This document shows positions 1 to 64,000 of a stretch of 64,000 nt of DNA, one piece after another. The notes beneath the pieces are model-generated. The model searched no databases. It was given only the letters and a program-made list of their open reading frames with translations, and had not been told where the DNA came from. Every line of letters begins with the position of its first letter. Position 1 is the first letter of the stretch. This DNA is from Flectonema sp. DT1601 (lineage: Eukaryota). The DNA lies in contig OZ025783.1 in the NCBI GenBank assembly GCA_964019425.1, positions 1,116,001 to 1,180,000 of the forward strand. The letters are read 5' to 3'. A program made the translations under genes and the position numbers.

Positions 1-2189
1 AACCCAACCCCCGTTGAAAGTACTAAATTAGAAGCACAACTCTTCCTTCCATTCTGTGAGGAAATTCCTTTTTCCCCTTTTTTTTTTTTTTTCTCCAGAA
101 AACTAGAACATAACACACCAAGAGAGTGAATTTAAAAATAAAAATAAAAAAGAAGGAAAAAAAAAAAGAAAAAAAAATCATTTCACATCCTTTCACAAAC
201 AATAAAGATACCTAGAAATCAGATGCAGGAATTATTAACCAAAACTTCAGCCGAGAGTTGCAGACTTCTGAGGTACTGCCCACTCTATTCTACAGGTGCT
301 ATCTGCCAAAAGGTTTTACATGGGAGGCAGGACAGTATCCTTGCATTCCCTATCTACAGTTTGAGGAATCGTTAAAGGGGGGGCAACAGTCAGATCTCTT
401 CAAACATGACTAAAGAGAATTCTACTTGATAGGTTACCCAAAACCTTTGAGACTATAAAACATCAAACGGAGTTTAATGTCTAATTCTACTGGGAACGCC
501 GCGAAGCTAAATCCCTTTTGAGCTTTATTCCATTGAAGAACATGCTGAGGTAAGGTTGTTTTTCTTGTTGTTTGGACTAAGTTGCATTTTCTTTTAAATT
601 TAAAATCGGAATCACTGACCTAGTCTTGTGTTCCCAACAGAACACGCAAGTGATGAGTAACTGGGAACTCTCTTTTTTAAGTTCTATCCACCGTTCATCG
701 TTCGTCTTGGTTTGTGAAGAAAAAAAGAAAGAAAAAGAAGAAGAAGAAAAACAAAGACATTAGAAAAAAAAGAGAGAGGGAAATCGTTGTAGCGCAAGGA
801 AGGGAATTGGGAGAAAATGATGAAAAATTCAAAAAGTTTTTTTTTTTTTTTGGTTTTTTTTTAACACGGTGTGCCTTTTCATTTGTTCGTTTAGCGCAAA
901 CGTTAAAAGAAAAACACAACTACGAACAGAAGCGATCGTAAAAGTGTATTCTTATCAATTGCGCCTCGAAAAGAGAGTTCAGGGAAGTAGCAGGGCGTAA
1001 TGTGGCACCAGATCCCCGCGAAGGCAGCTGAATTTCGTTATTTTTTTTTCTTGTAGTTAAGTAAAAACACTTCGAGATATCACAAAAAAAATAAGTAAAC
1101 CCAGCAACATGGCAACCACATCCCTATCAGATTCCATTAGCAATGTAATATCAATAAAATTATTTTTTAATTTGGTTGGTTGGAATGTCTTTTTCTGACT
1201 CACGGTACCTTTTTTTTTTTTAAAAACCTAGAAACTATCAGCTTAGTAGCTGAAAAAAGCAAAAAGGCAATCAATTTGGAACCCTGACTTAGATCAGAAA
1301 AGAATTTAGTTAGTAATTAGTTATATAATCCAACGTTACTGTATATTATGAGTGCTAGGTAACTCACAGTAACAGAGGACCCAAACCGTAGCCAATTTGC
1401 AAGCATCATACACACTATTAACAGAAAAAATTACTTTTTTTTTTTTGTATTTAGTGTAAAACCATGGGGGAGAGTAGAAGCAGTAGGAAAAAAATTAAAT
1501 AAATAAACGAAAGTATAAAAAATAGGGGGGTGAAAAAAAAGAGTTGGGAGGTGATTAACTAAAAAAAAAAATAACCTCCAATAGATTTACGGAAAGCCAA
1601 ATACTTTTTTTTTTTTTTTTTTTTTCCCCTACCAAAATAATGTAAGAGAAATGAAGAAGCATTGGGTCACCATGTATGTCAAACTTACACAAGAAAGCCA
1701 CGATAGCATTCGCGGTAAGTGGAAATCAAAACCTCTGAAAACAGGTCATCGTGTCTTAACAATTGTACATTATAGTAGCAATATGTAAAAAAACAAAAAT
1801 AGACCTAATAAGAGTATCACCAGTATGCTCAGAGAACAATAAAATTGCATAGTGTCAACAGAATGCTTCATAAAAACGGAGATTCAATAGTATTTGAGGG
1901 AACAAGGGCAGCGTGATCACATTCGTTAGTAAGCAGATAGATAAAAAACGAACAAGGCAAAAAGAAATTGACTTTTTTTTTGCCTTGCTTAATAATTTCT
2001 TTTTAGACTCATTTTTTAATTACTTACGAACCCTAGAAAGCCAAAAATCAGGAAAAGCTCAACTGGGTAGCAGTTATTTCACTGCCAGCCAACCGTGAGA
2101 CTCTCACTGGCGATAAGAGAGGCAGAATATGCGCCAAGCACACTATCAATGTTAACAATAAGTATGTTGGCCACAAGAAACAAAGGGGA

Positions 2190-3950
2190 AAAAAGGAATT
2201 CCGGTGCGCGACCGTGGAGAGAGTTGTTTGTCAACTGTAATCAGTACAGAAGAACACGACATGTATAACGCTGCCTATTAAAATTATAAAATGATTAAAT
2301 CATTTTTTTAAGTTGTAAGCAACATTTTTTTTCATTGAAAAAAAAAGAAAAAACGAGAAGGGAAAAAGAAATCTCATCTAAAAAACACTGCTGGAAAATC
2401 TCGCAGTGTTCGTAACTAAACGAAATAAAGAATGATTGAAGCCAGGCGATGCACTAAAGATTAACTGCATTACGAAAACTGTAAAGCAGATAGTAGAGTG
2501 CTTAACAACTACCACAAACTATTTAAATGTATGTATGTTTTTTTTTTTTTTTTTTTTTTTTTTCTCTTTCTTTTCGGGGTAATCAACAGACGTAGATAGC
2601 ACCTGAAGAGCCACACCTAAAAGAGGAGGAAAAAACGTATTTTGATAAGATGAACCAGCCAAGCATCTTAGCTTAGATCATGTTGCTCTCGTAACTGAAA
2701 AAAGAAATTGAACTGCAAGTAGCAGAACAAACAATGCACAGGGTCTGTGATGGGTTTAAAAGGAGTAACTTTTTTCGTTCTTTTGTTAAGAACTGAAAAC
2801 GTGACCCTTTTATTTTTATTTCTATTTTTTTTTTAAGGAGGAAGCAGTGTGATGATTTGATCAAAGTATCTAAAATACTTGTTGTACACATTCAAGTCAG
2901 CAAAGAGGAAGGAAAAGAATCCAAACGAGTGACACGACTATTTTCTGAATTGCATGGCTTAATAAAGCTAAATACAAAATACTTGAATTGAAGGGGGGAA
3001 AAAACTCGCAAAGGAGGAGAAACACAGCAACATCTTACAGCATGAACAAAAGACGTTACACAAGAGCATTGGGAGGAATTCGTAATGGAAGCACCCAACG
3101 AGAAATCTTAGATGCGAAATATAATAATAAGAGAAGTATTCAACTTATCAACTGTAATTTGTACAGAAGAAATAGTGATACGACTACACGAGGCAATGAA
3201 GGAGATACACATTTTTTTTAATTTTCTCTCTCTTTTCGGGGTAATCTACAGACCTGAAGAACCACATCTAATAGAGGAAAAAACATATCCCGATAAGGTT
3301 TGAGCGAAAATTTGATACTGGATTATACTGTATTATAATGTATTATCAAGGCTCAAAGGAATAACAATCTCTCGGACAATCTTGACTGTCAGTGGCAGCG
3401 TAGTAAATGACTGCAAATAAATAATGCCAATGTAGACGTGAACATAGTTGAGCGCCACTTGCCTATGTTACCGTAACAGTCTTTTGTTCCTTGGGAAGTG
3501 CCCTAAACTTGTCTACTTCTATGGTGGATAGCACGCACAGTCTCCCGTTCCTGCCCAGACCTAGGCTTAACGTGTAACGGGGGGTAAATTAATACTTTGG
3601 GGGAGAAAAATGAACTGCAAGTCGCAGAACAAACAATGCACAGGGTCTGCGACGGGTCTATAGGTTACCTTTTTTTTCGTTTTTTTGTTAAAAACCGAAA
3701 AATAGCAATTTTATTTTTTATTCCAACGTCGTGATTCAAGTTTTTTTTTTTTTTTTTTCAAATTCATGGCTTAATGAAGCTAAACAAAAACTGAGAAAAA
3801 AAAAAAAGAAGAAAAAAAAAAAAAAAGATACTCAGGGGAATTAAATATGTAACGGAAGGGGAAACACGGTAACATCTTACAGCATGAACAAAAGACGTTA
3901 CACAAGAGCATTGGGAGGAATTCGTAATGAAGCATTCAAAGAGATGTCTC
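2190..3950. repeat. Diverged tandem duplication, two ~0.9-kb non-coding units (about 2190-3100 and 3100-3950)
   Basis: Collinear shared blocks: tcttttcggggtaatc (~2570/~3231), tgaactgcaagt.gcagaacaaacaatgcacagggtctg (~2709/~3611) and an identical 59-nt block at 3029-3087 = 3871-3929. Outer boundaries are approximate. Confidence 0.8.
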
Positions 3951-6900
3951 AGATGCATACAGTGGATTTATTATCAATCGTAAATAAAAAAAACACAATA
4001 ATAATAAAAGGGGGATGGGGAAAACTAACTTGTGCGAAGAGGGTACTTAATTCGCCTTTTGTAAATGACTGAATCTAGAAAAAAGTTAGCAACTTGATTT
4101 TGCTTGACAGTTAAAAGAATACCCATCATCAGTCTTACAGGATTAATTATGACGATCTATTTTTATTTATTTTTGTTACTTTGAGGGAAGGTGAGAGGCA
4201 AGTATGACAAGAGAGCAAACCCTCGGAACCAGCAACTAAACATCATAAGTGTTAAGCAGGTTTTCCAGATCTTGCCATACCCGTCGCCATAGCGAAGATA
4301 AAAAGACCAAAGGATGTATCAGCGTCTTCGGTTTTTCCAAAAGACGACTGCTCGTCCTTCTAATTAGTAACGATGTCATGAAACAAGCTGATGACTGATA
4401 AATGTGATTGATTGTTCAACGTAGTGGTAAAAAGAAAGTATCCGGTGTGGTTGGGACCTTTAAGGTTCCTTTATTGTACATATCCCTGTTCGGGAAGCAA
4501 AATTAAAGGTACTAGATCAAATCAAGCCCTAAATTAGTAACCCAACCGATAAGTGTATTTATTTAAGAAATAAATACTACTGAGGGACATAGTCCACTCC
4601 AGCCTCCTTCCACGCGGTGACGTGGCCGATAAGGAGGTTTTGAAATGTCTCACTGTATTCTTAATAACAAGTGATTAGCATTTGCTTTTACTTTTTAAAC
4701 GTTCCTCGGGCTAGGAAAACAAATACGAGGCCAACTCAAGATAGTGGAATTGGTCTTGTAGTATGTGAGACTAGGCTAGGTAGAGAAAACAAGAATAAGA
4801 AAGTCTGTTCTTCCTTCCACACGAAGTGGACTTTATAGGAAGTAAAGTTATCATCAGTAACAAGACGAGCAGTGCTCGACTTCTTAAAGTGTTTTATTTT
4901 ATTTTCGGAAAGGATTGGGACTAAAAATAACATACATGTCCAACATAAGTGGACTTGCTTAGCAGGGTTAGGTTTTGAAGGTGACCACGAGGGACTGAGT
5001 CCACAAAACAATTCCATCCACATTGTGGACTACATTGGAAGTTTGATCCCCTTCATAGTAATTGCTAGTTAGTAGGTCCGCGAGTCCAACTGGCCGAGCC
5101 CCAATACTACGGTAGTAGATTGAACCTAATCCCGGAGGATTATTTTGTTGGTTTCGGAAAGAAGCATACAAGATCTTGTTGTTTGTATTGTGTGATTGAG
5201 TTAAAAAAAAAAGGAATACAAGAGACTGAATCCCCCCAACTACTTCCTCTACTCTTGGGTAGAATAATCAGAAACTTGAAATTCGTGAACAAGAAAAAAA
5301 GCAAGAAGAAAACATCGGTCAGTATATTTTCTTGGAGCGAATGTTCCGTTACCTCTTCAAGCCTGCTGCCTTTGAGTGAGATTCCAGTCAGACGCAGCCT
5401 AGGCCTGAAGAGAAACATAGCAAAGGAATAACTAAAAGTAAATCTTAATAAGATCTGAACTCAATAAATACGTCGAAACGGTAAATCGAATATCGGGCGA
5501 GACCTTTTGCCCGCCAAGCGATAATCGCAGCTGACAAGAACTAAAAGAATGGGTGGAGATGGTGAGGGAAATCGTGATCACGAATCACTAAAAACAAAAA
5601 CAAATAAAAGAAAAGCTGCCTGCCGGCAGCTGTTGTAAACGTAATCTAAAACAACGATCGAACTGACGCGTCGTGTATAAAATACAAAACTTCTGTTCGT
5701 CAAAAAAAAAGAAAAAAGAAAAAATGTAAACATGATGGTTATCCGTTATGCTAAAAGATTGCAAAATAATCAACAAAAAGAGCGGTGGGGAAAGGGAGAG
5801 GATTTTTTCCTCCAAGCTTATTTTTCTTAACTAGTCTTCACCTACTGCTACACAAATGATATGAATTTCTCAACAATGGGACCCGGCGGGTGGGTTTCAC
5901 TAGTCCGCAAAGCCCCTCAATCGATTTCATAGCACCCAGAGTACGGCTGAGTATGGCTGAGTGCCTGTTTTCTTTCCCAAAACCTAAATTATTTTTTTTA
6001 TTTTTCACTTCTTGTTTTGATTAAAAATAAAAACGAAAAAAAAAAAAAAAAAAGAATAAAGAGAGGGGGGATAAAACATCAAAAAGAAAATAGCAAACTG
6101 TACTTTAAGAATTATAGTAAAGTGTATTTTGTGCGCAAATAAAAAAAAGGGCTAGAAAGAACCACCCAGCATTAACTGGGTTATTCAGAGGAATGAATTT
6201 GTGTTTGTTCTGTTTTTTTTTTTTTCGTTATTGCTTTTCAATGGAATTGTCTTCTCACAATGGTTCACGATTGCAACCCTACCTACTGTGCTGCTTGAGT
6301 AGATTGACATTCCGCAATAGAATAACAATTTAGGGAAGGTAGTAGCGCAACACGGAAGGCAACATGCTTCGTTCAAGTCTTGTGGTTTGATTCTCTAATA
6401 AATGCAAGAAAAGAACTACTAGACTAGTAGAAGGAAGGACTGAATGACGAGGAAGATTTCTGAGCAGCAGTCGAGTTCTATGCGAACCCCAGCAACTCAT
6501 TCACCCTTCGCATGCAATCCCTTACAAGACGGTAAGAACATTCTACCAAAAAGGGGAAAAAGTGGAACGCAAGGAATAGAAAAGTAGGAAATATAATTTT
6601 GGCATTAACAAAATCGGAAATTAGTTAACACTAATTATATTTTGTTCGTGTACGAAATCGTAAGCCAGATTAGCTGAGACAGTCAAAGAAAGGTTCACGT
6701 CTGCTCTCCCAGAAAGTGTTTTGTACCTTATTAGTTGCAAAGAATGGGCAAGAAAGGAAACAAGGCAAACTAACGATTAACAATAAAATAAAAAAGAAAG
6801 AAAAAAAAGAAATTAGCTTTGATAAAAAAGGTTAATAAAATCACGTAGAGCAACCCTGCGAAGACCAGCAAGAGTCAAGTAGTTCTTCCAGACATGATTC

Positions 6901-7115
6901 GCAATAACTAAATTGTATGCTAAGCAGCTATTTACCAATGCACAGGAAGGAGAGGTATAACGTAAAGCAAATTGCTAAAACCGCAGAACTGTTTTGCTCT
7001 TTCCGAAACTGACGACTTGCCGCGCAATTGTTGCTAATTTGTTATAGTTTAGATAGTACATGATTATTTAAAAAATTACATTTAAGAAAACAAAATAAGT
7101 CAAAACATTAAATAA

Positions 7116-7188
7116 ATTGTTCTGCTGTTCCGAAGAACACGTGTAGAAAACGTAGTTTCAGGGGGCCATAATCTTATACTATTTGTCC
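7116..7188. repeat. Short dispersed repeat, with a second copy at 58123-58189 and a fragment near 44275
   Basis: attgttctgctgttcc...acgtagtttcagg...taatcttatacta.ttgtcc is shared between loci 51 kb apart. Confidence 0.7.
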
Positions 7189-10100
7189 TTATTCCAAATT
7201 TCTTGTAAATAAGTTTCAAAAGTGGTTCTTAACGTAAGACGTGTGGTATAGTTGGATAGATTTATTACTTGACTTTTTAAGTAGAACGCAAAAAAAAAGG
7301 ACAATGGGTAGCGAAGAAGAGAAAAAAAGGGTAATTTGATACTGCATTCTTAAGCTCAAAGGGGTGAAGAAAAAAATTGTTTGACACATTACAAAAAATA
7401 TCACATACGACCACAGTAATTATTACTATAGACTTCTTTTTTTTTTTTTTTCCCACTAATTTTTTTTCCATCAATGGAATTTATAAATATTTTTTCGAGA
7501 AACCGAAGCACTCTTACCCCTATTCTCTCATCCTTAGTGCGAAGTGGAAGTAAGTCGGTCATATCTGGGGAGACCGAGCTACCGCGTTGACAGCTAGCTT
7601 GGGTTTCGTGAATGGAGGGGAAAGAGATAGACAGCAAACTCTAGACGTGAAAGGCGAAGTAAGGGAAGGGGGAAAATATTTTAATAAAATTATAAGAAAG
7701 AAAACGATTTTAAAAAAAAAAAAAAAAAAAAAAAGATGAATAATAAGTTCGAGCGTAGAAAAAAATAAAACCCGATGACAAAACATAATAGGGATCTGGC
7801 CACACATACCTCGTTGCGAACCCTAAGGAAAGCAACCTTGAAAGTAAGCAGCACGAGATGAAGAAAGAAAGGGATAACAACGATTAATAGATAGTTGGAT
7901 AATATGTTATGAGCGTTATCGAATACCGAGGGGAGAAAGAAAAAAATGAATGATTGAATAAAAAAAAATAATAAAAAGACAGCGGTAACAATAGCTCAAC
8001 CAAAACATACAATAGAACGAAAGAAGGCCACCCAACGTGAGGGGTACACAAAAAGAATGGTATCCCTGCACATCACAGAGCCGAAGACAAGAAAGTAAAA
8101 AAATTTTAAAGTTTTGATTCTTTTTTTTGTGCGCACAAAAAACTGCGATCTACGAAACCGCTTAACAGGAAACTCTCACTCACTCACTCACTGAACATGC
8201 TACTAACTACATTCAAATCTCGACAGCGCAACAGCATTTTCATGCTGCAGCCACACTCATAAAACCTGAGGATAACTCAAATTTAAAACAAGGTATGGGT
8301 TGGGACTCAAAAAGCAAGAGAGAGGCTGCCTTAAGACAGTTGAAAATTTAAGGACAGACTTCCCTTTCTTTTTTTTTCTTTTCAAAAGCCTCAAGGTTTG
8401 GCTTTAAAGCAATACAGATACGAAAATAATAATTATTTGCCAGGACCAATTAACTAACATAATCAGCAAAATCATCCGCGTGTTATCCAACATAAGAAGG
8501 CGAGACAAGCGCGCACGAAGCACCTTTGCTGAGGTAAGAATATTGATGCGTGTTCGTGGTTGGCGACTAAAAAAAGGTTTGATTTTTTTTTTTTGTGTAG
8601 TATAACATGCCTGACATCAGCTAGAACTATACCAGAGCACGGAGATCACTACAAAGATTTATTTTTATTCTATTTTTTTTTTTTTTTTTCGTTCTTCTCA
8701 AACAATACAAAATAACATTAACCACACGTTGAAGTGTTAGATATGTGGATGTGAATCTTGTCTGTGAAAAATTCTTGGAAGAAATTAAAGAAGAAAACAC
8801 CCCCACACCATTTGCAGGCGGGGTTTGCTGGAGTTACAAGAATGTAAAAAGAAAGAAAAGGACCAAGACATGTTGTCTCAGTTTGAAATTTATTTCGAGT
8901 GCTACTCGAAAAGGGTACAACAATAACAGAGGAATAACAACCGCGAAAATGCGAATCCTCAAAAACCCTGACAGACGGGAAAGGCGTTCCTTCCCCCGAC
9001 CACTGAGCTTCGAGTCCTTCGCAAATTTCTGACATTTGATACGACGAGGACTTCAAATATTTTGAACATCAGAAGCCTCCTGAAAGCTTTTATTTTTACG
9101 GTTTTTCCGTATGCAAGGTTCCTCAAACAACTAAATCAACAGTGTGACAAGAAGTAATGTACTAAAGTAACCCTCAACAGAATGTCGATGAGGCGCTCCT
9201 TGCCAATTACTCAGTTTTCTGATAACGATACTTATTTCCGAACTCTCTCCTTACGGAGCTACTTAGTTTTACAAAAAAGATATACTCATATAAATAACAG
9301 TGATGCTACATAATTGAATTTGCAAACAGTAGCCGCAAGAAATCACTATTATCATGAACACGCAATATGGGCAGCCTTTGTAGCCAATGAGTCAAGCAAG
9401 AAAAACAAAACTCCATCAACACGTTTGTATTGGCGGAGGATTAAGTTTTCCCCGACTGTTTTCTAAACCCACAAATCAATTTTAATTTTAGGAATATAAG
9501 TTAGTATAAGGTGTTAGTACTTTTGAGGGGGGGCGGAGAAAAAAAATTTTCTCTTTCATGCAAGGGAACTGAAGAGGTATTCCTCTTTGTTTCACCCAAT
9601 GATGATTTTTCTTCTTTTTTTTTTTTTTTTTTTAAATTTCTTCCAGTAAAGGACAAACGAATATCCGTATCAAGTTTAAACGGGTTGATAGATACAGAAG
9701 TCTATTAGCATATCGAGCATCACTCACTGATACCGCAAACTAAAGAGCATCTGGTTAGCAGAGCTACGAGGTAATTTAGTGAAATAAAATTGTTTAAAAA
9801 GATAATTCACAGGTAAGCTGTTGCATGATATAAAAAGGGGGGGGAAATACAAAAAAAAGGACTGAAGACAACAACATTCCAAAGAGGGACTCCTCCAAGG
9901 AGTAGTAATTGAGAATAATTCAAATTCATAACAGATGGGGAAAATTTATTTTTAAAAAAAAAAAGAAGAAAAAAAAAACTGACTGAAAAGAACGAGTCGT
10001 TAGTAGCAGCGCAACGAGTGAGTTGTTTTTGATTTGTTTCTTTTATTACTGTTGAGCGATTCTATACCATTTGGGGGTGTCAATAGCACCCACTTTTCTT

Positions 10101-11020
10101 TTCTTTTTTCATAATTACATAATAGGTGCTTTCCCTATGACGGATCGAAAACCCAATCACTGAAAGCATCTCTGATCTATTTTTTTTTTTCATTTCTTTT
10201 TAAGAAAACCAGCAGAGGGCTCTAACTACGAACACACAACAAGAACACGAACCAAAGAGAGAATGCGATTCTGGTATTGTTGTGCGCAGCGAACACATCA
10301 AAAACTGGTAGCCATTTATTTTTTATTTTTTATTGTCATTTTCCAATCGCTCAAATGGAGGGATAGATTCTCACCATCACCGTCACAAGTATCACACAGG
10401 ACGCAGCTTTTGTCTAACAAAAGTCTTCATCGAAGAATTGAGTTCATACACATTATAAGAAATCCTAAAGTAAACAATCACACTGCAGTACAGCAAAGAT
10501 GAAATAAGAGCTGTTTTTTTTATCAAATGCAGAGTGATTGAGAAGACTTAACGTAATGTGAAAAAGCTGTTTGAATACACAAACAGAGGTATCGAAGTAT
10601 TTTCAATTTCTTCGTTAAAAGAACTATGTTATCAGAACAACAAATGTCATTGTCAGTGTGAGGGGGGTGGGGAAGGTGCAGAAAGGAGAGTTTGTTATTA
10701 CTTTAATTTGTCATTATTACTTTAGGAAGGGAGAGACAAAGGTAAACTACATTCAAAGCTGTCATCCGACTTGAACACTAAAAAATACTCGGAAGGCAAT
10801 TTTGATATATTCCTCGCTGAATAAATAACAAAACTGCCAGAAGTGAAGAGGAGAGAGTTCACCGGGTACACCTACAGTTCAAATGAACAACAGCTTAGCA
10901 CATAAATTCCTTTACTACATTATAACATAACGTGTAATTGATATTATCATCGTTTTAGAAATACGAAATAAAGGATTTATAACTTTATTACCACATCTCC
11001 CATCCGCAAAATGATTGCAC

Positions 11021-11479
11021 CTACTCTGAGACAACAAACTTTGCCAAGTCTGATGGTGAGACGAATGTTTCCCATTCGAGGTCATTAAGAAATCGTACTT
11101 CGAGTCTGTTCAGTTCTTTTGCTTCCATTCCGAAGCTGCTTGCGTAGTAAGAGTTGGTAGCTAAGTCCATGCAGTCGCATTGGTACTTTGTCGCGACAAC
11201 CAATGCACTTACCAAAATACGATGAACTGATAAAGATGTTACTAATAATCCTTTCTTTACAGCTCTCTGAATGTAAAGAGCAGCCATTACGACAACTACG
11301 TCTGGTGCCTCTGACGTTCTCTGCCACCATCTGATCACCTGAAGAAGTGGTGACTTTGATGCAGCACGTCCATCGTAGTACGTAACCTCTCTCGGGTTCT
11401 CAGCGTTTACTTTATCTCCAATCTTAGCAAGCTTTGTGAACATTGAAGCAATATCGGTGTCAAGAATGGTCATCGACAT
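11021..11479 (-). CDS. PHO80/U-type (kinetoplastid CYC2-like) cyclin, copy 1
   Basis: 152 aa. Cyclin-box motifs AALYIQR, SVHRILVSALVVATKY, NSYYA..FG...KELNRLEVRFL..LEW. Confidence 0.9.
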   Translation of the reverse strand: MSMTILDTDIASMFTKLAKIGDKVNAENPREVTYYDGRAASKSPLLQVIRWWQRTSEAPDVVVVMAALYIQRAVKKGLLVTSLSVHRILVSALVVATKYQCDCMDLATNSYYASSFGMEAKELNRLEVRFLNDLEWETFVSPSDLAKFVVSE

Positions 11480-13701
11480 TATTATTATGTTTTTTTTTTT
11501 TTTTTTTTGAAGTGTGAGTACAAGGAATCTGATTTGAATGAATGAATGACGTAATAAAATTGTAAACAGGTCTATCTTCTCATATTTTTTATGACCTCAC
11601 TTTGAACCACCCCCACAGAAATAATCTTGTACTGTGAGAGATAATTATAATAAACACGTTAAACTGTATTCAAACGTCAGAGTCGCTAAATGTAAAGTTG
11701 CTGCACACAGAGAGCGTACTAGTGGATTACACAGAATGTGCGTAACATAATAACATAATTAAATATAAAGTAACCTGAAACTGGTCAGCAACAGAGGAAG
11801 ACAATCACTAGCCGCTTCGTAGACAGCATGGATCGTATAATAATTATTAGCTTCAGCTGAAGGATAGCAACTTAGTTTACAATGAAGTAAACGAATACTA
11901 ACGAACAGCTTTAAAAAAGGAGAGGAATAAATAAGATATGGTTGGGAATCTGGAGTTTACCAGTGGGATGAAAACAGGCTACCCAATAATTATGACCGAC
12001 TCACCCTTGGTGTTCTGACACGTTACAGGAGCTGAAGACAGGATAGCACTACTATATTTGAGTTTTTCTTTTGTGGGCGTGATACACAAAAGACAACACC
12101 CGCAGTAGATTGCAGGAAGAAATTCTCATTTATAAAAAAAAGGGGTTGGTTTTTCTTGTGTAGTGTCAGAGCATTCGCTGCATAGACTCGTTTATTTATT
12201 TTCGTTCTTCTCAAACAATTCAAGATAACATCATCCACGTTGAAGTGTTCGGAATGCGGATGTGAATCTTGTCTGCGAAAGATTGTCGGAAGAAAGAATA
12301 TAAGAAAACATTCCACAACCTTTCGGTGCGGACTTTATGAATGTAATGTAAAAGGAAAAAAAAAAAAAAATGATTCAAAGGTTTGAAATTTAGTGTGTAC
12401 ATGAATTAACAACCGCAAGAATGCGAATCCTCAAAAGCCTTGATAGACGGGAAATAATTCCTTCCCCCGACCACTGAGCTTCGAGTCCTTCGCAAATTTC
12501 CGACATTTGATTTGATAAGCAAGAACAAGGCTCCCTCAAACAACTCGAGCAACAGAGGCAAGAAGCAATGTATTTAGGAATCCTCAACAAAACGTTAGGG
12601 ATGGGTGCTCCTTGCCAATTACCCAGTTTTTTCTGATAACGATACTTATTTCGGAACTCACTCCTTTTTAGGAGCTACTTAGTTGTACAAAAATTAAAAA
12701 AAAAGATAAAAAAAAAGGAATGAAAAAATCGCATTTTTAATTTCTTGTAACAAACGAAGAAATGTTTCGAATTTGTTGAAATAAAAAGAAATTTTCGCCA
12801 TTGGGGGGTGCCTGATAATGTCATTCTTAAAGATTGAACCTCCCTCGCTCGAGGCTACTGAGAACTTTTATTAACCATTGCGGGTCGAAATAACACTCAT
12901 ATGAATAATTACTCTCTTCGAAAAGTACGAAAACTTCGAAAGTTCTAAGTTTCATACGATGCAGGTATAAAATGCTGCCGCTCCACGAACCAAAACTGGG
13001 ACACAACAGTTATGATGTTATTGTGTTGCTAAGAATACAAATAGCAAGTCTCTCAAGTACCTGATCAACTATTTTCAGAACGATGACAATGAAATCATTG
13101 GATCCCCCTGGCGAAAATCTCAAAAAAAAAAAAAAAAGTTTAAAAAAACCATTCACAAGCAAGACTTTGATGATTTAAAATAATATTTTTAAACAAAAAG
13201 GAAGGAAAGACAAGATCAATACTCCAAAGAGATACCTCTAAGGCGTTATCGAGAATTAACTTAAATTCCTGAACAGAAAAATACTGCGTTGTCAGTAGCA
13301 GTAAAGTGAGCGAGTTGTTTCGATTTGTTTTTTTATTACTGTTAAGCAATTCTATAACATTCAAGGGGGTGCCAATTTTTTTTTTTTTTTTCTTTTCACT
13401 TTTTCCCCCCATAATTACAATATTATGGCGCATCGTTGGCATTCTTTTTAAAAGAAATAGCAATGGGGTAGCATGAATACAGAAAATACGGACAAAGTGA
13501 CGGATGGTGTCCTGCATTACTGTTCAGCGAATCAAGGGAATGACAGCTCGCATAGGAGAAAACAATCACACAGCAGTTTAGCAGATGAAATAATGCTGAA
13601 CCCTCAGAGTGATTGAGAAGACTTCACACGCTGTGAAAATGACTCAAAAAACCTGAAATCATTTTGTGAATTAAAAAGCGCGTATCGAATGTCATCGTAA
13701 C

Positions 13702-14160
13702 CTACTCCGAGACAACAAACTTTGCCAAGTCTGATGGTGAGACGAATGTTTCCCATTCGAGGTCATTAAGAAATCGTACTTCGAGTCTGTTCAGTTCTTT
13801 TGCTTCCATTCCGAATCTGCTTGCGTAGTAAGAGTTGGTAGCTAAGTCCATGCAGTCGCATTGGTACTTTGTCGCGACAACCAATGCACTTACCAAAATA
13901 CGATGAACTGATAAAGATGTTACTAATAATCCTTTCTTTACAGCTCTCTGAATGTAAAGAGCAGCCATTACGACAACTACGTCTGGTGCCTTCGATGTTC
14001 TCTGCCACCATCTGATCACCTGAAGAATTGGTGACTTTGATGCAGCACGTCCATCGTAGTACGTAACCTCTCTCGGGTTCTCAGCGTTTACTTTATCTCC
14101 AATCTTAGCAAGCTTTGTGAACATTGAAGCAATATCGGTGTCAAGAATGGTCATCGACAT
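13702..14160 (-). CDS. PHO80/U-type cyclin, copy 2
   Basis: Same motifs as copy 1; differs from it at 3 residues (L/I, E/K, S/R). Confidence 0.9.
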   Translation of the reverse strand: MSMTILDTDIASMFTKLAKIGDKVNAENPREVTYYDGRAASKSPILQVIRWWQRTSKAPDVVVVMAALYIQRAVKKGLLVTSLSVHRILVSALVVATKYQCDCMDLATNSYYASRFGMEAKELNRLEVRFLNDLEWETFVSPSDLAKFVVSE

Positions 14161-15441
14161 TATTATTATGTTTTTTTTTTTTTTTTTTTGAAGTGTGAGT
14201 ACACTGATTCAAACGAATGACGTAATTAGATTGTAAACAGGTCTATCTTCTCATATTTTTTATGACCTCACTTTGAACCACCCCCACAGAAATAATCTTG
14301 TACTGTGAGAGATAATTATAATAAACACGTTAAACTGTACTCAGTAGTTACGTATCCCGCAATACTTCATTCAACCTTTTTAAGAGCAATACACAGGCTT
14401 CCAATTAATCACAAAGAGAAGTACAAAGTCTGACAGACCTGAATTATTAATAATTTCTATTTAGCAGGGGGTGGTAGGCTTATTGCCTTAGTGTTTACTT
14501 AGTCGTTTTCGAAATCACAGGTAGCGGTAAGGATTCACATGGAGGCTATCCATGTAAGCAACTCCAATGTCAGACTTCACAACTCTCTTTATGAGTTTAT
14601 ATCCCGTCTTTTCCGGTTGCTAACATGTGTTTGTAGATGAAATCAGGGAAAGCAAAAAAAGAAAAAAAAAATGTATGAAATATATAATAACATGTCTTCC
14701 CTTTTTTATCCTCACAATGTTGTTAATGAGTGTAAAGCAAACGATAGGTCGAAAAGGGATCAAAAAAAAAGAGACAAAATACCTGAAAAAATAAACAGCT
14801 TCAGGGAGAGAACAAAAAGTTACTTAATTTTTTTTTTAAGATAAAGAAAAACAAATCATACTATCCTTATCCGTATCGCCACACAAGGTTAGGAAATGCC
14901 AAGTTTTATCAACATTACGGTGCCATATAAATCCCTACAAGTAAACTAAGACCCGAGGCACTGGCTACCAAGAAACAGAAGAAAAAAGAGGAAAAAAGAG
15001 GGGGAAAAAACGTTCCATCATAGGATGAATACAACCACACAGATAAAAAAGACAAAACAGAATGCAGGAACTATTTTCTTTTTTTTTTTTTTTTTCCCGG
15101 TTGCATAAATACTTTCACTTTTTTCTAATAAAACACTCTGCTATTGACACAACAGTTAGATATGATTATTCCCTCTCAACAATATCAGAAACTTGTACGA
15201 ACAAAGGTACAACAGAAAGAAAAGAAACGGAAAGAAAAAAAAAAACGACAACGATCCGTTGTCTAAATACCGACTACCTCTATATTACTTCGTTCAAGGT
15301 ACCAATGACTACCTCAAAGAATACACTGCCAATGGACTACTAGCAGTGGGAAAAGACTTCTAAATGTTCTTCAATTTGAAATAAAAAGTTTCAGTACCAG
15401 TGCAGTAGGAGCATCCACTAGCACGAAGGTTGATTCTCAGT

Positions 15442-17073
15442 TTATAGTTCTTGTGATTCACCACCAGCTCCTCCCAGCGTTGAGGACTTGGTCGGCTTTT
15501 TTCTCCTTGCAATGAACTCCTTCTTTGAAGCTGCAGTCTTTAAGAATCTGTGACTAAGTAAACCTTTCGCAGAACTTCTAAAAGAAGGATTACTTTGAAG
15601 AATGTGTTTTAAAAAAGAGAGACATTGATCACTTCTTTTAGAAACAGGTTGAGGTGGAGGTGAAGATATTATCGCATAGAGTGCTTTCATTTGGGACAAA
15701 TGGATGTTGGGAGGCTCACCGTCAATGAGCTCAAGCAATAGAATACCTAAACTCCAAATATCAGCTTTCTCATCATAAGACTCTCCCCTAATAACTTCTG
15801 GAGCCATCCAGTACGGCGTACCAACAACAGTTTCTCGTTTTCTCCTTCCGTCTGTGAGGTCTGCACCAAAACCGAAATCTGCGAGAGTCAGGATTCCATT
15901 ATTATTCCAAAGTACATTATCTGATTTAATATCTCTGTGTAATAATCCTCTCTCATGAAGGTAGTTGAGTGCATCACAAAGGGTTGCTGCAACATAAGCA
16001 ACGTCCTCATCATTGTAACCAGGATTAGATCCTCCTATTAAGTCAGTTAGTTTACCACCTTCCATGTAAGCCATTGAGATCCAAAGTACATCAGGTTTTG
16101 GTTGATAACAAGAATAAAAATTTATAATATTTGGGTGAGAGGACCCAGCCATGATCCGTATCTCATTTTCCAACGCCGCCATTTCCTTTTCCGGTTTTCT
16201 TATAAATATTTTCTTTAGAGCTACTGTGACGTTATCACTCTTACGCACAGCTCTATAAACTTCACCTTGAGATCCAGCATCAATCTTAATCAAGTCTCTG
16301 TACAGCTGTTCTGGATCTCGAGCTTGAACTAAGTCCTTTAGAGTCTTCCTAGAAATACCAATTGCATCTTTCATCTTTTTTGGATTGATATGGCAGGCAG
16401 CGGATTCGCTGCTTTCACGTCTTTCGATAGCGAAATCTACTACCATTTTTAAGGTTTTTCGGTGAGTTGCGAAGTCCTGAGCTGTGAAGCCCTCCGCTAC
16501 GAGTAACTCCTCCCAAATTGGAGGGAGTCCCTGAAGTCCTAAAGTTGATTGCCCAGTACTATCTTGAGTGACGGACACAACAGATTCTAATGTCGTTGGT
16601 TCGCCTATTGTTACTTTTGGTGAAAACTTTTGAAACATCGAAATCAATTTGTAAACGTCATCTTCTGATGCCGTCAGAAGCATTTCTTTCCATTTATCAT
16701 TAGGTCGTCGTGGTGTTAAAGTTGATACGGATACACATTTCCGCCTGCTTTTTATTTCAAGTGTACTTGTTGAGTCTTTTAGGTAGTAGCAACCAAGTGA
16801 CCGACCCCCTCGCTCGCTGAACCATACGACAAAGTTACCTTTTACTATAAAATAACGTTTATTCCAAGGGCTGACGGGATTAGGTCCCCATTTTGATGCA
16901 ATAAATTCTGCCAGGATCGGCTTTCCTAACTCTGACATTGTGACTCCTCGTAATAGTCGCCTCCATTCTTTATTATCTTCGGGGCATGTTGGTTGATCTA
17001 GTCGACCGTTTCCTCCTCTCTGTGCAGGCGCAGGCTGCTCGTCAAGTCTTCTGATGGCGGCCCTGTGATTCAT
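15442..17073 (-). CDS. STE20/PAK-family Ser/Thr kinase with N-terminal PH domain and degenerate CRIB region
   Basis: PH-like WNKRYFIVKGNFVVWF; GLPPIWEELL (PAK autoinhibitory segment); kinase motifs GSQGEV, VALKK, HRDIKSDN, DFG, GTPYWMAPE. Confidence 0.92.
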   Translation of the reverse strand: MNHRAAIRRLDEQPAPAQRGGNGRLDQPTCPEDNKEWRRLLRGVTMSELGKPILAEFIASKWGPNPVSPWNKRYFIVKGNFVVWFSERGGRSLGCYYLKDSTSTLEIKSRRKCVSVSTLTPRRPNDKWKEMLLTASEDDVYKLISMFQKFSPKVTIGEPTTLESVVSVTQDSTGQSTLGLQGLPPIWEELLVAEGFTAQDFATHRKTLKMVVDFAIERRESSESAACHINPKKMKDAIGISRKTLKDLVQARDPEQLYRDLIKIDAGSQGEVYRAVRKSDNVTVALKKIFIRKPEKEMAALENEIRIMAGSSHPNIINFYSCYQPKPDVLWISMAYMEGGKLTDLIGGSNPGYNDEDVAYVAATLCDALNYLHERGLLHRDIKSDNVLWNNNGILTLADFGFGADLTDGRRKRETVVGTPYWMAPEVIRGESYDEKADIWSLGILLLELIDGEPPNIHLSQMKALYAIISSPPPQPVSKRSDQCLSFLKHILQSNPSFRSSAKGLLSHRFLKTAASKKEFIARRKKPTKSSTLGGAGGESQEL

Positions 17074-19071
17074 TACCCCCCCCCCGCCTGATGAAAGAAT
17101 AATAAATCAGAACAATCAATAATGCACTGTGTACTATGGATAGGTTACCTAAAATTCATCTCTGCTTGAAACAAATAAAAATAAAAACCAAATAAAAACA
17201 GCAAGACAACCAAACAAGGCAAAGACTAACATTAACAATCAAGAAGAGGTTGGGAGGGTGGGCGGAGCGGAGATGCGAAAAAAATTGGGGTAAGCACGTA
17301 TCCTTCGTTTTTTTTTTGTTTTTTTTTTCTTATTGTCTCTTTTTTTTGTTTTTTCCCCTTAGGCTTCCACCTTCTTATGATTTATTTATCTCTTTCTACG
17401 ATATGACTGCTACAAGAACGATTCTAATATAGAGCAGGTCGTTGTACCTACTGGGGATTTATAAAAAAAATGAGAGAAAAAAAAAATTCCAAAATTAAAA
17501 CATTAAAAAGTTTTTTTTGCTTTTTTTTTTTCGTTTTTTTTTTTTTTTCATTGATTTACAACGTGATGCTTCAACGCGTTTTCTTTTTTTTCCTTCATTT
17601 TTTTTTTTTTTTTTTGTACAAAAAAAAATCATCGATTTTGCCACGAATTGCAATAACGAGTTTTTATTTTTTGAGGTGGGGGTGGTGGGAGGTAGGGGGA
17701 AGAAAATAACAGGAGAGCTCTAAATGCGCCCCAAATAACTAAAATAAGTATAAAGTACTGTCTGCAATGTGACACAACTTCGACTTCGCTTAACAAAGCA
17801 CCTTTGCTAAATAAAAACAGTTACAACATACTACTTCAATATATAAATATGTACGTATATGTAATACCTATAAACGAGAAGAAAAAAATATATTTAAAAA
17901 GAAAAGAAAAGAGGAAAAAAAATTGATTTCTTTTTTTTTTTTTTTTTTTTCTTCATCATCAACTAAACAATCTGCCAGGTACAGATCAAAACAAAGTAGA
18001 CCACATAAGACAGCTATCCTTAAGTAATGTAATATAAAAAAAAATAATAAAATAACACGAATAACAAAGGGAATCATGGGGGAGAAGAAAGTAATATAAA
18101 AAAAAAAAATAATTGCATTTTTTTTTTTTTTTTTTTTTTTCTGTGCCAGTCCGCAGCCATAGCTACAAGGCGTCGTGACCAACATTCTAAGGTTCAACTT
18201 ACTGTGGAACCCTTTGACAACAAAAAAATATATAGCATAGAAGAGCAACACAGTCAGCTAGAATATTTAACAAAGAAAAAAAAGAAGAAAAAAAACATGG
18301 TATGGGCTGGGGAGGGAAAACAAGGGGGCACTACAAAACACCCATCTAATATGCAGCAAATTGTTATTCTTTTATCATATTTCTGTTTTGAACATGGAAC
18401 ACGATACCACAGAAAACTAACGCTCTCATAAAAAACCACTCTTCAGAAGAGTCCAAAGTTTTTTTTTTCCCCTTCCCACCTCTGATACAGGAAAATAAAG
18501 GGAAGAAAAATAAAACAAAATAACAATCTCTCTGCCGAGGTTGGCAATAGCAAGAATAAGAGAGCGATTTACATAATATAATTGCAAGGCAAAACTTTTA
18601 GTGCGTATCGCGATGGTTGACGACCAAGATACAATTCGTCGTCAAACACATCACTAATCTCTAAAAAAAAGGAATGCGATGCATAAGATTTATAATTGGA
18701 GCTTTGTTTTTCGTCTCTCTCTTGCTTTTTTTTTTTTTTTTTTTTTTTCTTTTTGAAAGAATTTTGTTTTTTTTTTTTCACAAAGAAAAAATAATAATAA
18801 TAATAATGAGTTCACTACAATCAAAAGGGAAGTAGCCGAGTTCATCTACAACGTGGTGCATTGACATGCGGGAGGGATACAACTTTTTTTTTTTTTTTTC
18901 TTTTTTTTTTTTTAAATTAAATAAAACTGCCTTCAAAAAATGGCTCCGCACAGCCGCAAGCCCAGCAGTCACAAATACCCGCTTACATCCCTCTAAAGAA
19001 GAGCATAATAACAATTTTTACAAGGCTGTTTTTCTACAGTTAAATACAATTGGGTAGTAAGACGACGTCCT

Positions 19072-21681
19072 TTAAGGCTTTGTAGGCTCTCGAGCAGGAG
19101 TCGACTTGGTAGTTGCAGATGATTGGTTAGCGCTCGCTATTTGTCCAGGAGTAGTAGCTGGGTATCTTTTTGGAATGAACAACCGCAGCTTTCCTAGAAA
19201 ACTGTAATGATCAAATTCCTTTGCTCCATAAGCATGACTCGCTAACTCCACGACGATGTTTATAAATTCGAAGAATGAAAGACCAGTTTGACCCTCACGC
19301 ATTTTACTCTTTTTGAGAAACAGCAGTTCCAGTTCTGGCTGTGTTAAGGTTCTGATTTTATCAACCAGATGAGGAGGAATGTCTATATTAAACGAACGAA
19401 GTCCGTACTTCGGCTCAAATCCTGCTGGCAGAGCGTACTCACCATCCGGAACTTCCCTCACTCCCTCGTCACGTTTGTCTGTTAATTTCCGACGAAGATC
19501 AAATGCTTTATTAGTAGCGTAGCTGCTTGTTGGTCTTTCAACAGTTTCATCAACTCTCAGTATCGGTTGTGTCTTCTTATCTTGTCCAAGTTGTTTAAAA
19601 GATCTAATAACTCCACATTCTCTAAAGAATTTACAGAATCTGGTTGCTGACATCTCTCCTTTCTTTAAACCACAAGCCTTGTCGAAACAATCTCTGAGTT
19701 CCTTGTTAAATAGAATGAGATGCTCGTATACTTGAGGATTCTTTGATGGGTAGACTTGTGTGTATTGACCGTTATGTGATTCTTCAAAGACTTTACGATG
19801 ACTTGGTCTCTGGCGGTTTACAAGACCAAAAGTACCGAGTTTTATACTCGTCGTAACTAATGGAACTTTAACAGCTAAATCAATAGGAGAGTCTGCACTC
19901 ACTGAAGGTGATGCATTCACTTCAAGAAGCCATGGCTTTAGGTTATCATCAAACATTACATCAAATCCTAATATTTGAAAACATTTATAATTATCATCTC
20001 CTGGTTTCTGAATTGCCTCCAAGTTCAATTGAATGCTGGGCTGCAATGCCAACATACAGTCGACTACTAATTTATTGACGTCTTCCCAAACTGCATCGGC
20101 GTCATGTCCTTGAGAACGCAGCCAGTTTCTAACACTTTTTAATGTTCTTTTTGAAGCTCCGTCAGCAGCTTCGGTTTCTGTGCCTTGCGAAGGAACGAAG
20201 TTTTCACTGTCCTTGTTGAGAGAGTAGTTAGTAAGGTGCATGTACGCATCATGAATACTGTGAGAATCTAAAGACTTGTATGGAGTAGTAGCAAATCTCG
20301 CTAACCCTTCATCAAACAGGTAGATCTTCAATGGATCAACACACAGGACCAGAACGTATAGTCGAAGATCAAATTTCAACCCATCGATTAATAAAGGTTT
20401 ATCAAGGTACTGTTGGACTACCCAATGAATCTCAGGATTACGTCTTTCTCCCAATAGTTCTGACAGGTCTTGTGTCAAAAAAATACCTGAACCTTGTCTG
20501 CCTTTGCTCGGCTTTACAATCCACGTTTTCTTCTTAGGATCGATTCTGCGTCGTCCCTTTTTTTCTGGAGCCAGGGCCATGATTTCATCCTCATCGCCGG
20601 GAAGGCAGTATGTGGTTGGATAAAATGAAAAATCATCCGGGAAAAGTGCCTGCATTCTGTTCAAGTGGTGCGTGAATAGGACTTTATTACACAAGTCTCG
20701 CATACCAGGGAATCTATTGATTCGCTGTTTCTCATCGACAAGAGTCTTTGCAGCTTCAACTGATAGCGAACGATCAGTCCACAGTAAGTGTGCGGAGTCT
20801 CGTAGGGGAGCAAATTCTAATTTCAAAGTATTAGCAGCTGACAACACAACTGGTTTAGCACTTGAAGGATTGACGTAAATCTTAACGCGTTCCTTTACTC
20901 TTCTTACCTTCCTCTTAGCAACTTTATATTTATGTGATTCCATCACAGATGAGATAGATGGATGTTCCTTAGCATTTGGTGACTTAATTGATTCTCCTTT
21001 TTCCTTTTCGCGTTCATAACGTGCCCGTTCTTGCTCTTTGTCGAAATCTTCTGAAGCAGCGTGTTGGTATGACGATGAAGAAGTAAAGTTCGGAGAACCT
21101 TCCCTCGGCTGTTCTGCTTGCTGCTGTGCAGCTCTCAAGGCGCGTACTGATGACGGAGGAGCAGTTGAAGAAGGGGTCGTGTGACTTCTTACAGCTGACT
21201 GAGATGGAGAGTTTGGAGTTTCCTTTTTATGAATTCTGTTACTGAAGTGAATAGGAGATTTTCTTCTTGTCGCGGGAGTTCGTTTCTCGGTTGACGGGTC
21301 TAGTGTCTCTCCCGAACTGCTTTTCCGGCCCTGCGGTGCCTTCGCCTCCATCTCCGGAGCAGGTGCTGACGCATTAGCTGGCTTCTTCTTTGCTGGAAAC
21401 CTCAAAACTGGTCTTGGTGCTGGTTCTGGTTCATCTTGCTCTTCCTCTTCCTCAACATCACCATAATCCTTGTGAATAACTGGCATGTAGCCACCTCCAC
21501 CTAAGTCACCTTCTTCATCTCTAATAGGCCCATTTAACTTTGATCTACTAGATAGCCAACTCTTAATCTCATTGTCATCATTATTTTGATAAGCTGAAGA
21601 CGTCCTTGTTGCAAGAGTTGGTGGTGGTGGAGGAAAACTTACCGCAGCCATCTGGGTGGGGGGGTGGGGATGCCCAAGCAT
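19072..21681 (-). CDS. Tubulin-tyrosine-ligase-like protein (polyglutamylase type, TTLL6/7/11/13-like)
   Basis: INRFPGM, WIVKPSKGRQGSGIFL, QQYLDKPLLIDGLKFDLRLYV, HLTNYSLNK, ILGFDV, WLLEVNASPS. Start placed at the first ATG (21681), which follows a CAG acceptor, rather than the GTG in the ORF track. Confidence 0.92.
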   Translation of the reverse strand: MLGHPHPPTQMAAVSFPPPPPTLATRTSSAYQNNDDNEIKSWLSSRSKLNGPIRDEEGDLGGGGYMPVIHKDYGDVEEEEEQDEPEPAPRPVLRFPAKKKPANASAPAPEMEAKAPQGRKSSSGETLDPSTEKRTPATRRKSPIHFSNRIHKKETPNSPSQSAVRSHTTPSSTAPPSSVRALRAAQQQAEQPREGSPNFTSSSSYQHAASEDFDKEQERARYEREKEKGESIKSPNAKEHPSISSVMESHKYKVAKRKVRRVKERVKIYVNPSSAKPVVLSAANTLKLEFAPLRDSAHLLWTDRSLSVEAAKTLVDEKQRINRFPGMRDLCNKVLFTHHLNRMQALFPDDFSFYPTTYCLPGDEDEIMALAPEKKGRRRIDPKKKTWIVKPSKGRQGSGIFLTQDLSELLGERRNPEIHWVVQQYLDKPLLIDGLKFDLRLYVLVLCVDPLKIYLFDEGLARFATTPYKSLDSHSIHDAYMHLTNYSLNKDSENFVPSQGTETEAADGASKRTLKSVRNWLRSQGHDADAVWEDVNKLVVDCMLALQPSIQLNLEAIQKPGDDNYKCFQILGFDVMFDDNLKPWLLEVNASPSVSADSPIDLAVKVPLVTTSIKLGTFGLVNRQRPSHRKVFEESHNGQYTQVYPSKNPQVYEHLILFNKELRDCFDKACGLKKGEMSATRFCKFFRECGVIRSFKQLGQDKKTQPILRVDETVERPTSSYATNKAFDLRRKLTDKRDEGVREVPDGEYALPAGFEPKYGLRSFNIDIPPHLVDKIRTLTQPELELLFLKKSKMREGQTGLSFFEFINIVVELASHAYGAKEFDHYSFLGKLRLFIPKRYPATTPGQIASANQSSATTKSTPAREPTKP

Positions 21682-22151
21682 GCTGTAGATGAAGTATAAT
21701 ATAAATAGATTATCACACACTATCTTCAGTCCAAGTAGCTGTCGTCAGCTAACCGACTAATTAAGTTATTTAAAGAGATCAGATAGATGACTTCAATTAA
21801 TTATTCACATTATGTTTGAATAGTTCCTATTATTAGAAGTTAGATAAAAGTGTTGATTAAATTAATTACTTCACTTTGAGAACTTCCTCTACTGACCTAC
21901 ACGTTCCGTTGAGAGAAGGTTCGACCCTCCTAACAAGATGGTTACACAGCGGCAATGTATACATACACGCCCCGTCGTGGGTAACGGGATAAGAGGAACA
22001 GATACAGGTATAACGATATTTAGAAATAAAAAGAAAACGGGGAAATCTAATGAGGGATACTAACTATCGCAATGGGATGAATTGCTACTAATGAATTTCT
22101 AAAATCAAGTACTCTCCTCGACATTCACTTTATCGTTTCAGCCAACGGAAA

Positions 22152-25100
22152 TTATCTACGCAGCGCTTCTTGTTCTGCTAATCTTTGCTGAAGGACTCGT
22201 TCATCAATTGTGTTGGCGACTATAAATCTGGTTACGAATACTTCTTTCAGTTGACCAAAGCGATGTGCTCTTCCTACTGCTTGTTTCTCTAAGGCTACAT
22301 ATCTGTCTAAGGATGGAGCTAACAGAGGATGAACAAAAACAACATTTCTTGCTTGAGTTAAGTTCAACCCAGAGCTTCCTTCATCTAAAGGTAGTAATAA
22401 TATCTTAACATCTGGCTTTTGGAATGCTTCTATTGCCGACACTTTGTCGTTGTCAAATAAGGTTGAGAACGTTGCCTTGCATCTCCTGAGCTCATCAACT
22501 ATTAAGCTGTGTAGTTCCCGAAACTGAATGAATGCCTGTTTTGTGTTTATTGATATTTTATAATTTACTATTACTATTTAACAACTATACACCAATACAT
22601 ACCAATACTTTCTCATCTTGGTAACTTGCAGTACCAACAATAAAGTGAACTACTTCCTGTATTTTAGTTGGAGTGTTGTCAGGTAAATCTTCTAATTGAG
22701 ATCGCAAGACGATATCAGCGTTCTTGACGAGTGCACTGCATCCCCGGACAGGACATGTATCGGCATTTTCTGCAGAAGATAAAAACTCTGAAGAACATCC
22801 ATAATGTCCACAACATGTTGTAACACAAGGTTCAGATGGTATTGAATCAGTATGAGCAATAGTGTGGACATCACAGATCACATCACTGCGGTGGATGTTG
22901 TGACTTTTTTGCAAGAAACGCAGACTCCGAACTCTAGTCACATATTCTCGAGTACTTGATCGAAGGATGTGAACTTTTTCGTTTAACTCAAATTCAGTTG
23001 GTGTTTTTGTCAACGTCAGTTTAGTCTTTTCAGCTTCTGAAATCCTGGCCTTCAACCAATCTTTAACTTCGATATCTTCACTTGAGGCAGCGTCGTACCA
23101 GTTCTCCATCTTACCCCAGAAGTGTGGGTTTTTTAATTTTAATCGAATTCTGTTTCGCATTTGGGTCGCTTCTTTTAACAAATGAACGACACGCTCTGCG
23201 CATTGTTTCAGTTGAGATTGCCTGATACCCACAATATTCTTGTACGATTGCATTACACTCTTGTCTTCATCGTACAAGTTATATGTACAAGCGAGTTTAA
23301 CGAGAACCTCTTCAGGAGATGATGAGGTTCCCAAAAGTTGTGCAAATCGTTTCTCGCGATCATTTCCATCGCCGTTCCCACTCCAACGCTGGCCGGAATA
23401 TTGGGACACGTCAAGTGATTTAAAGAGAGATTCGAGTTCAGAATATATTGAACTGTGTGTGTGGGACATCCTTACAATTTGAGAATGAAAGCTGATCGGT
23501 AATTCATCAATCTCAGCGATGTTTTGCCTTACAAATATATCAATAAAACTCTGAGCTATAATATTACGATGAGTGTACCAAGCAGAGGATTTGACTCTCG
23601 ACATGGCATGGAATCTCTCAGCATCAGTTAAACTTTTCTTATTAACATTTTCAACAAGAGGCTCACCGATATGAACGCCGAGCAATGTAGCCATTTTTGA
23701 TACGTCGTCAAAGGTTGTCACACAAGGTGTTCCGGATAATAACCATATTCGTTGCCTACGAAGGTTACTTATCACAGCAAGCTGCTCAGTGTTGTCTACA
23801 ATAAAAGAAAACTCGTCAACGATAATTCTTTTCCACAATATCTGTTCTATCTTCATTGCTGCCTTCTCAGCATCTGTCAAGGCCGAGTAAAGAAAAACAA
23901 ACCTTCTTCCCGTAGCGTCAGCAAATTGTGAAGGCATTCTGGATCTAGCAGAGAGTAAAGTTGTTGTTATAAATACGACTGAGACACTGGCCAGTCTGGA
24001 AAGTGATTTCGAGTTTAAGTCTGAAAGAGTCCTTAGAACGATGTAGTCGAGAGTGTTTCCTAAAAACTTACGAAGCTCTTGAGGCCATTGAGATATTAAA
24101 TGAGAAGGTACAACTACCAGAGTTGCTGCACTCTTCACAATTGGATTTGATTCATTCGACGAGGCGATTGATGTGATGCTTTCGGTGTCTTCGTCTGACT
24201 TCGTTGCTGCGATCAGCGCCAAAGAAATTACTGTTTTTCCATATCCAACTTCATCAGCCAACACCCCACCGCACACGATTTTCGGTATGGTAACTCTTCC
24301 TTCGACTAGGATGTTACAAAATAAATCGTTTTCAACTTCCTGCTGTAAGAACGGAATTTGTTTTGAATCTTCTCTTTCAATCATCCACGACAAGGAACGA
24401 AGTTGTTCCTTTCGTAGAGTCTGATCGTCTTTGAATTGTGGTGGTTTTGAGTATTCAGGATTCCCTCTATTTGAGAGAAGCTCTTTAACTGTAAATGGAA
24501 CAAAGCCAGTGCTGGTATCACTAACCCGTAGAGCTCTCCAATCATAATTCATTCTCTGACCATCACATGAAATCATTTTAGAAGAGGAGGTGTGAACTAA
24601 CATTACAGGATTTATATTTACTCTCAGATCACTGTGAGTATCAGATATCCTTCTAAGTTGTGCTGAAACCCCCCTCGGTTTTCTCTTTAGAGCCATTTCA
24701 TATTCTGCAGCCATCTCTCCCGACTCGTATGGGTGTCCTTTTGAAGTCCATTTTATATCAGGTTGAGGTGGAGAGCAGGCAGCACATTCAAACTTTGATG
24801 CGGATGATATATTTTGCCAGTTGGAGAATTCTTGAGGGAACGACATGGAAGCGAGTACCCAACTAATGTCACTCCCAGAGCAGGGAAACCAAAGATCGCT
24901 GTGTGATATTTGATTCACCTGACACTTTGCAATAGTAATTGACAAAGAGCAATTATTATATTCAAGTGTTGGTACCTTCTTGGGTAATGACAGATTATCA
25001 AATGGTGTGATTACTTCTAATGATCCTGGTAGGTCTACGAAACGACCAAGTAGTGTGCATTCAATAATCTCTGATTCTACACTACCAGGTTTCCATCCTT

Positions 25101-28100
25101 GTTTACACAACAATATTGGATCAGTTGGCTCTCCAGCTGACATCCTCGCTGAGTAGCTGTCAGCTATTTCACAGCTGTCATTTTTCGGTTCGCCCATGAT
25201 GTCAGGATTTAGGTATAAAAATGATTCTTTATCGTGTTCAAGGTTGCTGTTATCTCTTTTATACAACATTCCTATTGCAGCACCACATTTAGGAAGCCGT
25301 TGATACACTCCATCAGCTGCCGTCATTTCTCTCTTGTCTCCATTTTTTAACACCAGCGTATTAAATATTGTTCTGTTTGATACTTCAGTTAGACCAAGAG
25401 AGACTTGCCAAGAATCACCAGGATCAGACCCTGACACAGTCATAGCTAATGTGTCATGTACAGGTATTCTTAACTTGATAACTCCATTGGTGTAGTTAAA
25501 CGATGTTGAGTCAGTTGGATAAATACAGTCGACTGTAAGAACAGGTTTCTTATTACCAACAATAGCGAAGAATGGATGTTTGCATGCTTTAGTAGTGTAC
25601 AAAGACCATCTACCAAGAGGATGGTTTTCATTTATTGATAACGTTGCTCGTAAAGAACCCGATTCAGATATGTACGAAGCAGTCCATTTACGAGATCTAA
25701 CAACTCTGACGTAGCGTAAAGGAGATTCTAAATAATGCTGAAGTTCTTTGACGTAGATTTTCCAGTTATCGCAATCAACTCTGGCATTGAAATCCTCATG
25801 GCTATCATCTAACACAAATCTAAATCTCTTTGGTAGTATAGTCAACAACACATCATGTACTACAGAGAAGTCAAGTCTAACTAAATTCTCAATCGGTTCG
25901 AATACGTGTTGTGGATTTCCAGCACATCCAACACAGGAAGTGTAATTACAACTTTTACACTTCACAATTTGATTATTTGATAAAGTCCCACTCTCACAGC
26001 TGCAGTGCATCGCAGCTTTGTGAAATGATAAAAAGTAATCTAATCCTTTATTCTGATTACATGACTCGACATCTTTTATAAAAGTAGATTGAAAGTCTGT
26101 TGGTTCAGTGCTATCGAGTACAGGTAGTTCTGTTCTTCTGTTGATTGGATCACTATTTTTAGTATTTTTAACCGTAAGAGGGAAAGCTGTAAGTATCGAT
26201 GAGATAATACAAGCACCAACAACAGTACTACTCATTGCATTCCCAGCTAAGTCTGCCAGCTGACGATCAGTTTCACGAGTAAGAACCAAATCATCGATTG
26301 GAATCCCTTGTAAGAAAAGTGTTTCCGCTCCGATAATTGGTCCTCCTCTGTTAGAAATGTATGCAATCATAGTTGGAGTGAGACATGGACAGATTCCACG
26401 TGCTGATGAATTCCCTCTATCAACATTCTGTGATAGATTCCATACTCGACATCTCCAATGAGCATCATCAGGATCACTACCATTACCACATCCTAAGTAT
26501 CTCAGATCAATTAAATCATTTACACGATTTGGTTGACCAGCAATCCACTGCTGCCAACTCCAATCAGGTGGTTTGACTCCGCCCTCATTCCAATTTGTGA
26601 CTGGTCGCTTTGGTCCTAATCCTCCAGAATTCCTCTCCTTTGCATGTCGAAGTTCACATCGACCCCAATCAATCTTTTTACGAGCTAACTTTACAGTTAC
26701 TTTATTCTTTGCTTGTAAGACTCGCGGATCATCATCAGGAAGGAGGAAGTGATCGAGTACTGGACCTGAAAACTTTTCTAATGATGCCACCATGTTACCC
26801 CACGCCTGAAGCTTTGATGGAGTTCCATCTAATGCAGCACAAAGATAACCACGTTGACGAGTTTGAGGAATGTAATAATTCTTCGTATCGAGACGTAGAT
26901 ATCCCGCGTGGTATCTCTTACCGCCGGGCAGCTTGAGTTGATTAAAAAGGTTGGCCATTTCATCCCAAGGAGCGCCTCTGACATTCTCAAGGATAACAAT
27001 CTTTGGAGCGTATTTCTTTACGTAGTCGAGCATTCCTTTAAATGTTTGACCCGACTGACCACCTTCATCAATACCTTTTCTGAATTTATTAATGGTACTG
27101 AAATCCTTACAAACAGTTCCTGCAATAACAATATCAACCTGTCCAGGGACGGGTACTGAACTACCGTAAGCGGTGGTTGCCTTTGGATTTGCGAGTTCTC
27201 GAATGTCGCGAAAAAGAAGTTTTGGATGAAAGTTTCTCTCAATATAAGCTTGTTTATAAGGTTCTATTTCACAACTAAACACGTGGTTGAATATATGAAC
27301 ACCAAAAGCCTTCTCAAACATCTTCAGTGCGAGTAAAGGAGACTCGGTACCTGAACACATCGTCGCAACTTCTATCGGTCTTGAAATGCCTTTTAAATTC
27401 CTAATCAATTGAGGGTGAAGTTTTGTTAATTTGGCTGCCATGTCAGAAAACATGTCCTGAGGCTGTGAGATAACATTCTCTAGCAACAGAGGATTGTGTT
27501 TTAGGATTTCTTTTTTTTGAGCTTGAGTCATCTGTGAATTCGGTTTTATAAGTGAGGAACCGACTACTGGTTGCTTCTCTACTTGTTTGTTAGTCTTTTT
27601 TTTAACTTGCTTTTTAACTTGTCTTTTAACCTTTGGTCTGGAATCACTACTACTACTACTGCTATCACTGGTAAACCCACTAATGTAACTGCTAGAGCTA
27701 ACTGTTGAACTGATAGTGCTCCAGTCGTCATAGTTTTTCTTTACGTTTTGTTTTTTAGCTGGTTTTTGTTTTTTAACTGCCGGTCCCTTAGTTGGTGCCT
27801 GCTTTTTCTTCGTTGGTGGTAGAGGCTTCTTCACTAGTTTTGATTTCTTCATTGGTTTCTTAGACACCAACAACTCTACAGAAGAACTTGATATTGAAGA
27901 GGAAGAACTGGAACTATCAGAAGTAGTTTCAGTGGGGCTTTCACTGGTGTCTTCTTCCGATAAGACATTTAGAAGTGCGACACATCCTGACACAGAGCGT
28001 CCAGGAACAACACCAAACCTAACCTTTCCAAAAGGCATATTCGTCTTACTCTTAATTTGATAACAAACATAAGTTGGTTTACCGTCGACCATTATCAGAC

Positions 28101-29115
28101 CACTTAGCATGAATTTAGGTGGTGTTATCACAACAAAACTAACTGGTCGAACACCTCCAATACATCTGGCAATTCGAGGACAGATGATTTCAAAAAGTCC
28201 AGGTGGAGGTTCATATTGTTTCAATTCATCTGAATTCATCGTGTGAGGAATTATCTTTGCAATCTGACTGAGAGATAGCCTAGCTCTAAGTTGATCAATT
28301 TGAGACTGAGTTAATGGAGGAGGACTTTTACAAACATCGTAATCACAACGACAAGCAGCCCATTTTAGTAAAGTAGCGACAGCTCCTACAAAATCTTCAG
28401 AAAACCCTTCCACAGTATTTTGATCTATTACCTCACAGGCAGGTTTTGGAATCGCAGCATCTTTCCAAGCAGATAGTTCTGCTCCCCATTCACCTTGGCG
28501 GTTATTTTTGATGGCAGGTCCGTATTCCATCGCTGATTTATATTCACTTGATACTCGATACCAATTCTTAAAGAGAGATGACTGCACCCATATACCTCCC
28601 CAGGTATCTGTGTGTGGTTGTTGATCAGAAACCTTCCTCACGTGGAATTGAACTGGAGCTGGTTCACCAGGAACAAGCTGACCCATAAAGCAACCCTGAG
28701 CAGTACCACTGACAGTAACACTTTTGTTATTTTGTAGAGCGTCTGATATGGTTGAGTAACCTTCAACAAGAACTCCTTCGATTTTGAACTGAGGATTGAA
28801 GAGATGTCTATTAGGACCTTCCTCACCTACTAATTCAGCTACTGTTTTAGCGTAAGCAATACCAGCGCAGTCTTTACCACATTCATCTAGTAAGCAGAAT
28901 GGATCTGCGTCGCGGAGGATGTCAAGCTGACAGGCATCCTCTTCAGGAACTATTTCCATTAAAAGTTTGATTGCCTCTCTATGAGAATCATCTAGTGCCA
29001 TTGGAACTGGATAGTTCAACCTATCTAGGATCTCAATCAACAGTATCATGCATCCTGTTTGCAGCTGAACTTGTGACTTCAAGTCTGCCGACTCGGTCAT
29101 ATTATCGACCTCCAT
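22152..29115 (-). CDS. DNMT5: DNMT5-type cytosine-5 DNA methyltransferase-SNF2 ATPase; join(22603..29115, 22152..22535)
   Basis: MTase motifs ATMCSGTESP, SCEIEP, IAGTVCKDFS, LENV, PQTRQRGY, LAGNAMS. SNF2 motifs GGVLADEVGYGKT, IVDEF, LLSGTP; RING-like CCGHYGC..CPVRGC. A GTATGT...AAAACAG intron at 22536-22602 joins EKVL|AFIQF to the helicase-C exon (GLNLTQA, QAVGRAHRFGQ). Confidence 0.93.
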
Positions 29116-29383
29116 AAACTAAACAAGATTATAGCTGAACCTGTTATGCAAATAATATTTGTGAAATAGTAACACGGAATTCAGAGTTGATATATTCTTA
29201 CTGGGGGAGTAAGCAAACTTATGAATGAGGGAGAATGGAAGGGGGGAAAAAGAAAAACAATAGCAGGAAAAAAAAAAAAAAAAAAAAAAAACATTAAAAC
29301 AAAATAAAAACACTTGATACCGTAAGACTCCTGATATATATGACAAAACGTGTGAGGAAAAAATAACGAACTACAAGAACGAA

Positions 29384-30478
29384 CTACAAGGCTTTTTTAC
29401 TTCTCTTAATACCTGACATTACAGCAGGTCCTACCTCTTCGGATGCTGTAGGTGCAGGTGCCTTTCTCTTTTCCTTCTTTCCCCGGTGGGCCTTAAAGTT
29501 TCTAGTACCCATGGTAGCTAATTCCTTAGACTGATGACCAACGTGAATAGTTCCCTTAACACCGTGCATGTCTTTTGATATGTTCTTTTCATTCTTCTGA
29601 ACTTGTCCTCTTGGAACCTTACACGCGTGACTGTTGTGTTTTGTTTTGTTTTGTTTTTCGAATGAATCTAAACTAAAAGGATAAATAACTAAACACTCAT
29701 ACCGAAACAGTTGAGGTGTTGCGAGTAAACATCTACGAACATCAAAATCAATATTTGGACCAGCGTCTTCTAATTCAACTTTTGGAATCTTCTCTCCTGA
29801 TTTCTTAAACGCAACGTTGTAATGACGAAATAATATAACAGCATTGTTTATTGTACTTCCATCATCAGATACGGTGATTTCCTTACTCACGTCTTTTGGT
29901 TTGAGGGTTACGGAAATCAAGTGATCAAGACCTCCCAAATGTACCTTAGTGATAACCTGTCCTCTGAAGAAGTCAACTAGTAAGTTTTGAACTCTCTGTA
30001 AAGTTGGGTGAGTTGAAAACATCTCACCCTGGAAATGCATTATAGGTTTACTTCCGACAGCTATACGAGCATCACGCATGGCTTCATATTTAGTAACTCC
30101 CAGTTCTAACATGTCTAATAGTTGGTAATCAAAGTGCCTTCCAAGAGTAATGTTGTGAGGCCTCTTTTGCTTGCTGTGATTTCCAAAACAAAATAACGAG
30201 CAGTCATTTTTAAATGACAAGAATTCTAAATGTTTTGATTCTTCAAATGGTCTGAACTCGTTCTTTTTTGTAAATTTAACTGCGTTGGGTTTCTTCAATA
30301 AAAACAAGTCAGTCATCACATCTTGAGCTACTTGACTGCATTTTTCTCCTTTTAAAAATAAAGCAGATTTCGTGTTTTCTACAAGCTTAGGAAGTACTTT
30401 TTTCAACGCTACTTTTGATCTGTGATTCTTTGGGGCTCCGCGGACGAGACCGCCGGAGGTAGTGTGGCCGCTTACCAT
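29384..30478 (-). CDS. RPF2: Ribosome biogenesis Brix-domain protein RPF2, with a 72-nt in-frame intron at 29631-29702
   Basis: ENTKSALF, LKKPNA, PFEE...LEFLS.KNDCSLF.FG.HSK.KRPHN, DMLELG, VELEDAGP. Removing GTATGA...ACACAACAG deletes a non-homologous stretch (LFR|HACKVP). Confidence 0.92.
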   Translation of the reverse strand: MVSGHTTSGGLVRGAPKNHRSKVALKKVLPKLVENTKSALFLKGEKCSQVAQDVMTDLFLLKKPNAVKFTKKNEFRPFEESKHLEFLSFKNDCSLFCFGNHSKQKRPHNITLGRHFDYQLLDMLELGVTKYEAMRDARIAVGSKPIMHFQGEMFSTHPTLQRVQNLLVDFFRGQVITKVHLGGLDHLISVTLKPKDVSKEITVSDDGSTINNAVILFRHYNVAFKKSGEKIPKVELEDAGPNIDFDVRRCLLATPQLFRYECLVIYPFSLDSFEKQNKTKHNSHACKVPRGQVQKNEKNISKDMHGVKGTIHVGHQSKELATMGTRNFKAHRGKKEKRKAPAPTASEEVGPAVMSGIKRSKKAL

Positions 30479-31162
30479 TATTAATGTGGAGTGGCTGAAA
30501 TAAAAAAAATTACTTGAGAAACTCTGGTGTAGTTCCCAAAAATGAATCGACTTAACTATCGACATACCTGTGACTGAAATAAAAAGAACTACTTTTTTAT
30601 CAACTCAAGAAGTGATTGAATTGTCGGGTGACCCCGTCATTTAATCTCTCTTTTTTTCTTATATCCCTTCTAATGGGCAAAGTGAATGGGGTAACTCAAG
30701 GTATGTACTAAAAGAGTAAATAATTGTTTTACAATCTCGTGTGTTTTTTTTTTTTTTTTTTTTTTCCCCTGTCTGCATCTTGGGGAAATTCTAGTTGCCT
30801 AGCTAAGAACGAGAAAACAGGTTCACTGTGACGGTGTCATCTACCTCAACATGTCGTTATAGTTATTGGTTATTATGACCTCAGTAAATAGATAAAGTAT
30901 TGAGGTAGCAGATAAACTTTTTTTCAAAAATATAATAAATAAATGAAAGTTCCTCAACCTTTCAACTAGTCATAAAGTACTAAAGAGAAATAATAAAATT
31001 AACTTCCGTACAAAGAGACTTGTCAAAAAGGGAAGTGACTTAAAGTATCTATGATTAGGTGAACCTCTGACAACCATACACTTGTTGATTCATTGACTTC
31101 ATACTACTGACTCGGATGTCGTACTTCAGATTGAGAAGAACGAGATGGAGACAACACGAAAT

Positions 31163-31197
<35 letters not shown>

Positions 31198-31482
31198 AAG
31201 TAAAAGAAATGAACAAGTATCACGCGAGCAGTGCAGGGTGGGGATGGGGAAATGACCCACATAACAAGAAACGGAAACGGATAAATTAGAAGAAAAGAAA
31301 AAGGAAATTGTAGCCTCTGCTAAGACAACATGAAATAATGAAACAAAACACCTCTATGCTGTTAATCAATGCACAGGTTCCTAAGCAACACTTTTATTCG
31401 TGTAGTAGGAAGTTACTACACTAAACTGATTCAATTGGTTATAACAATTCGTAGCAAGATTCCAACATGCAACGTTAATTGC

Positions 31483-34400
31483 TTAACTCAGACTCGGAAT
31501 GTACGGAGCTGGCGGGATCGAACCGGCCAGAGTATCTTTTATCTGTTTGGGTTTTGTGGTATTTTCCATTCTTTTCGACATCAAAGGAATTATTAAAGTA
31601 GTCTAACCCCAGCCATTGACCTCCTTGTGTATGATGATGTGATAATGCAGAAGAGGAGAAGCAGTTCGTAAATAGTAATTCTAGCCGAGTATGTTGCTAA
31701 CTTGAGCTTAAAGAACATTTTTATAAACGAACAAACAACCATTACGAGTGCTGCAGGGTCACATACCCCAGTAGCTAAAAACGGGGGATTCGTCTCCCTG
31801 TCAGGGCGATCGGACTCTTCCGCCGTCATGACATACGTTCGAAGTTGTTTTGATTGTCCGGGTAATAGGACTAATACTACCCCAGCCATTGACCTCCTTG
31901 TGTATGATGATGTGATCATGCTTGAGGCTGGTTGTACCGAGGCATTGTGATTAGTACTTTAGTGGCGTAATTCACGAGGTGTGTAAAAGAAAGCTTTTGA
32001 GGAGAATCAGTAAATTGAAAACATCGTCGAAGCACACGGCTCAGGTCTTGAAACACATTTAATTTAATATCATCAGAGAAAGGTGGAGAACGGAGACTGA
32101 CAAAACACCACAAGTGACACCCGAAGGTGATTGAAGTGATTGAATATGATGCAAAGAGAGAGCGTGTCAAAATGTTTAATTTAATACAAAGCTTCTCAAG
32201 GAAAGAATAGTAATTCTAGCCCCAGTCATTGACCTCCTTGTGTATGATGATGTGATCATGCTTGAGGCTGGTTGTACCGAGGCATTGTGATTGCGAGAGT
32301 GTGTGGATGTGTGTTGCGCGTGGGTTGCGCAACTCACACAAAGTGTCAAAGAAGACATCAGAAAGAGGAGAAACAGTTCGTAAAATAGTAATTCTAGCCT
32401 CAGCCATTGACCTCCTTGTGTATGATGATGTGATCATGCTTGAGGCTGGTTGTACCGAGGCATTGTAATTGAGAGTGTGCGTAGATGCGTGTTGTGTGGG
32501 GGCTGCGTAATTCACAAGGTGTGTCAAAGAAGACATCAGAAAGAGGAGAAACAGTTCGTAAAATAGTAATTCTAGCCTCAGCCATTGACCTCCTTGTGTA
32601 TGATGATGTGATCATGCTTGAGGCTGGTTGTACCGAGGCATTGTAATTGAGAGTGTGCGTAGATGCGTGTTGTGTGGGGGCTGCGTAATTCACAAGGTGT
32701 GTCAAAGAAGACATCAGAAAGAGGAGAAACAGTTCGTAAAATAGTAATTCTAGCCTCAGCCATTGACCTCCTTGTGTATGATGATGTGATCATGCTTGAG
32801 GCTGGTTGTACCGAGGCATTGTAATTGAGAGTGTGCGTAGATGCGTGTTGTGTGGGGGCTGCGTAATTCACAAGGTGTGTCAAAGAAGACATCAGAAAGA
32901 GGAGAAACAGTTCGTAAAATAGTAATTCTAGCCTCAGCCATTGACCTCCTTGTGTATGATGATGTGATCATGTTTGAGGCTGGTTGTACCGAGGCATTGT
33001 GATTGAGAGAGTGTGTGGATGCGTGTTGTGTGTGGGTTGCGAAATTCACAAGGTGTGTAAAGGAAAGCTTTTGAGGAGAATCAGTAAATTGAAAACATCG
33101 TCGAAGCACACGGCTCAGGTCTTGAAACACATTTAATTTAATATCATCAGAGAAAGGTGGAAAACGGAGACTGACAAAACACCACAAGTGACACCCGAAG
33201 GTGATTGAAGTGATTAAATATGATGCAAAGAGAGAGCGTGTGTGAAAATGTTTAATTTAATACGAAGCTTCTCAAGGAAAGAATAGTAATTCTAGCCCCA
33301 GCCATTGACCTCCTTGTGTATGATGATGTGATCATGCTTGAGGCTGGTTGTACCGAGGCATTGTAATGGAGAGTGTGTGTTGCGTGGGGGGCTGCGTAAT
33401 ACACAAGGTGTGTCAAAGAAGACATCAGAAAGAGGAGAAACAGTTCGTAAAATAGTAATTCTAGCCCCAGCCATTGACCTCTCTGTGTATGATGATGTGA
33501 TCATGCTTGAGGCTGGTTGTACCGAGGCATTGTAATGGAGAGTGTGTGTTGCGTGGGGGGCTGCGTAATACACAAGGTGTGTCAAAGAAGACATCAGAAA
33601 GAGGAGAAACAGTTCGTAAAATAGTAATTCTAGCCCCAGCCATTGACCTCTCTGTGTATGATGATGTGATCATGCTTGAGGCTGGTTGTACCGAGGCATT
33701 GTGATTAGTACTTTAGTGGCGTAATTCACAAGGTGTGTAAAAGAAAGCTTTTGAGGAGAATCAGTAAATTGAAAACATCGTCGAAGCACACGGCTCAGGT
33801 CTTGAAACACATTTAATTTAATATCATCAGAGAAAGGTGGAAAACGGAGACTGACAAAACACCACAAGTGACACCCGAAGGTGATTGAAGTGATTAAATA
33901 TGATGCAAAGAGAGAGCGTGTCAAAATGTTTAATTTAATACAAAGCTTCTCAAGGAAAGAATAGTAATTCTAGCCCCAGTCATTGACCTCCTTGTGTATG
34001 ATGATGTGATCATGCTTGAGGCTGGTTGTACCGAGGCATTGTAATTGAGTGTGTGCGTAGTGTGTAGGGGCTGCGTAATACACAAGGTGTGTCAAAGAAG
34101 ACATCAGAAAGAGGAGAAACAGTTCGTAAAATAGTAATTCTAGCCTCAGCCATTGACCTCTCTGTGTATGATGATGTGATCATGCTTGAGGCTGGTTGTA
34201 CCGAGGCACATCATTAATAAAGATGACATTAACATTCCATGATAAGGAAAGAATGAAGTACTAGTCCTGAAGTTGAACAACACACCTGTTTCAATTCAGC
34301 TATTGCGAGAAGGTATGCATTGGCCTGGTCAACTTTTTCTTCAGATGAAAGATTCTTTCGCTCGTGTTCGAACCACGTTGACCTGTTTGGTAAAATGTGA

Positions 34401-35940
34401 AGTTGCTTCCACAAAGAAGACATCAACTGTCTATAAACAATAAAACATACTGGAACTGAGTGAGAATTCCTTGCAGACGCTTTGAAAGATCGACATTTGA
34501 TTTTTGAAGCCTATCAAGTTGAGCCTTTGGTGTCATCCCTGACATTGTTGATAACACTGGTGATGCTGATTGTTTAGTTGCTGAAGGTTTAACTTCCTGT
34601 GGTACTGGTACCAATGGTGCAGGAGCGCGTCTTAGTGGTGCTTCATCTGTGACGGCAACTGCGTGCCTCCGTGGAAGGAAAGCTTTGAGAGGTGAACCAG
34701 ACCAATCGACAGCTTTTTCAACAAAAACTGTCACGTCCTCTACAGGAGGATATCTCATCAAACGTTTTAACGTTCCGCTGTAGTCTCTCGACTGTAATTC
34801 TTTACTAACAAAGCTAAGCATAGCTGCTCCAATTAAAGGTAACAATCCCATCTCTAAAGGTGTTAATCCACTATCACTGTATGAGATAGTCGCACTGTTA
34901 TTAACTGAATGGTAAAGTAGTTCTGTTAGGACTGCATCCCAAAGAGGAGCGGATCCACTTATATCGAATTCTCTTATAAACCAAACTCTGAACCATCTTA
35001 ATGCGTAAACTGTTGGTTCAACACCGTGTTGATGAAGATGTTTTGCTAGTTTAGCATCATAACACGGTAAGATAGTACTCTGTAATCTTGAACACAGTCT
35101 GGTTATCGGTGTTTCTTCATCTGGATTTTTACTGCGATCTCGAACAACTTTATACCAACTCTTCAGATTTGATTCCTTTCCGTTCATTAGTCGATCGAAT
35201 AAGAAATAAGCGTCAGCTTCGATATCAGCTGTTTGTGTTGGTAACATAATCTCAAGAATATCAAGTATTTCAGGAGATATTGATTGCTTTATAGCTGGTG
35301 TTGCTGTCTTTAAAGAATGACCATCGTACCATAAAAAGTAAACAAATGAAGAGACCAAATCATGCATCCCTTGTCGATATCCAGTGTCTAAGTTCTCTAA
35401 TGAGAATGTCTTAAGAATATTGAGCATGAGAGCTCTGATTTCAGGTTTCTCGAATAGGATGTCATCACCAGACATTCTGGTGAGATCTTTTTCTATTTCG
35501 CGTTGAACTTGTTTTTGTTTGAAGTAAATACTCCATCTTGAATCTTTGTCATCGGAGAGTGGATTCTCTACCATCAACAACTCATCATCTTCATCATCGA
35601 CATCAGCATGAGGATCAACGTGATGCTTCTCTTTGTGAGAGTGATATAATTTCCGTTTTTCCATAACATCCACTTCCCATTGATCGAGAATCTCAGCTGC
35701 TGTCATTTTCTTACTCTCGGCTTTCGGAGGATGCGATACTTCACCGAGGAATATTTTCCAATATATTGATCTGATATTCGTTTTTTTCATTCTACCCATC
35801 CCTGCCCGGTATGCGTTCTCTATAGTATAATTTGAGAGAAGCTCTTCAAGCTCGGTCACCATTTCTTTCAGAAGACAGGGTCGTATCGGTTCAGGGATAG
35901 ATTCTTCATCACTGGTGCTTTCATCAAAGCGACTGGTCAT
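31483..35940 (-). CDS. TBC1D5: Rab-GAP TBC1D5-like protein; join(34451..35940, 34286..34382, 31483..31542)
   Basis: RSIYWKIFLG, NPLS....SRW, IEKDLTR, GYRQGMHDL, EADAY, YALRWFRVWF.REF, LMRYPPVEDV. Splicing yields the C-terminal motif AIAELKQ|IKDTLAGS, matching the TBC1D5 LKQIKDIL.GS motif. Confidence 0.88.
32007..32076 (-). ncRNA. Box C/D snoRNA, copy 1, with an LSU rRNA guide
   Basis: UGAUGA (C)...GUGUUUCAAGAC-CUGA (D')...CGACGA (C'-like)...CUGA (D). The 12-nt guide is the perfect complement of the conserved LSU sequence GUCUUGAAACAC. Confidence 0.85.
33081..33150 (-). ncRNA. Box C/D snoRNA, copy 2
   Basis: Boxes and guide identical to copy 1. Confidence 0.85.
33761..33830 (-). ncRNA. Box C/D snoRNA, copy 3
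   Basis: Boxes and guide identical to copy 1. Confidence 0.85.
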
Positions 35941-36595
35941 GTTATGAGATGCTATTAGAAAATGATGGATGTTGTTTTTTTTTTTTTTTTTATATTATGC
36001 AAGAAGATGTTTCATAATTCTCTCTTTTTTTTTTTTTGTAGTGCACCTGATTTAAAGTACAATGTCCCTCAACAAAAAGAAAACAATAACACTGCGACAG
36101 CATCGAACATTAGTGCAGAGCTAGGACTGCTTTTTATTAATTATTAGTTTTCTTTTTTTTTTTTTTTTGGATTCTTCTTTTTTTTTTTTTTAAAGTATTC
36201 GTTCTTTAAGTTATAAAAATATTATTTAATGTCATTGGGGGGGAGTAGTATTTTTTTTTTTTTTTCCCCTCCCCCCCTGTGATATCGTATTACTGTAATG
36301 AGCTAAGGTATTATGTGTGAAATAATACTGTCAGAAGTGCCTTTAAGGGTAACGCTAGAAATCGTATTCTTGCTGAGAAGAGTAACTACAGCCATTGTGT
36401 TACTTTTTCAAAAGGATTTCGCGTGCTGTTAACGCCTCCTTTACTTAAAAAAAAAAAAAAAAAAGATAAAAAAAGAAACTCCTCCTTCGCTCGTATATTT
36501 CACAAAAAACAGAAGACTGGAGATGCCAGCTACTGTGAGTCCGGAATGTTGACCGGTGAATATTCCTATTTGCCGTTACAAAAGCATTTCTGATA

Positions 36596-37438
36596 TCACA
36601 GAACACCCGAAGATTTCTTAGCTGCTGAAGCAGTGTCACCGTCACGTGGTAGTTTAATAGGCTCCTAATTTGTGTGTTTTTAAATTTATGATCAGCTTAC
36701 TATTACAACTACCAGTCAGTAGTGAGATTATTAGATTACATACTTTACAACCATCAGCTGGTTCGAGAGCGTCAATAGCAGCGGCAAAGAAACGAAAAGA
36801 GTTATCAAACTCACAATAAGTTCTGATTACAAGAATCTCAACTGGTAATCGACAGCAGTGTAGAGGATCAGGTGTTGGGTCACTCTCAGGTACCATCCAG
36901 TAATGAGAAATTGATCCTTCGATACCATTTGTAGGGTGCCATTCACCCCATCCATTTGTACCCCCTAGAGTCTTCATTTCTTCAGTTGGCCATAACATAT
37001 CAACTGCTTCATTTAACATACCGAACACCCTTCCATTATTAACCAATCGAACACGTCTTCCATCTGTTGCTGGTGTTGCTGGTATCTGCGGACGTTCTCT
37101 TTCCTGAGCCGCTCCCAACCTCTTGCCAACCTTTTCCAACATTCTCTTATCTCTCTGTAGCTGAGCTGGTTGCTTCCTGGGTGACGCCAGGGCTGTCAGT
37201 ATTACTTTCCGAGGGCCTGGAAGCAGTAACAACAAGAATAGCCCTATACCGATAACTGTTTATTAATATTATTTTAAGTTGTATAAAATAGTCAATAACC
37301 AACGGCAGTCCCATTATTAATAATAAGCTACCCGAACATACCTGAAAAAGCTGTAAACACCTCCCCCCAGCTATTCGCTCCCCACATCCATTGACGGATT
37401 AATCCAAGGCTTACTGCCGCAACTAGTGCTGCAGTCAT
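36596..37438 (-). CDS. Hypothetical protein with N-terminal hydrophobic segments; join(37342..37438, 36744..37255, 36596..36664)
   Basis: Two GTATGT...AG introns (37256-37341, 36665-36743) give a continuous 225-aa frame from MTAALVAAVSLG to KKSSGVL. No family recognised. Confidence 0.7.
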
Positions 37439-37703
37439 TGCATTGTTTAGATAATACTGTGGGTGGGTAAGTTAACTTACTCTAGCACTGATGAGATCTG
37501 ATTAGGTAATCGATTTCCTGTTATTTGAATAGAAGGGATTGTTATAATTATCAAAAATATATAAAATTCAATTGGAAGCTCATGACGCTTGCTGACGAGC
37601 GAAACAATTCCGCGTCGAGTTTCTGAAATAGAATGAAAGTTTTTTTTTGTTTGATTATTCAAAAGAAAACCAAACATGTGAGGGAGGTCTTGAGATAACT
37701 AAT

Positions 37704-38783
37704 TCAAGAAAGGCATTTCGGACATGCGAAAACGTCCAACTGTTTCGAGGCACAGTTTACGTTACCAACAATATCATCTAGAGAGAATGTAAAAACATTA
37801 TAAGATGATTGACTTAACCAACTCGCATAAGAGTTCAACGGATCAGATCTATACCACGTCGAAGGATCCTCATGAGAAGGAGGAGGACAATTCTCTGGAC
37901 TCTGACAGAGCCCTCTGTTGATGGCTGCACAAGAATCCGCTGTTAGATTTCCATTCCGACCTCTATCATCTAAAACACATCCATAAATAGTACAACTTGG
38001 ACATCTTGCTCCCTCCATTAGCATTGGTTTAAATCGATCCATTGCCGCACACATTCCATTCACATCCTCTGCCTTCCCATTCGAAACTAAATTACACAAG
38101 TGATGAGAACTAATACATTGAGCAACACTAATATCGGATACAATCGATTTTTTAAAAGTCGGACAGGAATTATAAAAATGACTAAGCGGACACGTGTTGT
38201 AGGTCATCTTACAAAGATGATTTGGACGTCCTGGGAATGGTCCGGTTCCACTACCTAAAGCTCCAGGAGAGTTCATTAGGATGGGCAGTGCAGCAGCATC
38301 AACATAACTAATATCATAATCAACAAAAGGAGTTCTTACATTATCTGTTGAAGCTCGTCGAACTCCGAATGTAAATTCCAAAAGCTGAGCATAGTCATTT
38401 GAGGGATCATCTTGAACAGGGAACGCAGTGTACGGTTCCTGACCAAACGATACCGGATCTTTATAATATAAATAAATCCTACCAGCTGTAACTGTAAGAC
38501 TGGGTAGTACAAACTGAATGGTTTCACCCTTGGCCAATCTCTTTGATCCCCAAACGGTAGCTGGACTTCCACTTGTCACAACTGCCCACAGAGTTACTGA
38601 ACAATGATTTTTAATATTAACACATGGCATTTTACTTGGACAACTATCAAGCGTTGCTACTTCAGGTCGGCAATTGCACCGTGCCACTGCTAAGTCTGAT
38701 TCATTGTAAGCGAGTAACTCCCACCCGAATATTACAATTCCTAACGCGGTTAAGAGATATAAATATCTACTGCCACTCGGCAT
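37704..38783 (-). CDS. Secreted or membrane-anchored Cys-rich GH64/thaumatin-like (beta-1,3-glucanase superfamily) protein
   Basis: N-terminal hydrophobic segment; NIKNHCSVTLW, LLEFTF, DYDISYVDAAALPI, CAAINRG, NSYASW, FTFSLDD. Confidence 0.7.
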   Translation of the reverse strand: MPSGSRYLYLLTALGIVIFGWELLAYNESDLAVARCNCRPEVATLDSCPSKMPCVNIKNHCSVTLWAVVTSGSPATVWGSKRLAKGETIQFVLPSLTVTAGRIYLYYKDPVSFGQEPYTAFPVQDDPSNDYAQLLEFTFGVRRASTDNVRTPFVDYDISYVDAAALPILMNSPGALGSGTGPFPGRPNHLCKMTYNTCPLSHFYNSCPTFKKSIVSDISVAQCISSHHLCNLVSNGKAEDVNGMCAAMDRFKPMLMEGARCPSCTIYGCVLDDRGRNGNLTADSCAAINRGLCQSPENCPPPSHEDPSTWYRSDPLNSYASWLSQSSYNVFTFSLDDIVGNVNCASKQLDVFACPKCLS

Positions 38784-39448
38784 CTCATGAGGTGAGGGGC
38801 TGCAAGAAGTAAATCAAACCAATTACAAGAAAGAGAGAACTCATTTTTTTTTCTAATTACTGTTTCTGTGAATGAATGAAGTCATCCCGTCGGCAATAAA
38901 GCTTTTTGTGATCAAGAAACAAAAAGAGAGTTTTTTTTTTTTTTTTTTTGATGGCGACAACCGCCAACTATTTTTCGATCATTTTTTTTTTTTTTTTTTT
39001 TTCATTCTCATTATTATCTTCATAAAAAAAAAGAGGTTCAATTGCAAACTCAAGAAGGGTTAGTTGATTGGTTCTTTGGTTAACTTCTCAGACTTGTCGG
39101 CAGCACTCCCTTTGTTGTGTGCGCAACCAAAGTCACGACTAGCCAATAAAAATATTTAAAAAAGAACAACCAAAATAATAAAACTATTATTATTAGGGTT
39201 GACAATAACCAGTTTTTGGTCGTGAAAAAAAAAAAAACTATATTTTTTTTTCGCAACCTGTACCCGCGTGGAAAATAAAAATGAAAAAATAAAATAATAA
39301 TAATACCATCACTAATAAGTAACGTTTCCCGAAGATGTCGGTCACACTAGTCAATTTTTATAAAGCAAAACCGTTTTCTCTTCAACGGATAGGTAAGTTG
39401 TAATCACCTCATCTCCTTACAACTACAACATAAGTTTTGCTTTGACAG

Positions 39449-41771
39449 CTATTTCTTATTGGCGAGTTTCTTTGTTTGCTTCTCACCCTCTTTCTTCAAC
39501 TTCTTTACGGCTCCTTTGCTGAGTTCAGCACCGGAAGCATCGTGAGTTGGAATTCCGTCGTTGTCGAATTTCGAGTACTTGTCAGTCTGCGCCTTGAACA
39601 TTTCCCTGAGGGTTTTTTTTTTTTTTTTTTTTTTTCCCCACGCTAACACATGAAGTGAAAAATAAAATAGCACAGCAGCAGAAGCCGCATAAACATAAAG
39701 TAGCCCAATAAAACACATACGATGCAGGAAGGTTTTCAAGAAGTTTTTTGAGACGCATTTGCTCCTCCTGCTGGGCCTTACGAGAACGACCGGTGTCTTT
39801 TTCAGGTCCTGAAGCACGGAGGGTGATAGTTCTGTTGAAGATAATGTTGTCTGACTTACTCTCCTTGTCAACTACGAAGTAACCGAGTCTTTCGAATTGG
39901 AAACTGGTTTCTGGTTTTGCAGATGATACATTCTTCTCAACCGCAACTGGATGAGTTTGAATTGAATTGTTGTTCACCATCTTGAGAACCTTTCTACGCT
40001 TTTCATCATGGTCAGTTAGACCTTCTTCCTCTTCAACAACTTCTTCTTCTTCTGGCTGTCCAACATTGAAGAGAGGTTCATAGATGTTTGCCTTCGCCAT
40101 GACACAGTCTTCTGTTGATACCCAACCAATGTGACCTGGGACCTTACGTTCTCCTGCAACTTGATGAGTACACTTTAATTCAACAACAGCCTTAGTAGAA
40201 GGATCTGTGATTACTTCGACTACCTTAACAATAATTCCACAAGTACGAAGCATCACTTCACCGTTAGGTTTTAATCTAAAGTAGTCATCTGAAGGGTTCA
40301 TCATGAAGTCACCCTGATCGATGTACAATGTTGGAGTGAACAACACGGTTCTTGAACCCATTGATGGTGTCTTTGGGTGATTGTCAACTTTAAACTCCTG
40401 ACGATGATCAGCTGGTAGATCAGTGATGGTTAATTTGATAGGTGAGATGGCTGCAAATCGACGTTCACAATTAGTATCAAGTTCTTCACGAACTACATCA
40501 TCAAGTTTAGCAGTATCAACAACTGAGAAGTTTCTAGTCACTCCGATATTCTCACAGAATTTACGAATAGCTGCTGGAGGAATACCTCTTCTTCTCATAC
40601 CACACAAAGAAGGCATTCTTGGATCATCCCATCCAGAGACAACTCCTTCATTCACACAAACGTTTAGATTCCTCTTTGATAAAACGACGTCTTTCAATAC
40701 CAACTTTGCGAACTCAGTCTGAATAGGTCTGCACTTCTCTTTTCCCGGAATAGGAAGGTTCTCAACAAACCAATCGTACAAAGGTCTGTGGGCATCGAAC
40801 TCAAGAGTGCAGAAAGAATGAGTGATTCCTTCAATAGCATCTTCCTGTCCATGAGCGAAGTCATAAATAGGATAAATACACCATTTGTTACCAGTATGAG
40901 GATGTTCCTTATGAAGAATACGATACAGTCCTGGATCTCTCATGTTTAAGTTAGCTGACTCCATGTCAATCTTTGCTCTGAGAATGTGACTTCCCTCTTT
41001 GTGTTTACCATCACGCATCTCTCTGAAGAGGTTTAAGTTTTCTTCTACAGATCTGTTTCTGAAAGGACTGTTGACACCTTTCTTTATCGCAGATCCTCTG
41101 TTTTCACGAGCCTGTTCTTTAGTTTGAGAATCAATGTACGCCTTTCCATCTTTAATAAGGATCTCAGCCCACTCGTATAAAGTATCAAAGTAAGAACTGG
41201 CGTAGTATTTGTGTTCACCCCAATCAAACCCAAGCCACTTTACATCTGACTGGATAGCGTCGATGTATTCCTGTTTCTCAGATGTTGGATTAGTGTCGTC
41301 GAATCGAAGATGACATCTTCCACCAAATTCCTTTGCGAATCCAAAGTTCAGACAAATGGATTTCGCGTGTCCGATGTGAAGATAACCATTCGGCTCTGGA
41401 GGGAATCTCGTTCTAATGACGTCTCCCTTTCGTCCAACTCTGTCGTTAATTCTTCCTCCTTTTGCCAAATCCTTTCTAATCAATTCTCTTAAAAAGTTTG
41501 CTGGTTCAGCTGAGACTTCGGCTGGCTTAGCAGCTGTCTCAGTCTTCGGCTTCTTCAAAGCAGACTTTGCTGGGACTGCTACTTTTGGTGATCGTTGAAT
41601 TCCGATTCTATCACCTACAGTGTATCTAGCCATGTTTGCTGCCCACTCTGCGACGGTTCTGTTTCCTGCGAATATCTTTTCGAACATCTTAGCGTCCTGT
41701 TCAGTTGGCTCGTATCCCTCAAGGTAAGGCCGTTCCTGAAGCTTGTCGTTAACCTCTTTCTGGTTTGACAT
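39449..41771 (-). CDS. QARS: Glutaminyl-tRNA synthetase; join(39721..41771, 39449..39605)
   Basis: [65 protein letters not shown]. Intron GTATGT...A(n)CCCTCAG at 39606-39720 joins LPAS|EMFK. Confidence 0.93.
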
Positions 41772-41986
41772 TTATATGATTTCCTTGAGAGGAAGAAAAA
41801 CTAAAAAAGAATTGAACGACAGGAACCCAACAAGCTCAAATTACATAAATACCTGATAGCCTGTTGTAATAATAAACAGAAAACTAAATTTTAAAAAAAA
41901 ACAAAAAGTGTTTTTCACTACAATTAATAAATAACGATCTCCATAAGTATTGTACAATCTAATTATAATAAAGTTTACAACATTTC

Positions 41987-43237
41987 TTATTCTTCTTCAT
42001 CTGAAGTGCATAGTTTCTGTACCATGCTGAAGGCTGTTTCTTCAACGTCATTTGAAGGGAATATTTCACGCATCATACTAAGATACGTGTCTATGTACTC
42101 TGTTGTTAGTTCTAAGGCCGCATATGAAGCATCCCGTCCATGAAGAGCGAGTTGCATTGATTGAGATAGCTGTTCCATTCCAGGGAGGATGTTTGCGAAT
42201 GGGAATGAATTTTGTTGGAGTTCTTTATTCCGACGAGTTTGCTCGTCTTCAGACACCTGTTGGTTTAGCTCAGCTAGTTTTAATCTATAATCAGCACACT
42301 GAAGACAAACAGTTCCAACTTGAGTTGTCAGAGATGCCATTTCTGTGTTCAACTCATCCGCGAGTTCTTCTTGCGATTGCTGTGGCTGCTCTACTTTTTC
42401 AGGTGAGCTGTCGAAGTATCGATCACTTCCATGAGAGATTGTTGGAGATGGTGCCCTAACAGATACTCTACTGGTTTTCTTAGGTGAAGTTTCAGGAGAT
42501 GATGCAACAGTTGTGTATAACTTATTAGTTAACATGATGATCGTTTCTTTTGCTTTAACGAGTTCTGTTTTTAATATTTCGATACCTTCTTCCATATCAA
42601 CTTGTTCATCAAGACCATGACCACTCATTTGATAAGCGACGTTGTGAAGTGCTTCAACGAGTGCTTGGGGTGTGTTGGTGCTGCTGCGCTCAACTTTTGA
42701 TATTTCATTCCACAAAATGGAATAGCGTTCTTCCCATTGGATTGCTTTTTGTTTCCAACGTTCAGATACTTGTTCTAATCTATTAATACGAGCGGTCTTT
42801 TCATTATCAGGAGAGACCTCTCTTGTTGGTGATTGTGATTTCCTACCTGGAGCTCCACCTCCTCCTGGTCTAGGTCTTGGTGACGACGGTGCAGTTGTTG
42901 CCGTCATTTGTTGTCTTTGAGGACTTCCCCAATCGTGGTACTCATCTAGCCTTGCTTGCATTTCAACCAATTGTTTTCTCCGAGCTTCATTTAGTTGTTG
43001 TAGTCTGGCTACTTCTCTACGAAGTACTCGATTCTCTTCTTCTAAATCCATCATGTCTTGAGTGGTTCGTGGTCCAAATTCTGGTTCTGGTTGTTCTTTA
43101 CGAATGTCATCACCTCCCCAACTAGTTCTCGGATTGTACATTGGTGGTGAACTCTCTGTGTCATCTTCATCAACCTGATCAGTATATCCTTGAGGTGTTC
43201 CTCCTGAGACACTTCCACGTAGTCCACTTCCTAACAT
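41987..43237 (-). CDS. Hypothetical coiled-coil protein
   Basis: 416-aa ORF with heptad-like E/Q/L/R segments and Ser/Pro-rich linkers. No family recognised. Confidence 0.75.
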   Translation of the reverse strand: MLGSGLRGSVSGGTPQGYTDQVDEDDTESSPPMYNPRTSWGGDDIRKEQPEPEFGPRTTQDMMDLEEENRVLRREVARLQQLNEARRKQLVEMQARLDEYHDWGSPQRQQMTATTAPSSPRPRPGGGGAPGRKSQSPTREVSPDNEKTARINRLEQVSERWKQKAIQWEERYSILWNEISKVERSSTNTPQALVEALHNVAYQMSGHGLDEQVDMEEGIEILKTELVKAKETIIMLTNKLYTTVASSPETSPKKTSRVSVRAPSPTISHGSDRYFDSSPEKVEQPQQSQEELADELNTEMASLTTQVGTVCLQCADYRLKLAELNQQVSEDEQTRRNKELQQNSFPFANILPGMEQLSQSMQLALHGRDASYAALELTTEYIDTYLSMMREIFPSNDVEETAFSMVQKLCTSDEEE

Positions 43238-44222
43238 TGTGATGACGTGACGCTGAAGAACAAATATAAATAATTTTTTTATTCATCTTTTATTAATCTT
43301 TATGTTCAAAAGTCCTTCAGAAGCTCTGTGTTTTATTGTTATGGTATTAACACACTGTAAAAAAGAGGTATTATTTATCGAAAGACAAACTGTGCTCAGA
43401 GTCTGTAACTGGTAGGCGGTGCATTAAAGAAAGGCGGACATATATAAAAAAAATAAAAAAAAAATATATTACGTGTGAGTGCGAGGAGAACTACCTATTA
43501 CAGAAACGTCTATTGAAGTACTACAGATGGTACGTACTTAGACCCTCATAAGACACTGCACCGTATTTCTCAGTATTTTTCAGATATTTTTTTCCATTGC
43601 TATGCCAGACCGTATATCGAGATCAGGAACAGAAAAAAAAAATTCGTTCTCTCTTTTTTTTTTTTTTTAAAAATAATATTCAATCCTTCTCTTGTTCAGG
43701 CTCTACGAAGAAAGAAATAATTGACCTTAACTCTAAACTTTTACAATAAAAAGACCACCGTCTAAACTAAACGATAGTCAGCAGTAAATCTATTTAATAT
43801 AACAGTGAACATGAGTTAGTTAGTATTAATAATTATCAGTTCAATCAAAAAAAAGGGCAAAATTTTCGTAGGACAACAAACAAGTTGGTTTCGGGCTAAG
43901 ATTAAAAACAATCTTTCTTCGGACCATTCTCTTACCCAGCCCTCTTCAGCGAAGAAAGCAAGGGGGACAATGCGGTGTCAGGCCTGTCCTACTCATCGCG
44001 TTTGCCCTTCTCAGCCAAGGGAACCACGTCAACATTTCTTTTACCATTTAACACAGTCCCCTTATATAAATATACCAGAATATACAAAATACAAACTGAT
44101 GACTACGAGGGGTCTGGGTAGCCCGCATCAGTAAGCACCCAATCGCAAAGATTGTAGTTTCATAGTATCGGCTGGAAGTGATCGAATATGAGTTTATTAT
44201 AAAAAAGTGCACTAAATTAAAA

Positions 44223-44261
<39 letters not shown>

Positions 44262-44794
44262 TAAAAAAAACACAATTGTTCTGCTGTTTAACACAACAGT
44301 GAACAAGATGCTTGGGTTTGCAAATACATTTCAGAATAATTAATTATCTTTTTTTTTTTTTTTTTTTTTTTTTTTCTTCTTTGCGCCGATGCCTCAAAGG
44401 AGTAGAACCCACTTCAGGCGCAATAAAAAAAATTATCTTATTCACCACTTTGAAGGGAAATACAAATCACACAAAAAAAGGGTATATTTATGAAACAAAA
44501 TGAAAGTAGGAGAATTAAAAAAAAGAAGAAGAAAAAAGGATAGTGTACGGGCGGATAGCTTTCAAAGAAGTGTCTGCGGAGGGTACCAGTTTGTAAAGGA
44601 AAAAAATAATATTTGGTGTAAAGAGCGAAACAACATCCCCCTTGTATTTCAGTCTTGTCCGCCAACGAAAGCTGTAAAATAGAAAAAATTAAAAATCAAC
44701 AAATCTATTGTCGTCTACCCAGCAGTTATGCTGGGCGATCTTTTGATCAAAGTTTCTCAATCGTTTCATTCGATCTGATTGACAACTACCTCTC

Positions 44795-44994
44795 NNNNNN
44801 NNNNNNNNNNNNNNNNNNNNNNNNNNNNNNNNNNNNNNNNNNNNNNNNNNNNNNNNNNNNNNNNNNNNNNNNNNNNNNNNNNNNNNNNNNNNNNNNNNNN
44901 NNNNNNNNNNNNNNNNNNNNNNNNNNNNNNNNNNNNNNNNNNNNNNNNNNNNNNNNNNNNNNNNNNNNNNNNNNNNNNNNNNNNNNNNNNNNNN
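44795..44994. other. Assembly gap (200 N)
   Basis: Run of N characters; it interrupts the MINDY CDS. Confidence 1.
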
Positions 44995-45890
44995 ATCGTA
45001 GAGAAGTGATTGTTTCGAAAGAAGACACACAACTCACCATCTTCTAATCCGTTAGTCAAAGCAAAGAGTCCTCCATACGATAGTTGTGATGCTGTAGTGT
45101 TCATAAATGACTCAGCTACGATACCTTTTTGAATGACGTCAGCATTTTGTTCTGATTCTGGTTTACAACTTTCATCATTTTTATTAATAATCAACTCAAC
45201 GAGTCCGTTATATGATTGGTCTTTAACAATATCATAGTGTTCATCACCTTCTGAGGGAAGCCATCCGTGAACTAGTTTAATACCGAAAGCATCAAAACAT
45301 GCGACACCTGGTCCTAACTCACATCCCTTTATGCTGCTGTACTTTATGTTGATATCCATACCCTTTTCGAGTGAGGGTAATAATGAGATTGCTTCATTTA
45401 GAGCCCATTGAGTGTTTGGGTCATCAGCTAATCCTCTCATAGCAAGTCGTTCTTTTAAAGCGTCGCCTACCATTACGACGAGGTCTGAGAATGTAACACA
45501 CGCTCTGTCTTCGTGTATTGTTATAACGTGTTTTAGTAGTAAAATGTTGGTAATCGCAATCAGAGGACAGGGTCCGTTTTCATTTTGAGTGATGATACCA
45601 ACACGATTTCCTTTATATAATATCCTCTTAATCATGTAAAGAGATTCTTCTTTCGGTGCTGGTGGTTGAGGCTGGACAGCCGCCTCTGGGACAGGCTGCG
45701 ATGAAACCGCCTCCGGCTCGGGTGCAACAACTTCACCTGTAGTTGGCATTTCATTCACAACTTCCACTTCTTTCTCCATATCAAGTTCGTCAATTTCATC
45801 TGTCGTTTCTATTGTCTGAGGTTCTAAGGGTTCGCTTTGCTTTACATCCTCTCGTTGGTGTTCATTCACTTCTTGTGAGTCATCAGTCAT
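44995..45890 (-). CDS. MINDY-1/2 family deubiquitinase; 3' part lost in the assembly gap
   Basis: Catalytic Cys motif TQNENGPCPLIAITN; LVHGWL; QLSYGGL; His motif VFFRNNHFST. Confidence 0.9.
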
Positions 45891-46145
45891 TGTTCTGAGT
45901 GGTGCTCTGATAAGATAGTTATAAATAAATTAGAAATAATCAAAAGAATCAATTGAAAGGACATTCAATTATTATTGACTTCGCCACTAATTAAGATACT
46001 TCGTTACATATTACCTGATTAAAAGAACTGAAATACGAAGTCAGTGACATCTAAAAGACGAACTGCTTGTGATTATGAGTTGCCGCTAAGAGACAAAAAG
46101 AAATACAGAATCAGAACACAGCCGTACTTATATTCGGGAAACACA

Positions 46146-47609
46146 TTAATCAGTATGTGACATCGTTCCATAATTGCGGGTTCGCGGGTTTGCGAGAGGT
46201 ACAGGATAAGTGGGAGGTTTGAGAACCGTTTTAGGTTCTCTGGGCGGATTTTGTTGAGTTCCCACATAATATGCAAACGCCACAAGCGATGTCACTACCA
46301 AGAAAAGAAGATAGTGATGAGAAGAAGAGATCTCCGGCATATCAACAACAATACAAACATCAATACCAGGCGGCATAACAATATTACTGTTACCTGGCAA
46401 TATACCTAATCCAAGTGTCTGTGACTTTCTATTAAAAACAACATAGAATGACGACATGAACGTATCACCAAGTATTGTCTGAGGAGGCATATCGATGGTA
46501 CCTCCAGTACTGGCTATACCAAAACATTGATAACGAACTCCTTCACTGATCGCTGTTGAGAAATAGCCTTCTGGTGGGACAGCAACTGTAACACCTCCTT
46601 CAAATGTAAAATATAAAATTGGGAATTGTTTTATGTCGATAACAATACAGGTTTGACTTCTGAAAATATCAGCACTTCCCAAGTAAGTTGAAACACCAGG
46701 TAAGTGACTATAATACTTTTTAAAAACACGCACAATGTTGTTATAAATTACAGGCGGTACTAATGTCAGTGTAGTACCACTATCGACAATTACTCTACCG
46801 AAAGAGTTATCAGCAACAGGATGAGTACCAACTCTGAGACAGGTGGGTTTGACTTCATAAAAACCAGAATTACTATTCATAGGGATCACTTTCAGAGATG
46901 AATATCTGCTTCGATCAAAACCTCCGATGTGTAAAACACCCGACTCAGCAACACCTTGTGTTCCAATTAATATTGAGAATACATTTGGTAAATTATATTT
47001 ATTACAAATCTCGTCGATTAACGTTCCAAAAGGTGGATTCCCAACATTCAGAACTGATCCACCAATGCCAAGGATACCATCGACGGATGTATTAGAAAAC
47101 ATCCCCGGCTTGTTTTTCATAATATTACCAAAGTATAAAGTTGTACTGTAACTTCCTAATGATACGACATCCGATACTATTATTCCCTCTTCGTAGGTAC
47201 GGTCAGCATATGATATTTTAAAGTAACAACCAGATCCCCAGGCAGTTGAATAACTAGAACAACGACCGTCATCACGCTGAAGTACAGCACCAGTTTGTGA
47301 CGTCTTTAAGTCATACCACATTCCAGGAGAGCGGAAAAAACAGTTTGTGCACTCCTTTGCTGGAATTGCTAGTGTTGAGCTCGCAGTATCAATTATTACT
47401 CTAAATTTTTTACCTGAAATTGTTATTTCTGCATAAGTCAATACATCCAACATAAAGACTGGTGATTCAATAAGTGTCTTACGTACTTCTGTCACGCGGC
47501 ATCTCCCCTCTCCGTTGGGTCGTATCTGTTCTATTACAGCATTAGTTTTTATTAAGTCGATACTAATAAACCCATACAGAGCTGATATCAAGATAGAAAA
47601 CAGTACCAT
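46146..47609 (-). CDS. A1 (pepsin-family) aspartic protease with signal peptide and C-terminal TM helix
   Basis: IIDTASS and IVDSGTT catalytic motifs; SYAD flap; DGILGIG; ILGDTFM; TM segment YLLFLVVTSLVAFAYYV. Confidence 0.9.
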   Translation of the reverse strand: MVLFSILISALYGFISIDLIKTNAVIEQIRPNGEGRCRVTEVRKTLIESPVFMLDVLTYAEITISGKKFRVIIDTASSTLAIPAKECTNCFFRSPGMWYDLKTSQTGAVLQRDDGRCSSYSTAWGSGCYFKISYADRTYEEGIIVSDVVSLGSYSTTLYFGNIMKNKPGMFSNTSVDGILGIGGSVLNVGNPPFGTLIDEICNKYNLPNVFSILIGTQGVAESGVLHIGGFDRSRYSSLKVIPMNSNSGFYEVKPTCLRVGTHPVADNSFGRVIVDSGTTLTLVPPVIYNNIVRVFKKYYSHLPGVSTYLGSADIFRSQTCIVIDIKQFPILYFTFEGGVTVAVPPEGYFSTAISEGVRYQCFGIASTGGTIDMPPQTILGDTFMSSFYVVFNRKSQTLGLGILPGNSNIVMPPGIDVCIVVDMPEISSSHHYLLFLVVTSLVAFAYYVGTQQNPPREPKTVLKPPTYPVPLANPRTRNYGTMSHTD

Positions 47610-47801
47610 GTTGTTACGATTGATATCTGTTTAGTAACTATCTCGTTATTAATTAAAAACAGATTGGAGAACCAGTAAGACAATGACATAATGGTACTGG
47701 ACAAGTACAACAGATAATGTGGTCGCTTATTAGCGAGGAGATCAAAGTTTTTTTTTATTTTAATTTTTTTCTATTTCATTTCCTTTTCAAGTTAAAGTAA
47801 T

Positions 47802-49193
47802 TCAAAACATTGATTGAATACCATCATCCTGTTCCTCACTTGTGTCATCGTTATCTTCATTAGTTGTTGTTGGAGATATCGCAGTGTTACCTGTTGATGG
47901 TTTCCAATCCTCAAGATCTGGATCAGGTACCTTAGTCTGTCCGGGTACCTTTCTTTTCTTAACTGCGTCTGGTGATGGTGATGACTGACTGAGAGGAGAT
48001 GATAACTGTTCCAAAGAAGGCAATCTATTATTATTATTATCGATCTTTGATGATCCCAATGGTGATGTTGGAAATTCCTCAATCTCTTTAAACTCTGTAC
48101 AGGGAGAAGACAACACATTCGAAGAGATATCATTTCCCTGAACAGTTGGTGATCGTAATTTATCTGCGGTGTTATTCTTGAGGTCACCTGAAACTTCCTT
48201 TAATGGAGAACTCCCCCTGGTAGGGTCCCACTCAGCCGCAGCTGTTGACAAAGGAGCTGCTTGACTGCTCACTAGAGGCGAGTCGATACCTGTCGGGTCC
48301 CATTCGACTTGCTGTGAGACAACAGGTTCAGGATTAGTAATTGATGTTGGAGCTGTCGGGTCCCATTCAGGTTCTGAAGGCTTCTCTTTTGTCGGCGATG
48401 CGCCCGTGGGATCCCACTCGGCTTGCTCTTCAGCACTTTGTGAAGGAACTTCAGTGGGCGAGCCCATATCACTCGTTGGGTCCCAATTTGTTTGTAGCGC
48501 TACTCCCATTGAAGGAACAGGTTGATTAGTTGAACCATTACTTTCAAGTGTGTCATTACCTGTTGGATCCCACTCAGAGTCAAGTGACAGTTTAGTTAGA
48601 TTCTGTTCCTCAACTTTTTGATTTATATTATTAGATTCTAATGACATCCACTCGACTGGTTTCATAAATGGAGATGTCGGCATGTAGTCAGCAACACGTA
48701 ATTCAGAGTTCCACTCACCTGCTAATAACATCTCTGAGAGAACTGTTACTGCATTTGGTTTAATTGTTGGAGAAGTCGGAACAAATACCTGCGCAACGAT
48801 TTCTTTCGCAACTGCTGCCTGTGCCAACAGCTCAGAAATGCTGCTTTCTTGTTTTGGTTGCTTGCGTGGAGGCGCAGCTGATGCTTTTCGTTTTGGTTGG
48901 GGAGCAGGGCTCTTGATACTACTCTGTGTCTGTTTGACGGGACTCTTATTTACAGGAGAATTAATAACTTCAACAACATGAGTACTATTCGAAGATGGTA
49001 TTTCCTCTTCCAAATCAAACACATCACTAGTGACAGTTGGCTGCTCTATTGAAACCTCTGAAATTGATTTTAGAAACGCATGTCGGAACCGCTGCAGTTT
49101 GTCAGACTTCACACTAACCGAAGTGGTGAATCGTAACTTTGATATTTCATCTAAGTTTTGCAGAGTAATAACAGCTGCTCTGATGTCTGGCAT
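47802..49193 (-). CDS. Hypothetical low-complexity protein with six WDPT repeats
   Basis: 463-aa Ser/Pro/Glu-rich ORF containing SEWDPTG, TNWDPTS, AEWDPTG, PEWDPTA, VEWDPTG, AEWDPTR. Confidence 0.75.
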   Translation of the reverse strand: MPDIRAAVITLQNLDEISKLRFTTSVSVKSDKLQRFRHAFLKSISEVSIEQPTVTSDVFDLEEEIPSSNSTHVVEVINSPVNKSPVKQTQSSIKSPAPQPKRKASAAPPRKQPKQESSISELLAQAAVAKEIVAQVFVPTSPTIKPNAVTVLSEMLLAGEWNSELRVADYMPTSPFMKPVEWMSLESNNINQKVEEQNLTKLSLDSEWDPTGNDTLESNGSTNQPVPSMGVALQTNWDPTSDMGSPTEVPSQSAEEQAEWDPTGASPTKEKPSEPEWDPTAPTSITNPEPVVSQQVEWDPTGIDSPLVSSQAAPLSTAAAEWDPTRGSSPLKEVSGDLKNNTADKLRSPTVQGNDISSNVLSSPCTEFKEIEEFPTSPLGSSKIDNNNNRLPSLEQLSSPLSQSSPSPDAVKKRKVPGQTKVPDPDLEDWKPSTGNTAISPTTTNEDNDDTSEEQDDGIQSMF

Positions 49194-51265
49194 GTTGGTT
49201 CATTCAGACCAAGTACCTATTGAGAAGGAAACTTTTTAATGAATTAAGTTAGTTAGGATTAATAACAATAAAGATACCATTCAACGTGTCACAACCTCCC
49301 CTGAGATGTAGTCGATAAGTCTGCGGTGCTTCTTCTACTAATACATAACATCTCCTAGCTGAGTGTTAATAAAAAGAATAAAATTGAGATTTCCCTTTCG
49401 CTGTTCTACTAACGGTGAAACTTGCAGGTCTTAACCACAATGCGGAGGGTGAAGGAAAAGGGAATAAAGAAAAAAACAGAAAGAAGAAACTAGGCGAGAA
49501 GGGTGAAAAGGGGGGAGAGGAGGAATAAAAGAAACTGTAAGCCAGCAAGGGAGATGAATATTGCGCACACAGAAGAGGGTCACGCACTCACAGTACGACA
49601 GACTGAGCTATTTCTGTATGTGAACTGCTTTAAATGTACAACGAAACATAATTCTCAAAAAAGTCAATTTTTTGTTTTTTTATTCCTTTTTCTCCCCCCG
49701 CCTGATTCTTCCCTTTTTTTTTTTTTTTTTTTTGTTTTTTTTTTTTTTTTCCCCCTTCAGTAGGAAATTACTCAGTGAACAAAACAAAAAAATAATAATA
49801 ATAATAATAAGCCCAACAATATGCAGTCTTTAGCAGCAAGAACAGCAGGACTTGATCCATCTCCCTATCTGGCAAATCAAACTAGACGATGGTACTAAGA
49901 AAACAGGTTTTAGCCAACCTGCGCACACTTTATTACTAACAGGTCGTAGAGCAAAGGTAATAAAGAACTAAAAAAAAACCAAAAAAAAATAATAATAATA
50001 ATAAATAAATAAATAAATAAATAAAGACGGCAGATTCACCACCCCATTCCCCGCATCAGCAGACCGAAGATTATATATTTTGCAACTGTGAATTTAGCCA
50101 AAAAAATAATAATAAAATTATAAGGCATTTATCTCACAGTGGAAATACAATGAGAAGTGGTCAAGCTTGAGACCGGTTTCTCATAAGAATAGTAACCACA
50201 CAGCACTTGTGAAGTAAATAAAATAGGTCATCAATAAGTGGATGGAGGTCACCGTTAGTGGAACCACAGATTGCCGACGGCAACTACGGCATACATCTGG
50301 TGCGCGTGCTATCAACTAATGACAAATCCATTTCATTAATTTTCACAAGAAGGTTACAAGTAACGCCGCTGCACGCTGTCTCAGGAGTGAACTAGAAATG
50401 GTGCAGCAATTTCAGTCAGGTGTTCAAAAAGAACTGAACATCACTTGACTGAATTCGACATTATATTTGAGAAGAAGAGAAATGATAATGAATAACCTGT
50501 TGTCCGTGTGCAGCTGGGGTACCGCAATGTCTTTATTAATAGTTTTATTTCATCATTTTTTTTTTTTTTTTTTCCAAAACTTTTTTTTTTCTTGTTTTTT
50601 CGGGGTAGGGATGGAAGGATGGAGAGAGAAAAGGCAAAAAGTACACCCCTCCCAAGTAGTTCTTCGATCATCATGCGTAAAAAAACGTGTTTGCGTTTTT
50701 TTGGAATCATTTTTTTTTTCAAAGGGAGCAAAAAAAATACAGACACGATCAAGGAAGGATATCAAACGGTGCAATAAAAATATTTAAAAAAAAAAGAAAG
50801 TAAAACAACATCCAATGATAAAACGATACTAGGAAATGGTCCACTCCGAAATACATCACGCATCAAACTCAAGAGAATTAGGTACCACTGTGTCGATACT
50901 GCTGCAATGCATGTGGTGATCTGATGACACATTCCCCAATACAGTCAGTTACAGGAATTATTGTCTTCTTTTTTTTTTTTTCCTCAAACAAAAAAATAAA
51001 AACCAAAAAAATAAAAATAAAAAAACGCTAGTACACGAAAGGCCATTCTAACTAAGCAACAGTTAACGAAGGAGGGAATGACATCACATAATAACATGAC
51101 CGTCGGTATCACATCCTTAAGACCAATCGTCGGGCTAAATGCGAAACAACAACAAACCACATCAAGGTAAAGGGCACTACCAATCGGAACTCTTGTGAAA
51201 ATAAAACCAAGAATAAAAATAAAAAAGAAGAAGCAAAAAAACCTAACCCTCCTGTTGGCAATAAG

Positions 51266-51296
<31 letters not shown>

Positions 51297-52163
51297 CCCT
51301 CATCACCGAAACACTTACGCAGTATTCATCACTAACAGATCCCCGGGAGCGATACTCTCCGGGAACCAAACTTGATGCTATGTGAAACGGCAGGATTATG
51401 CGGGAAGACAACAAAAAAAAGAAAACAGCCAACTTACCAAAGGTATTTATCTCTTAAATAAGCACAGCTAATCCCAAATGGAGTTTGAATTGTCAGCCCA
51501 AAAGGAAAAAAAAAAATTAAAAATGAAATAATGACAATATAACGAAACCGCAGAATGCTTGCAAAAAAACTTCCCCCCGGAGTAGCGATGTTCGAGCCCT
51601 GTGGGGGGATTTACCTTGCAGACGCGTGCAGTTCAAAAAGAAAACGGCAAAATGCTTGCAGGAATAACAAATCACTTCAACAATCTGGTTGTTAAGGAAA
51701 TGTACGAAACGTACATTATTAGTAGGGGGGGAAATGTTTCAAAGAAGATAAACGAGAGAGAGGTAAATTGATAAAAGGGTAATAAAGACTGAGGATTTTT
51801 CCTTTTTTTATTCTTTTTAAAAAAAACGATAAATAACTCGCCAAAAAGAAAAATAAAGAGTTTTTTTAAAAAAAAGGCACCCACAAAATGTCCATCCTCT
51901 GCTTTTTCATTTTTTTTTAAATTTTTTTTTTTTTTATTCCTTTGTGTGTTTTTCACAATAACTAATCAAGCTCGGGTATGGAAACGTTGGTCAAAAAAAA
52001 TATCAGCAGAAAGTTTAGCTGTAATTTAAGGCTTGATTCGGCATCTATCAAAGAACTATTCATATCAAGTAAGAATTCACCACATGACGATGATTCATAA
52101 TTGCTTAACCAACATGGTTCCTCGGATTTTTCTCAAGGTGAAAAACATCTTTTATATTCAACT

Positions 52164-52985
52164 TTAGAACTTGACGCCGTATCCGAGTTCAGCCCCTCCA
52201 GACTGAACGTGATCTACTCCGGTTGTAAAGGTCATGTCAGCAGCTATTGCGAGGCAGAGTCTTCCAGTTTCTTCAATTGTTCCCTTTCTAGCCATGTGCT
52301 GTACCTTGTCACCAGCCTTAGCAGCTTCTTCAGGGTTTTCTTCTTTATCAGTAAATGATTTCCACAAAGGGGTCCAGATGTTACCTGGTGAAACAATGTT
52401 AACTCTAACGTTCTTCTGAGCTTCATCGATAGCAAGAGCCTTTGAGAACGAGGTGATGGCTCCCTTTGTCGCGGCGTAAGTAGGAGCTCTATCTTGACCG
52501 ATAATACCAACGAGTGAGGACATGTTAATAATATTTCCTTCAACCTTACGAAGGTGCGGAAGAGAGTGCTTACAAGCGATAAAGTACGACAAGAAGTTAA
52601 GCTGAAAGAGGGAGCTCATTTCCTCAGCAGTGAAGTCATCTAAAGTCTTGTGAGGCGGATGCCAACCAGCGTTGTTAATGAGACAGTCGAGTCTTCCGAA
52701 AGTTTTGACCGTTTGATCGATCATCGAAGTTATCTCATCAGCTTTTGATACATCACATTTAATAAAGAATGCTTTGTTAGGGTATCCATTGCTGTTTAAG
52801 TCTTCTTCGAATTTCTTTCCTTCTTCGACAGCTCTAGAGCAGAAGGCAACGTGAGCACCTGCCTCAAAGAAAACTCTTACGCATCCTTCACCAATTCCCT
52901 TCGTTCCTCCAGTGACAAGAACTACTTTATCGACATAGCGACCTTTAAGACCAGTTGGTACTTGAACAACGTTGTTAGAAGACAT
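52164..52985 (-). CDS. HSD17B14: Short-chain dehydrogenase/reductase, HSD17B14-like
   Basis: TGGTKGIG, NNAGWHPP, YAATKG, VSPGNIWTPLW and C-terminal SGGAELGYG, all typical of the HSD17B14 group. Confidence 0.85.
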   Translation of the reverse strand: MSSNNVVQVPTGLKGRYVDKVVLVTGGTKGIGEGCVRVFFEAGAHVAFCSRAVEEGKKFEEDLNSNGYPNKAFFIKCDVSKADEITSMIDQTVKTFGRLDCLINNAGWHPPHKTLDDFTAEEMSSLFQLNFLSYFIACKHSLPHLRKVEGNIINMSSLVGIIGQDRAPTYAATKGAITSFSKALAIDEAQKNVRVNIVSPGNIWTPLWKSFTDKEENPEEAAKAGDKVQHMARKGTIEETGRLCLAIAADMTFTTGVDHVQSGGAELGYGVKF

Positions 52986-54042
52986 GATGAGGGAGATAAT
53001 AAGTTGTTGTTTACAATGAAATGCTGTTGAAGAAAAAAAAAAGTAAATAAAAGAAAAAATACTACAACGAAAAGAAGGGAAAAAAAGAACGAAAAAAAAA
53101 ACATTAAAAACGAGTACTAAAGACGTGTCAATCTGATACTTTTTTTTTTTTTTTTAAAAATGCCAGGAAAAAACCACATGCATTATTTTTCCCATTAAAA
53201 TGGCTTTTTCAAAATATTGTAAAAAAATACATAAAAAAAAACTGGGAAATCATTTGAATTTCCTCATCAAAAGAAGTTTAAAAAAACAGAACACAAACTC
53301 AATTAATGAGCTCTTTTTCCATCTCATAGAATCAGAATAAAAATACATTCTTCATGAAGATTGCTGTCATTTTCTTTAACATAAATACAGTTAACAAACT
53401 GCGGGGAAAATTACTTTGGAGTGGGAAGAAAAAAAAAAAAAGAAAAAAAATTGAAATTGAAATACAAAAACAAACAATCAGTCCCTCGAGCCAGCAACCT
53501 TATCAAATATCTGGGAGACAGTAAAGCGATCACCGAAGAGCAAAAACGCAATTAGTGATAAATGGCTATACAAGATAAGAAACAGTATCGAAGTGCTGCT
53601 TCCTTTTTCGGAGATCTTTCAGTTTTTATAAAAACCACGAAACAGAAACAATTTGTGGCCCACATTCGTTGAAGAAAAGAAATGTTTTTGTACTTCAATC
53701 ATTAAACAGAATTAAAAAGTAATCAAAAGCACAAAATGGACGAAACACAAAATGAGATAACAGCGGCAGACGCGTGTCGTCGAGGACACACTGGGAAGCT
53801 TCATCAAATGAACATGAAAGTAGGAAGAGATTTCCACATTGCAATATATTATTTTAGGTTGATTCAATCCATTCCTCCAACTATGAGTGAAGCAAATATA
53901 AAAAGGGGATGATAGGAAAACCCAAACCGAATACTCACAAACTTTTTTTTCGAAAGAAAAACTATCATTCTTGTCTACGCTTGATGAATATTAAATAACC
54001 AAACCTGAATACTACAACTATTTTAATTTATAATATTTACTA

Positions 54043-55716
54043 TCAAACACCAAGAGGTTGTTCCCTGTTATCAGACTGAGGAGGTTGCTGTCCAGGTTTC
54101 TGTTTCTGCTGTTGTTGTAACTGCTGAACAGACATGCGGGTAGGGCTGCTTTCAATGGCTCTCAGAAGTCTGGGATCTTCCCGACCCCATCCGTCAACTC
54201 GTAAGTCGGGAATATTATTTCTTATTAATGAAACTACTAATTTAAGATTATCGACTGCTGGAGCATAAGTACCAGAATTATTATCCATCACAAGAACAGG
54301 AGTAGCCCCATCATAGTGAATATGAAACTCTCCCGCGTACCTCACAGTCTTTGATGCACTTGAATGGAAGGCATGCTTAGACGCAAAGTCTTGTAAAAAC
54401 GATGATCCGGTGTGACAAAAATTCCAAGTCCCGTCATCTCTGATTACGTATGTAAAGAATATAACTTGTCCATTACTAAGTCCTTCGTTTATGATATGAA
54501 AGAAGTCTCTAGCACATCTAATAGGAATCTTTTCAGCAGACACAGCAGCTGAAAACAATACTTTGTGCTGTGTCCGAATAGCTAGTCTGACTGCCTTTCC
54601 CTTTATGCCAGAGTCGAAGATTGTCTTTGCTGCTGAATATTCTTTGTTCCAATGTTGGTGCACTTCACCAAATATTTGGTCTACATCTGCCAGTTTCATT
54701 TGATAAATCATCAAAGCTGTTCTATACTGTCCACCAGATGATAATTGTATTGCTGACCCAGTCATAGAATTCGATACAATTCTACAGACCAAACCTTTCT
54801 TATTTTGACCGGATGCTGGCGCTGTCGTCGGTGCAGCTACCGGTGCTGTCGTCGGTGCGGCTGTTGGATTCCCAGCTGTGGGGTATTTATTTCCAGAAGG
54901 CACTCCTTGCGGTGCAACTGCTGTTGGAATTGCTGCAGCAGGGTATGCGTTCGCCTGATGAGTTGGATTCCCAGCATTCGGATAGTTAGGCTGCGACGGC
55001 TGAGAGACTCCCATCGGATTTCCTGCAGCTGGGTAAGAATTCGCCGGCGGCTGGGCGACACTCGTCGGATTCACTGCTGCTGGGTAAGGATTACCATATT
55101 GTTGAGGTTGTCCAGTGTACGGATTAGATTGAGCTGGAGGAGGATTCCCTGCAGTAATTGGATTAATGACAGGTTGATTTGATCTCTGAAGATAATCATT
55201 ATCGAGTGAAACTACTTGAGATGGTGATGAGTACCCACCTCTAAATGGTTCAGGTGTCATTCCTGTTCCCCATTGTCCTGTTGGAATACCTTGTGGAGGG
55301 TAACCTGGTAGTTGACCATGATGAGGATACGACTGTGGAGGATTCTGATAATGAGTTGCTGGATGCCCAGCTTGAGGATAAGTATTATTTGTTATGTTTG
55401 GATACATTGCAGGAGCAGGAGCACACTGAGTGTGTGAAGGGACACCACTCGGAGGTTGCGTTAGATATGCCGATTGCGGTAAGCCAGTAGCGTGGCCTTG
55501 ATCAGGATATCCACCAGCCATTGCAGACGGTTGCTGATTTGGAACCTCTCCAACTGGTGCCGGCAGGCAGGCAGGCGCTGCCTGCGGTTGCTGACTAACC
55601 TGCTGAGCCTGTTCCAAAGCTTCCATCGTTGGAGCACTTGGTGTCGGCATCACGTTCTCCTGTTGCGGATGTTGCTGATGCTCCCCCTGCTCCGGTTGCA
55701 GTCCTTCGGCACCCAT
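54043..55716 (-). CDS. Pro/Gln-rich protein with a conserved uncharacterised C-terminal domain (FTYVI...SKH..HS...AGEF...DNNSGTYAP)
   Basis: Long ORF; first ATG at 55716; repeated YPxAxNP units followed by a globular C-terminal domain. Confidence 0.8.
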   Translation of the reverse strand: MGAEGLQPEQGEHQQHPQQENVMPTPSAPTMEALEQAQQVSQQPQAAPACLPAPVGEVPNQQPSAMAGGYPDQGHATGLPQSAYLTQPPSGVPSHTQCAPAPAMYPNITNNTYPQAGHPATHYQNPPQSYPHHGQLPGYPPQGIPTGQWGTGMTPEPFRGGYSSPSQVVSLDNDYLQRSNQPVINPITAGNPPPAQSNPYTGQPQQYGNPYPAAVNPTSVAQPPANSYPAAGNPMGVSQPSQPNYPNAGNPTHQANAYPAAAIPTAVAPQGVPSGNKYPTAGNPTAAPTTAPVAAPTTAPASGQNKKGLVCRIVSNSMTGSAIQLSSGGQYRTALMIYQMKLADVDQIFGEVHQHWNKEYSAAKTIFDSGIKGKAVRLAIRTQHKVLFSAAVSAEKIPIRCARDFFHIINEGLSNGQVIFFTYVIRDDGTWNFCHTGSSFLQDFASKHAFHSSASKTVRYAGEFHIHYDGATPVLVMDNNSGTYAPAVDNLKLVVSLIRNNIPDLRVDGWGREDPRLLRAIESSPTRMSVQQLQQQQKQKPGQQPPQSDNREQPLGV

Positions 55717-56452
55717 TTTATTACTCACCCAAGTAGGCACTGATAAGTGTGTTGTAATGTTATCAATTAAAAGTAATATTCAAAACCATCAGAACGACAG
55801 ACTGATCGCTCTTTACAATTAGAAAGCAATCATATCAACAACAACGACAACATGTAGTAAACTGAAAAAGAACTAACATAAGATCATAATCAAAACAAAA
55901 TATTAAATCGCATGTGTGGAAAAGCATTCACTCTGTTGATGCAGTGCGATTTATTCCACTGCTGTATTCACCTCACAGGTATGAGGTGATAAGTGTATCG
56001 AAGAAGATATATTGAAAAGAAACAAGACAACCAGCTAAATAATCCATTGGGGAAAAAGGACAACAATAATATAAAATAAAGAAAGGAACTCTTTCATAAA
56101 AAAAGTTAACACGCCAACTGTTGTTTGTATATTAGGTAAGTGTGTACACCACACCTCTACCCCATCAGATGCAATAGTAGTTGGATGCCTCATTCTACTG
56201 AAATAGTGTTGTGATTATTATTTTTTTTTTTTTTTTTTTTTTAATATATCCCAACAACAATCTATTGGAGGATTCATAAATCAACCTGCGCTCAGCAAAG
56301 AGCAACTACTTGCTGGCCACAAGTAAACACATAAAAAGGGGTGTTGTAAACAAAGAACAAGAAATAACCAACTAAAGCCAAACGCGGCAAGAAATAAAAA
56401 TTAATCTGCGAAGCAAAAGAAAAGGAGAGGGCACACGGTAGTTAATATTTCA

Positions 56453-57136
56453 TCATGGTCGGTAAGCATTCGAAAGTTTAACTACTTCATTCGGAGCAGA
56501 ATATCCTCCTTGTTGAGTTTGTGTATGAGACTGTGCAGGGTGAGCTCCCATTGAACCAATCGAGTCCCCGTAGGAGGGTGCCCAAGAAGGGCTTTGAGAA
56601 TTATTATTTTGAGGATACGCACTCGGAAAATAAGATGACTGTGGATACTGAGCTGTAGGACATCCTTGACTTTGATTCATAACTTGTGGCGAAGGATATG
56701 CGCGTGGAGGTGTCCACTGCTGCTGCTGCTGCTGCTGCTGGGGCGGGTACTGTTGTTGCTGGGGCGGGTACTGTTGCTGTTGTTGCTGAGGCGGGTACTG
56801 TTGTTGTTGTTGTTGGTGAGGCGGGTACTGTTGTTGCTGTTGTTGCTGGGGCGGGTACTGTTGTTGCTGTTGTTGCTGGGGCGGGTACTGCCCCGCTGGA
56901 GGGTATCCATATGCTGGTTGCTGTGGAGCAACTTGAGCTGTTGCAGGAACACTATTCTGAGTATATGGGTTCGCAGTTGCTGTTGCTGTTGCTGTGGCTG
57001 TTGCTGTTGCTGCTGCTGGTGAATAATTACCACCACCGCCACCTACACCACCACCACCACCTACACCAGGAGGTACCACTTGCGACAGCGTTGGTGCTGT
57101 TGGTTGCGGCAGCTGATCTTGTTCACCCCAACCCAT
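56453..57136 (-). CDS. Pro/Gln/Tyr-rich protein resembling the N-terminus of the neighbouring gene
   Basis: 227 aa; YPPQQQ repeats; PTAPT and GGYSAPNEVVKLSNAY parallel PSAPT and GGYSSPSQVVSLDNDY in 54043-55716. Confidence 0.7.
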   Translation of the reverse strand: MGWGEQDQLPQPTAPTLSQVVPPGVGGGGGVGGGGGNYSPAAATATATATATATANPYTQNSVPATAQVAPQQPAYGYPPAGQYPPQQQQQQQYPPQQQQQQQYPPHQQQQQQYPPQQQQQQYPPQQQQYPPQQQQQQQQWTPPRAYPSPQVMNQSQGCPTAQYPQSSYFPSAYPQNNNSQSPSWAPSYGDSIGSMGAHPAQSHTQTQQGGYSAPNEVVKLSNAYRP

Positions 57137-58516
57137 GTTTGTAACTACGAGAAAGTCTTAATCCTGTTGAATATTTAAACATTTATAAAACATCACTAAT
57201 GCACATGAACCCAACAGTAGAAGAACTTCATCACCTCTGAATGTGTCTACAAATCATTTTATTACTTTACCTGTTGTCAGAATAGAATTAAATTAACACG
57301 TCTGTCAGTTGCTATTAATTTGATTGGGTTCAGGTCTTCCTTTTTTTGTTGGTGTTTCCGCATGGCTGTCGTCTTATTTTATTCTGCTTAATCTTCAAAA
57401 ATTAAAAAAAAAAGGGGAGAAAAAAAGAGAAAAAAAAAGACACAAAGAACTCCACAGAAATCCTGACTGGAAAAGAGGGCGAAACAAGAATTGTTACGGC
57501 AAACATCCCTCCAAGCAAGATTTCTTTATACATTCTATGTTATGTAAATTGATGTTGTACATCTTCGCTGTTCCGTTAACACATCCCTTTTGGCGAGCGT
57601 GTTACGACGCATTGATCTGCGCAAAGGCGCTCGAAAAGGAATTTAGGTAAAGGCTTAGTGGTGTATGTTGTACCTTTTTTCTAAAGTAAATAATGACCTC
57701 ACAGTGAGAAAAGGTCATCGTTGGCTGAACAAAACAAACATCATTACAATAAACTACAGCAGTCACTAGAAGAAGAAGAAAAAAAAAGTAAAAAAAATAA
57801 ATAAGTTTACAATTAGTAATCTGGCAAGGCTGTGTTGCCTAACATTCATTTTTTTTTTTTTTTTTTTTTTTTCTTAAAAACCCTCAATCAAAGAGAGTTG
57901 TTCGATAAAAGAAATAAAACACATAAACGGTGACCAAACGTAGAAAGTACTGTTGACGATTATTTTAACACCGTGTTAGATAATACACGAGTATTGGTTG
58001 ATGAATGTAACAAACAATATGTTTTCCAATTTAGTATCCTTTCGTTGGTTTAAAAATAATTTATAAGTTAAAACATTAGTTTATTATAGAAAAAAAAGAA
58101 AAGAAAAAAGTTATAAAAACACATTGTTCTGCTGTTCCATAAAACACTGGAATACGTAGTTTCAGGCCTTAATCTTATACTACTTGTCCCTCTTTAGGAC
58201 TTCATCAGTAAGTTCTGAGGGACGTCATTCCAGTAAATTAATAAATCAGATTTATCAAAATGTCTATTTCAAAAGAAGAATTTTTATAAGTTAAAATATA
58301 CTCAAAAAAAAAAAAAAAAAGGTTCGAGAAGAGAAAAAAAAAAGGGGGGAAAACACGTGCAAACCAGTACTTAATACAGCATTGAGGTGGATAACAACGA
58401 CTGAAGAAGGGGAAAATAGGGAACTCACTCAACAACCGACTGAAGGAAGCCGAGTATTATTATTATTTTATTGGAAATCCTCACGTCATTTTAAACAGCC
58501 ATATATAGCAAACCTC

Positions 58517-60068
58517 TTAAGCTCTCTTGGTATCGTCTTTCCTCTTTGGAATTAGTTGGCAAAGAATAAACACTCCGAGAGCAATGAAATGAGGGGCGTA
58601 GTACACCGAACTCCATCCCTGTTTTTTTGTTTGTATTTTTATTTTCCCTTTTTACAATATCTGAATACCTAAACATATGCTACAAATTGATTTCAATAAA
58701 ATTAATAACACAAACCGTAAGGGTGTAGTCCCAATCTAAAACAATAAACGGAAGACCGACGTAGTTCACAGAAACAGTCGTACAAAGAATACCAATCAGG
58801 TCGTAGAACATCTTTGCAGTTGATCCAGCAGCAATGAAGTACGGACGAAGTTTTGTTCTCGAATTACGAGCAACAATTGTTAGAAGAGAAGCACTAGTAA
58901 AGAATAAATAATATCCAGGATAGAACCCATGCCAGAATGCTGAGTACAATTGTGTAAGCAATACTGGTAGTTGGGAACGTTCTCCAAGAACAGATGTGAG
59001 ACGGAAATAGACAACATTCTTAAGCCAGTGACCAACACCCATATTCCAGTTATCAGTTACTCCCTTAACATTCTGAGAGAGTTCAACAGCGAAGTAGTTT
59101 CCGTTTGAACATCCGCTCCAATCATTGCCTTCAGAGTCGACGGACCTGTCAAACATGGAATTGTACAACGAAGACTTAGCACCCTTCTCTGCCTTACCAG
59201 TGTATCCAAAGCCTGATAGGATACAGGCAGAATGAGCTAGATACCAAACAACAAAATACTTAGTACGAGCGAGTAAGATACAAAGCCAGATGTAAATTAA
59301 TCTCTGAACAGGATGAAAGCTATCCAAACCTCCATTATAAATAGCATCAGCTGGGAATAATGGAGCAACAACCTTGTTGAGAGCAATAATAACGAGCGCT
59401 CCTAAGAACTTCCAAAACGCAGCGAGGTATGAACCCGCAGGGGTTGGTTTATCTCCTGAGATCCAAGCTTTGTATGATTTCCAAGTAAAACAAGGTCCTG
59501 GCATGTAACAAGGGTAGAATAATACAAATGAATAGAACTCGAATATCGAAGGAACATCTTCCTTTGGAACCGCATCACGTTCGTTGTCACTCTTCGGGTG
59601 AAATGTTTTTACTTTACGACAACCATCAGCGATGTTGAATGCGAGTAATTGCAATTTCACAGTTAAGATCATTTGAACAGATGTGTAATCCATATGCCAT
59701 ACAAGGTACTCATACCAATATGCGTATATGTGAGATGCTGAGAGATACAAGAATGTCCATCCAAGAACAAAGTGCGGCATCACATCATTAGGAAGAGTTC
59801 TCATCATAATGTAAGATACTAAACTCGTCACGAAAGGATGAATTGAGTCTTCTCTGCAAACTGCTAAACTAAAGATGACTCCCCAAAATATTGAAAACAG
59901 GTGTCTGACTGAACCATGAGGAAGACATCTGTGAATAATTACCAGAGGGAATGATCCAAAAACAGTACACAGAAATCTAACCTGATCAACTTCCATACCA
60001 ACTTTTTCAGCCAGCCCATTAAACAATAAGGCATCCCACCCAAGAGGATCTTCTAGGTATATTTTCAT
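58517..60068 (-). CDS. MBOAT lysophospholipid acyltransferase (ALE1/LPCAT-like); join(58716..60068, 58517..58618)
   Basis: QMILTVKL, KYFVVW, WN....WLKNVVY, SAFWHGFYPGYY. Intron 58619-58715 joins YTLT|GWSSVYYAPH. Confidence 0.92.
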
Positions 60069-60529
60069 TTTTTTTTATTCGATTGTAGGCTGTTCAATAA
60101 AATATAATTGTGAAAAAAAACGGAACAGGATCGAACCACTTTATCGTATGGTGAGTTAGGGAATTGAGTTTTCCTTTTTTTTTTTTTTTTAATTATTTTA
60201 AGTATGCAATGTAAGCTGTTGCTTGATTTTAAATAATAATAATAAAATTTAAAAAAAAAAAAAAAACAATCCCCCGAGGCGATAAACGAACAGAATGAAA
60301 CGGGAAAAGAAAAGAAACAGCAGCAAAAAAAAAAAAAAAAAAAAAACTAACCAAATTCTTCTACTAACGAATTACTTCGTATTAATATTGTAATTGCGTG
60401 TCAAAAAAAAAACCAGAAGAAGAAAAAGAAAAACAGAGAGAAGAACAACCACTATAACACTTAATTGATATCCCTTCTGAATAAATATTCACGTTGGGAA
60501 ATGACCATCAAATCAAGTTTATGATTACA

Positions 60530-62788
60530 TCAACAGGCATCATAATAATACACTCCTTCGTAGTCATAAAATAAATCAGACAACTCATTACCGGCGGGTG
60601 GTGGCGTTCCGCTTTCCCCAGAGAGGTACGAGACTATCTCTTGAATTGTTATTCTGTTAGAGACGTCATTCCAACACTTTCTTACAATATTACTCCATAT
60701 AAGTTCTCCTTGATGCGTTAGGATCTCTGGTTTATTAGGAACAACATTCGACTTTATTAACTTCAGAGTAGACTCAAAAGTCATATTAGAATGTGGAATT
60801 CTGTCAGCAAATATTTCAAAAAGAGTACAACCAAATCCCCAAACGTCGTGAGCAGTAGTCGCGCAAGGTACCAAATCTTGAAAGACTTCTGGTGGACACC
60901 ACGCTAGCGGCAACTTGAATCGAACTTGAGAACCGATTCTGGTTGAAGTTTCCATGTTACCCAATACGAATTCATCATTTAATACAAATATGTTACGCGT
61001 GGAAAGATTCATGTGAGCCAGACCTAATCCATGAATATACGCTAGAGCTCTTGCCACAGATATCAGTCGAAGTGCTACAGCTGCCCGGTCTTGCAGCGGA
61101 CTCGACTTCAGAAATCCGAGTAGTGATACTTCACAATATTGAGTGATAACATAAGCCTTGTCATCATCTCCTTTAGACCATCCGTAGAATCTGACGATAT
61201 CTTTCTGACGAATGCTGCTGAGAAGTTTTATTTCATTAATGAAGTTTTCGTTGTTAACTTTATTCAAAGATTCCCTCATGATCACCACCTCACAAGAAGT
61301 AACGTACGTACCATGGAAGACCTTTCCATAATAACTATCTCCTACTGTTATAACATCTGTTAGATGTTGACGAGGTATCTCATGAGATGATAAGAACACA
61401 TCTGAAATCTCAGACAGCTCACGACTATCAATTCCTTCTAATAATGATTCATCAAGTAATTGATCGGATTTGTTGATGTTGGGACGTCTCAAAATAAAAA
61501 CTGCGACAGCTATCAAACAGCAGGCGATGACAACACTGATAACAACAACAACAACAACAATGGGATTGTTGTTAGACACCTCTGAGGGAGGAGGAGGGAT
61601 GTTTGGCAGCTCTACTAAAGCAGCAAATGCTAAGTAGTTACTAACCACACTAATAGTATTATTATTAAGCAAGTGATTCACTGTCGAAGTATCTAAGAAA
61701 ACTTCTCCCCACGAAACAATATTCCCATCAGATGTCAATGCAACGAATGACTCATCCGTAACACTAATCTCTTTAATATCTTTTAAATGAGACTGAACGG
61801 TGCTGGTGTCGGTGGCTTCCCCTCCCCATGACAGGACGCTTTTGTTATTAGTGATTGCAACATAACAACATCTTTTTTTAGAATAATATCGACTGTTTCC
61901 TTTAAGTTGAAGCATCACTCCCCTGATGTCAGGTTCACACCAGTCTCCCCAAGCAACTGCATCCCCTGCTGAAGTGTGAGCTACAAAGGTACGAAAACCT
62001 GAATCGATAGAAGTTACATTTCTTAACAAATGAGCAACAGTATTCATGTCACCACCACTACCCCGGGCACCCCATGTGACTACACTATCGTCCTTACGTA
62101 GCGCTGCGAATGCCCCGTTGCTTGAAACAACCTGAACCACATCCTTCAATAAACCTGCTACTGTAGAAGTATCACCTCCGTAATTTATAAAACGATAAAA
62201 CCCGTATTGCCAGGCAAATACCGATCCGTCAGTTGTCAACGCAGCAAACCCCCCGACAGACATACTTATTGATTTGATGTTGCTTAAATTTTCAGGAAGA
62301 GGACTAGCAATAATACCCTTGTATCCCCAACCAAGTACTGTTCCATCATTCTTAATTGCAACATACGCAAATTCACAAGCGTACAGCAGCTTCACGTCTG
62401 TTAGTGGTATCGAATTATCGAAAGAATATGAAACTGTGTTTCCCCAGAATAAGACTCTACCATTCTCCATAAGTGCAGCAAAGGTATCTCTTGTATGAGC
62501 TATTTTAGTTATGACATTATTGGAAAGTAAATATGAGATTGACGAGCTATCACCTCCATGAGAACTCTTACCCCAGGACACTGCTCCTCGAGGTGTTTTA
62601 ATTGCAGCAAAAGCTAATTGATTTCCAACAATACTCGTGACATCATTCAGGTCGCTGCTACTCAAATTGTGGAGAGGATTTCCACCCCTTCCGTCAATAC
62701 CCCAAGCTACAATTGTCGCGCTCAAGACATTAGTGATGAAAGTAATTACTATTAGTAGCCTTCCCTTCATGTCGTCCTTGAAGGTCAT
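60530..62788 (-). CDS. Receptor-like pseudokinase: signal peptide, RCC1-like repeats, TM helix, degenerate TKL-type kinase domain
   Basis: Repeats of the form FAAL..DG.V..WG; TM segment IVVVVVVISVVIACCLIAVAVFIL; kinase landmarks FINEIKLL, LPLAWCPPE, DVWGFGCTLFEI. Confidence 0.85.
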   Translation of the reverse strand: MTFKDDMKGRLLIVITFITNVLSATIVAWGIDGRGGNPLHNLSSSDLNDVTSIVGNQLAFAAIKTPRGAVSWGKSSHGGDSSSISYLLSNNVITKIAHTRDTFAALMENGRVLFWGNTVSYSFDNSIPLTDVKLLYACEFAYVAIKNDGTVLGWGYKGIIASPLPENLSNIKSISMSVGGFAALTTDGSVFAWQYGFYRFINYGGDTSTVAGLLKDVVQVVSSNGAFAALRKDDSVVTWGARGSGGDMNTVAHLLRNVTSIDSGFRTFVAHTSAGDAVAWGDWCEPDIRGVMLQLKGNSRYYSKKRCCYVAITNNKSVLSWGGEATDTSTVQSHLKDIKEISVTDESFVALTSDGNIVSWGEVFLDTSTVNHLLNNNTISVVSNYLAFAALVELPNIPPPPSEVSNNNPIVVVVVVISVVIACCLIAVAVFILRRPNINKSDQLLDESLLEGIDSRELSEISDVFLSSHEIPRQHLTDVITVGDSYYGKVFHGTYVTSCEVVIMRESLNKVNNENFINEIKLLSSIRQKDIVRFYGWSKGDDDKAYVITQYCEVSLLGFLKSSPLQDRAAVALRLISVARALAYIHGLGLAHMNLSTRNIFVLNDEFVLGNMETSTRIGSQVRFKLPLAWCPPEVFQDLVPCATTAHDVWGFGCTLFEIFADRIPHSNMTFESTLKLIKSNVVPNKPEILTHQGELIWSNIVRKCWNDVSNRITIQEIVSYLSGESGTPPPAGNELSDLFYDYEGVYYYDAC

Positions 62789-63326
62789 CTTTCATGGCTG
62801 TTTTATAAATATTGTTATTAACAAATTCAAGTAAACTATTAAAATTATATCGTGTCAACAAACACTACATTGATATCTGTTCACCAACGATGTGAACCTT
62901 TTCGAAGAACATATTTTAGTTGTAATGTGTAGTAAATTAACCAACGTGAAGTGTAACCCGCCATCTGTCACATTTGTTCTTCGTGAGGAGTGTTATGAAG
63001 TAAGAAAGAATATAATAAACAATGACACTCGGCTGTAATATAATACCCACCTGCATTCAGCCAGTACGACTCAATGTGGTGGTGTGGTCTGCTTCACAGA
63101 CAAAAGGTAAGTTGGAATATGAGCACGAAGAGAGATGAGGTTTTAATCTCTTTTTTCCTTTTTCTTTTCGGTTCTTTGCTACAAGTAAACAAGGTGGACA
63201 ATGGAACATGTGTGCAATGTATCACAGCCCACCAATCACTAATTCGATAAATAACAACATGATACGAAGCTACCCACGAGGGGGATGACTAAAAGTGAAC
63301 TACAATAACAAACTGTAAGTTAGTTC

Positions 63327-63899
63327 TTACTGATGAGCACAACCTGGTTTTCCTTTTGGTTCAGATTTCTTATTATCATCTTTCTCTGTTGAAGATGTTG
63401 AAGAGTTTGGTTCTGACAGTTCACTAAATTCGATAGTTCCTTTGATGGAATACTTTTCTTGATATTTATCTTCCCATTCTTTGAGTGTTTTGAGCTGCTT
63501 CTCACTGAGATCAGACCAAGTTTGATTTGATTCGTTAGTTCCGACAACAACTTTAGCGAGATGACGACTACAGTCAACACCAGAGAATGCGTGGTAGGCC
63601 ATCTTTGGTCCATAAAATGAAGGATCGACTTCATAAACAATTCCCTTACAAGATAAGTAAAGAGGTTGACCGTCCTCACCTCTGTACTGTTGGAGTTCTG
63701 TTAAAGTAAATTTCTTTTCCGGAATTACAATTTTATTCTTTTTTGGAAGTTTTTCTACGACATCATCATCACCAACGTGAATCGCTGCTTCTCTGATGTC
63801 GTCGTCACTCATTCCCTTCGCTTTTAAAAATGATATCTTTCGAGTCGCATCCTGAGACTGAACGCCAGGATTCTGAAGAAACTCAATTGCCTTGTCCAT
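63327..63899 (-). CDS. Pex14 N-terminal-like domain fused to a MAPR-type cytochrome b5 heme/steroid-binding domain
   Basis: AIEFLQNPGVQ....TRKISFLKAKGMSDDDIREA (Pex14_N pattern); FTLTELQQYRG...LYLSCKGIVYEV..FYGP...YHAFSGVDCSR...W..KY..KY (MAPR pattern); ends in CAHQ. Confidence 0.85.
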   Translation of the reverse strand: MDKAIEFLQNPGVQSQDATRKISFLKAKGMSDDDIREAAIHVGDDDVVEKLPKKNKIVIPEKKFTLTELQQYRGEDGQPLYLSCKGIVYEVDPSFYGPKMAYHAFSGVDCSRHLAKVVVGTNESNQTWSDLSEKQLKTLKEWEDKYQEKYSIKGTIEFSELSEPNSSTSSTEKDDNKKSEPKGKPGCAHQ

Positions 63900-64000
63900 A
63901 CCTAGTGATGAGGGGACTGTTGTAATTAATTAATTATAATCATCGAAGTATAAATACAATCACAATAAAAAACAAGCGTGCGATTAAGAATAATGAATAA

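Follow-up and report, generated by a model that had tools for sequence, protein, structure and literature searches.

A/C-rich acceptors of coding-region introns and U-richer AGs before start codons in a one-strand gene cluster of a Flectonema diplonemid

Why should introns inside coding regions end in A and C, with no polypyrimidine tract, in a cell whose transcripts probably receive a spliced leader? The question arises from a window of 64,000 nucleotides of Flectonema sp. DT1601 (contig OZ025783.1; coordinates below are those of the window). In both protein trees the host is a diplonemid (Diplonemidae), sister to Flectonema neradi (support 99/97 and 100/99). All 20 gene models lie on the minus strand in one cluster of 53 kb (11024..63929), with stop-to-ATG spacers of 192 to 2970 nt, as in euglenozoan polycistronic transcription with spliced-leader trans-splicing. 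Fifteen models have Pfam hits, one has a Flectonema homologue, and four are long open reading frames (ORFs) only; a Pfam search with 14 plus-strand ORFs produced no match, and Rfam at gathering threshold gave 0 matches across the window. The polycistronic trans-splicing setting presumed in the first-pass annotation of this DNA fits such a host and cluster, with the leader extrapolated from D. papillatum, where it is found on essentially all mRNAs (PMC10161547).

That annotation had also listed eight acceptor motifs, each of which occurs once, on the minus strand, with its AG ending where it had been placed. According to our analysis, they close eight coding-region introns in six genes, all with GT-AG boundaries and all restoring the reading frame upon excision; the donor is GTATG in six and the acceptor CAG in seven. 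Homologues back seven of the eight junctions, five of them gap-free against F. neradi transcriptome proteins (P0007 for RPF2, P0033 for both introns of the TBC1D5-like gene, and P0042 for both of an unnamed diplonemid gene). A DNMT5-like methylase-SNF2 gene has a 67-nt intron close to its 3' end (22602..22536, GTATG..CAG, acceptor A+C 0.85), and the exons of this gene map in order onto residues 2002-2109 and then 2143-2268 of PDB 7r76. The RPF2 intron (29702..29631, 72 nt, GTATG..CAG, A+C 1.0) is in-frame and stop-free, and the database ORF P0002 continues across it. Seven metagenome RPF2 loci (38-56% identity) were set aside: for four the top score was against a fish protein, and the other three scored much the same against several euglenozoan proteins. 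The TBC1D5-like gene has a first intron of 68 nt (34450..34383, GTATG..CAG, A+C 0.70) and a last one of 2743 nt (34285..31543, GTGTG..CAG, A+C 0.95), which contains a snoRNA-like repeat array. The unnamed gene is interrupted at codon 32 (37341..37256, 86 nt, GTATG..CAG), by the only coding intron close to a 5' end and the one with the lowest A+C (0.65), and again at 36743..36665 (79 nt, GTATG..TAG, A+C 0.80). The GlnRS intron near the 3' end (39720..39606, 115 nt, GTATG..CAG), with an A-run acceptor of A+C 0.95, is called from frame only, and a U-rich TAG, also in frame, precedes its acceptor by 37 nt and stands 78 nt from its donor. Searches with the last GlnRS exon, which we take to resemble the C-terminal tail of eukaryotic CysRS, yielded no usable homologue. 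The intron near the 3' end of the MBOAT gene (58715..58619, 97 nt, GTTTG..CAG, A+C 0.90) has a junction gap-free against 4/4 homologues among the matches listed, Sulcionema P0044 included, with the best of six donors tried. Within their ORFs, six of the eight introns fall in the last 10% and seven in the last quarter.

Over positions -23 to -4, the eight acceptors consist of A (0.67), C (0.18), and T (0.15), with no G among 160 nt. Their A+C of 0.85 compares with 0.47 for 419 intergenic YAGs (Mann-Whitney p=3e-6), a mean that 0 of 200,000 resamples reached, and the excess persists when 163 AG-free background sites serve as the reference (p=4e-6). The first-pass annotation was right both on the A/C-rich coding acceptors and on the U-rich sense strand of intergenic DNA (T 0.37, A 0.29). 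The signal is limited to the last ~30 nt of the introns, the 5' parts of which are 48% T. No polypyrimidine tract precedes the coding AGs (C+T 0.33, longest pyrimidine run 1-4 nt), AG-free zones are 21-70 nt long, and a YTRAY branch motif is present in 4/8 introns at variable positions from -44 to -11.

Acceptors of this type might have arisen by lineage-wide drift under a relaxed spliceosome that needs a G-poor, AG-free zone and ACAG, which we regard as improbable; equally improbable to us is the associated account of the A/C bias by mutation bias and A-run slippage, unlinked to trans-splicing. The AG-free zones of 21-70 nt agree with drift, as do the low G and A-rich CAG ends found at coding and ATG-proximal acceptors alike, the frequency of long A runs in the non-coding DNA of the window, and the species-dependent composition of the tract among diplonemids, C-rich or A-rich, in PMC12621601. 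However, intergenic sense DNA and the 5' parts of introns are T-rich, so that a G-free zone filled neutrally would be expected to become rich in U; at the AG-free background sites T is 0.43 and A+C 0.45. Drift also leaves the difference from ATG-proximal AGs unexplained. Another reading, that the A/C-rich 3' end pairs with a G/U-rich 5' end as in euglenozoan non-conventional introns, seems to us highly improbable. The introns are polarised, T/G-rich at the 5' end and A/C-rich at the 3' end, end-to-end stems are predicted in the SNF2 and MBOAT introns, and one of the seven short introns has a more favourable fold than its shuffled versions (z -2.7), but at four lengths pairing is no stronger between cognate ends than between swapped ones (P=0.48-0.74), and the combined z is -1.3 with whole shuffles and -1.0 with half shuffles. 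Identity with euglenozoan non-conventional structured introns was rejected, since the ends are GT-AG in 8/8 and show no specific end-to-end pairing, and so was a metamonad-type fused branch point-3' splice site, since no common motif was found beyond the A-rich CAG. The fused sites of Giardia, Trichomonas, and Spironucleus are likewise A/C-rich directly before the AG, but they follow a fixed 12-13-nt consensus at fixed spacing (PMC6679479), whereas the acceptors in this window show only a bias in composition.

The A-rich acceptor type itself is not new. It is in print for Diplonema japonicum, where the 'polypyrimidine tract' at intron acceptors is A-rich, and the same study reports CA/CAC-rich intron motifs in Rhynchopus humris and Lacrimia lanifica (Thakur et al. 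2025, PMC12621601). The host shares with D. japonicum, also of the Diplonemidae, GT-AG introns, GTATG donors, CAG ends, and A as the most frequent base ahead of the AG, but its lineage is instead sister to F. neradi and its short introns measure 67-115 nt against a median of 41 nt. The main text of that study mentions neither Flectonema nor outrons nor a spliced leader, and it does not compare coding acceptors with leader sites or 5'UTR introns. The recurrence of CA/CAC motifs and A-rich tracts in other diplonemids would also be expected if the A/C tract were a positive cis-splicing signal, read by a diverged U2AF2/SF1 or a CA-binding protein or serving as a source of branch adenosines, with U tracts reserved for the leader. 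We consider this unlikely, although the signal is sharp and local in 8/8 coding introns, the U-rich in-frame TAG of GlnRS is seemingly skipped for the A-run acceptor (at a junction supported by frame only), and a read-through peptide in the diplonemid protein P0037, at an orthologous intron, implies C or A at 13/14 fixed bases before the inferred AG. Against it, there is no fixed motif or spacing, as the scatter of YTRAY illustrates, and U2AF1/2 is present in D. japonicum; U1 and U2 snRNAs and U2AF are reported for related diplonemids. The five candidate 5'UTR introns described below also count against it, as their acceptors are U-rich although their donors and lengths resemble those of the coding introns.

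The acceptors upstream of ATGs had been called mostly U-rich in the first-pass annotation. We examined the ATG side in 19 of the 20 genes, leaving out one of two near-identical cyclin genes. With four mechanical rules for choosing the ATG-proximal AG, T was 0.44-0.46 against 0.36 in the background (p 0.007-0.06), with A+C at 0.46-0.48, and under all four rules T exceeded that of coding acceptors (~0.45 against 0.15, p 0.0004-0.0007). A fifth, low-G rule gave T of at least 0.45 in 11/19 of these candidate leader sites and A+C of at least 0.65 in 5/19, which bears the claim out in part; these five overlap the coding range, being as A/C-rich as the weakest coding acceptor. A T run of at least 6 lies within 30 nt in only 4/19. 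Both classes are low in G (0.07-0.08 on the ATG side against 0.17 in the background) and have the A-rich CAG end, with A at -5/-4. The difference is a gradient with overlap, with about threefold more U on the ATG side.

In 5/19 genes, a YAG/GTA donor lies 61-108 nt upstream of the U-rich ATG-proximal acceptor, so that these U-rich AGs may serve 5'UTR introns in cis. The candidates, all on the minus strand and all with U-rich acceptors, are 17088..17148 in a kinase gene (61 nt), 30495..30567 in RPF2 (73 nt), 41784..41852 in GlnRS (69 nt, with an alternative TAG at 41801), 45907..46014 in a MINDY gene (108 nt), and 57164..57270 (107 nt), the donor of which directly follows an acceptor-like ACAACAG. 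In RPF2, the acceptor lies 16 nt before the ATG at 30478, which is confirmed by homologues; 30495 had been put forward as an example of a U-rich acceptor upstream of an ATG, but a perfect CAG/GTATGT donor lies 73 nt upstream, so that it is possibly cis. A second U-rich CAG is found at 30574, and its use together with the candidate intron would leave a 6-nt exon. GTA follows YAG at 5/48 sites located 50-150 nt above ATGs and at 6/337 elsewhere (p=0.006), a pattern picked after inspection and one of six tried, three of which were enriched and three not. When GT, GTR, and GTA donors were binned by their distance above the ATG-proximal AGs, 1/27 bins had p<0.05, and these broader donor classes showed no overall enrichment at a set spacing; enrichment was confined to patterns of the YAG/GTA type. 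The acceptors below the YAG/GTA donors have T 0.58 against 0.15 at coding acceptors (p=0.004), and therefore cis-splicing may not need A/C.

A sequence code that cleanly separates cis from trans acceptors, as originally proposed, finds no support here: the classes overlap in 5/19 genes, and 5/19 have U-rich acceptors below candidate donors. Moreover, 4/8 coding introns contain U-rich YAGs (T at least 0.5, G at most 0.15), in one case at 78 nt from the donor, and the coding exons of 19 coding sequences are not depleted of them (22 observed against 23.5 in synonymous shuffles). In favour of U-rich acceptors being avoided in coding introns, 0/42 YAGs within the 2.7-kb intron are U-rich and G-poor against 64/419 in intergenic DNA, although its repeat copies are non-independent. 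Coding sequences are depleted of T runs of at least 6 (3 against 9.7), but this is matched by a depletion of A runs (18 against 28.9) and therefore points to general homopolymer avoidance. Long A runs are common in the non-coding DNA of the window. Judged from composition and candidate donors, the split looks like one between the coding region and the 5' end rather than strictly between cis and trans.

Our tentative reading, to which we give not quite an even chance, is that these are ordinary GT-AG introns, A/C-rich and G-free over their last ~25 bases, which are U-poor in order to avoid mid-gene addition of the spliced leader, as U-rich acceptors would likely attract the leader and cut the mRNA. 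The polycistronic pre-mRNA would receive the leader as in D. papillatum; a strong GTATG donor would let cis-splicing proceed without a U tract, and leader addition, having no donor, would depend on one. Leader capture with coupled upstream polyadenylation would be harmful within a coding region and harmless in a 5'UTR, and for that reason selection would favour U-poor acceptors in coding introns and leave 5'UTR introns with U-rich, possibly dual-use ones. As a cause of U-poor coding acceptors, avoidance of leader capture is plausible. In trypanosomatids, SL-exon2 isoforms make leader capture at cis acceptors a real hazard (PMC11613528), and in T. brucei U tracts shorter than 9 nt support trans-splicing poorly, and splicing dictates where polyadenylation occurs upstream (PMC9639853). 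A counterpoint is the A+C of the one coding intron near a 5' end, the lowest of the eight.

With seven of eight coding introns in the last quarter of the ORF, position is confounded with acceptor class. Instead of the cis or coding nature of the intron, composition might follow nearness to the gene 3' end, through 3'-end processing coupled to the next leader site or through terminal-intron definition, which we think distinctly unlikely. The six introns within the final 10% of the ORF, the minimum A+C of 0.65 in the sole 5' intron, and the coupling of polyadenylation to splicing in T. brucei (PMC9639853) speak for it, but it depends on that single 5' intron, and for D. japonicum the genome-wide logo, which is A-rich, combines 10,131 introns without a split by position in the main text (PMC12621601). 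Leader avoidance could also be elaborated into a two-tier code, which we consider doubtful, with U-rich, leader-competent acceptors confined to 5' ends and U-free A/C coding acceptors invisible to the trans-spliceosome and to polyadenylation. The leader would then join a 0-13-nt micro-exon, or directly a YAG/GTA ratchet site, the leader-bearing micro-exon would be cis-spliced to the AG ~16 nt before the start codon, and coding introns would cluster at the 3' ends of ORFs.

That trans acceptors are U-richer than cis acceptors is already published for Schistosoma mansoni, where they also have longer pyrimidine tracts and the difference was proposed to steer the choice between cis and trans (PMC5832876). 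There, the contrast is one of degree of U and tract length, whereas here the coding acceptors are 67% A without a pyrimidine tract and the leader sites are only putative. Euglena gracilis, a euglenozoan like the host, combines cis- and trans-splicing with a non-U (C-rich) tract, but its cis introns and outrons have one tract type and no cis/trans contrast (PMC11170887). In Ciona, trans-splicing is controlled by donor strength (PMC11155486), and in flatworm 5'UTRs acceptors are shared between cis- and trans-splicing (PMC12582326); both set a precedent for the dual use suspected at the five donor-bearing sites, although in those animals the choice goes with the strength of the donor and the composition of the outron and involves no A/C acceptor. 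Term searches of PMC6053224, PMC13598402, and bioRxiv 10.64898/2026.07.29.740908 returned nothing on acceptor composition.

How cells with universal leader addition and many cis introns shield their internal acceptors has been little studied. The trypanosomatids, a sister group that also adds a leader, are nearly intronless and tolerate its capture; their introns, in only three genes (PAP1, RBP20, and DBP2B), retain polypyrimidine tracts, and their cis acceptors are captured (PMC11613528). If the large gap between coding and 5'-end acceptors is true of diplonemids, it would give a function to their published but unexplained A-rich tract and would improve gene prediction in this abundant marine group.

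According to our analysis, the eight acceptor motifs named in the first-pass annotation are all minus-strand, each ending at the coordinate assigned to it (22536 to 58619), and the same holds for its U-rich example at 30495. The eight motifs are the 3' ends of GT-AG introns, and splicing these out brings the reading frame back in every case (8/8); the short introns measure 67 to 115 nt. Five junctions, in RPF2, the TBC1D5-like gene (two) and an unnamed diplonemid gene (two), are bridged without a gap in alignments with Flectonema neradi proteins taken from its transcriptome, with identities of 233/286, 418/548 and 165/232, respectively. The MBOAT junction is free of gaps against the four displayed homologues; of six donors tried, the one assigned to it had the top score. 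The SNF2 gene (22155-29115, minus strand) encodes a DNMT5-like protein of 2293 aa with C5 DNA methylase, RING and SNF2 domains, and both of its exons are placed in order on its top PDB match, 7r76. The GlnRS junction (gene at 39452-41771, minus strand) is based on the reading frame only, with an alternative in-frame TAG 37 nt upstream; the last exon encodes a C-terminal extension, for which homologue searches yielded nothing usable and which presumably resembles the tail of eukaryotic CysRS.

At positions -23 to -4 the eight coding acceptors contain A 0.67, C 0.18 and T 0.15, with no G in 160 positions. Their A+C content exceeds the mean of 0.47 at 419 intergenic sense-strand YAG sites (p=3e-6), was reached in none of 200,000 resamplings of intergenic YAGs, and stands also against 163 AG-free background sites (p=4e-6), bearing out the claim that coding-region introns carry A/C-rich acceptors; sense-strand intergenic DNA is indeed U-rich (37% T). 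In their 5' portions the eight introns are 48% T, and the bias weakens upstream of about -33; A/C richness is a local property of the acceptors rather than a strand bias. Drift of the acceptors, with a G-free zone maintained, is deemed quite improbable. Pairing between intron ends is very improbable, since cognate ends pair no more strongly than swapped ones.

Intron position along the ORF confounds this composition: six of the eight coding introns fall within the final 10% of the ORF (binomial p=2e-5; by gene 5/6, p=6e-5), and the lone 5' coding intron has the lowest A/C content of the eight. That the composition is a 3'-end effect seems fairly improbable to us. Introns of intron-poor genomes are biased to the 5' end, opposite to the bias seen here, on which nothing was found in the literature searched. 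Very long first exons often precede the 3'-placed coding introns (22536-58715, minus strand; 6.5 kb in the SNF2 gene), and an assembly gap of 200 N (44795-44994) truncates the MINDY gene at its 3' end, hiding any terminal intron.

Upstream of start codons, of which four were confirmed by homology and the remainder taken as the first in-frame ATG, CAG is in excess at 10 to 30 nt (13 in 380 positions, where the background rate is 0.011), with a second excess at 75 to 100 nt (13 in 474 positions). Four mechanical rules for choosing ATG-proximal AGs give T 0.44-0.46, A+C 0.46-0.48 and G 0.07-0.08, which sets these sites apart from coding acceptors (p 1e-4 to 7e-4) but leaves only a modest gap in T to background (p 0.007-0.06); an A-rich -5/-4 is common to both acceptor sets. 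Under a fifth, lowest-G rule, T is at least 0.45 at 11 of 19 sites, partly in keeping with the proposal that these acceptors are mostly U-rich, but five of the 19 have A+C of at least 0.65. The contrast is real yet graded.

The 30495 site, upstream of RPF2, has a CAG/GTATGT donor 73 nt upstream that attains the maximum possible score under a matrix of the eight coding donors; another U-rich CAG lies six bases upstream of that donor. YAG followed by GTA occurs at 5/48 sites 50 to 150 nt upstream of ATGs versus 6/337 elsewhere (p=0.006), the pattern having been selected post-inspection; of six patterns tried, three showed enrichment, and looser donor patterns showed none. The candidate 5'UTR introns, at 61 to 108 nt, are similar in length to the short coding introns and end in U-rich acceptors (T 0.58 versus 0.15 in coding acceptors, p=0.004). 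If they are real, cis-splicing would not need an A/C tract, and the dividing line would run between coding region and 5' end. A positive role of the A/C tract in cis-splicing is an unlikely alternative. A clean code separating cis from trans acceptors is not supported: coding and ATG-proximal sites do contrast significantly, but the proposal's own U-rich example, 30495, has a strong candidate donor upstream. The five candidate donors each abut an acceptor-like YAG (at 17149, 30568, 41853, 46015 and 57271, minus strand) that has T 0.35-0.55 on its upstream side and is preceded in four of five by another CAG 6 to 13 nt ahead; these abutting YAGs possibly mark micro-exons or ratchet sites just after leader addition.

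Two protein trees place the window's species as sister to F. neradi (support 99/97 and 100/99); its RPF2 is 81% identical to that of F. neradi and 72% to that of Diplonema papillatum, and its TBC1D5 only 49% to that of D. japonicum. Twenty gene models form a one-strand cluster (11024 to 63929, minus strand; 15 Pfam matches, one Flectonema homologue, four long ORFs only), and 29 additional ORFs, 14 on the plus strand, gave no Pfam match. Stop-to-ATG spacers are 192 to 265 nt in 4 of 19 measured and 268 nt in a fifth. Since comparable clusters occur in D. papillatum, where essentially every mRNA carries a leader (PMC10161547), we infer leader addition here. Two cyclin genes, nearly identical and flanked by duplicated sequence, lie at 11024-14208 (minus strand); window positions 1-11000 hold diverged, duplicated, non-coding segments, with no Pfam-positive ORF among those tested. 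An intronless GH64 beta-1,3-glucanase-like gene (37707-38783, minus strand) might be of transferred origin.

RPF2 adjoins TBC1D5 (29387-35940), the D. papillatum homologues carry near-adjacent accession numbers and lie on a contig of equal length, and the database ORFs P0005, P0036 and P0037 seem to extend into introns at matching positions, which suggests conserved synteny and intron positions. The read-through peptide of the diplonemid protein P0037 fixes 14 bases at the orthologous TBC1D5 intron, 13 of them C or A, suggesting a C/A-rich acceptor at an inferred position. The 2743-nt TBC1D5 intron holds a tandem array (31619-34199, minus strand) that repeats every ~178 nt. A hairpin core and a 3' arm with AGA box occur 11 times each (z -3.5), with a weak, sub-threshold Rfam match to snR5 (E 0.23), and a unit in which C- and D-box-like motifs stand 63 nt apart occurs three times; the array is likely an intron-hosted snoRNA cluster.

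A-rich acceptors are already published for relatives: A is the commonest base of the tract in D. japonicum, which has U2AF1/2, the preference is weaker in Lacrimia and Rhynchopus, and CA/CAC-rich motifs and GTATG donors are also reported (Thakur et al. 2025, PMC12621601). Neither the literature searched nor the main text of PMC12621601 yielded a comparison between diplonemid acceptors of coding introns and those of leader sites or 5'UTRs, although its supplements or Additional file 1 of PMC10161547 may contain one.

Avoidance of leader capture, recast as coding region versus 5' end, is tentatively our best reading of the U-poor coding acceptors, falling just short of being probable. A strong donor would allow cis-splicing in the absence of a U tract, whereas leader addition, being donor-less, likely depends on U, since splicing in Trypanosoma brucei, which also determines the poly(A) site upstream, is inefficient when the U tract is below 9 nt (PMC9639853). 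Leader capture is documented at cis acceptors of trypanosomatids (PMC11613528), and leader acceptors of Schistosoma are richer in U than cis acceptors (PMC5832876). Against capture avoidance, U-rich YAGs remain inside four of the eight coding introns and are not depleted in coding exons (22 versus 23.5), long U runs are scarce even among 5' sites, and in Euglena a single tract type serves introns and outrons (PMC11170887). The A/C-rich acceptor is a genuine feature, of a kind already known and now seen in a new lineage; its contrast with 5'-end acceptors is statistically clear at the sequence level, and its suggested function is testable.

Follow-up and report, generated by a model that had tools for sequence, protein, structure and literature searches.

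A tandemly amplified cluster of two candidate rRNA-modification guide genes within the last intron of a diplonemid TBC1D5 gene

The window analysed here is a 64,000-nt stretch of contig OZ025783.1 from Flectonema sp. DT1601, a marine protist of the Diplonemidae (Euglenozoa). On its minus strand, an ORF at 35940-34423 encodes a RabGAP-TBC domain (Pfam PF00566, E 4e-23). A protein search matched nine proteins, the window's own included, and the four named close relatives are all diplonemids: Flectonema neradi (P0002, the closest at 75% identity), Diplonema papillatum (55%; its record is named TBC1 domain family member 5-like), D. japonicum (49%), and Lacrimia lanifica (47%). Two further homologues from ENA (P0005 and P0006) are 48-49% identical to the host protein. 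A preliminary description of this DNA had named the gene TBC1D5, which functions in membrane trafficking, and the name holds; the host is a euglenozoan, and the closest proteins are diplonemid. Metagenomes scanned with an alignment of diplonemid TBC1D5 yielded 22 loci of 23-30% identity and no near diplonemid orthologue; Rfam, applied to nine of these 22 loci, found no match, and it also misses the array described below.

The surroundings of the gene hold several features of their own. The next gene downstream (29384-30565, minus strand) belongs to the Brix-domain family of ribosome-assembly proteins and shares its strand with TBC1D5. Farther along the same strand lie an ORF of 2176 residues (22585-29115), which from its motifs we take to be a cytosine methyltransferase fused to a SNF2-type helicase, and two nearly identical ORFs of 152 residues (11021-11479 and 13702-14160), a local duplication that presumably encodes cyclin-like proteins. 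Positions 1-11000 include approximately 10 kb without an ORF of more than 120 codons, and some segments there, such as those near 3030 and 3870, are duplicated.

The coding sequence of TBC1D5 is divided by two introns, and their removal gives a protein of 548 residues whose last 26 residues equal those of the TRINITY-derived F. neradi protein. Intron A, absent from the preliminary description, must also be excised to reach the exon ending in AIAELKQ. Its donor agrees with the Diplonemidae consensus G/GTATG except at the exonic base. The genome-derived ENA proteins P0005 and P0006 part from the alignment at the very codon where intron A starts, which suggests that these homologues may have an intron at the same position. 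Intron B hosts the array. Across its junction (34286/31542), the last seven residues of exon 2 and all 19 residues of exon 3 are identical to F. neradi P0002, and the same C-terminal motif is contiguous in D. japonicum, L. lanifica, and the NCBI protein of D. papillatum. Among all AG dinucleotides between 31400 and 34280, only the one at 31542 opens a peptide beginning [IVL][KR][DE], and YTRAY motifs lie on the minus strand at 31596 and 31584. Because the spliced C-terminus equals the F. neradi protein across the junction, intron B is very likely real, the support being a relative's transcriptome-derived protein and not reads from the organism itself. The proposal that the array sits between the AIAELKQ and IKDTLAGS exons of a GT-AG intron is thereby borne out, and the case that had been named against it, an mRNA in which the last exon goes unused, is unlikely because both the junction and this exon match relatives.

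Other readings of the junction were considered and set aside. Read-through into intron B would append an unrelated tail of 18 residues that lacks the conserved motif, and recursive splicing finds no foothold, as none of the seven internal GT[AG][AT]G sites is preceded by AG. GTATG donor-like sites are present at 31766 and 31836 (minus strand) in the unique stretch near the 3' end of the intron, the former agreeing with the Diplonemidae G/GTATG consensus. The EukProt model of D. papillatum terminates exactly at AIAELKQ, a hint that this species may carry an intron at the same place as intron B. Introns of the D. papillatum genome reach 72 kb (genome paper). In four Diplonemidae, 97-98% of introns are GT-AG, with A-rich acceptors, CA-rich motifs, and median lengths of 41-107 nt (PMC12621601, in excerpt).

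Between the GT and AG of intron B lie 13 intact units, all on the host sense strand: ten 72-nt hairpin-AGA units and three box C/D units (Table 1). Read from the donor, the order is H1, H2, spacer B, CD1, H3, H4, H5, spacer B, CD2, H6-H10, spacer B, CD3, H11, with repeat periods of 169-170 nt and 178 nt; H11 is followed by approximately 185 nt of unique sequence, the remnant H13, the truncated H12, and the acceptor. These counts, together with strand and class, agree with the preliminary description, which listed two degenerate hairpins and to which H13 is added as a third remnant. The layout suggests that a cassette of hairpin, spacer B, and C/D unit was tripled and that the hairpin unit was then amplified further. 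No further copy of either unit occurs elsewhere in the 64-kb window. A candidate third snoRNA in the 125-nt spacer or at 31700-31870 was dropped, the fold z-scores there being -0.02 to -1.2. Rfam assigns no family at its gathering score over the array, and across the whole window at E values up to 5 it returns four weak matches, all unrelated. A run of N at approximately 45660-45870, inside the ORF 44766-45890, marks the assembly as scaffolded, which bears on the copy number of the array.

Table 1. Exons and introns of the 3' part of TBC1D5 and the units within intron B, in the order of transcription
Feature	Coordinates	Strand	Evidence or remark
TBC1D5 coding exon 1 (RabGAP-TBC domain)	34451..35940	-	Pfam PF00566; 75% to F. 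neradi P0002
Intron A, 68 nt, GT-AG	34383..34450	-	Removal restores alignment to P0002-P0004 and P0007
TBC1D5 exon 2, 97 nt, ends AIAELKQ	34286..34382	-	Splice model
Intron B, 2743 nt, GT-AG (ends CAG), array host	31543..34285	-	Junction peptide equals transcriptome-derived P0002
Hairpin-AGA unit H1, intact	34136..34207	-	Start 34207
Hairpin-AGA unit H2, intact	33966..34037	-	Start 34037; top of stem I changed from U-G to U-A
Box C/D unit 1, C box to D box	33761..33829	-	C box at 33829; D' guide 33799-33810
Hairpin-AGA units H3, H4, H5, intact	33288..33697	-	Starts 33697, 33528, 33359; period 169 nt
Box C/D unit 2	33081..33149	-	C box at 33149
Hairpin-AGA units H6-H10, intact	32212..32995	-	Starts 32995, 32817, 32639, 32461, 32283; period 178 nt
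Box C/D unit 3	32007..32075	-	C box at 32075
Unit H11, hairpin intact, AGU instead of AGA	31871..31943	-	Likely dead
Remnant H13, 3' end of unit and start of spacer	about 31651..31686	-	
Unit H12, 5' third missing, AGA kept	about 31599..31648	-	Hairpin not folding
TBC1D5 last exon, 19 codons and stop, begins IKDTLAGS	31483..31542	-	19/19 residues equal P0002

The hairpin-AGA unit comprises a stem I of 7-8 bp, a 5' pocket arm of 7-8 nt, a stem II of 5 bp, and an apical hairpin; one unpaired U separates stem I from AGA, and 14 nt separate stem II from AGA. The model for trypanosomatid H/ACA-like RNAs has a stem-loop of 57-91 nt, a stem I of 5-8 bp, and one to three unpaired nucleotides before AGA, with the pocket 13-16 nt from AGA and 3-9 bp of target pairing on each side of the unpaired U (PMC2613932, in excerpt). 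The Flectonema unit falls within these ranges for single stem-loop length, stem I, AGA spacing (in ten copies), and pocket distance. The base preceding stem I is U in 11 of 11 aligned copies in place of the usual A, which in trypanosomatids is a tendency, U being rare but not absent (PMC2613932, in excerpt). The hairpin is the minimum free energy fold in three of the four intact copies folded, with modest z-scores of -1.9 to -2.8 for the four; when the whole transcript is folded, identical neighbours can pair wrongly with one another. A two-hairpin H/ACA form was dropped, since any hairpin in the downstream spacer is at chance level (z -0.02).

Targets were sought on surrogate rRNA, namely contaminating rDNA of other eukaryotes, not of diplonemids, present in prokaryotic assemblies. 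The eukaryotic LSU pattern that was used matches at least 38 stretches of species-representative prokaryotic assemblies, most of them clearly eukaryotic rDNA contamination and one (L034 of L024-L061) looking like a chance match; a single viral contig also matched the LSU motif, and no rRNA was found there. The pattern contained the C/D target. It also included 4 nt of the target for the hairpin, which makes the hairpin count partly circular: among the matches listed, 30 of 38 loci have their single best pocket pairing at the U tract of LSU helix 39. Of the remaining eight, four have no site and four have another best site. On the surrogate rRNA, the pocket forms 7 + 4 bp around the unpaired U, with part of the 7 overlapping stem I.

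The top weak match in Rfam, the 5' hairpin of yeast snR5 (RF01252; E 0.69 and 0.12), leads to the same tract, and this similarity is not independent of the helix-39 match. With only the 5' hairpin aligning, at 18-24 bits against a threshold of 45, the unit falls outside the snR5 family. Yeast snR5 guides Ψ1124 of 25S rRNA in helix 39 (PMC2794176, in excerpt), and a yeast rRNA fragment places this pseudouridine at the fourth U of the tract (PMC5062969 supplement, in part). The two RNAs have similar pocket sequences, face the same U tract, and carry AGA after the hairpin; they differ in that snR5 has two hairpins and that even the better match, at 24 bits, stays below 45. The Flectonema pocket is also one base shorter on its 3' side, so its target may be the neighbouring U: on the standard sequence, it faces the third U, the base immediately 5' of the snR5 site. 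The predicted target thus lies at, or one base from, the yeast snR5 pseudouridine. In T. brucei, a pseudouridine in H39 is reported to be developmentally regulated. In the parts of the literature examined, which include PMC7672448, no T. brucei or Euglena guide was identified for the sites predicted for either unit.

The three C/D units are 100% identical over 81 nt. From C box through D box each is 69 nt long, with UGAUGA near the 5' end, CUGA (D') and a degenerate C' internally, and CUGA (D) near the 3' end, an arrangement that fits the box C/D class. The C box is preceded by C, so that the first-position purine is absent, and the unit has no terminal stem. The 12 nt ending at the D' box are perfectly antisense to a conserved stretch in the 5' part of the LSU rRNA, within the 10-21 nt range of such guides; the match recurs in 38 of 38 listed surrogate loci by construction of the locus pattern. 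The D-box guide has no consistent target across these surrogate loci. 2'-O-methylation falls at the fifth base from D', and by this rule the target would be the second U of the conserved GUCUUG, which we take to lie two bases before the conserved m1A (yeast 645). The window-wide scan for antisense elements before CUGA disclosed no other convincing C/D gene, and an 11-nt rRNA-antisense stretch before CUGA at 4395 (plus strand) is not set in a convincing C/D frame. A C(UUCG)G tetraloop on a 4-bp hairpin occurs at approximately 33862-33873 (minus strand), with two further copies in spacer B, approximately 40 nt ahead of the C/D units. This hairpin might block the progress of an exonuclease or serve as a cutting signal; the fold of the spacer as a whole is at chance level.

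Both unit types therefore have a plausible rRNA target, and the targets, which had not been named in the preliminary description, bear on whether the array could be an unrelated minisatellite with boxes and complementarities arisen by chance. Such a reading could draw on the lack of any Rfam match at threshold, on the modest fold z-scores, and on the fact that 21 of 300 hairpin shuffles paired equally well or better with some U of one rDNA locus. None of those 300, however, did so at helix 39. With one 8.5-kb rDNA locus as the target, two of 1000 C/D shuffles produced 12 nt or more of antisense directly before CUGA; with seven loci pooled, 13 of 500 did. Chance would also have had to produce two units that fit two snoRNA classes, lie on the host sense strand, and each face a conserved LSU core site. 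A minisatellite origin is thus very improbable.

Variation among the copies provides a second line of evidence. In seven copies preceded by a type-A spacer (21 non-independent pairs), the hairpin cores differ at 34 of 1491 positions (2.3%) with no indel, whereas the spacers differ at 128 of 2116 positions (6.0%) with 24 gaps; the cores thus have approximately one third of the spacer substitution rate. All three variable stem positions among the seven distinct copies retain a standard pair, a count that carries little weight because no stem pair has changed on both strands of the stem and the copies are paralogues of recent origin. Three adjacent cores and three 107-nt spacers are identical, so the amplification is recent, and because the first 50 nt or so of the spacer, its 5' half, are as invariant as the core, part of the core conservation may reflect this recency. 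Taken together, the comparison gives moderate support to selection, which would be acting on the hairpin cores.

The same data can be read as a neutral tandem repeat, seeded by one or two ancestral intronic snoRNA genes, in which most copies would be passengers and maturation would be confined to the outermost units, if it occurs at all. Decay in three copies, the identity of adjacent cores and spacers, and the invariant start of the spacer are what such a repeat would leave behind, and D. papillatum introns often hold tandem repeats of parts of their own gene. A passenger repeat accounts poorly, however, for cores that change more slowly than their spacers and without indels, for stem variants that keep their pairing, and for variant cores interspersed among different spacer types. 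We regard this reading as distinctly unlikely.

The intron, its ten hairpin and three C/D units with the boxes they carry, and the complementarity of these units to conserved LSU rRNA are features of the DNA itself, and from them we infer the expression and release of the RNAs. It is likely that the last TBC1D5 intron is a tandemly amplified cluster of two probable rRNA-modification guide genes that are cotranscribed with their host and cut apart after splicing. In this scheme, Pol II would transcribe the array within the TBC1D5 pre-mRNA, and cis-splicing would join 34286 to 31542 and release a lariat of 2.7 kb. The Cbf5 complex would bind the AGA hairpins and the fibrillarin complex the C/D units, while an endonuclease would cut the weakly structured spacers and exonucleases would trim the products to about 72-75 nt and 75-80 nt, respectively. 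Internal endonucleolytic cuts would be needed because 13 units share one intron and trimming from the ends would halt at the outermost snoRNPs. The mature AGA RNA would guide pseudouridylation in the helix-39 U tract, its C/D counterpart would direct 2'-O-methylation to the second U in GUCUUG, and unequal crossing-over would amplify the units and leave the copies at the 3' edge to decay. Polycistronic snoRNAs are cut by RNase III in yeast and plants, and the enzyme for trypanosomes is described as unknown (PMC2613932, PMC3273796, PMC4855143, all in excerpt). D. papillatum encodes two Dicer-like proteins. The array spacers contain no conserved cleavage hairpin above chance (fold z -0.02 to -1.2).

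Genuine snoRNA genes might instead be released the trypanosome way, independently of cis-splicing, through a spliced leader added at pyrimidine-tract/CAG sites inside the intron, polyadenylation taking place upstream, or by co-transcriptional cutting, so that snoRNAs and TBC1D5 mRNA come from different transcripts. Precursors of T. brucei snoRNAs are trans-spliced and polyadenylated, essentially all D. papillatum mRNAs bear a spliced leader, and six of seven type-A spacers contain a pyrimidine run followed by CAG approximately 35-45 nt before the next hairpin. The CAG is absent, however, before H10 (which follows a type-A spacer), H1, H3, H6, and H11, where the cores are equally well kept, and it may merely have been copied along with the repeat unit. 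The last exon, moreover, is perfectly conserved, and therefore the intron must often leave whole. This route is accordingly unlikely to be the means of release. A more speculative and rather unlikely possibility is that the two kinds of splicing compete within intron B: leader addition at the repeated pyrimidine-CAG sites would yield single-guide precursors at the cost of full-length TBC1D5 mRNA, and intron-rich euglenozoans would then show how intron-hosted arrays became the free, trans-spliced clusters of trypanosomes.

With 13 intact candidate snoRNA units on the sense strand of one intron, whose junction rests on a relative's transcriptome protein, the locus is a well-supported intronic polycistronic cluster of two predicted guides, and cleavage after cis-splicing is the preferred reading of their release. 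Intron, host, units, and classes all support the earlier proposal of an intron-hosted polycistronic array that joins euglenozoan-style clusters with intronic hosting. The novelty that had been claimed stands in part: the combination is undescribed in the literature searched, while intronic polycistronic clusters as such were already known from Ostreococcus and Chlamydomonas. A description of diplonemid guide snoRNAs was not found among the titles and abstract openings searched, and the word snoRNA is absent from the text and seven supplements of the D. papillatum genome paper and from the main text of the diplonemid intron paper. The literature compared also includes PMC11613528, PMC2784804, PMC7672448, and PMC12508059, all in excerpt. 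The main Euglena literature is represented by titles and citations, and an intronic snoRNA cluster may have been published for Euglena.

Each ingredient is known; what appears new, in the literature searched, is the union of an intronic cluster and AGA guides of the euglenozoan single-hairpin kind, seen here in a diplonemid. The locus carries this form of guide into the diplonemids, which are among the most abundant marine eukaryotes, and into a spliceosomal intron. A compact array of two guides with sequence-marked copies, in a group that has a genetically tractable member, offers a convenient substrate for finding the enzyme that cuts such clusters and for learning which kind of splicing, cis or trans, opens the precursor. 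It is also a warning for annotation, since such an intron resembles satellite DNA and can lead to a gene model that lacks the last exon.

Known systems resemble the Flectonema array in different respects. Drosophila has intronic H/ACA clusters; there, as in green algae and plants, H/ACA RNAs take the standard two-hairpin form, in contrast to the single hairpin found here. Intronic polycistronic snoRNA clusters have been described in plants (PMC7671301, in excerpt) and, by its title, in a paper on Chlamydomonas (Chen, 2008). Clusters 3 and 5 of Ostreococcus come close in that several snoRNAs share a host intron and need internal cleavage; nearly all Ostreococcus snoRNA genes are single-copy, however, whereas in the Flectonema intron one guide has been amplified at least tenfold (PMC7671301, in excerpt, for Ostreococcus). 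Among euglenozoans, Euglena gracilis has clustered, polycistronic guide genes with several isoforms (Moore and Russell, 2012, by title and citing sentences) and single-hairpin guides (PMC2613932, in excerpt). The trypanosomatid clusters are alike in mixing single-hairpin AGA and C/D genes in head-to-tail, polycistronic repeats (Myslyuk, 2008, PMC2613932; Michaeli, 2012, PMC3273796; Chikne, 2016, PMC4855143; all in excerpt). They are unlike it in that their precursors are trans-spliced and polyadenylated in genomes nearly free of introns (PMC11613528, in excerpt), while the Flectonema array is housed by a protein gene, in an intron removed by cis-splicing.

Follow-up and report, generated by a model that had tools for sequence, protein, structure and literature searches.

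The closest described systems are the AGA-box H/ACA-like RNAs of trypanosomatids; AGA-box H/ACA-like snoRNAs in repeated clusters are also found in Euglena, and in T. brucei repeated snoRNA clusters are normal. In trypanosomatids these RNAs are single stem-loops of 57–91 nt with a stem I of 5–8 bp, 1–3 unpaired nt before the AGA and 13–16 nt from the upper stem to the AGA, and an A just 5′ of stem I is a tendency (66–91%) while U is rare there (PMC2613932). Two or three sites per single hairpin have been reported in T. brucei (PMC4855143). One of its guides, TB11Cs5H1, is assigned to SSU Psi1682 (old 1710) in the context GAUUUG-Psi-U-UGGUUG, a pseudouridine detected by Psi-seq, HydraPsiSeq and MS at 57–60% (PMC10662448).

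We analyzed a window of 64,000 nt from Flectonema sp. DT1601 (contig OZ025783.1), in which a tandem array spans about 31600–34207, between a TBC gene and a Brix-domain gene (Table 1). The reverse complement of the copy at 32390–32461 folds into one hairpin of 72 nt. Its stem I is GCCUCGGU/GCUGAGGC (8 bp, nt 1–8/58–65), followed by a 5′ pocket ACAACCA (nt 9–15), an upper stem GCCUC/GAGGU (5 bp, nt 16–20/48–52) and a 3′ pocket CAAUG (nt 53–57); the AGA box occupies nt 67–69, 1 nt past stem I and 14 nt from the upper stem. The size of the hairpin (72 nt versus 57–91 nt) and the spacing from upper stem to AGA (14 nt versus 13–16 nt) lie within the trypanosomatid ranges, and the succession of 8 bp, 1 nt and AGA stands in an intact hairpin context in 10 of 12 copies, whereas the nucleotide before stem I is U, not A, in all 11 aligned copies (PMC2613932). 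An earlier note on this DNA had described a 72-nt core folding as an AGA-box hairpin, with the AGA 14 nt from the pocket and 3 nt before the predicted end; computation of the minimum free energy (MFE) structure bore out the fold, and the geometry is as described.

The minus-strand core has an MFE of −21.5 kcal/mol (z −2.56; 3 of 200 shuffles equally stable), and the plus-strand core folds comparably or better (−25.7 kcal/mol, z −2.92). Since both strands fold, folding by itself cannot pick the strand, and the minus strand was assigned because of the direction of the genes, the AGA box and the targets.

Table 1 Array copies, C/D-like elements and flanking genes, with positions in the window.
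Feature	Position	Strand	Basis or remark
RabGAP-TBC domain gene, upstream flank	34423..35940	-	domain + homologue search
Putative guide copy 1, most 5′ on minus strand	34136..34207	-	anchor motif, alignment
Putative guide copy 2, A58 variant	33966..34037	-	anchor motif, alignment
C/D-like copy 1	33761..33830	-	box C CUGAUGA, D′ CUGA 33798, D CUGA 33764
Putative guide copy 3	33626..33697	-	anchor motif, alignment
Putative guide copy 4	33457..33528	-	anchor motif, alignment
Putative guide copy 5	33288..33359	-	anchor motif, alignment
C/D-like copy 2	33081..33150	-	identical over 105 nt
Putative guide copy 6, apical G23A variant	32924..32995	-	anchor motif, alignment
Putative guide copy 7	32746..32817	-	anchor motif, alignment
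Putative guide copy 8	32568..32639	-	anchor motif, alignment
Putative guide copy 9, core noted first	32390..32461	-	anchor motif, fold
Putative guide copy 10, A58 variant	32212..32283	-	anchor motif, alignment
C/D-like copy 3	32007..32076	-	104/105 nt identical
Broken copy 11, hairpin kept	31872..31943	-	C65 deleted, AGA changed to AGU
Broken copy 12, 3′ two-thirds	about 31599..31647	-	lacks 5′ pocket and 5′ stem strand; AGA retained
Brix-domain protein gene, downstream flank	29384..30565	-	domain search

The anchor motif has 12 matches in the window, namely ten complete AGA cores, the number given in the earlier note, and beyond them two broken end copies, which are likely pseudogenes. The same note saw variation that preserves the structure. 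The variants that it listed are present, but the complete copies hold only two one-sided stem changes, both U-A/U-G, which is weak evidence; 10 of the 16 possible transitions in stem I of the core retain pairing by default, and two-sided changes were found in none of the 19 pairs among 11 aligned copies (7 distinct). One complete copy (32924–32995) breaks an apical G-C pair through G23A. The upper stem is indeed unaffected by the AAGGAGG/AGAGAGG variant, but the AG/GA swap, at nt 46–47, falls outside its 5 bp.

The array units measure 169–178 nt; three neighboring units are identical, and there are three recurring long spacers. This mosaic fits unequal crossover, by which the array likely grew; the earlier note had named dosage selection or a recent unequal crossover as possible reasons for the ten copies. 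Variable columns number 28 of 106 among the seven short spacers and 4 of 72 in the corresponding cores; much of the spacer variation traces to one divergent spacer and one indel. The view that spacers vary more than cores holds for their distal half and not for columns 1–47, which are invariant in all seven, all variation lying beyond column 47. This invariant 47-nt start (for example in 32567–32462, minus strand) is pyrimidine-rich, and in six of the seven short spacers the first AG lies ~65 nt into the spacer, as CAG. The tract together with the CAG resembles a trans-splice acceptor before each guide copy, a feature that is not in all spacers. Between the two broken copies lies a unique GC-rich island (31740–31830), for which we found no second copy in the window and no Rfam match.

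All target rRNA came from other, environmental diplonemids, not from the host of the array. A published SSU probe for diplonemids, on which the diplonemid assignment rests, served to collect it from metagenomes (PMC7970053). The probe had 83 matches, of which 23 are not rDNA and were set aside ahead of any count, leaving 60 diplonemid-type rDNA loci; 43 of these have the length needed for comparison, are 70–100% identical and form eight clusters at 90%. Full operons were delimited by Rfam, and three of them (L057, L069 and L088) were used for ranking. In one further locus, L038, the SSU upstream of the probe (region 1–400) is non-diplonemid-like, whereas the probe region and the LSU are diplonemid-like; it is probably a chimeric contig.

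A relaxed scan raised two SSU sites, A and B, with LSU sites level with or above them. The later scoring, which was chosen after site B had been seen, required an intact upper stem and two unpaired target bases. Under it, sites A and B were the top two in all three operons, both by a simple score and by nearest-neighbor energy with two pocket definitions. The energy ranking covered, in each operon, the ~100–110 U sites at which both junction pairs form; the top two sites reached −14.5 and −13.9 kcal/mol versus at most −9.3 kcal/mol for the next site. None of 200 shuffles of the L057 rRNA attained the best score with either pocket definition, and the second-best score was attained by 0 and 1 of them. 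By the simple score site B (31) exceeds site A (22), and 31 was reached in none of 300 shuffles. As a control, nine AGA-hairpin loci elsewhere in the window and unrelated to the array have one rRNA match of at least 9 Watson-Crick pairs, so a single such match means little; two sites in one register were found for the array core only among the window's AGA-hairpin loci, a set whose filter (at most two G-U pairs) left out three of the array copies. A search of the window itself for the target gave 10 matches, with 8.1 expected.

Site A is GAUUUG-U-C-UGGUUG, at L057 nt 1916, or SSU nt 1514, presumably the h36/h37 junction. It pairs with the pocket by 3 + 6 bp, and 52 of the 53 loci that cover it have the exact sequence. 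Here, in the rRNA of relatives, the pocket is complementary to the context of T. brucei SSU Psi1682. An identification of site A with the yeast snR83 site was rejected, the two being ~15 nt apart by counting.

Site B, CCAUUG-U-G-UGGUGGUGC, lies 41 nt away at L057 nt 1875, or SSU nt 1473, and is exact in 51 of 53 covering loci, the chimeric-looking L038 having G. With its UGGU side it pairs by 5 + 4 bp in the MFE pocket, and by 6 + 8 of 9 bp when the top two stem-I pairs are opened, at a cost of ~5.7 kcal/mol; in this open state the A58 of copy 2 loses one pair. The position is U in diplonemids and A in T. brucei at that distance. An ACAAUG stretch farther upstream in L057 is complementary to the strand that carries site B. 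Site B would thus lie in an rRNA helix, which we take to be SSU helix 33, and would have to be unpaired for the guide to gain access.

At both sites, in the rRNA of relatives, pairing reaches at least 3 bp on each side and 8 bp in total, which is the minimum for yeast guides (PMC6800473). In the pocket, A11 pairs at site A but not at B, and U56-G57 pair at B but not at A, so that the pocket reads as a compromise; the case for dual use rests mainly on this. We consider guidance of site A by the array quite probable and that of site B likely; that both are guided is a claim we hold with moderate confidence. The target deduced in the earlier note, CAUUG-psi-N-UGGUUGU, nearly matches these real SSU sites.

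In the Rfam scans the window has no match at the gathering threshold. The core scores 13.3 bits (E 1.6) against the TB11Cs5H1 model (RF01542), short of the cut-off of 45, and in the short-window scan it aligns with it end to end (model positions 1–71 of 71). The likeness to TB11Cs5H1 extends to the single ~72-nt hairpin, the 5′ pocket CAACCA followed by G, and the 14 nt to the AGA; the 3′ pocket begins with CAA in both and continues from its fourth base differently, reading CAAAGU there and CAAUGG here, which adds a match to a U absent in T. brucei (T. brucei sequence: PMC3273796). The two also have a predicted SSU site in common (Psi1682/old 1710), and TB11Cs5H1 too is in part tandemly repeated, within a cluster of both H/ACA and C/D RNAs, although with two copies instead of ten and with other cluster partners; the Rfam score is far below the cut-off. 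From these comparisons the core is likely the functional counterpart of TB11Cs5H1 in diplonemids and not a member of the RF01542 family, the case for orthology resting on pocket identity and the common target and not on the Rfam score. Geometry, the TB11Cs5H1-like pocket and rRNA complementarity together support the class proposed in the earlier note, and we are highly confident that the core is a single-hairpin AGA-box pseudouridylation guide.

Each of the three long spacers contains one C/D-like element of 70 nt, which is absent from the earlier account. The element has boxes C, D′ and D and a guide of at least 10 nt, antisense to rRNA, adjoining D′; this D′ guide forms 13 bp (1 G-U) with the LSU in all three operons of relatives, whereas the guide at box D matches the LSU only imperfectly. 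Antisense stretches with CUGA alone also occur by chance elsewhere in the window. By the +5 rule the D′ guide is predicted to direct Um at L057 LSU nt 704; its equivalent by counting in T. brucei, U740, is not among the listed modifications. With C/D-like elements among the guide copies, the array is a mixed snoRNA cluster of the kind found in trypanosomes. Elsewhere in the window, at 4373–4398 on the plus strand, 12 nt perfectly antisense to a conserved SSU stretch are followed by CUGA; this lies in an ORF-free region on the strand opposite the genes and could be a lone C/D guide or a chance match.

All 20 ORFs of at least 150 aa in the window are on the minus strand, which is likely the transcribed, polycistronic strand. 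The TBC-domain protein upstream of the array has its nearest homolog in Flectonema neradi (75% identity), and its other best homologs are in Diplonema papillatum, D. japonicum and Lacrimia, besides two unnamed proteins. By these homologs the contig is very likely diplonemid. The Brix domain of the downstream protein marks a ribosome-biogenesis family. Further along the minus strand, 22585–29115 encodes a protein of 2176 aa with C-5 cytosine DNA methylase and SNF2 domains, an architecture that, as we take it, resembles DNMT5. The cyclin-domain genes at 11021–11479 and 13702–14160 are duplicates, with 149 of 152 residues identical, and a glycoside hydrolase 64 (beta-1,3-glucanase) domain protein is encoded at 37704–38783, all on the minus strand. 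On the 3′ side of this gene run, ~11 kb (1–11000) are without an ORF of at least 150 aa.

We favor, with some reserve, the explanation that the array encodes a euglenozoan H/ACA-type guide related to TB11Cs5H1, which uses one pocket for two SSU uridines. The array would be read through with the polycistronic unit, and the transcript would be trimmed to ~73–75 nt, ending 3 nt past the AGA. The RNA would then assemble with Cbf5, Nop10, Nhp2 and Gar1 for catalysis at the target uridines, site A being the inherited target and site B one probably gained in diplonemids. A further-reaching version appears rather doubtful to us: that diplonemids re-tuned the 3′ pocket of the ancestral guide to serve the conserved Psi and a new one at the base of SSU helix 33, perhaps with a third Psi in the LSU by refolding, and that the tenfold expansion offsets the shared, weaker pairing.

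If the same guide modified site A alone, the match to site B would be incidental. A Psi has been measured at site A in T. brucei (PMC10662448), this site is marginally the best with the pocket unopened, and the UGGU common to both sites makes part of the site-B match free. Nevertheless, U56 forfeits the site-A pair of TB11Cs5H1 and gains pairs at site B, and a second site this good arose in at most 1 of 200 shuffles, so we regard the restriction to site A as unlikely. The opposite restriction, a guide that drifted from A to B and now modifies only the latter, draws on the 14 bp possible at B versus 9 at A, on the scores of 31 and 22 and on the mere 3 bp on one side of site A; it seems improbable, as A11 still complements site A and is mismatched to B, and yeast guides tolerate three pairs on one side (PMC6800473). 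Very unlikely, in our judgment, is an LSU uridine in GCAGAUC-U-UGGUUGUA as main or added target, reached by refolding the base of the upper stem. It offers 12 bp, tops the relaxed scan for the AAGG variant and corresponds, by counting from C1608, A1620 and G1621, to T. brucei Psi1609. That position is, however, served in T. brucei by another guide, TB10Cs4H3; the register is outside the top ten for the AGAG-variant copy, leaves 3 bp of upper stem and places the AGA at 17 nt, compared with the 13–16 nt of trypanosomatids (PMC2613932).

More radical readings fare worse. The high identity of the copies, the comparable folding of both strands, the absence of covariation and the lack of an Rfam match at the cut-off would all suit a non-functional minisatellite whose unit folds by chance, a reading to which we give very little credence in view of the AGA geometry, the pocket identical to that of TB11Cs5H1, rRNA complementarity above that of shuffles and a second snoRNA-like element in the array. 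The best Rfam score in both E-value scans belongs to snR5 (RF01252; 24 bits with E 0.31, and 20.8 bits in the short-window scan), and the yeast snR5 5′ hairpin has similar pocket words and spacing. Yet only the first hairpin of snR5 aligns, below 45 bits, and the array RNA is one hairpin where yeast has two with an ACA box, the second hairpin being absent here. Its LSU site is unsupported as well: in 10 of 13 diplonemid loci the helix-39 sequence is CCAC/UUUCUGGUAAG, which has a C at what we take, in yeast numbering, to be the modified position. It pairs by 8 bp in a non-canonical register in the relaxed scan and is absent from the top sites in the later scorings; a viral-contig scan with the helix-39 pattern gave 27 loci, none of them rRNA by its flanks. 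A snR5-type guide for the LSU helix-39 pseudouridine is thus hardly credible. The SSU 5′ end, the candidate target of the earlier note, has a negligible chance. CAACCAG is complementary to CUGGUUG there, but AGAAAC precedes CUGGUUG in all 23 covering loci (of 60), so that the modifiable position is C or A and not U, and in none of the 23 is there a partner for the 3′ pocket; the upstream spacer is without CAUUG.

Compared with trypanosomatid AGA-box clusters, the locus resembles them in the one stem-loop, the AGA, the mixed cluster in a polycistronic unit and the occasional two-target hairpins, and differs in its diplonemid host. Our literature search, which covered few subscription journals, brought up no title or abstract on diplonemid snoRNAs, and the Euglena and Leishmania catalogs may contain a closer relative or list site B among the pseudouridines. 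Guide machinery and cluster layout are ordinary and already known; what is new is a diplonemid member with a plausible lineage-specific second target. It yields two exact SSU Psi predictions for an abundant, little-studied group and, if the dual reading is true, a compact example of how the pocket of a guide acquired a further target while the rRNA changed. The array suggests that diplonemids, the third main group of Euglenozoa, also have single-hairpin AGA-box guides in repeated mixed clusters, in which case such guides would be ancestral to the phylum.
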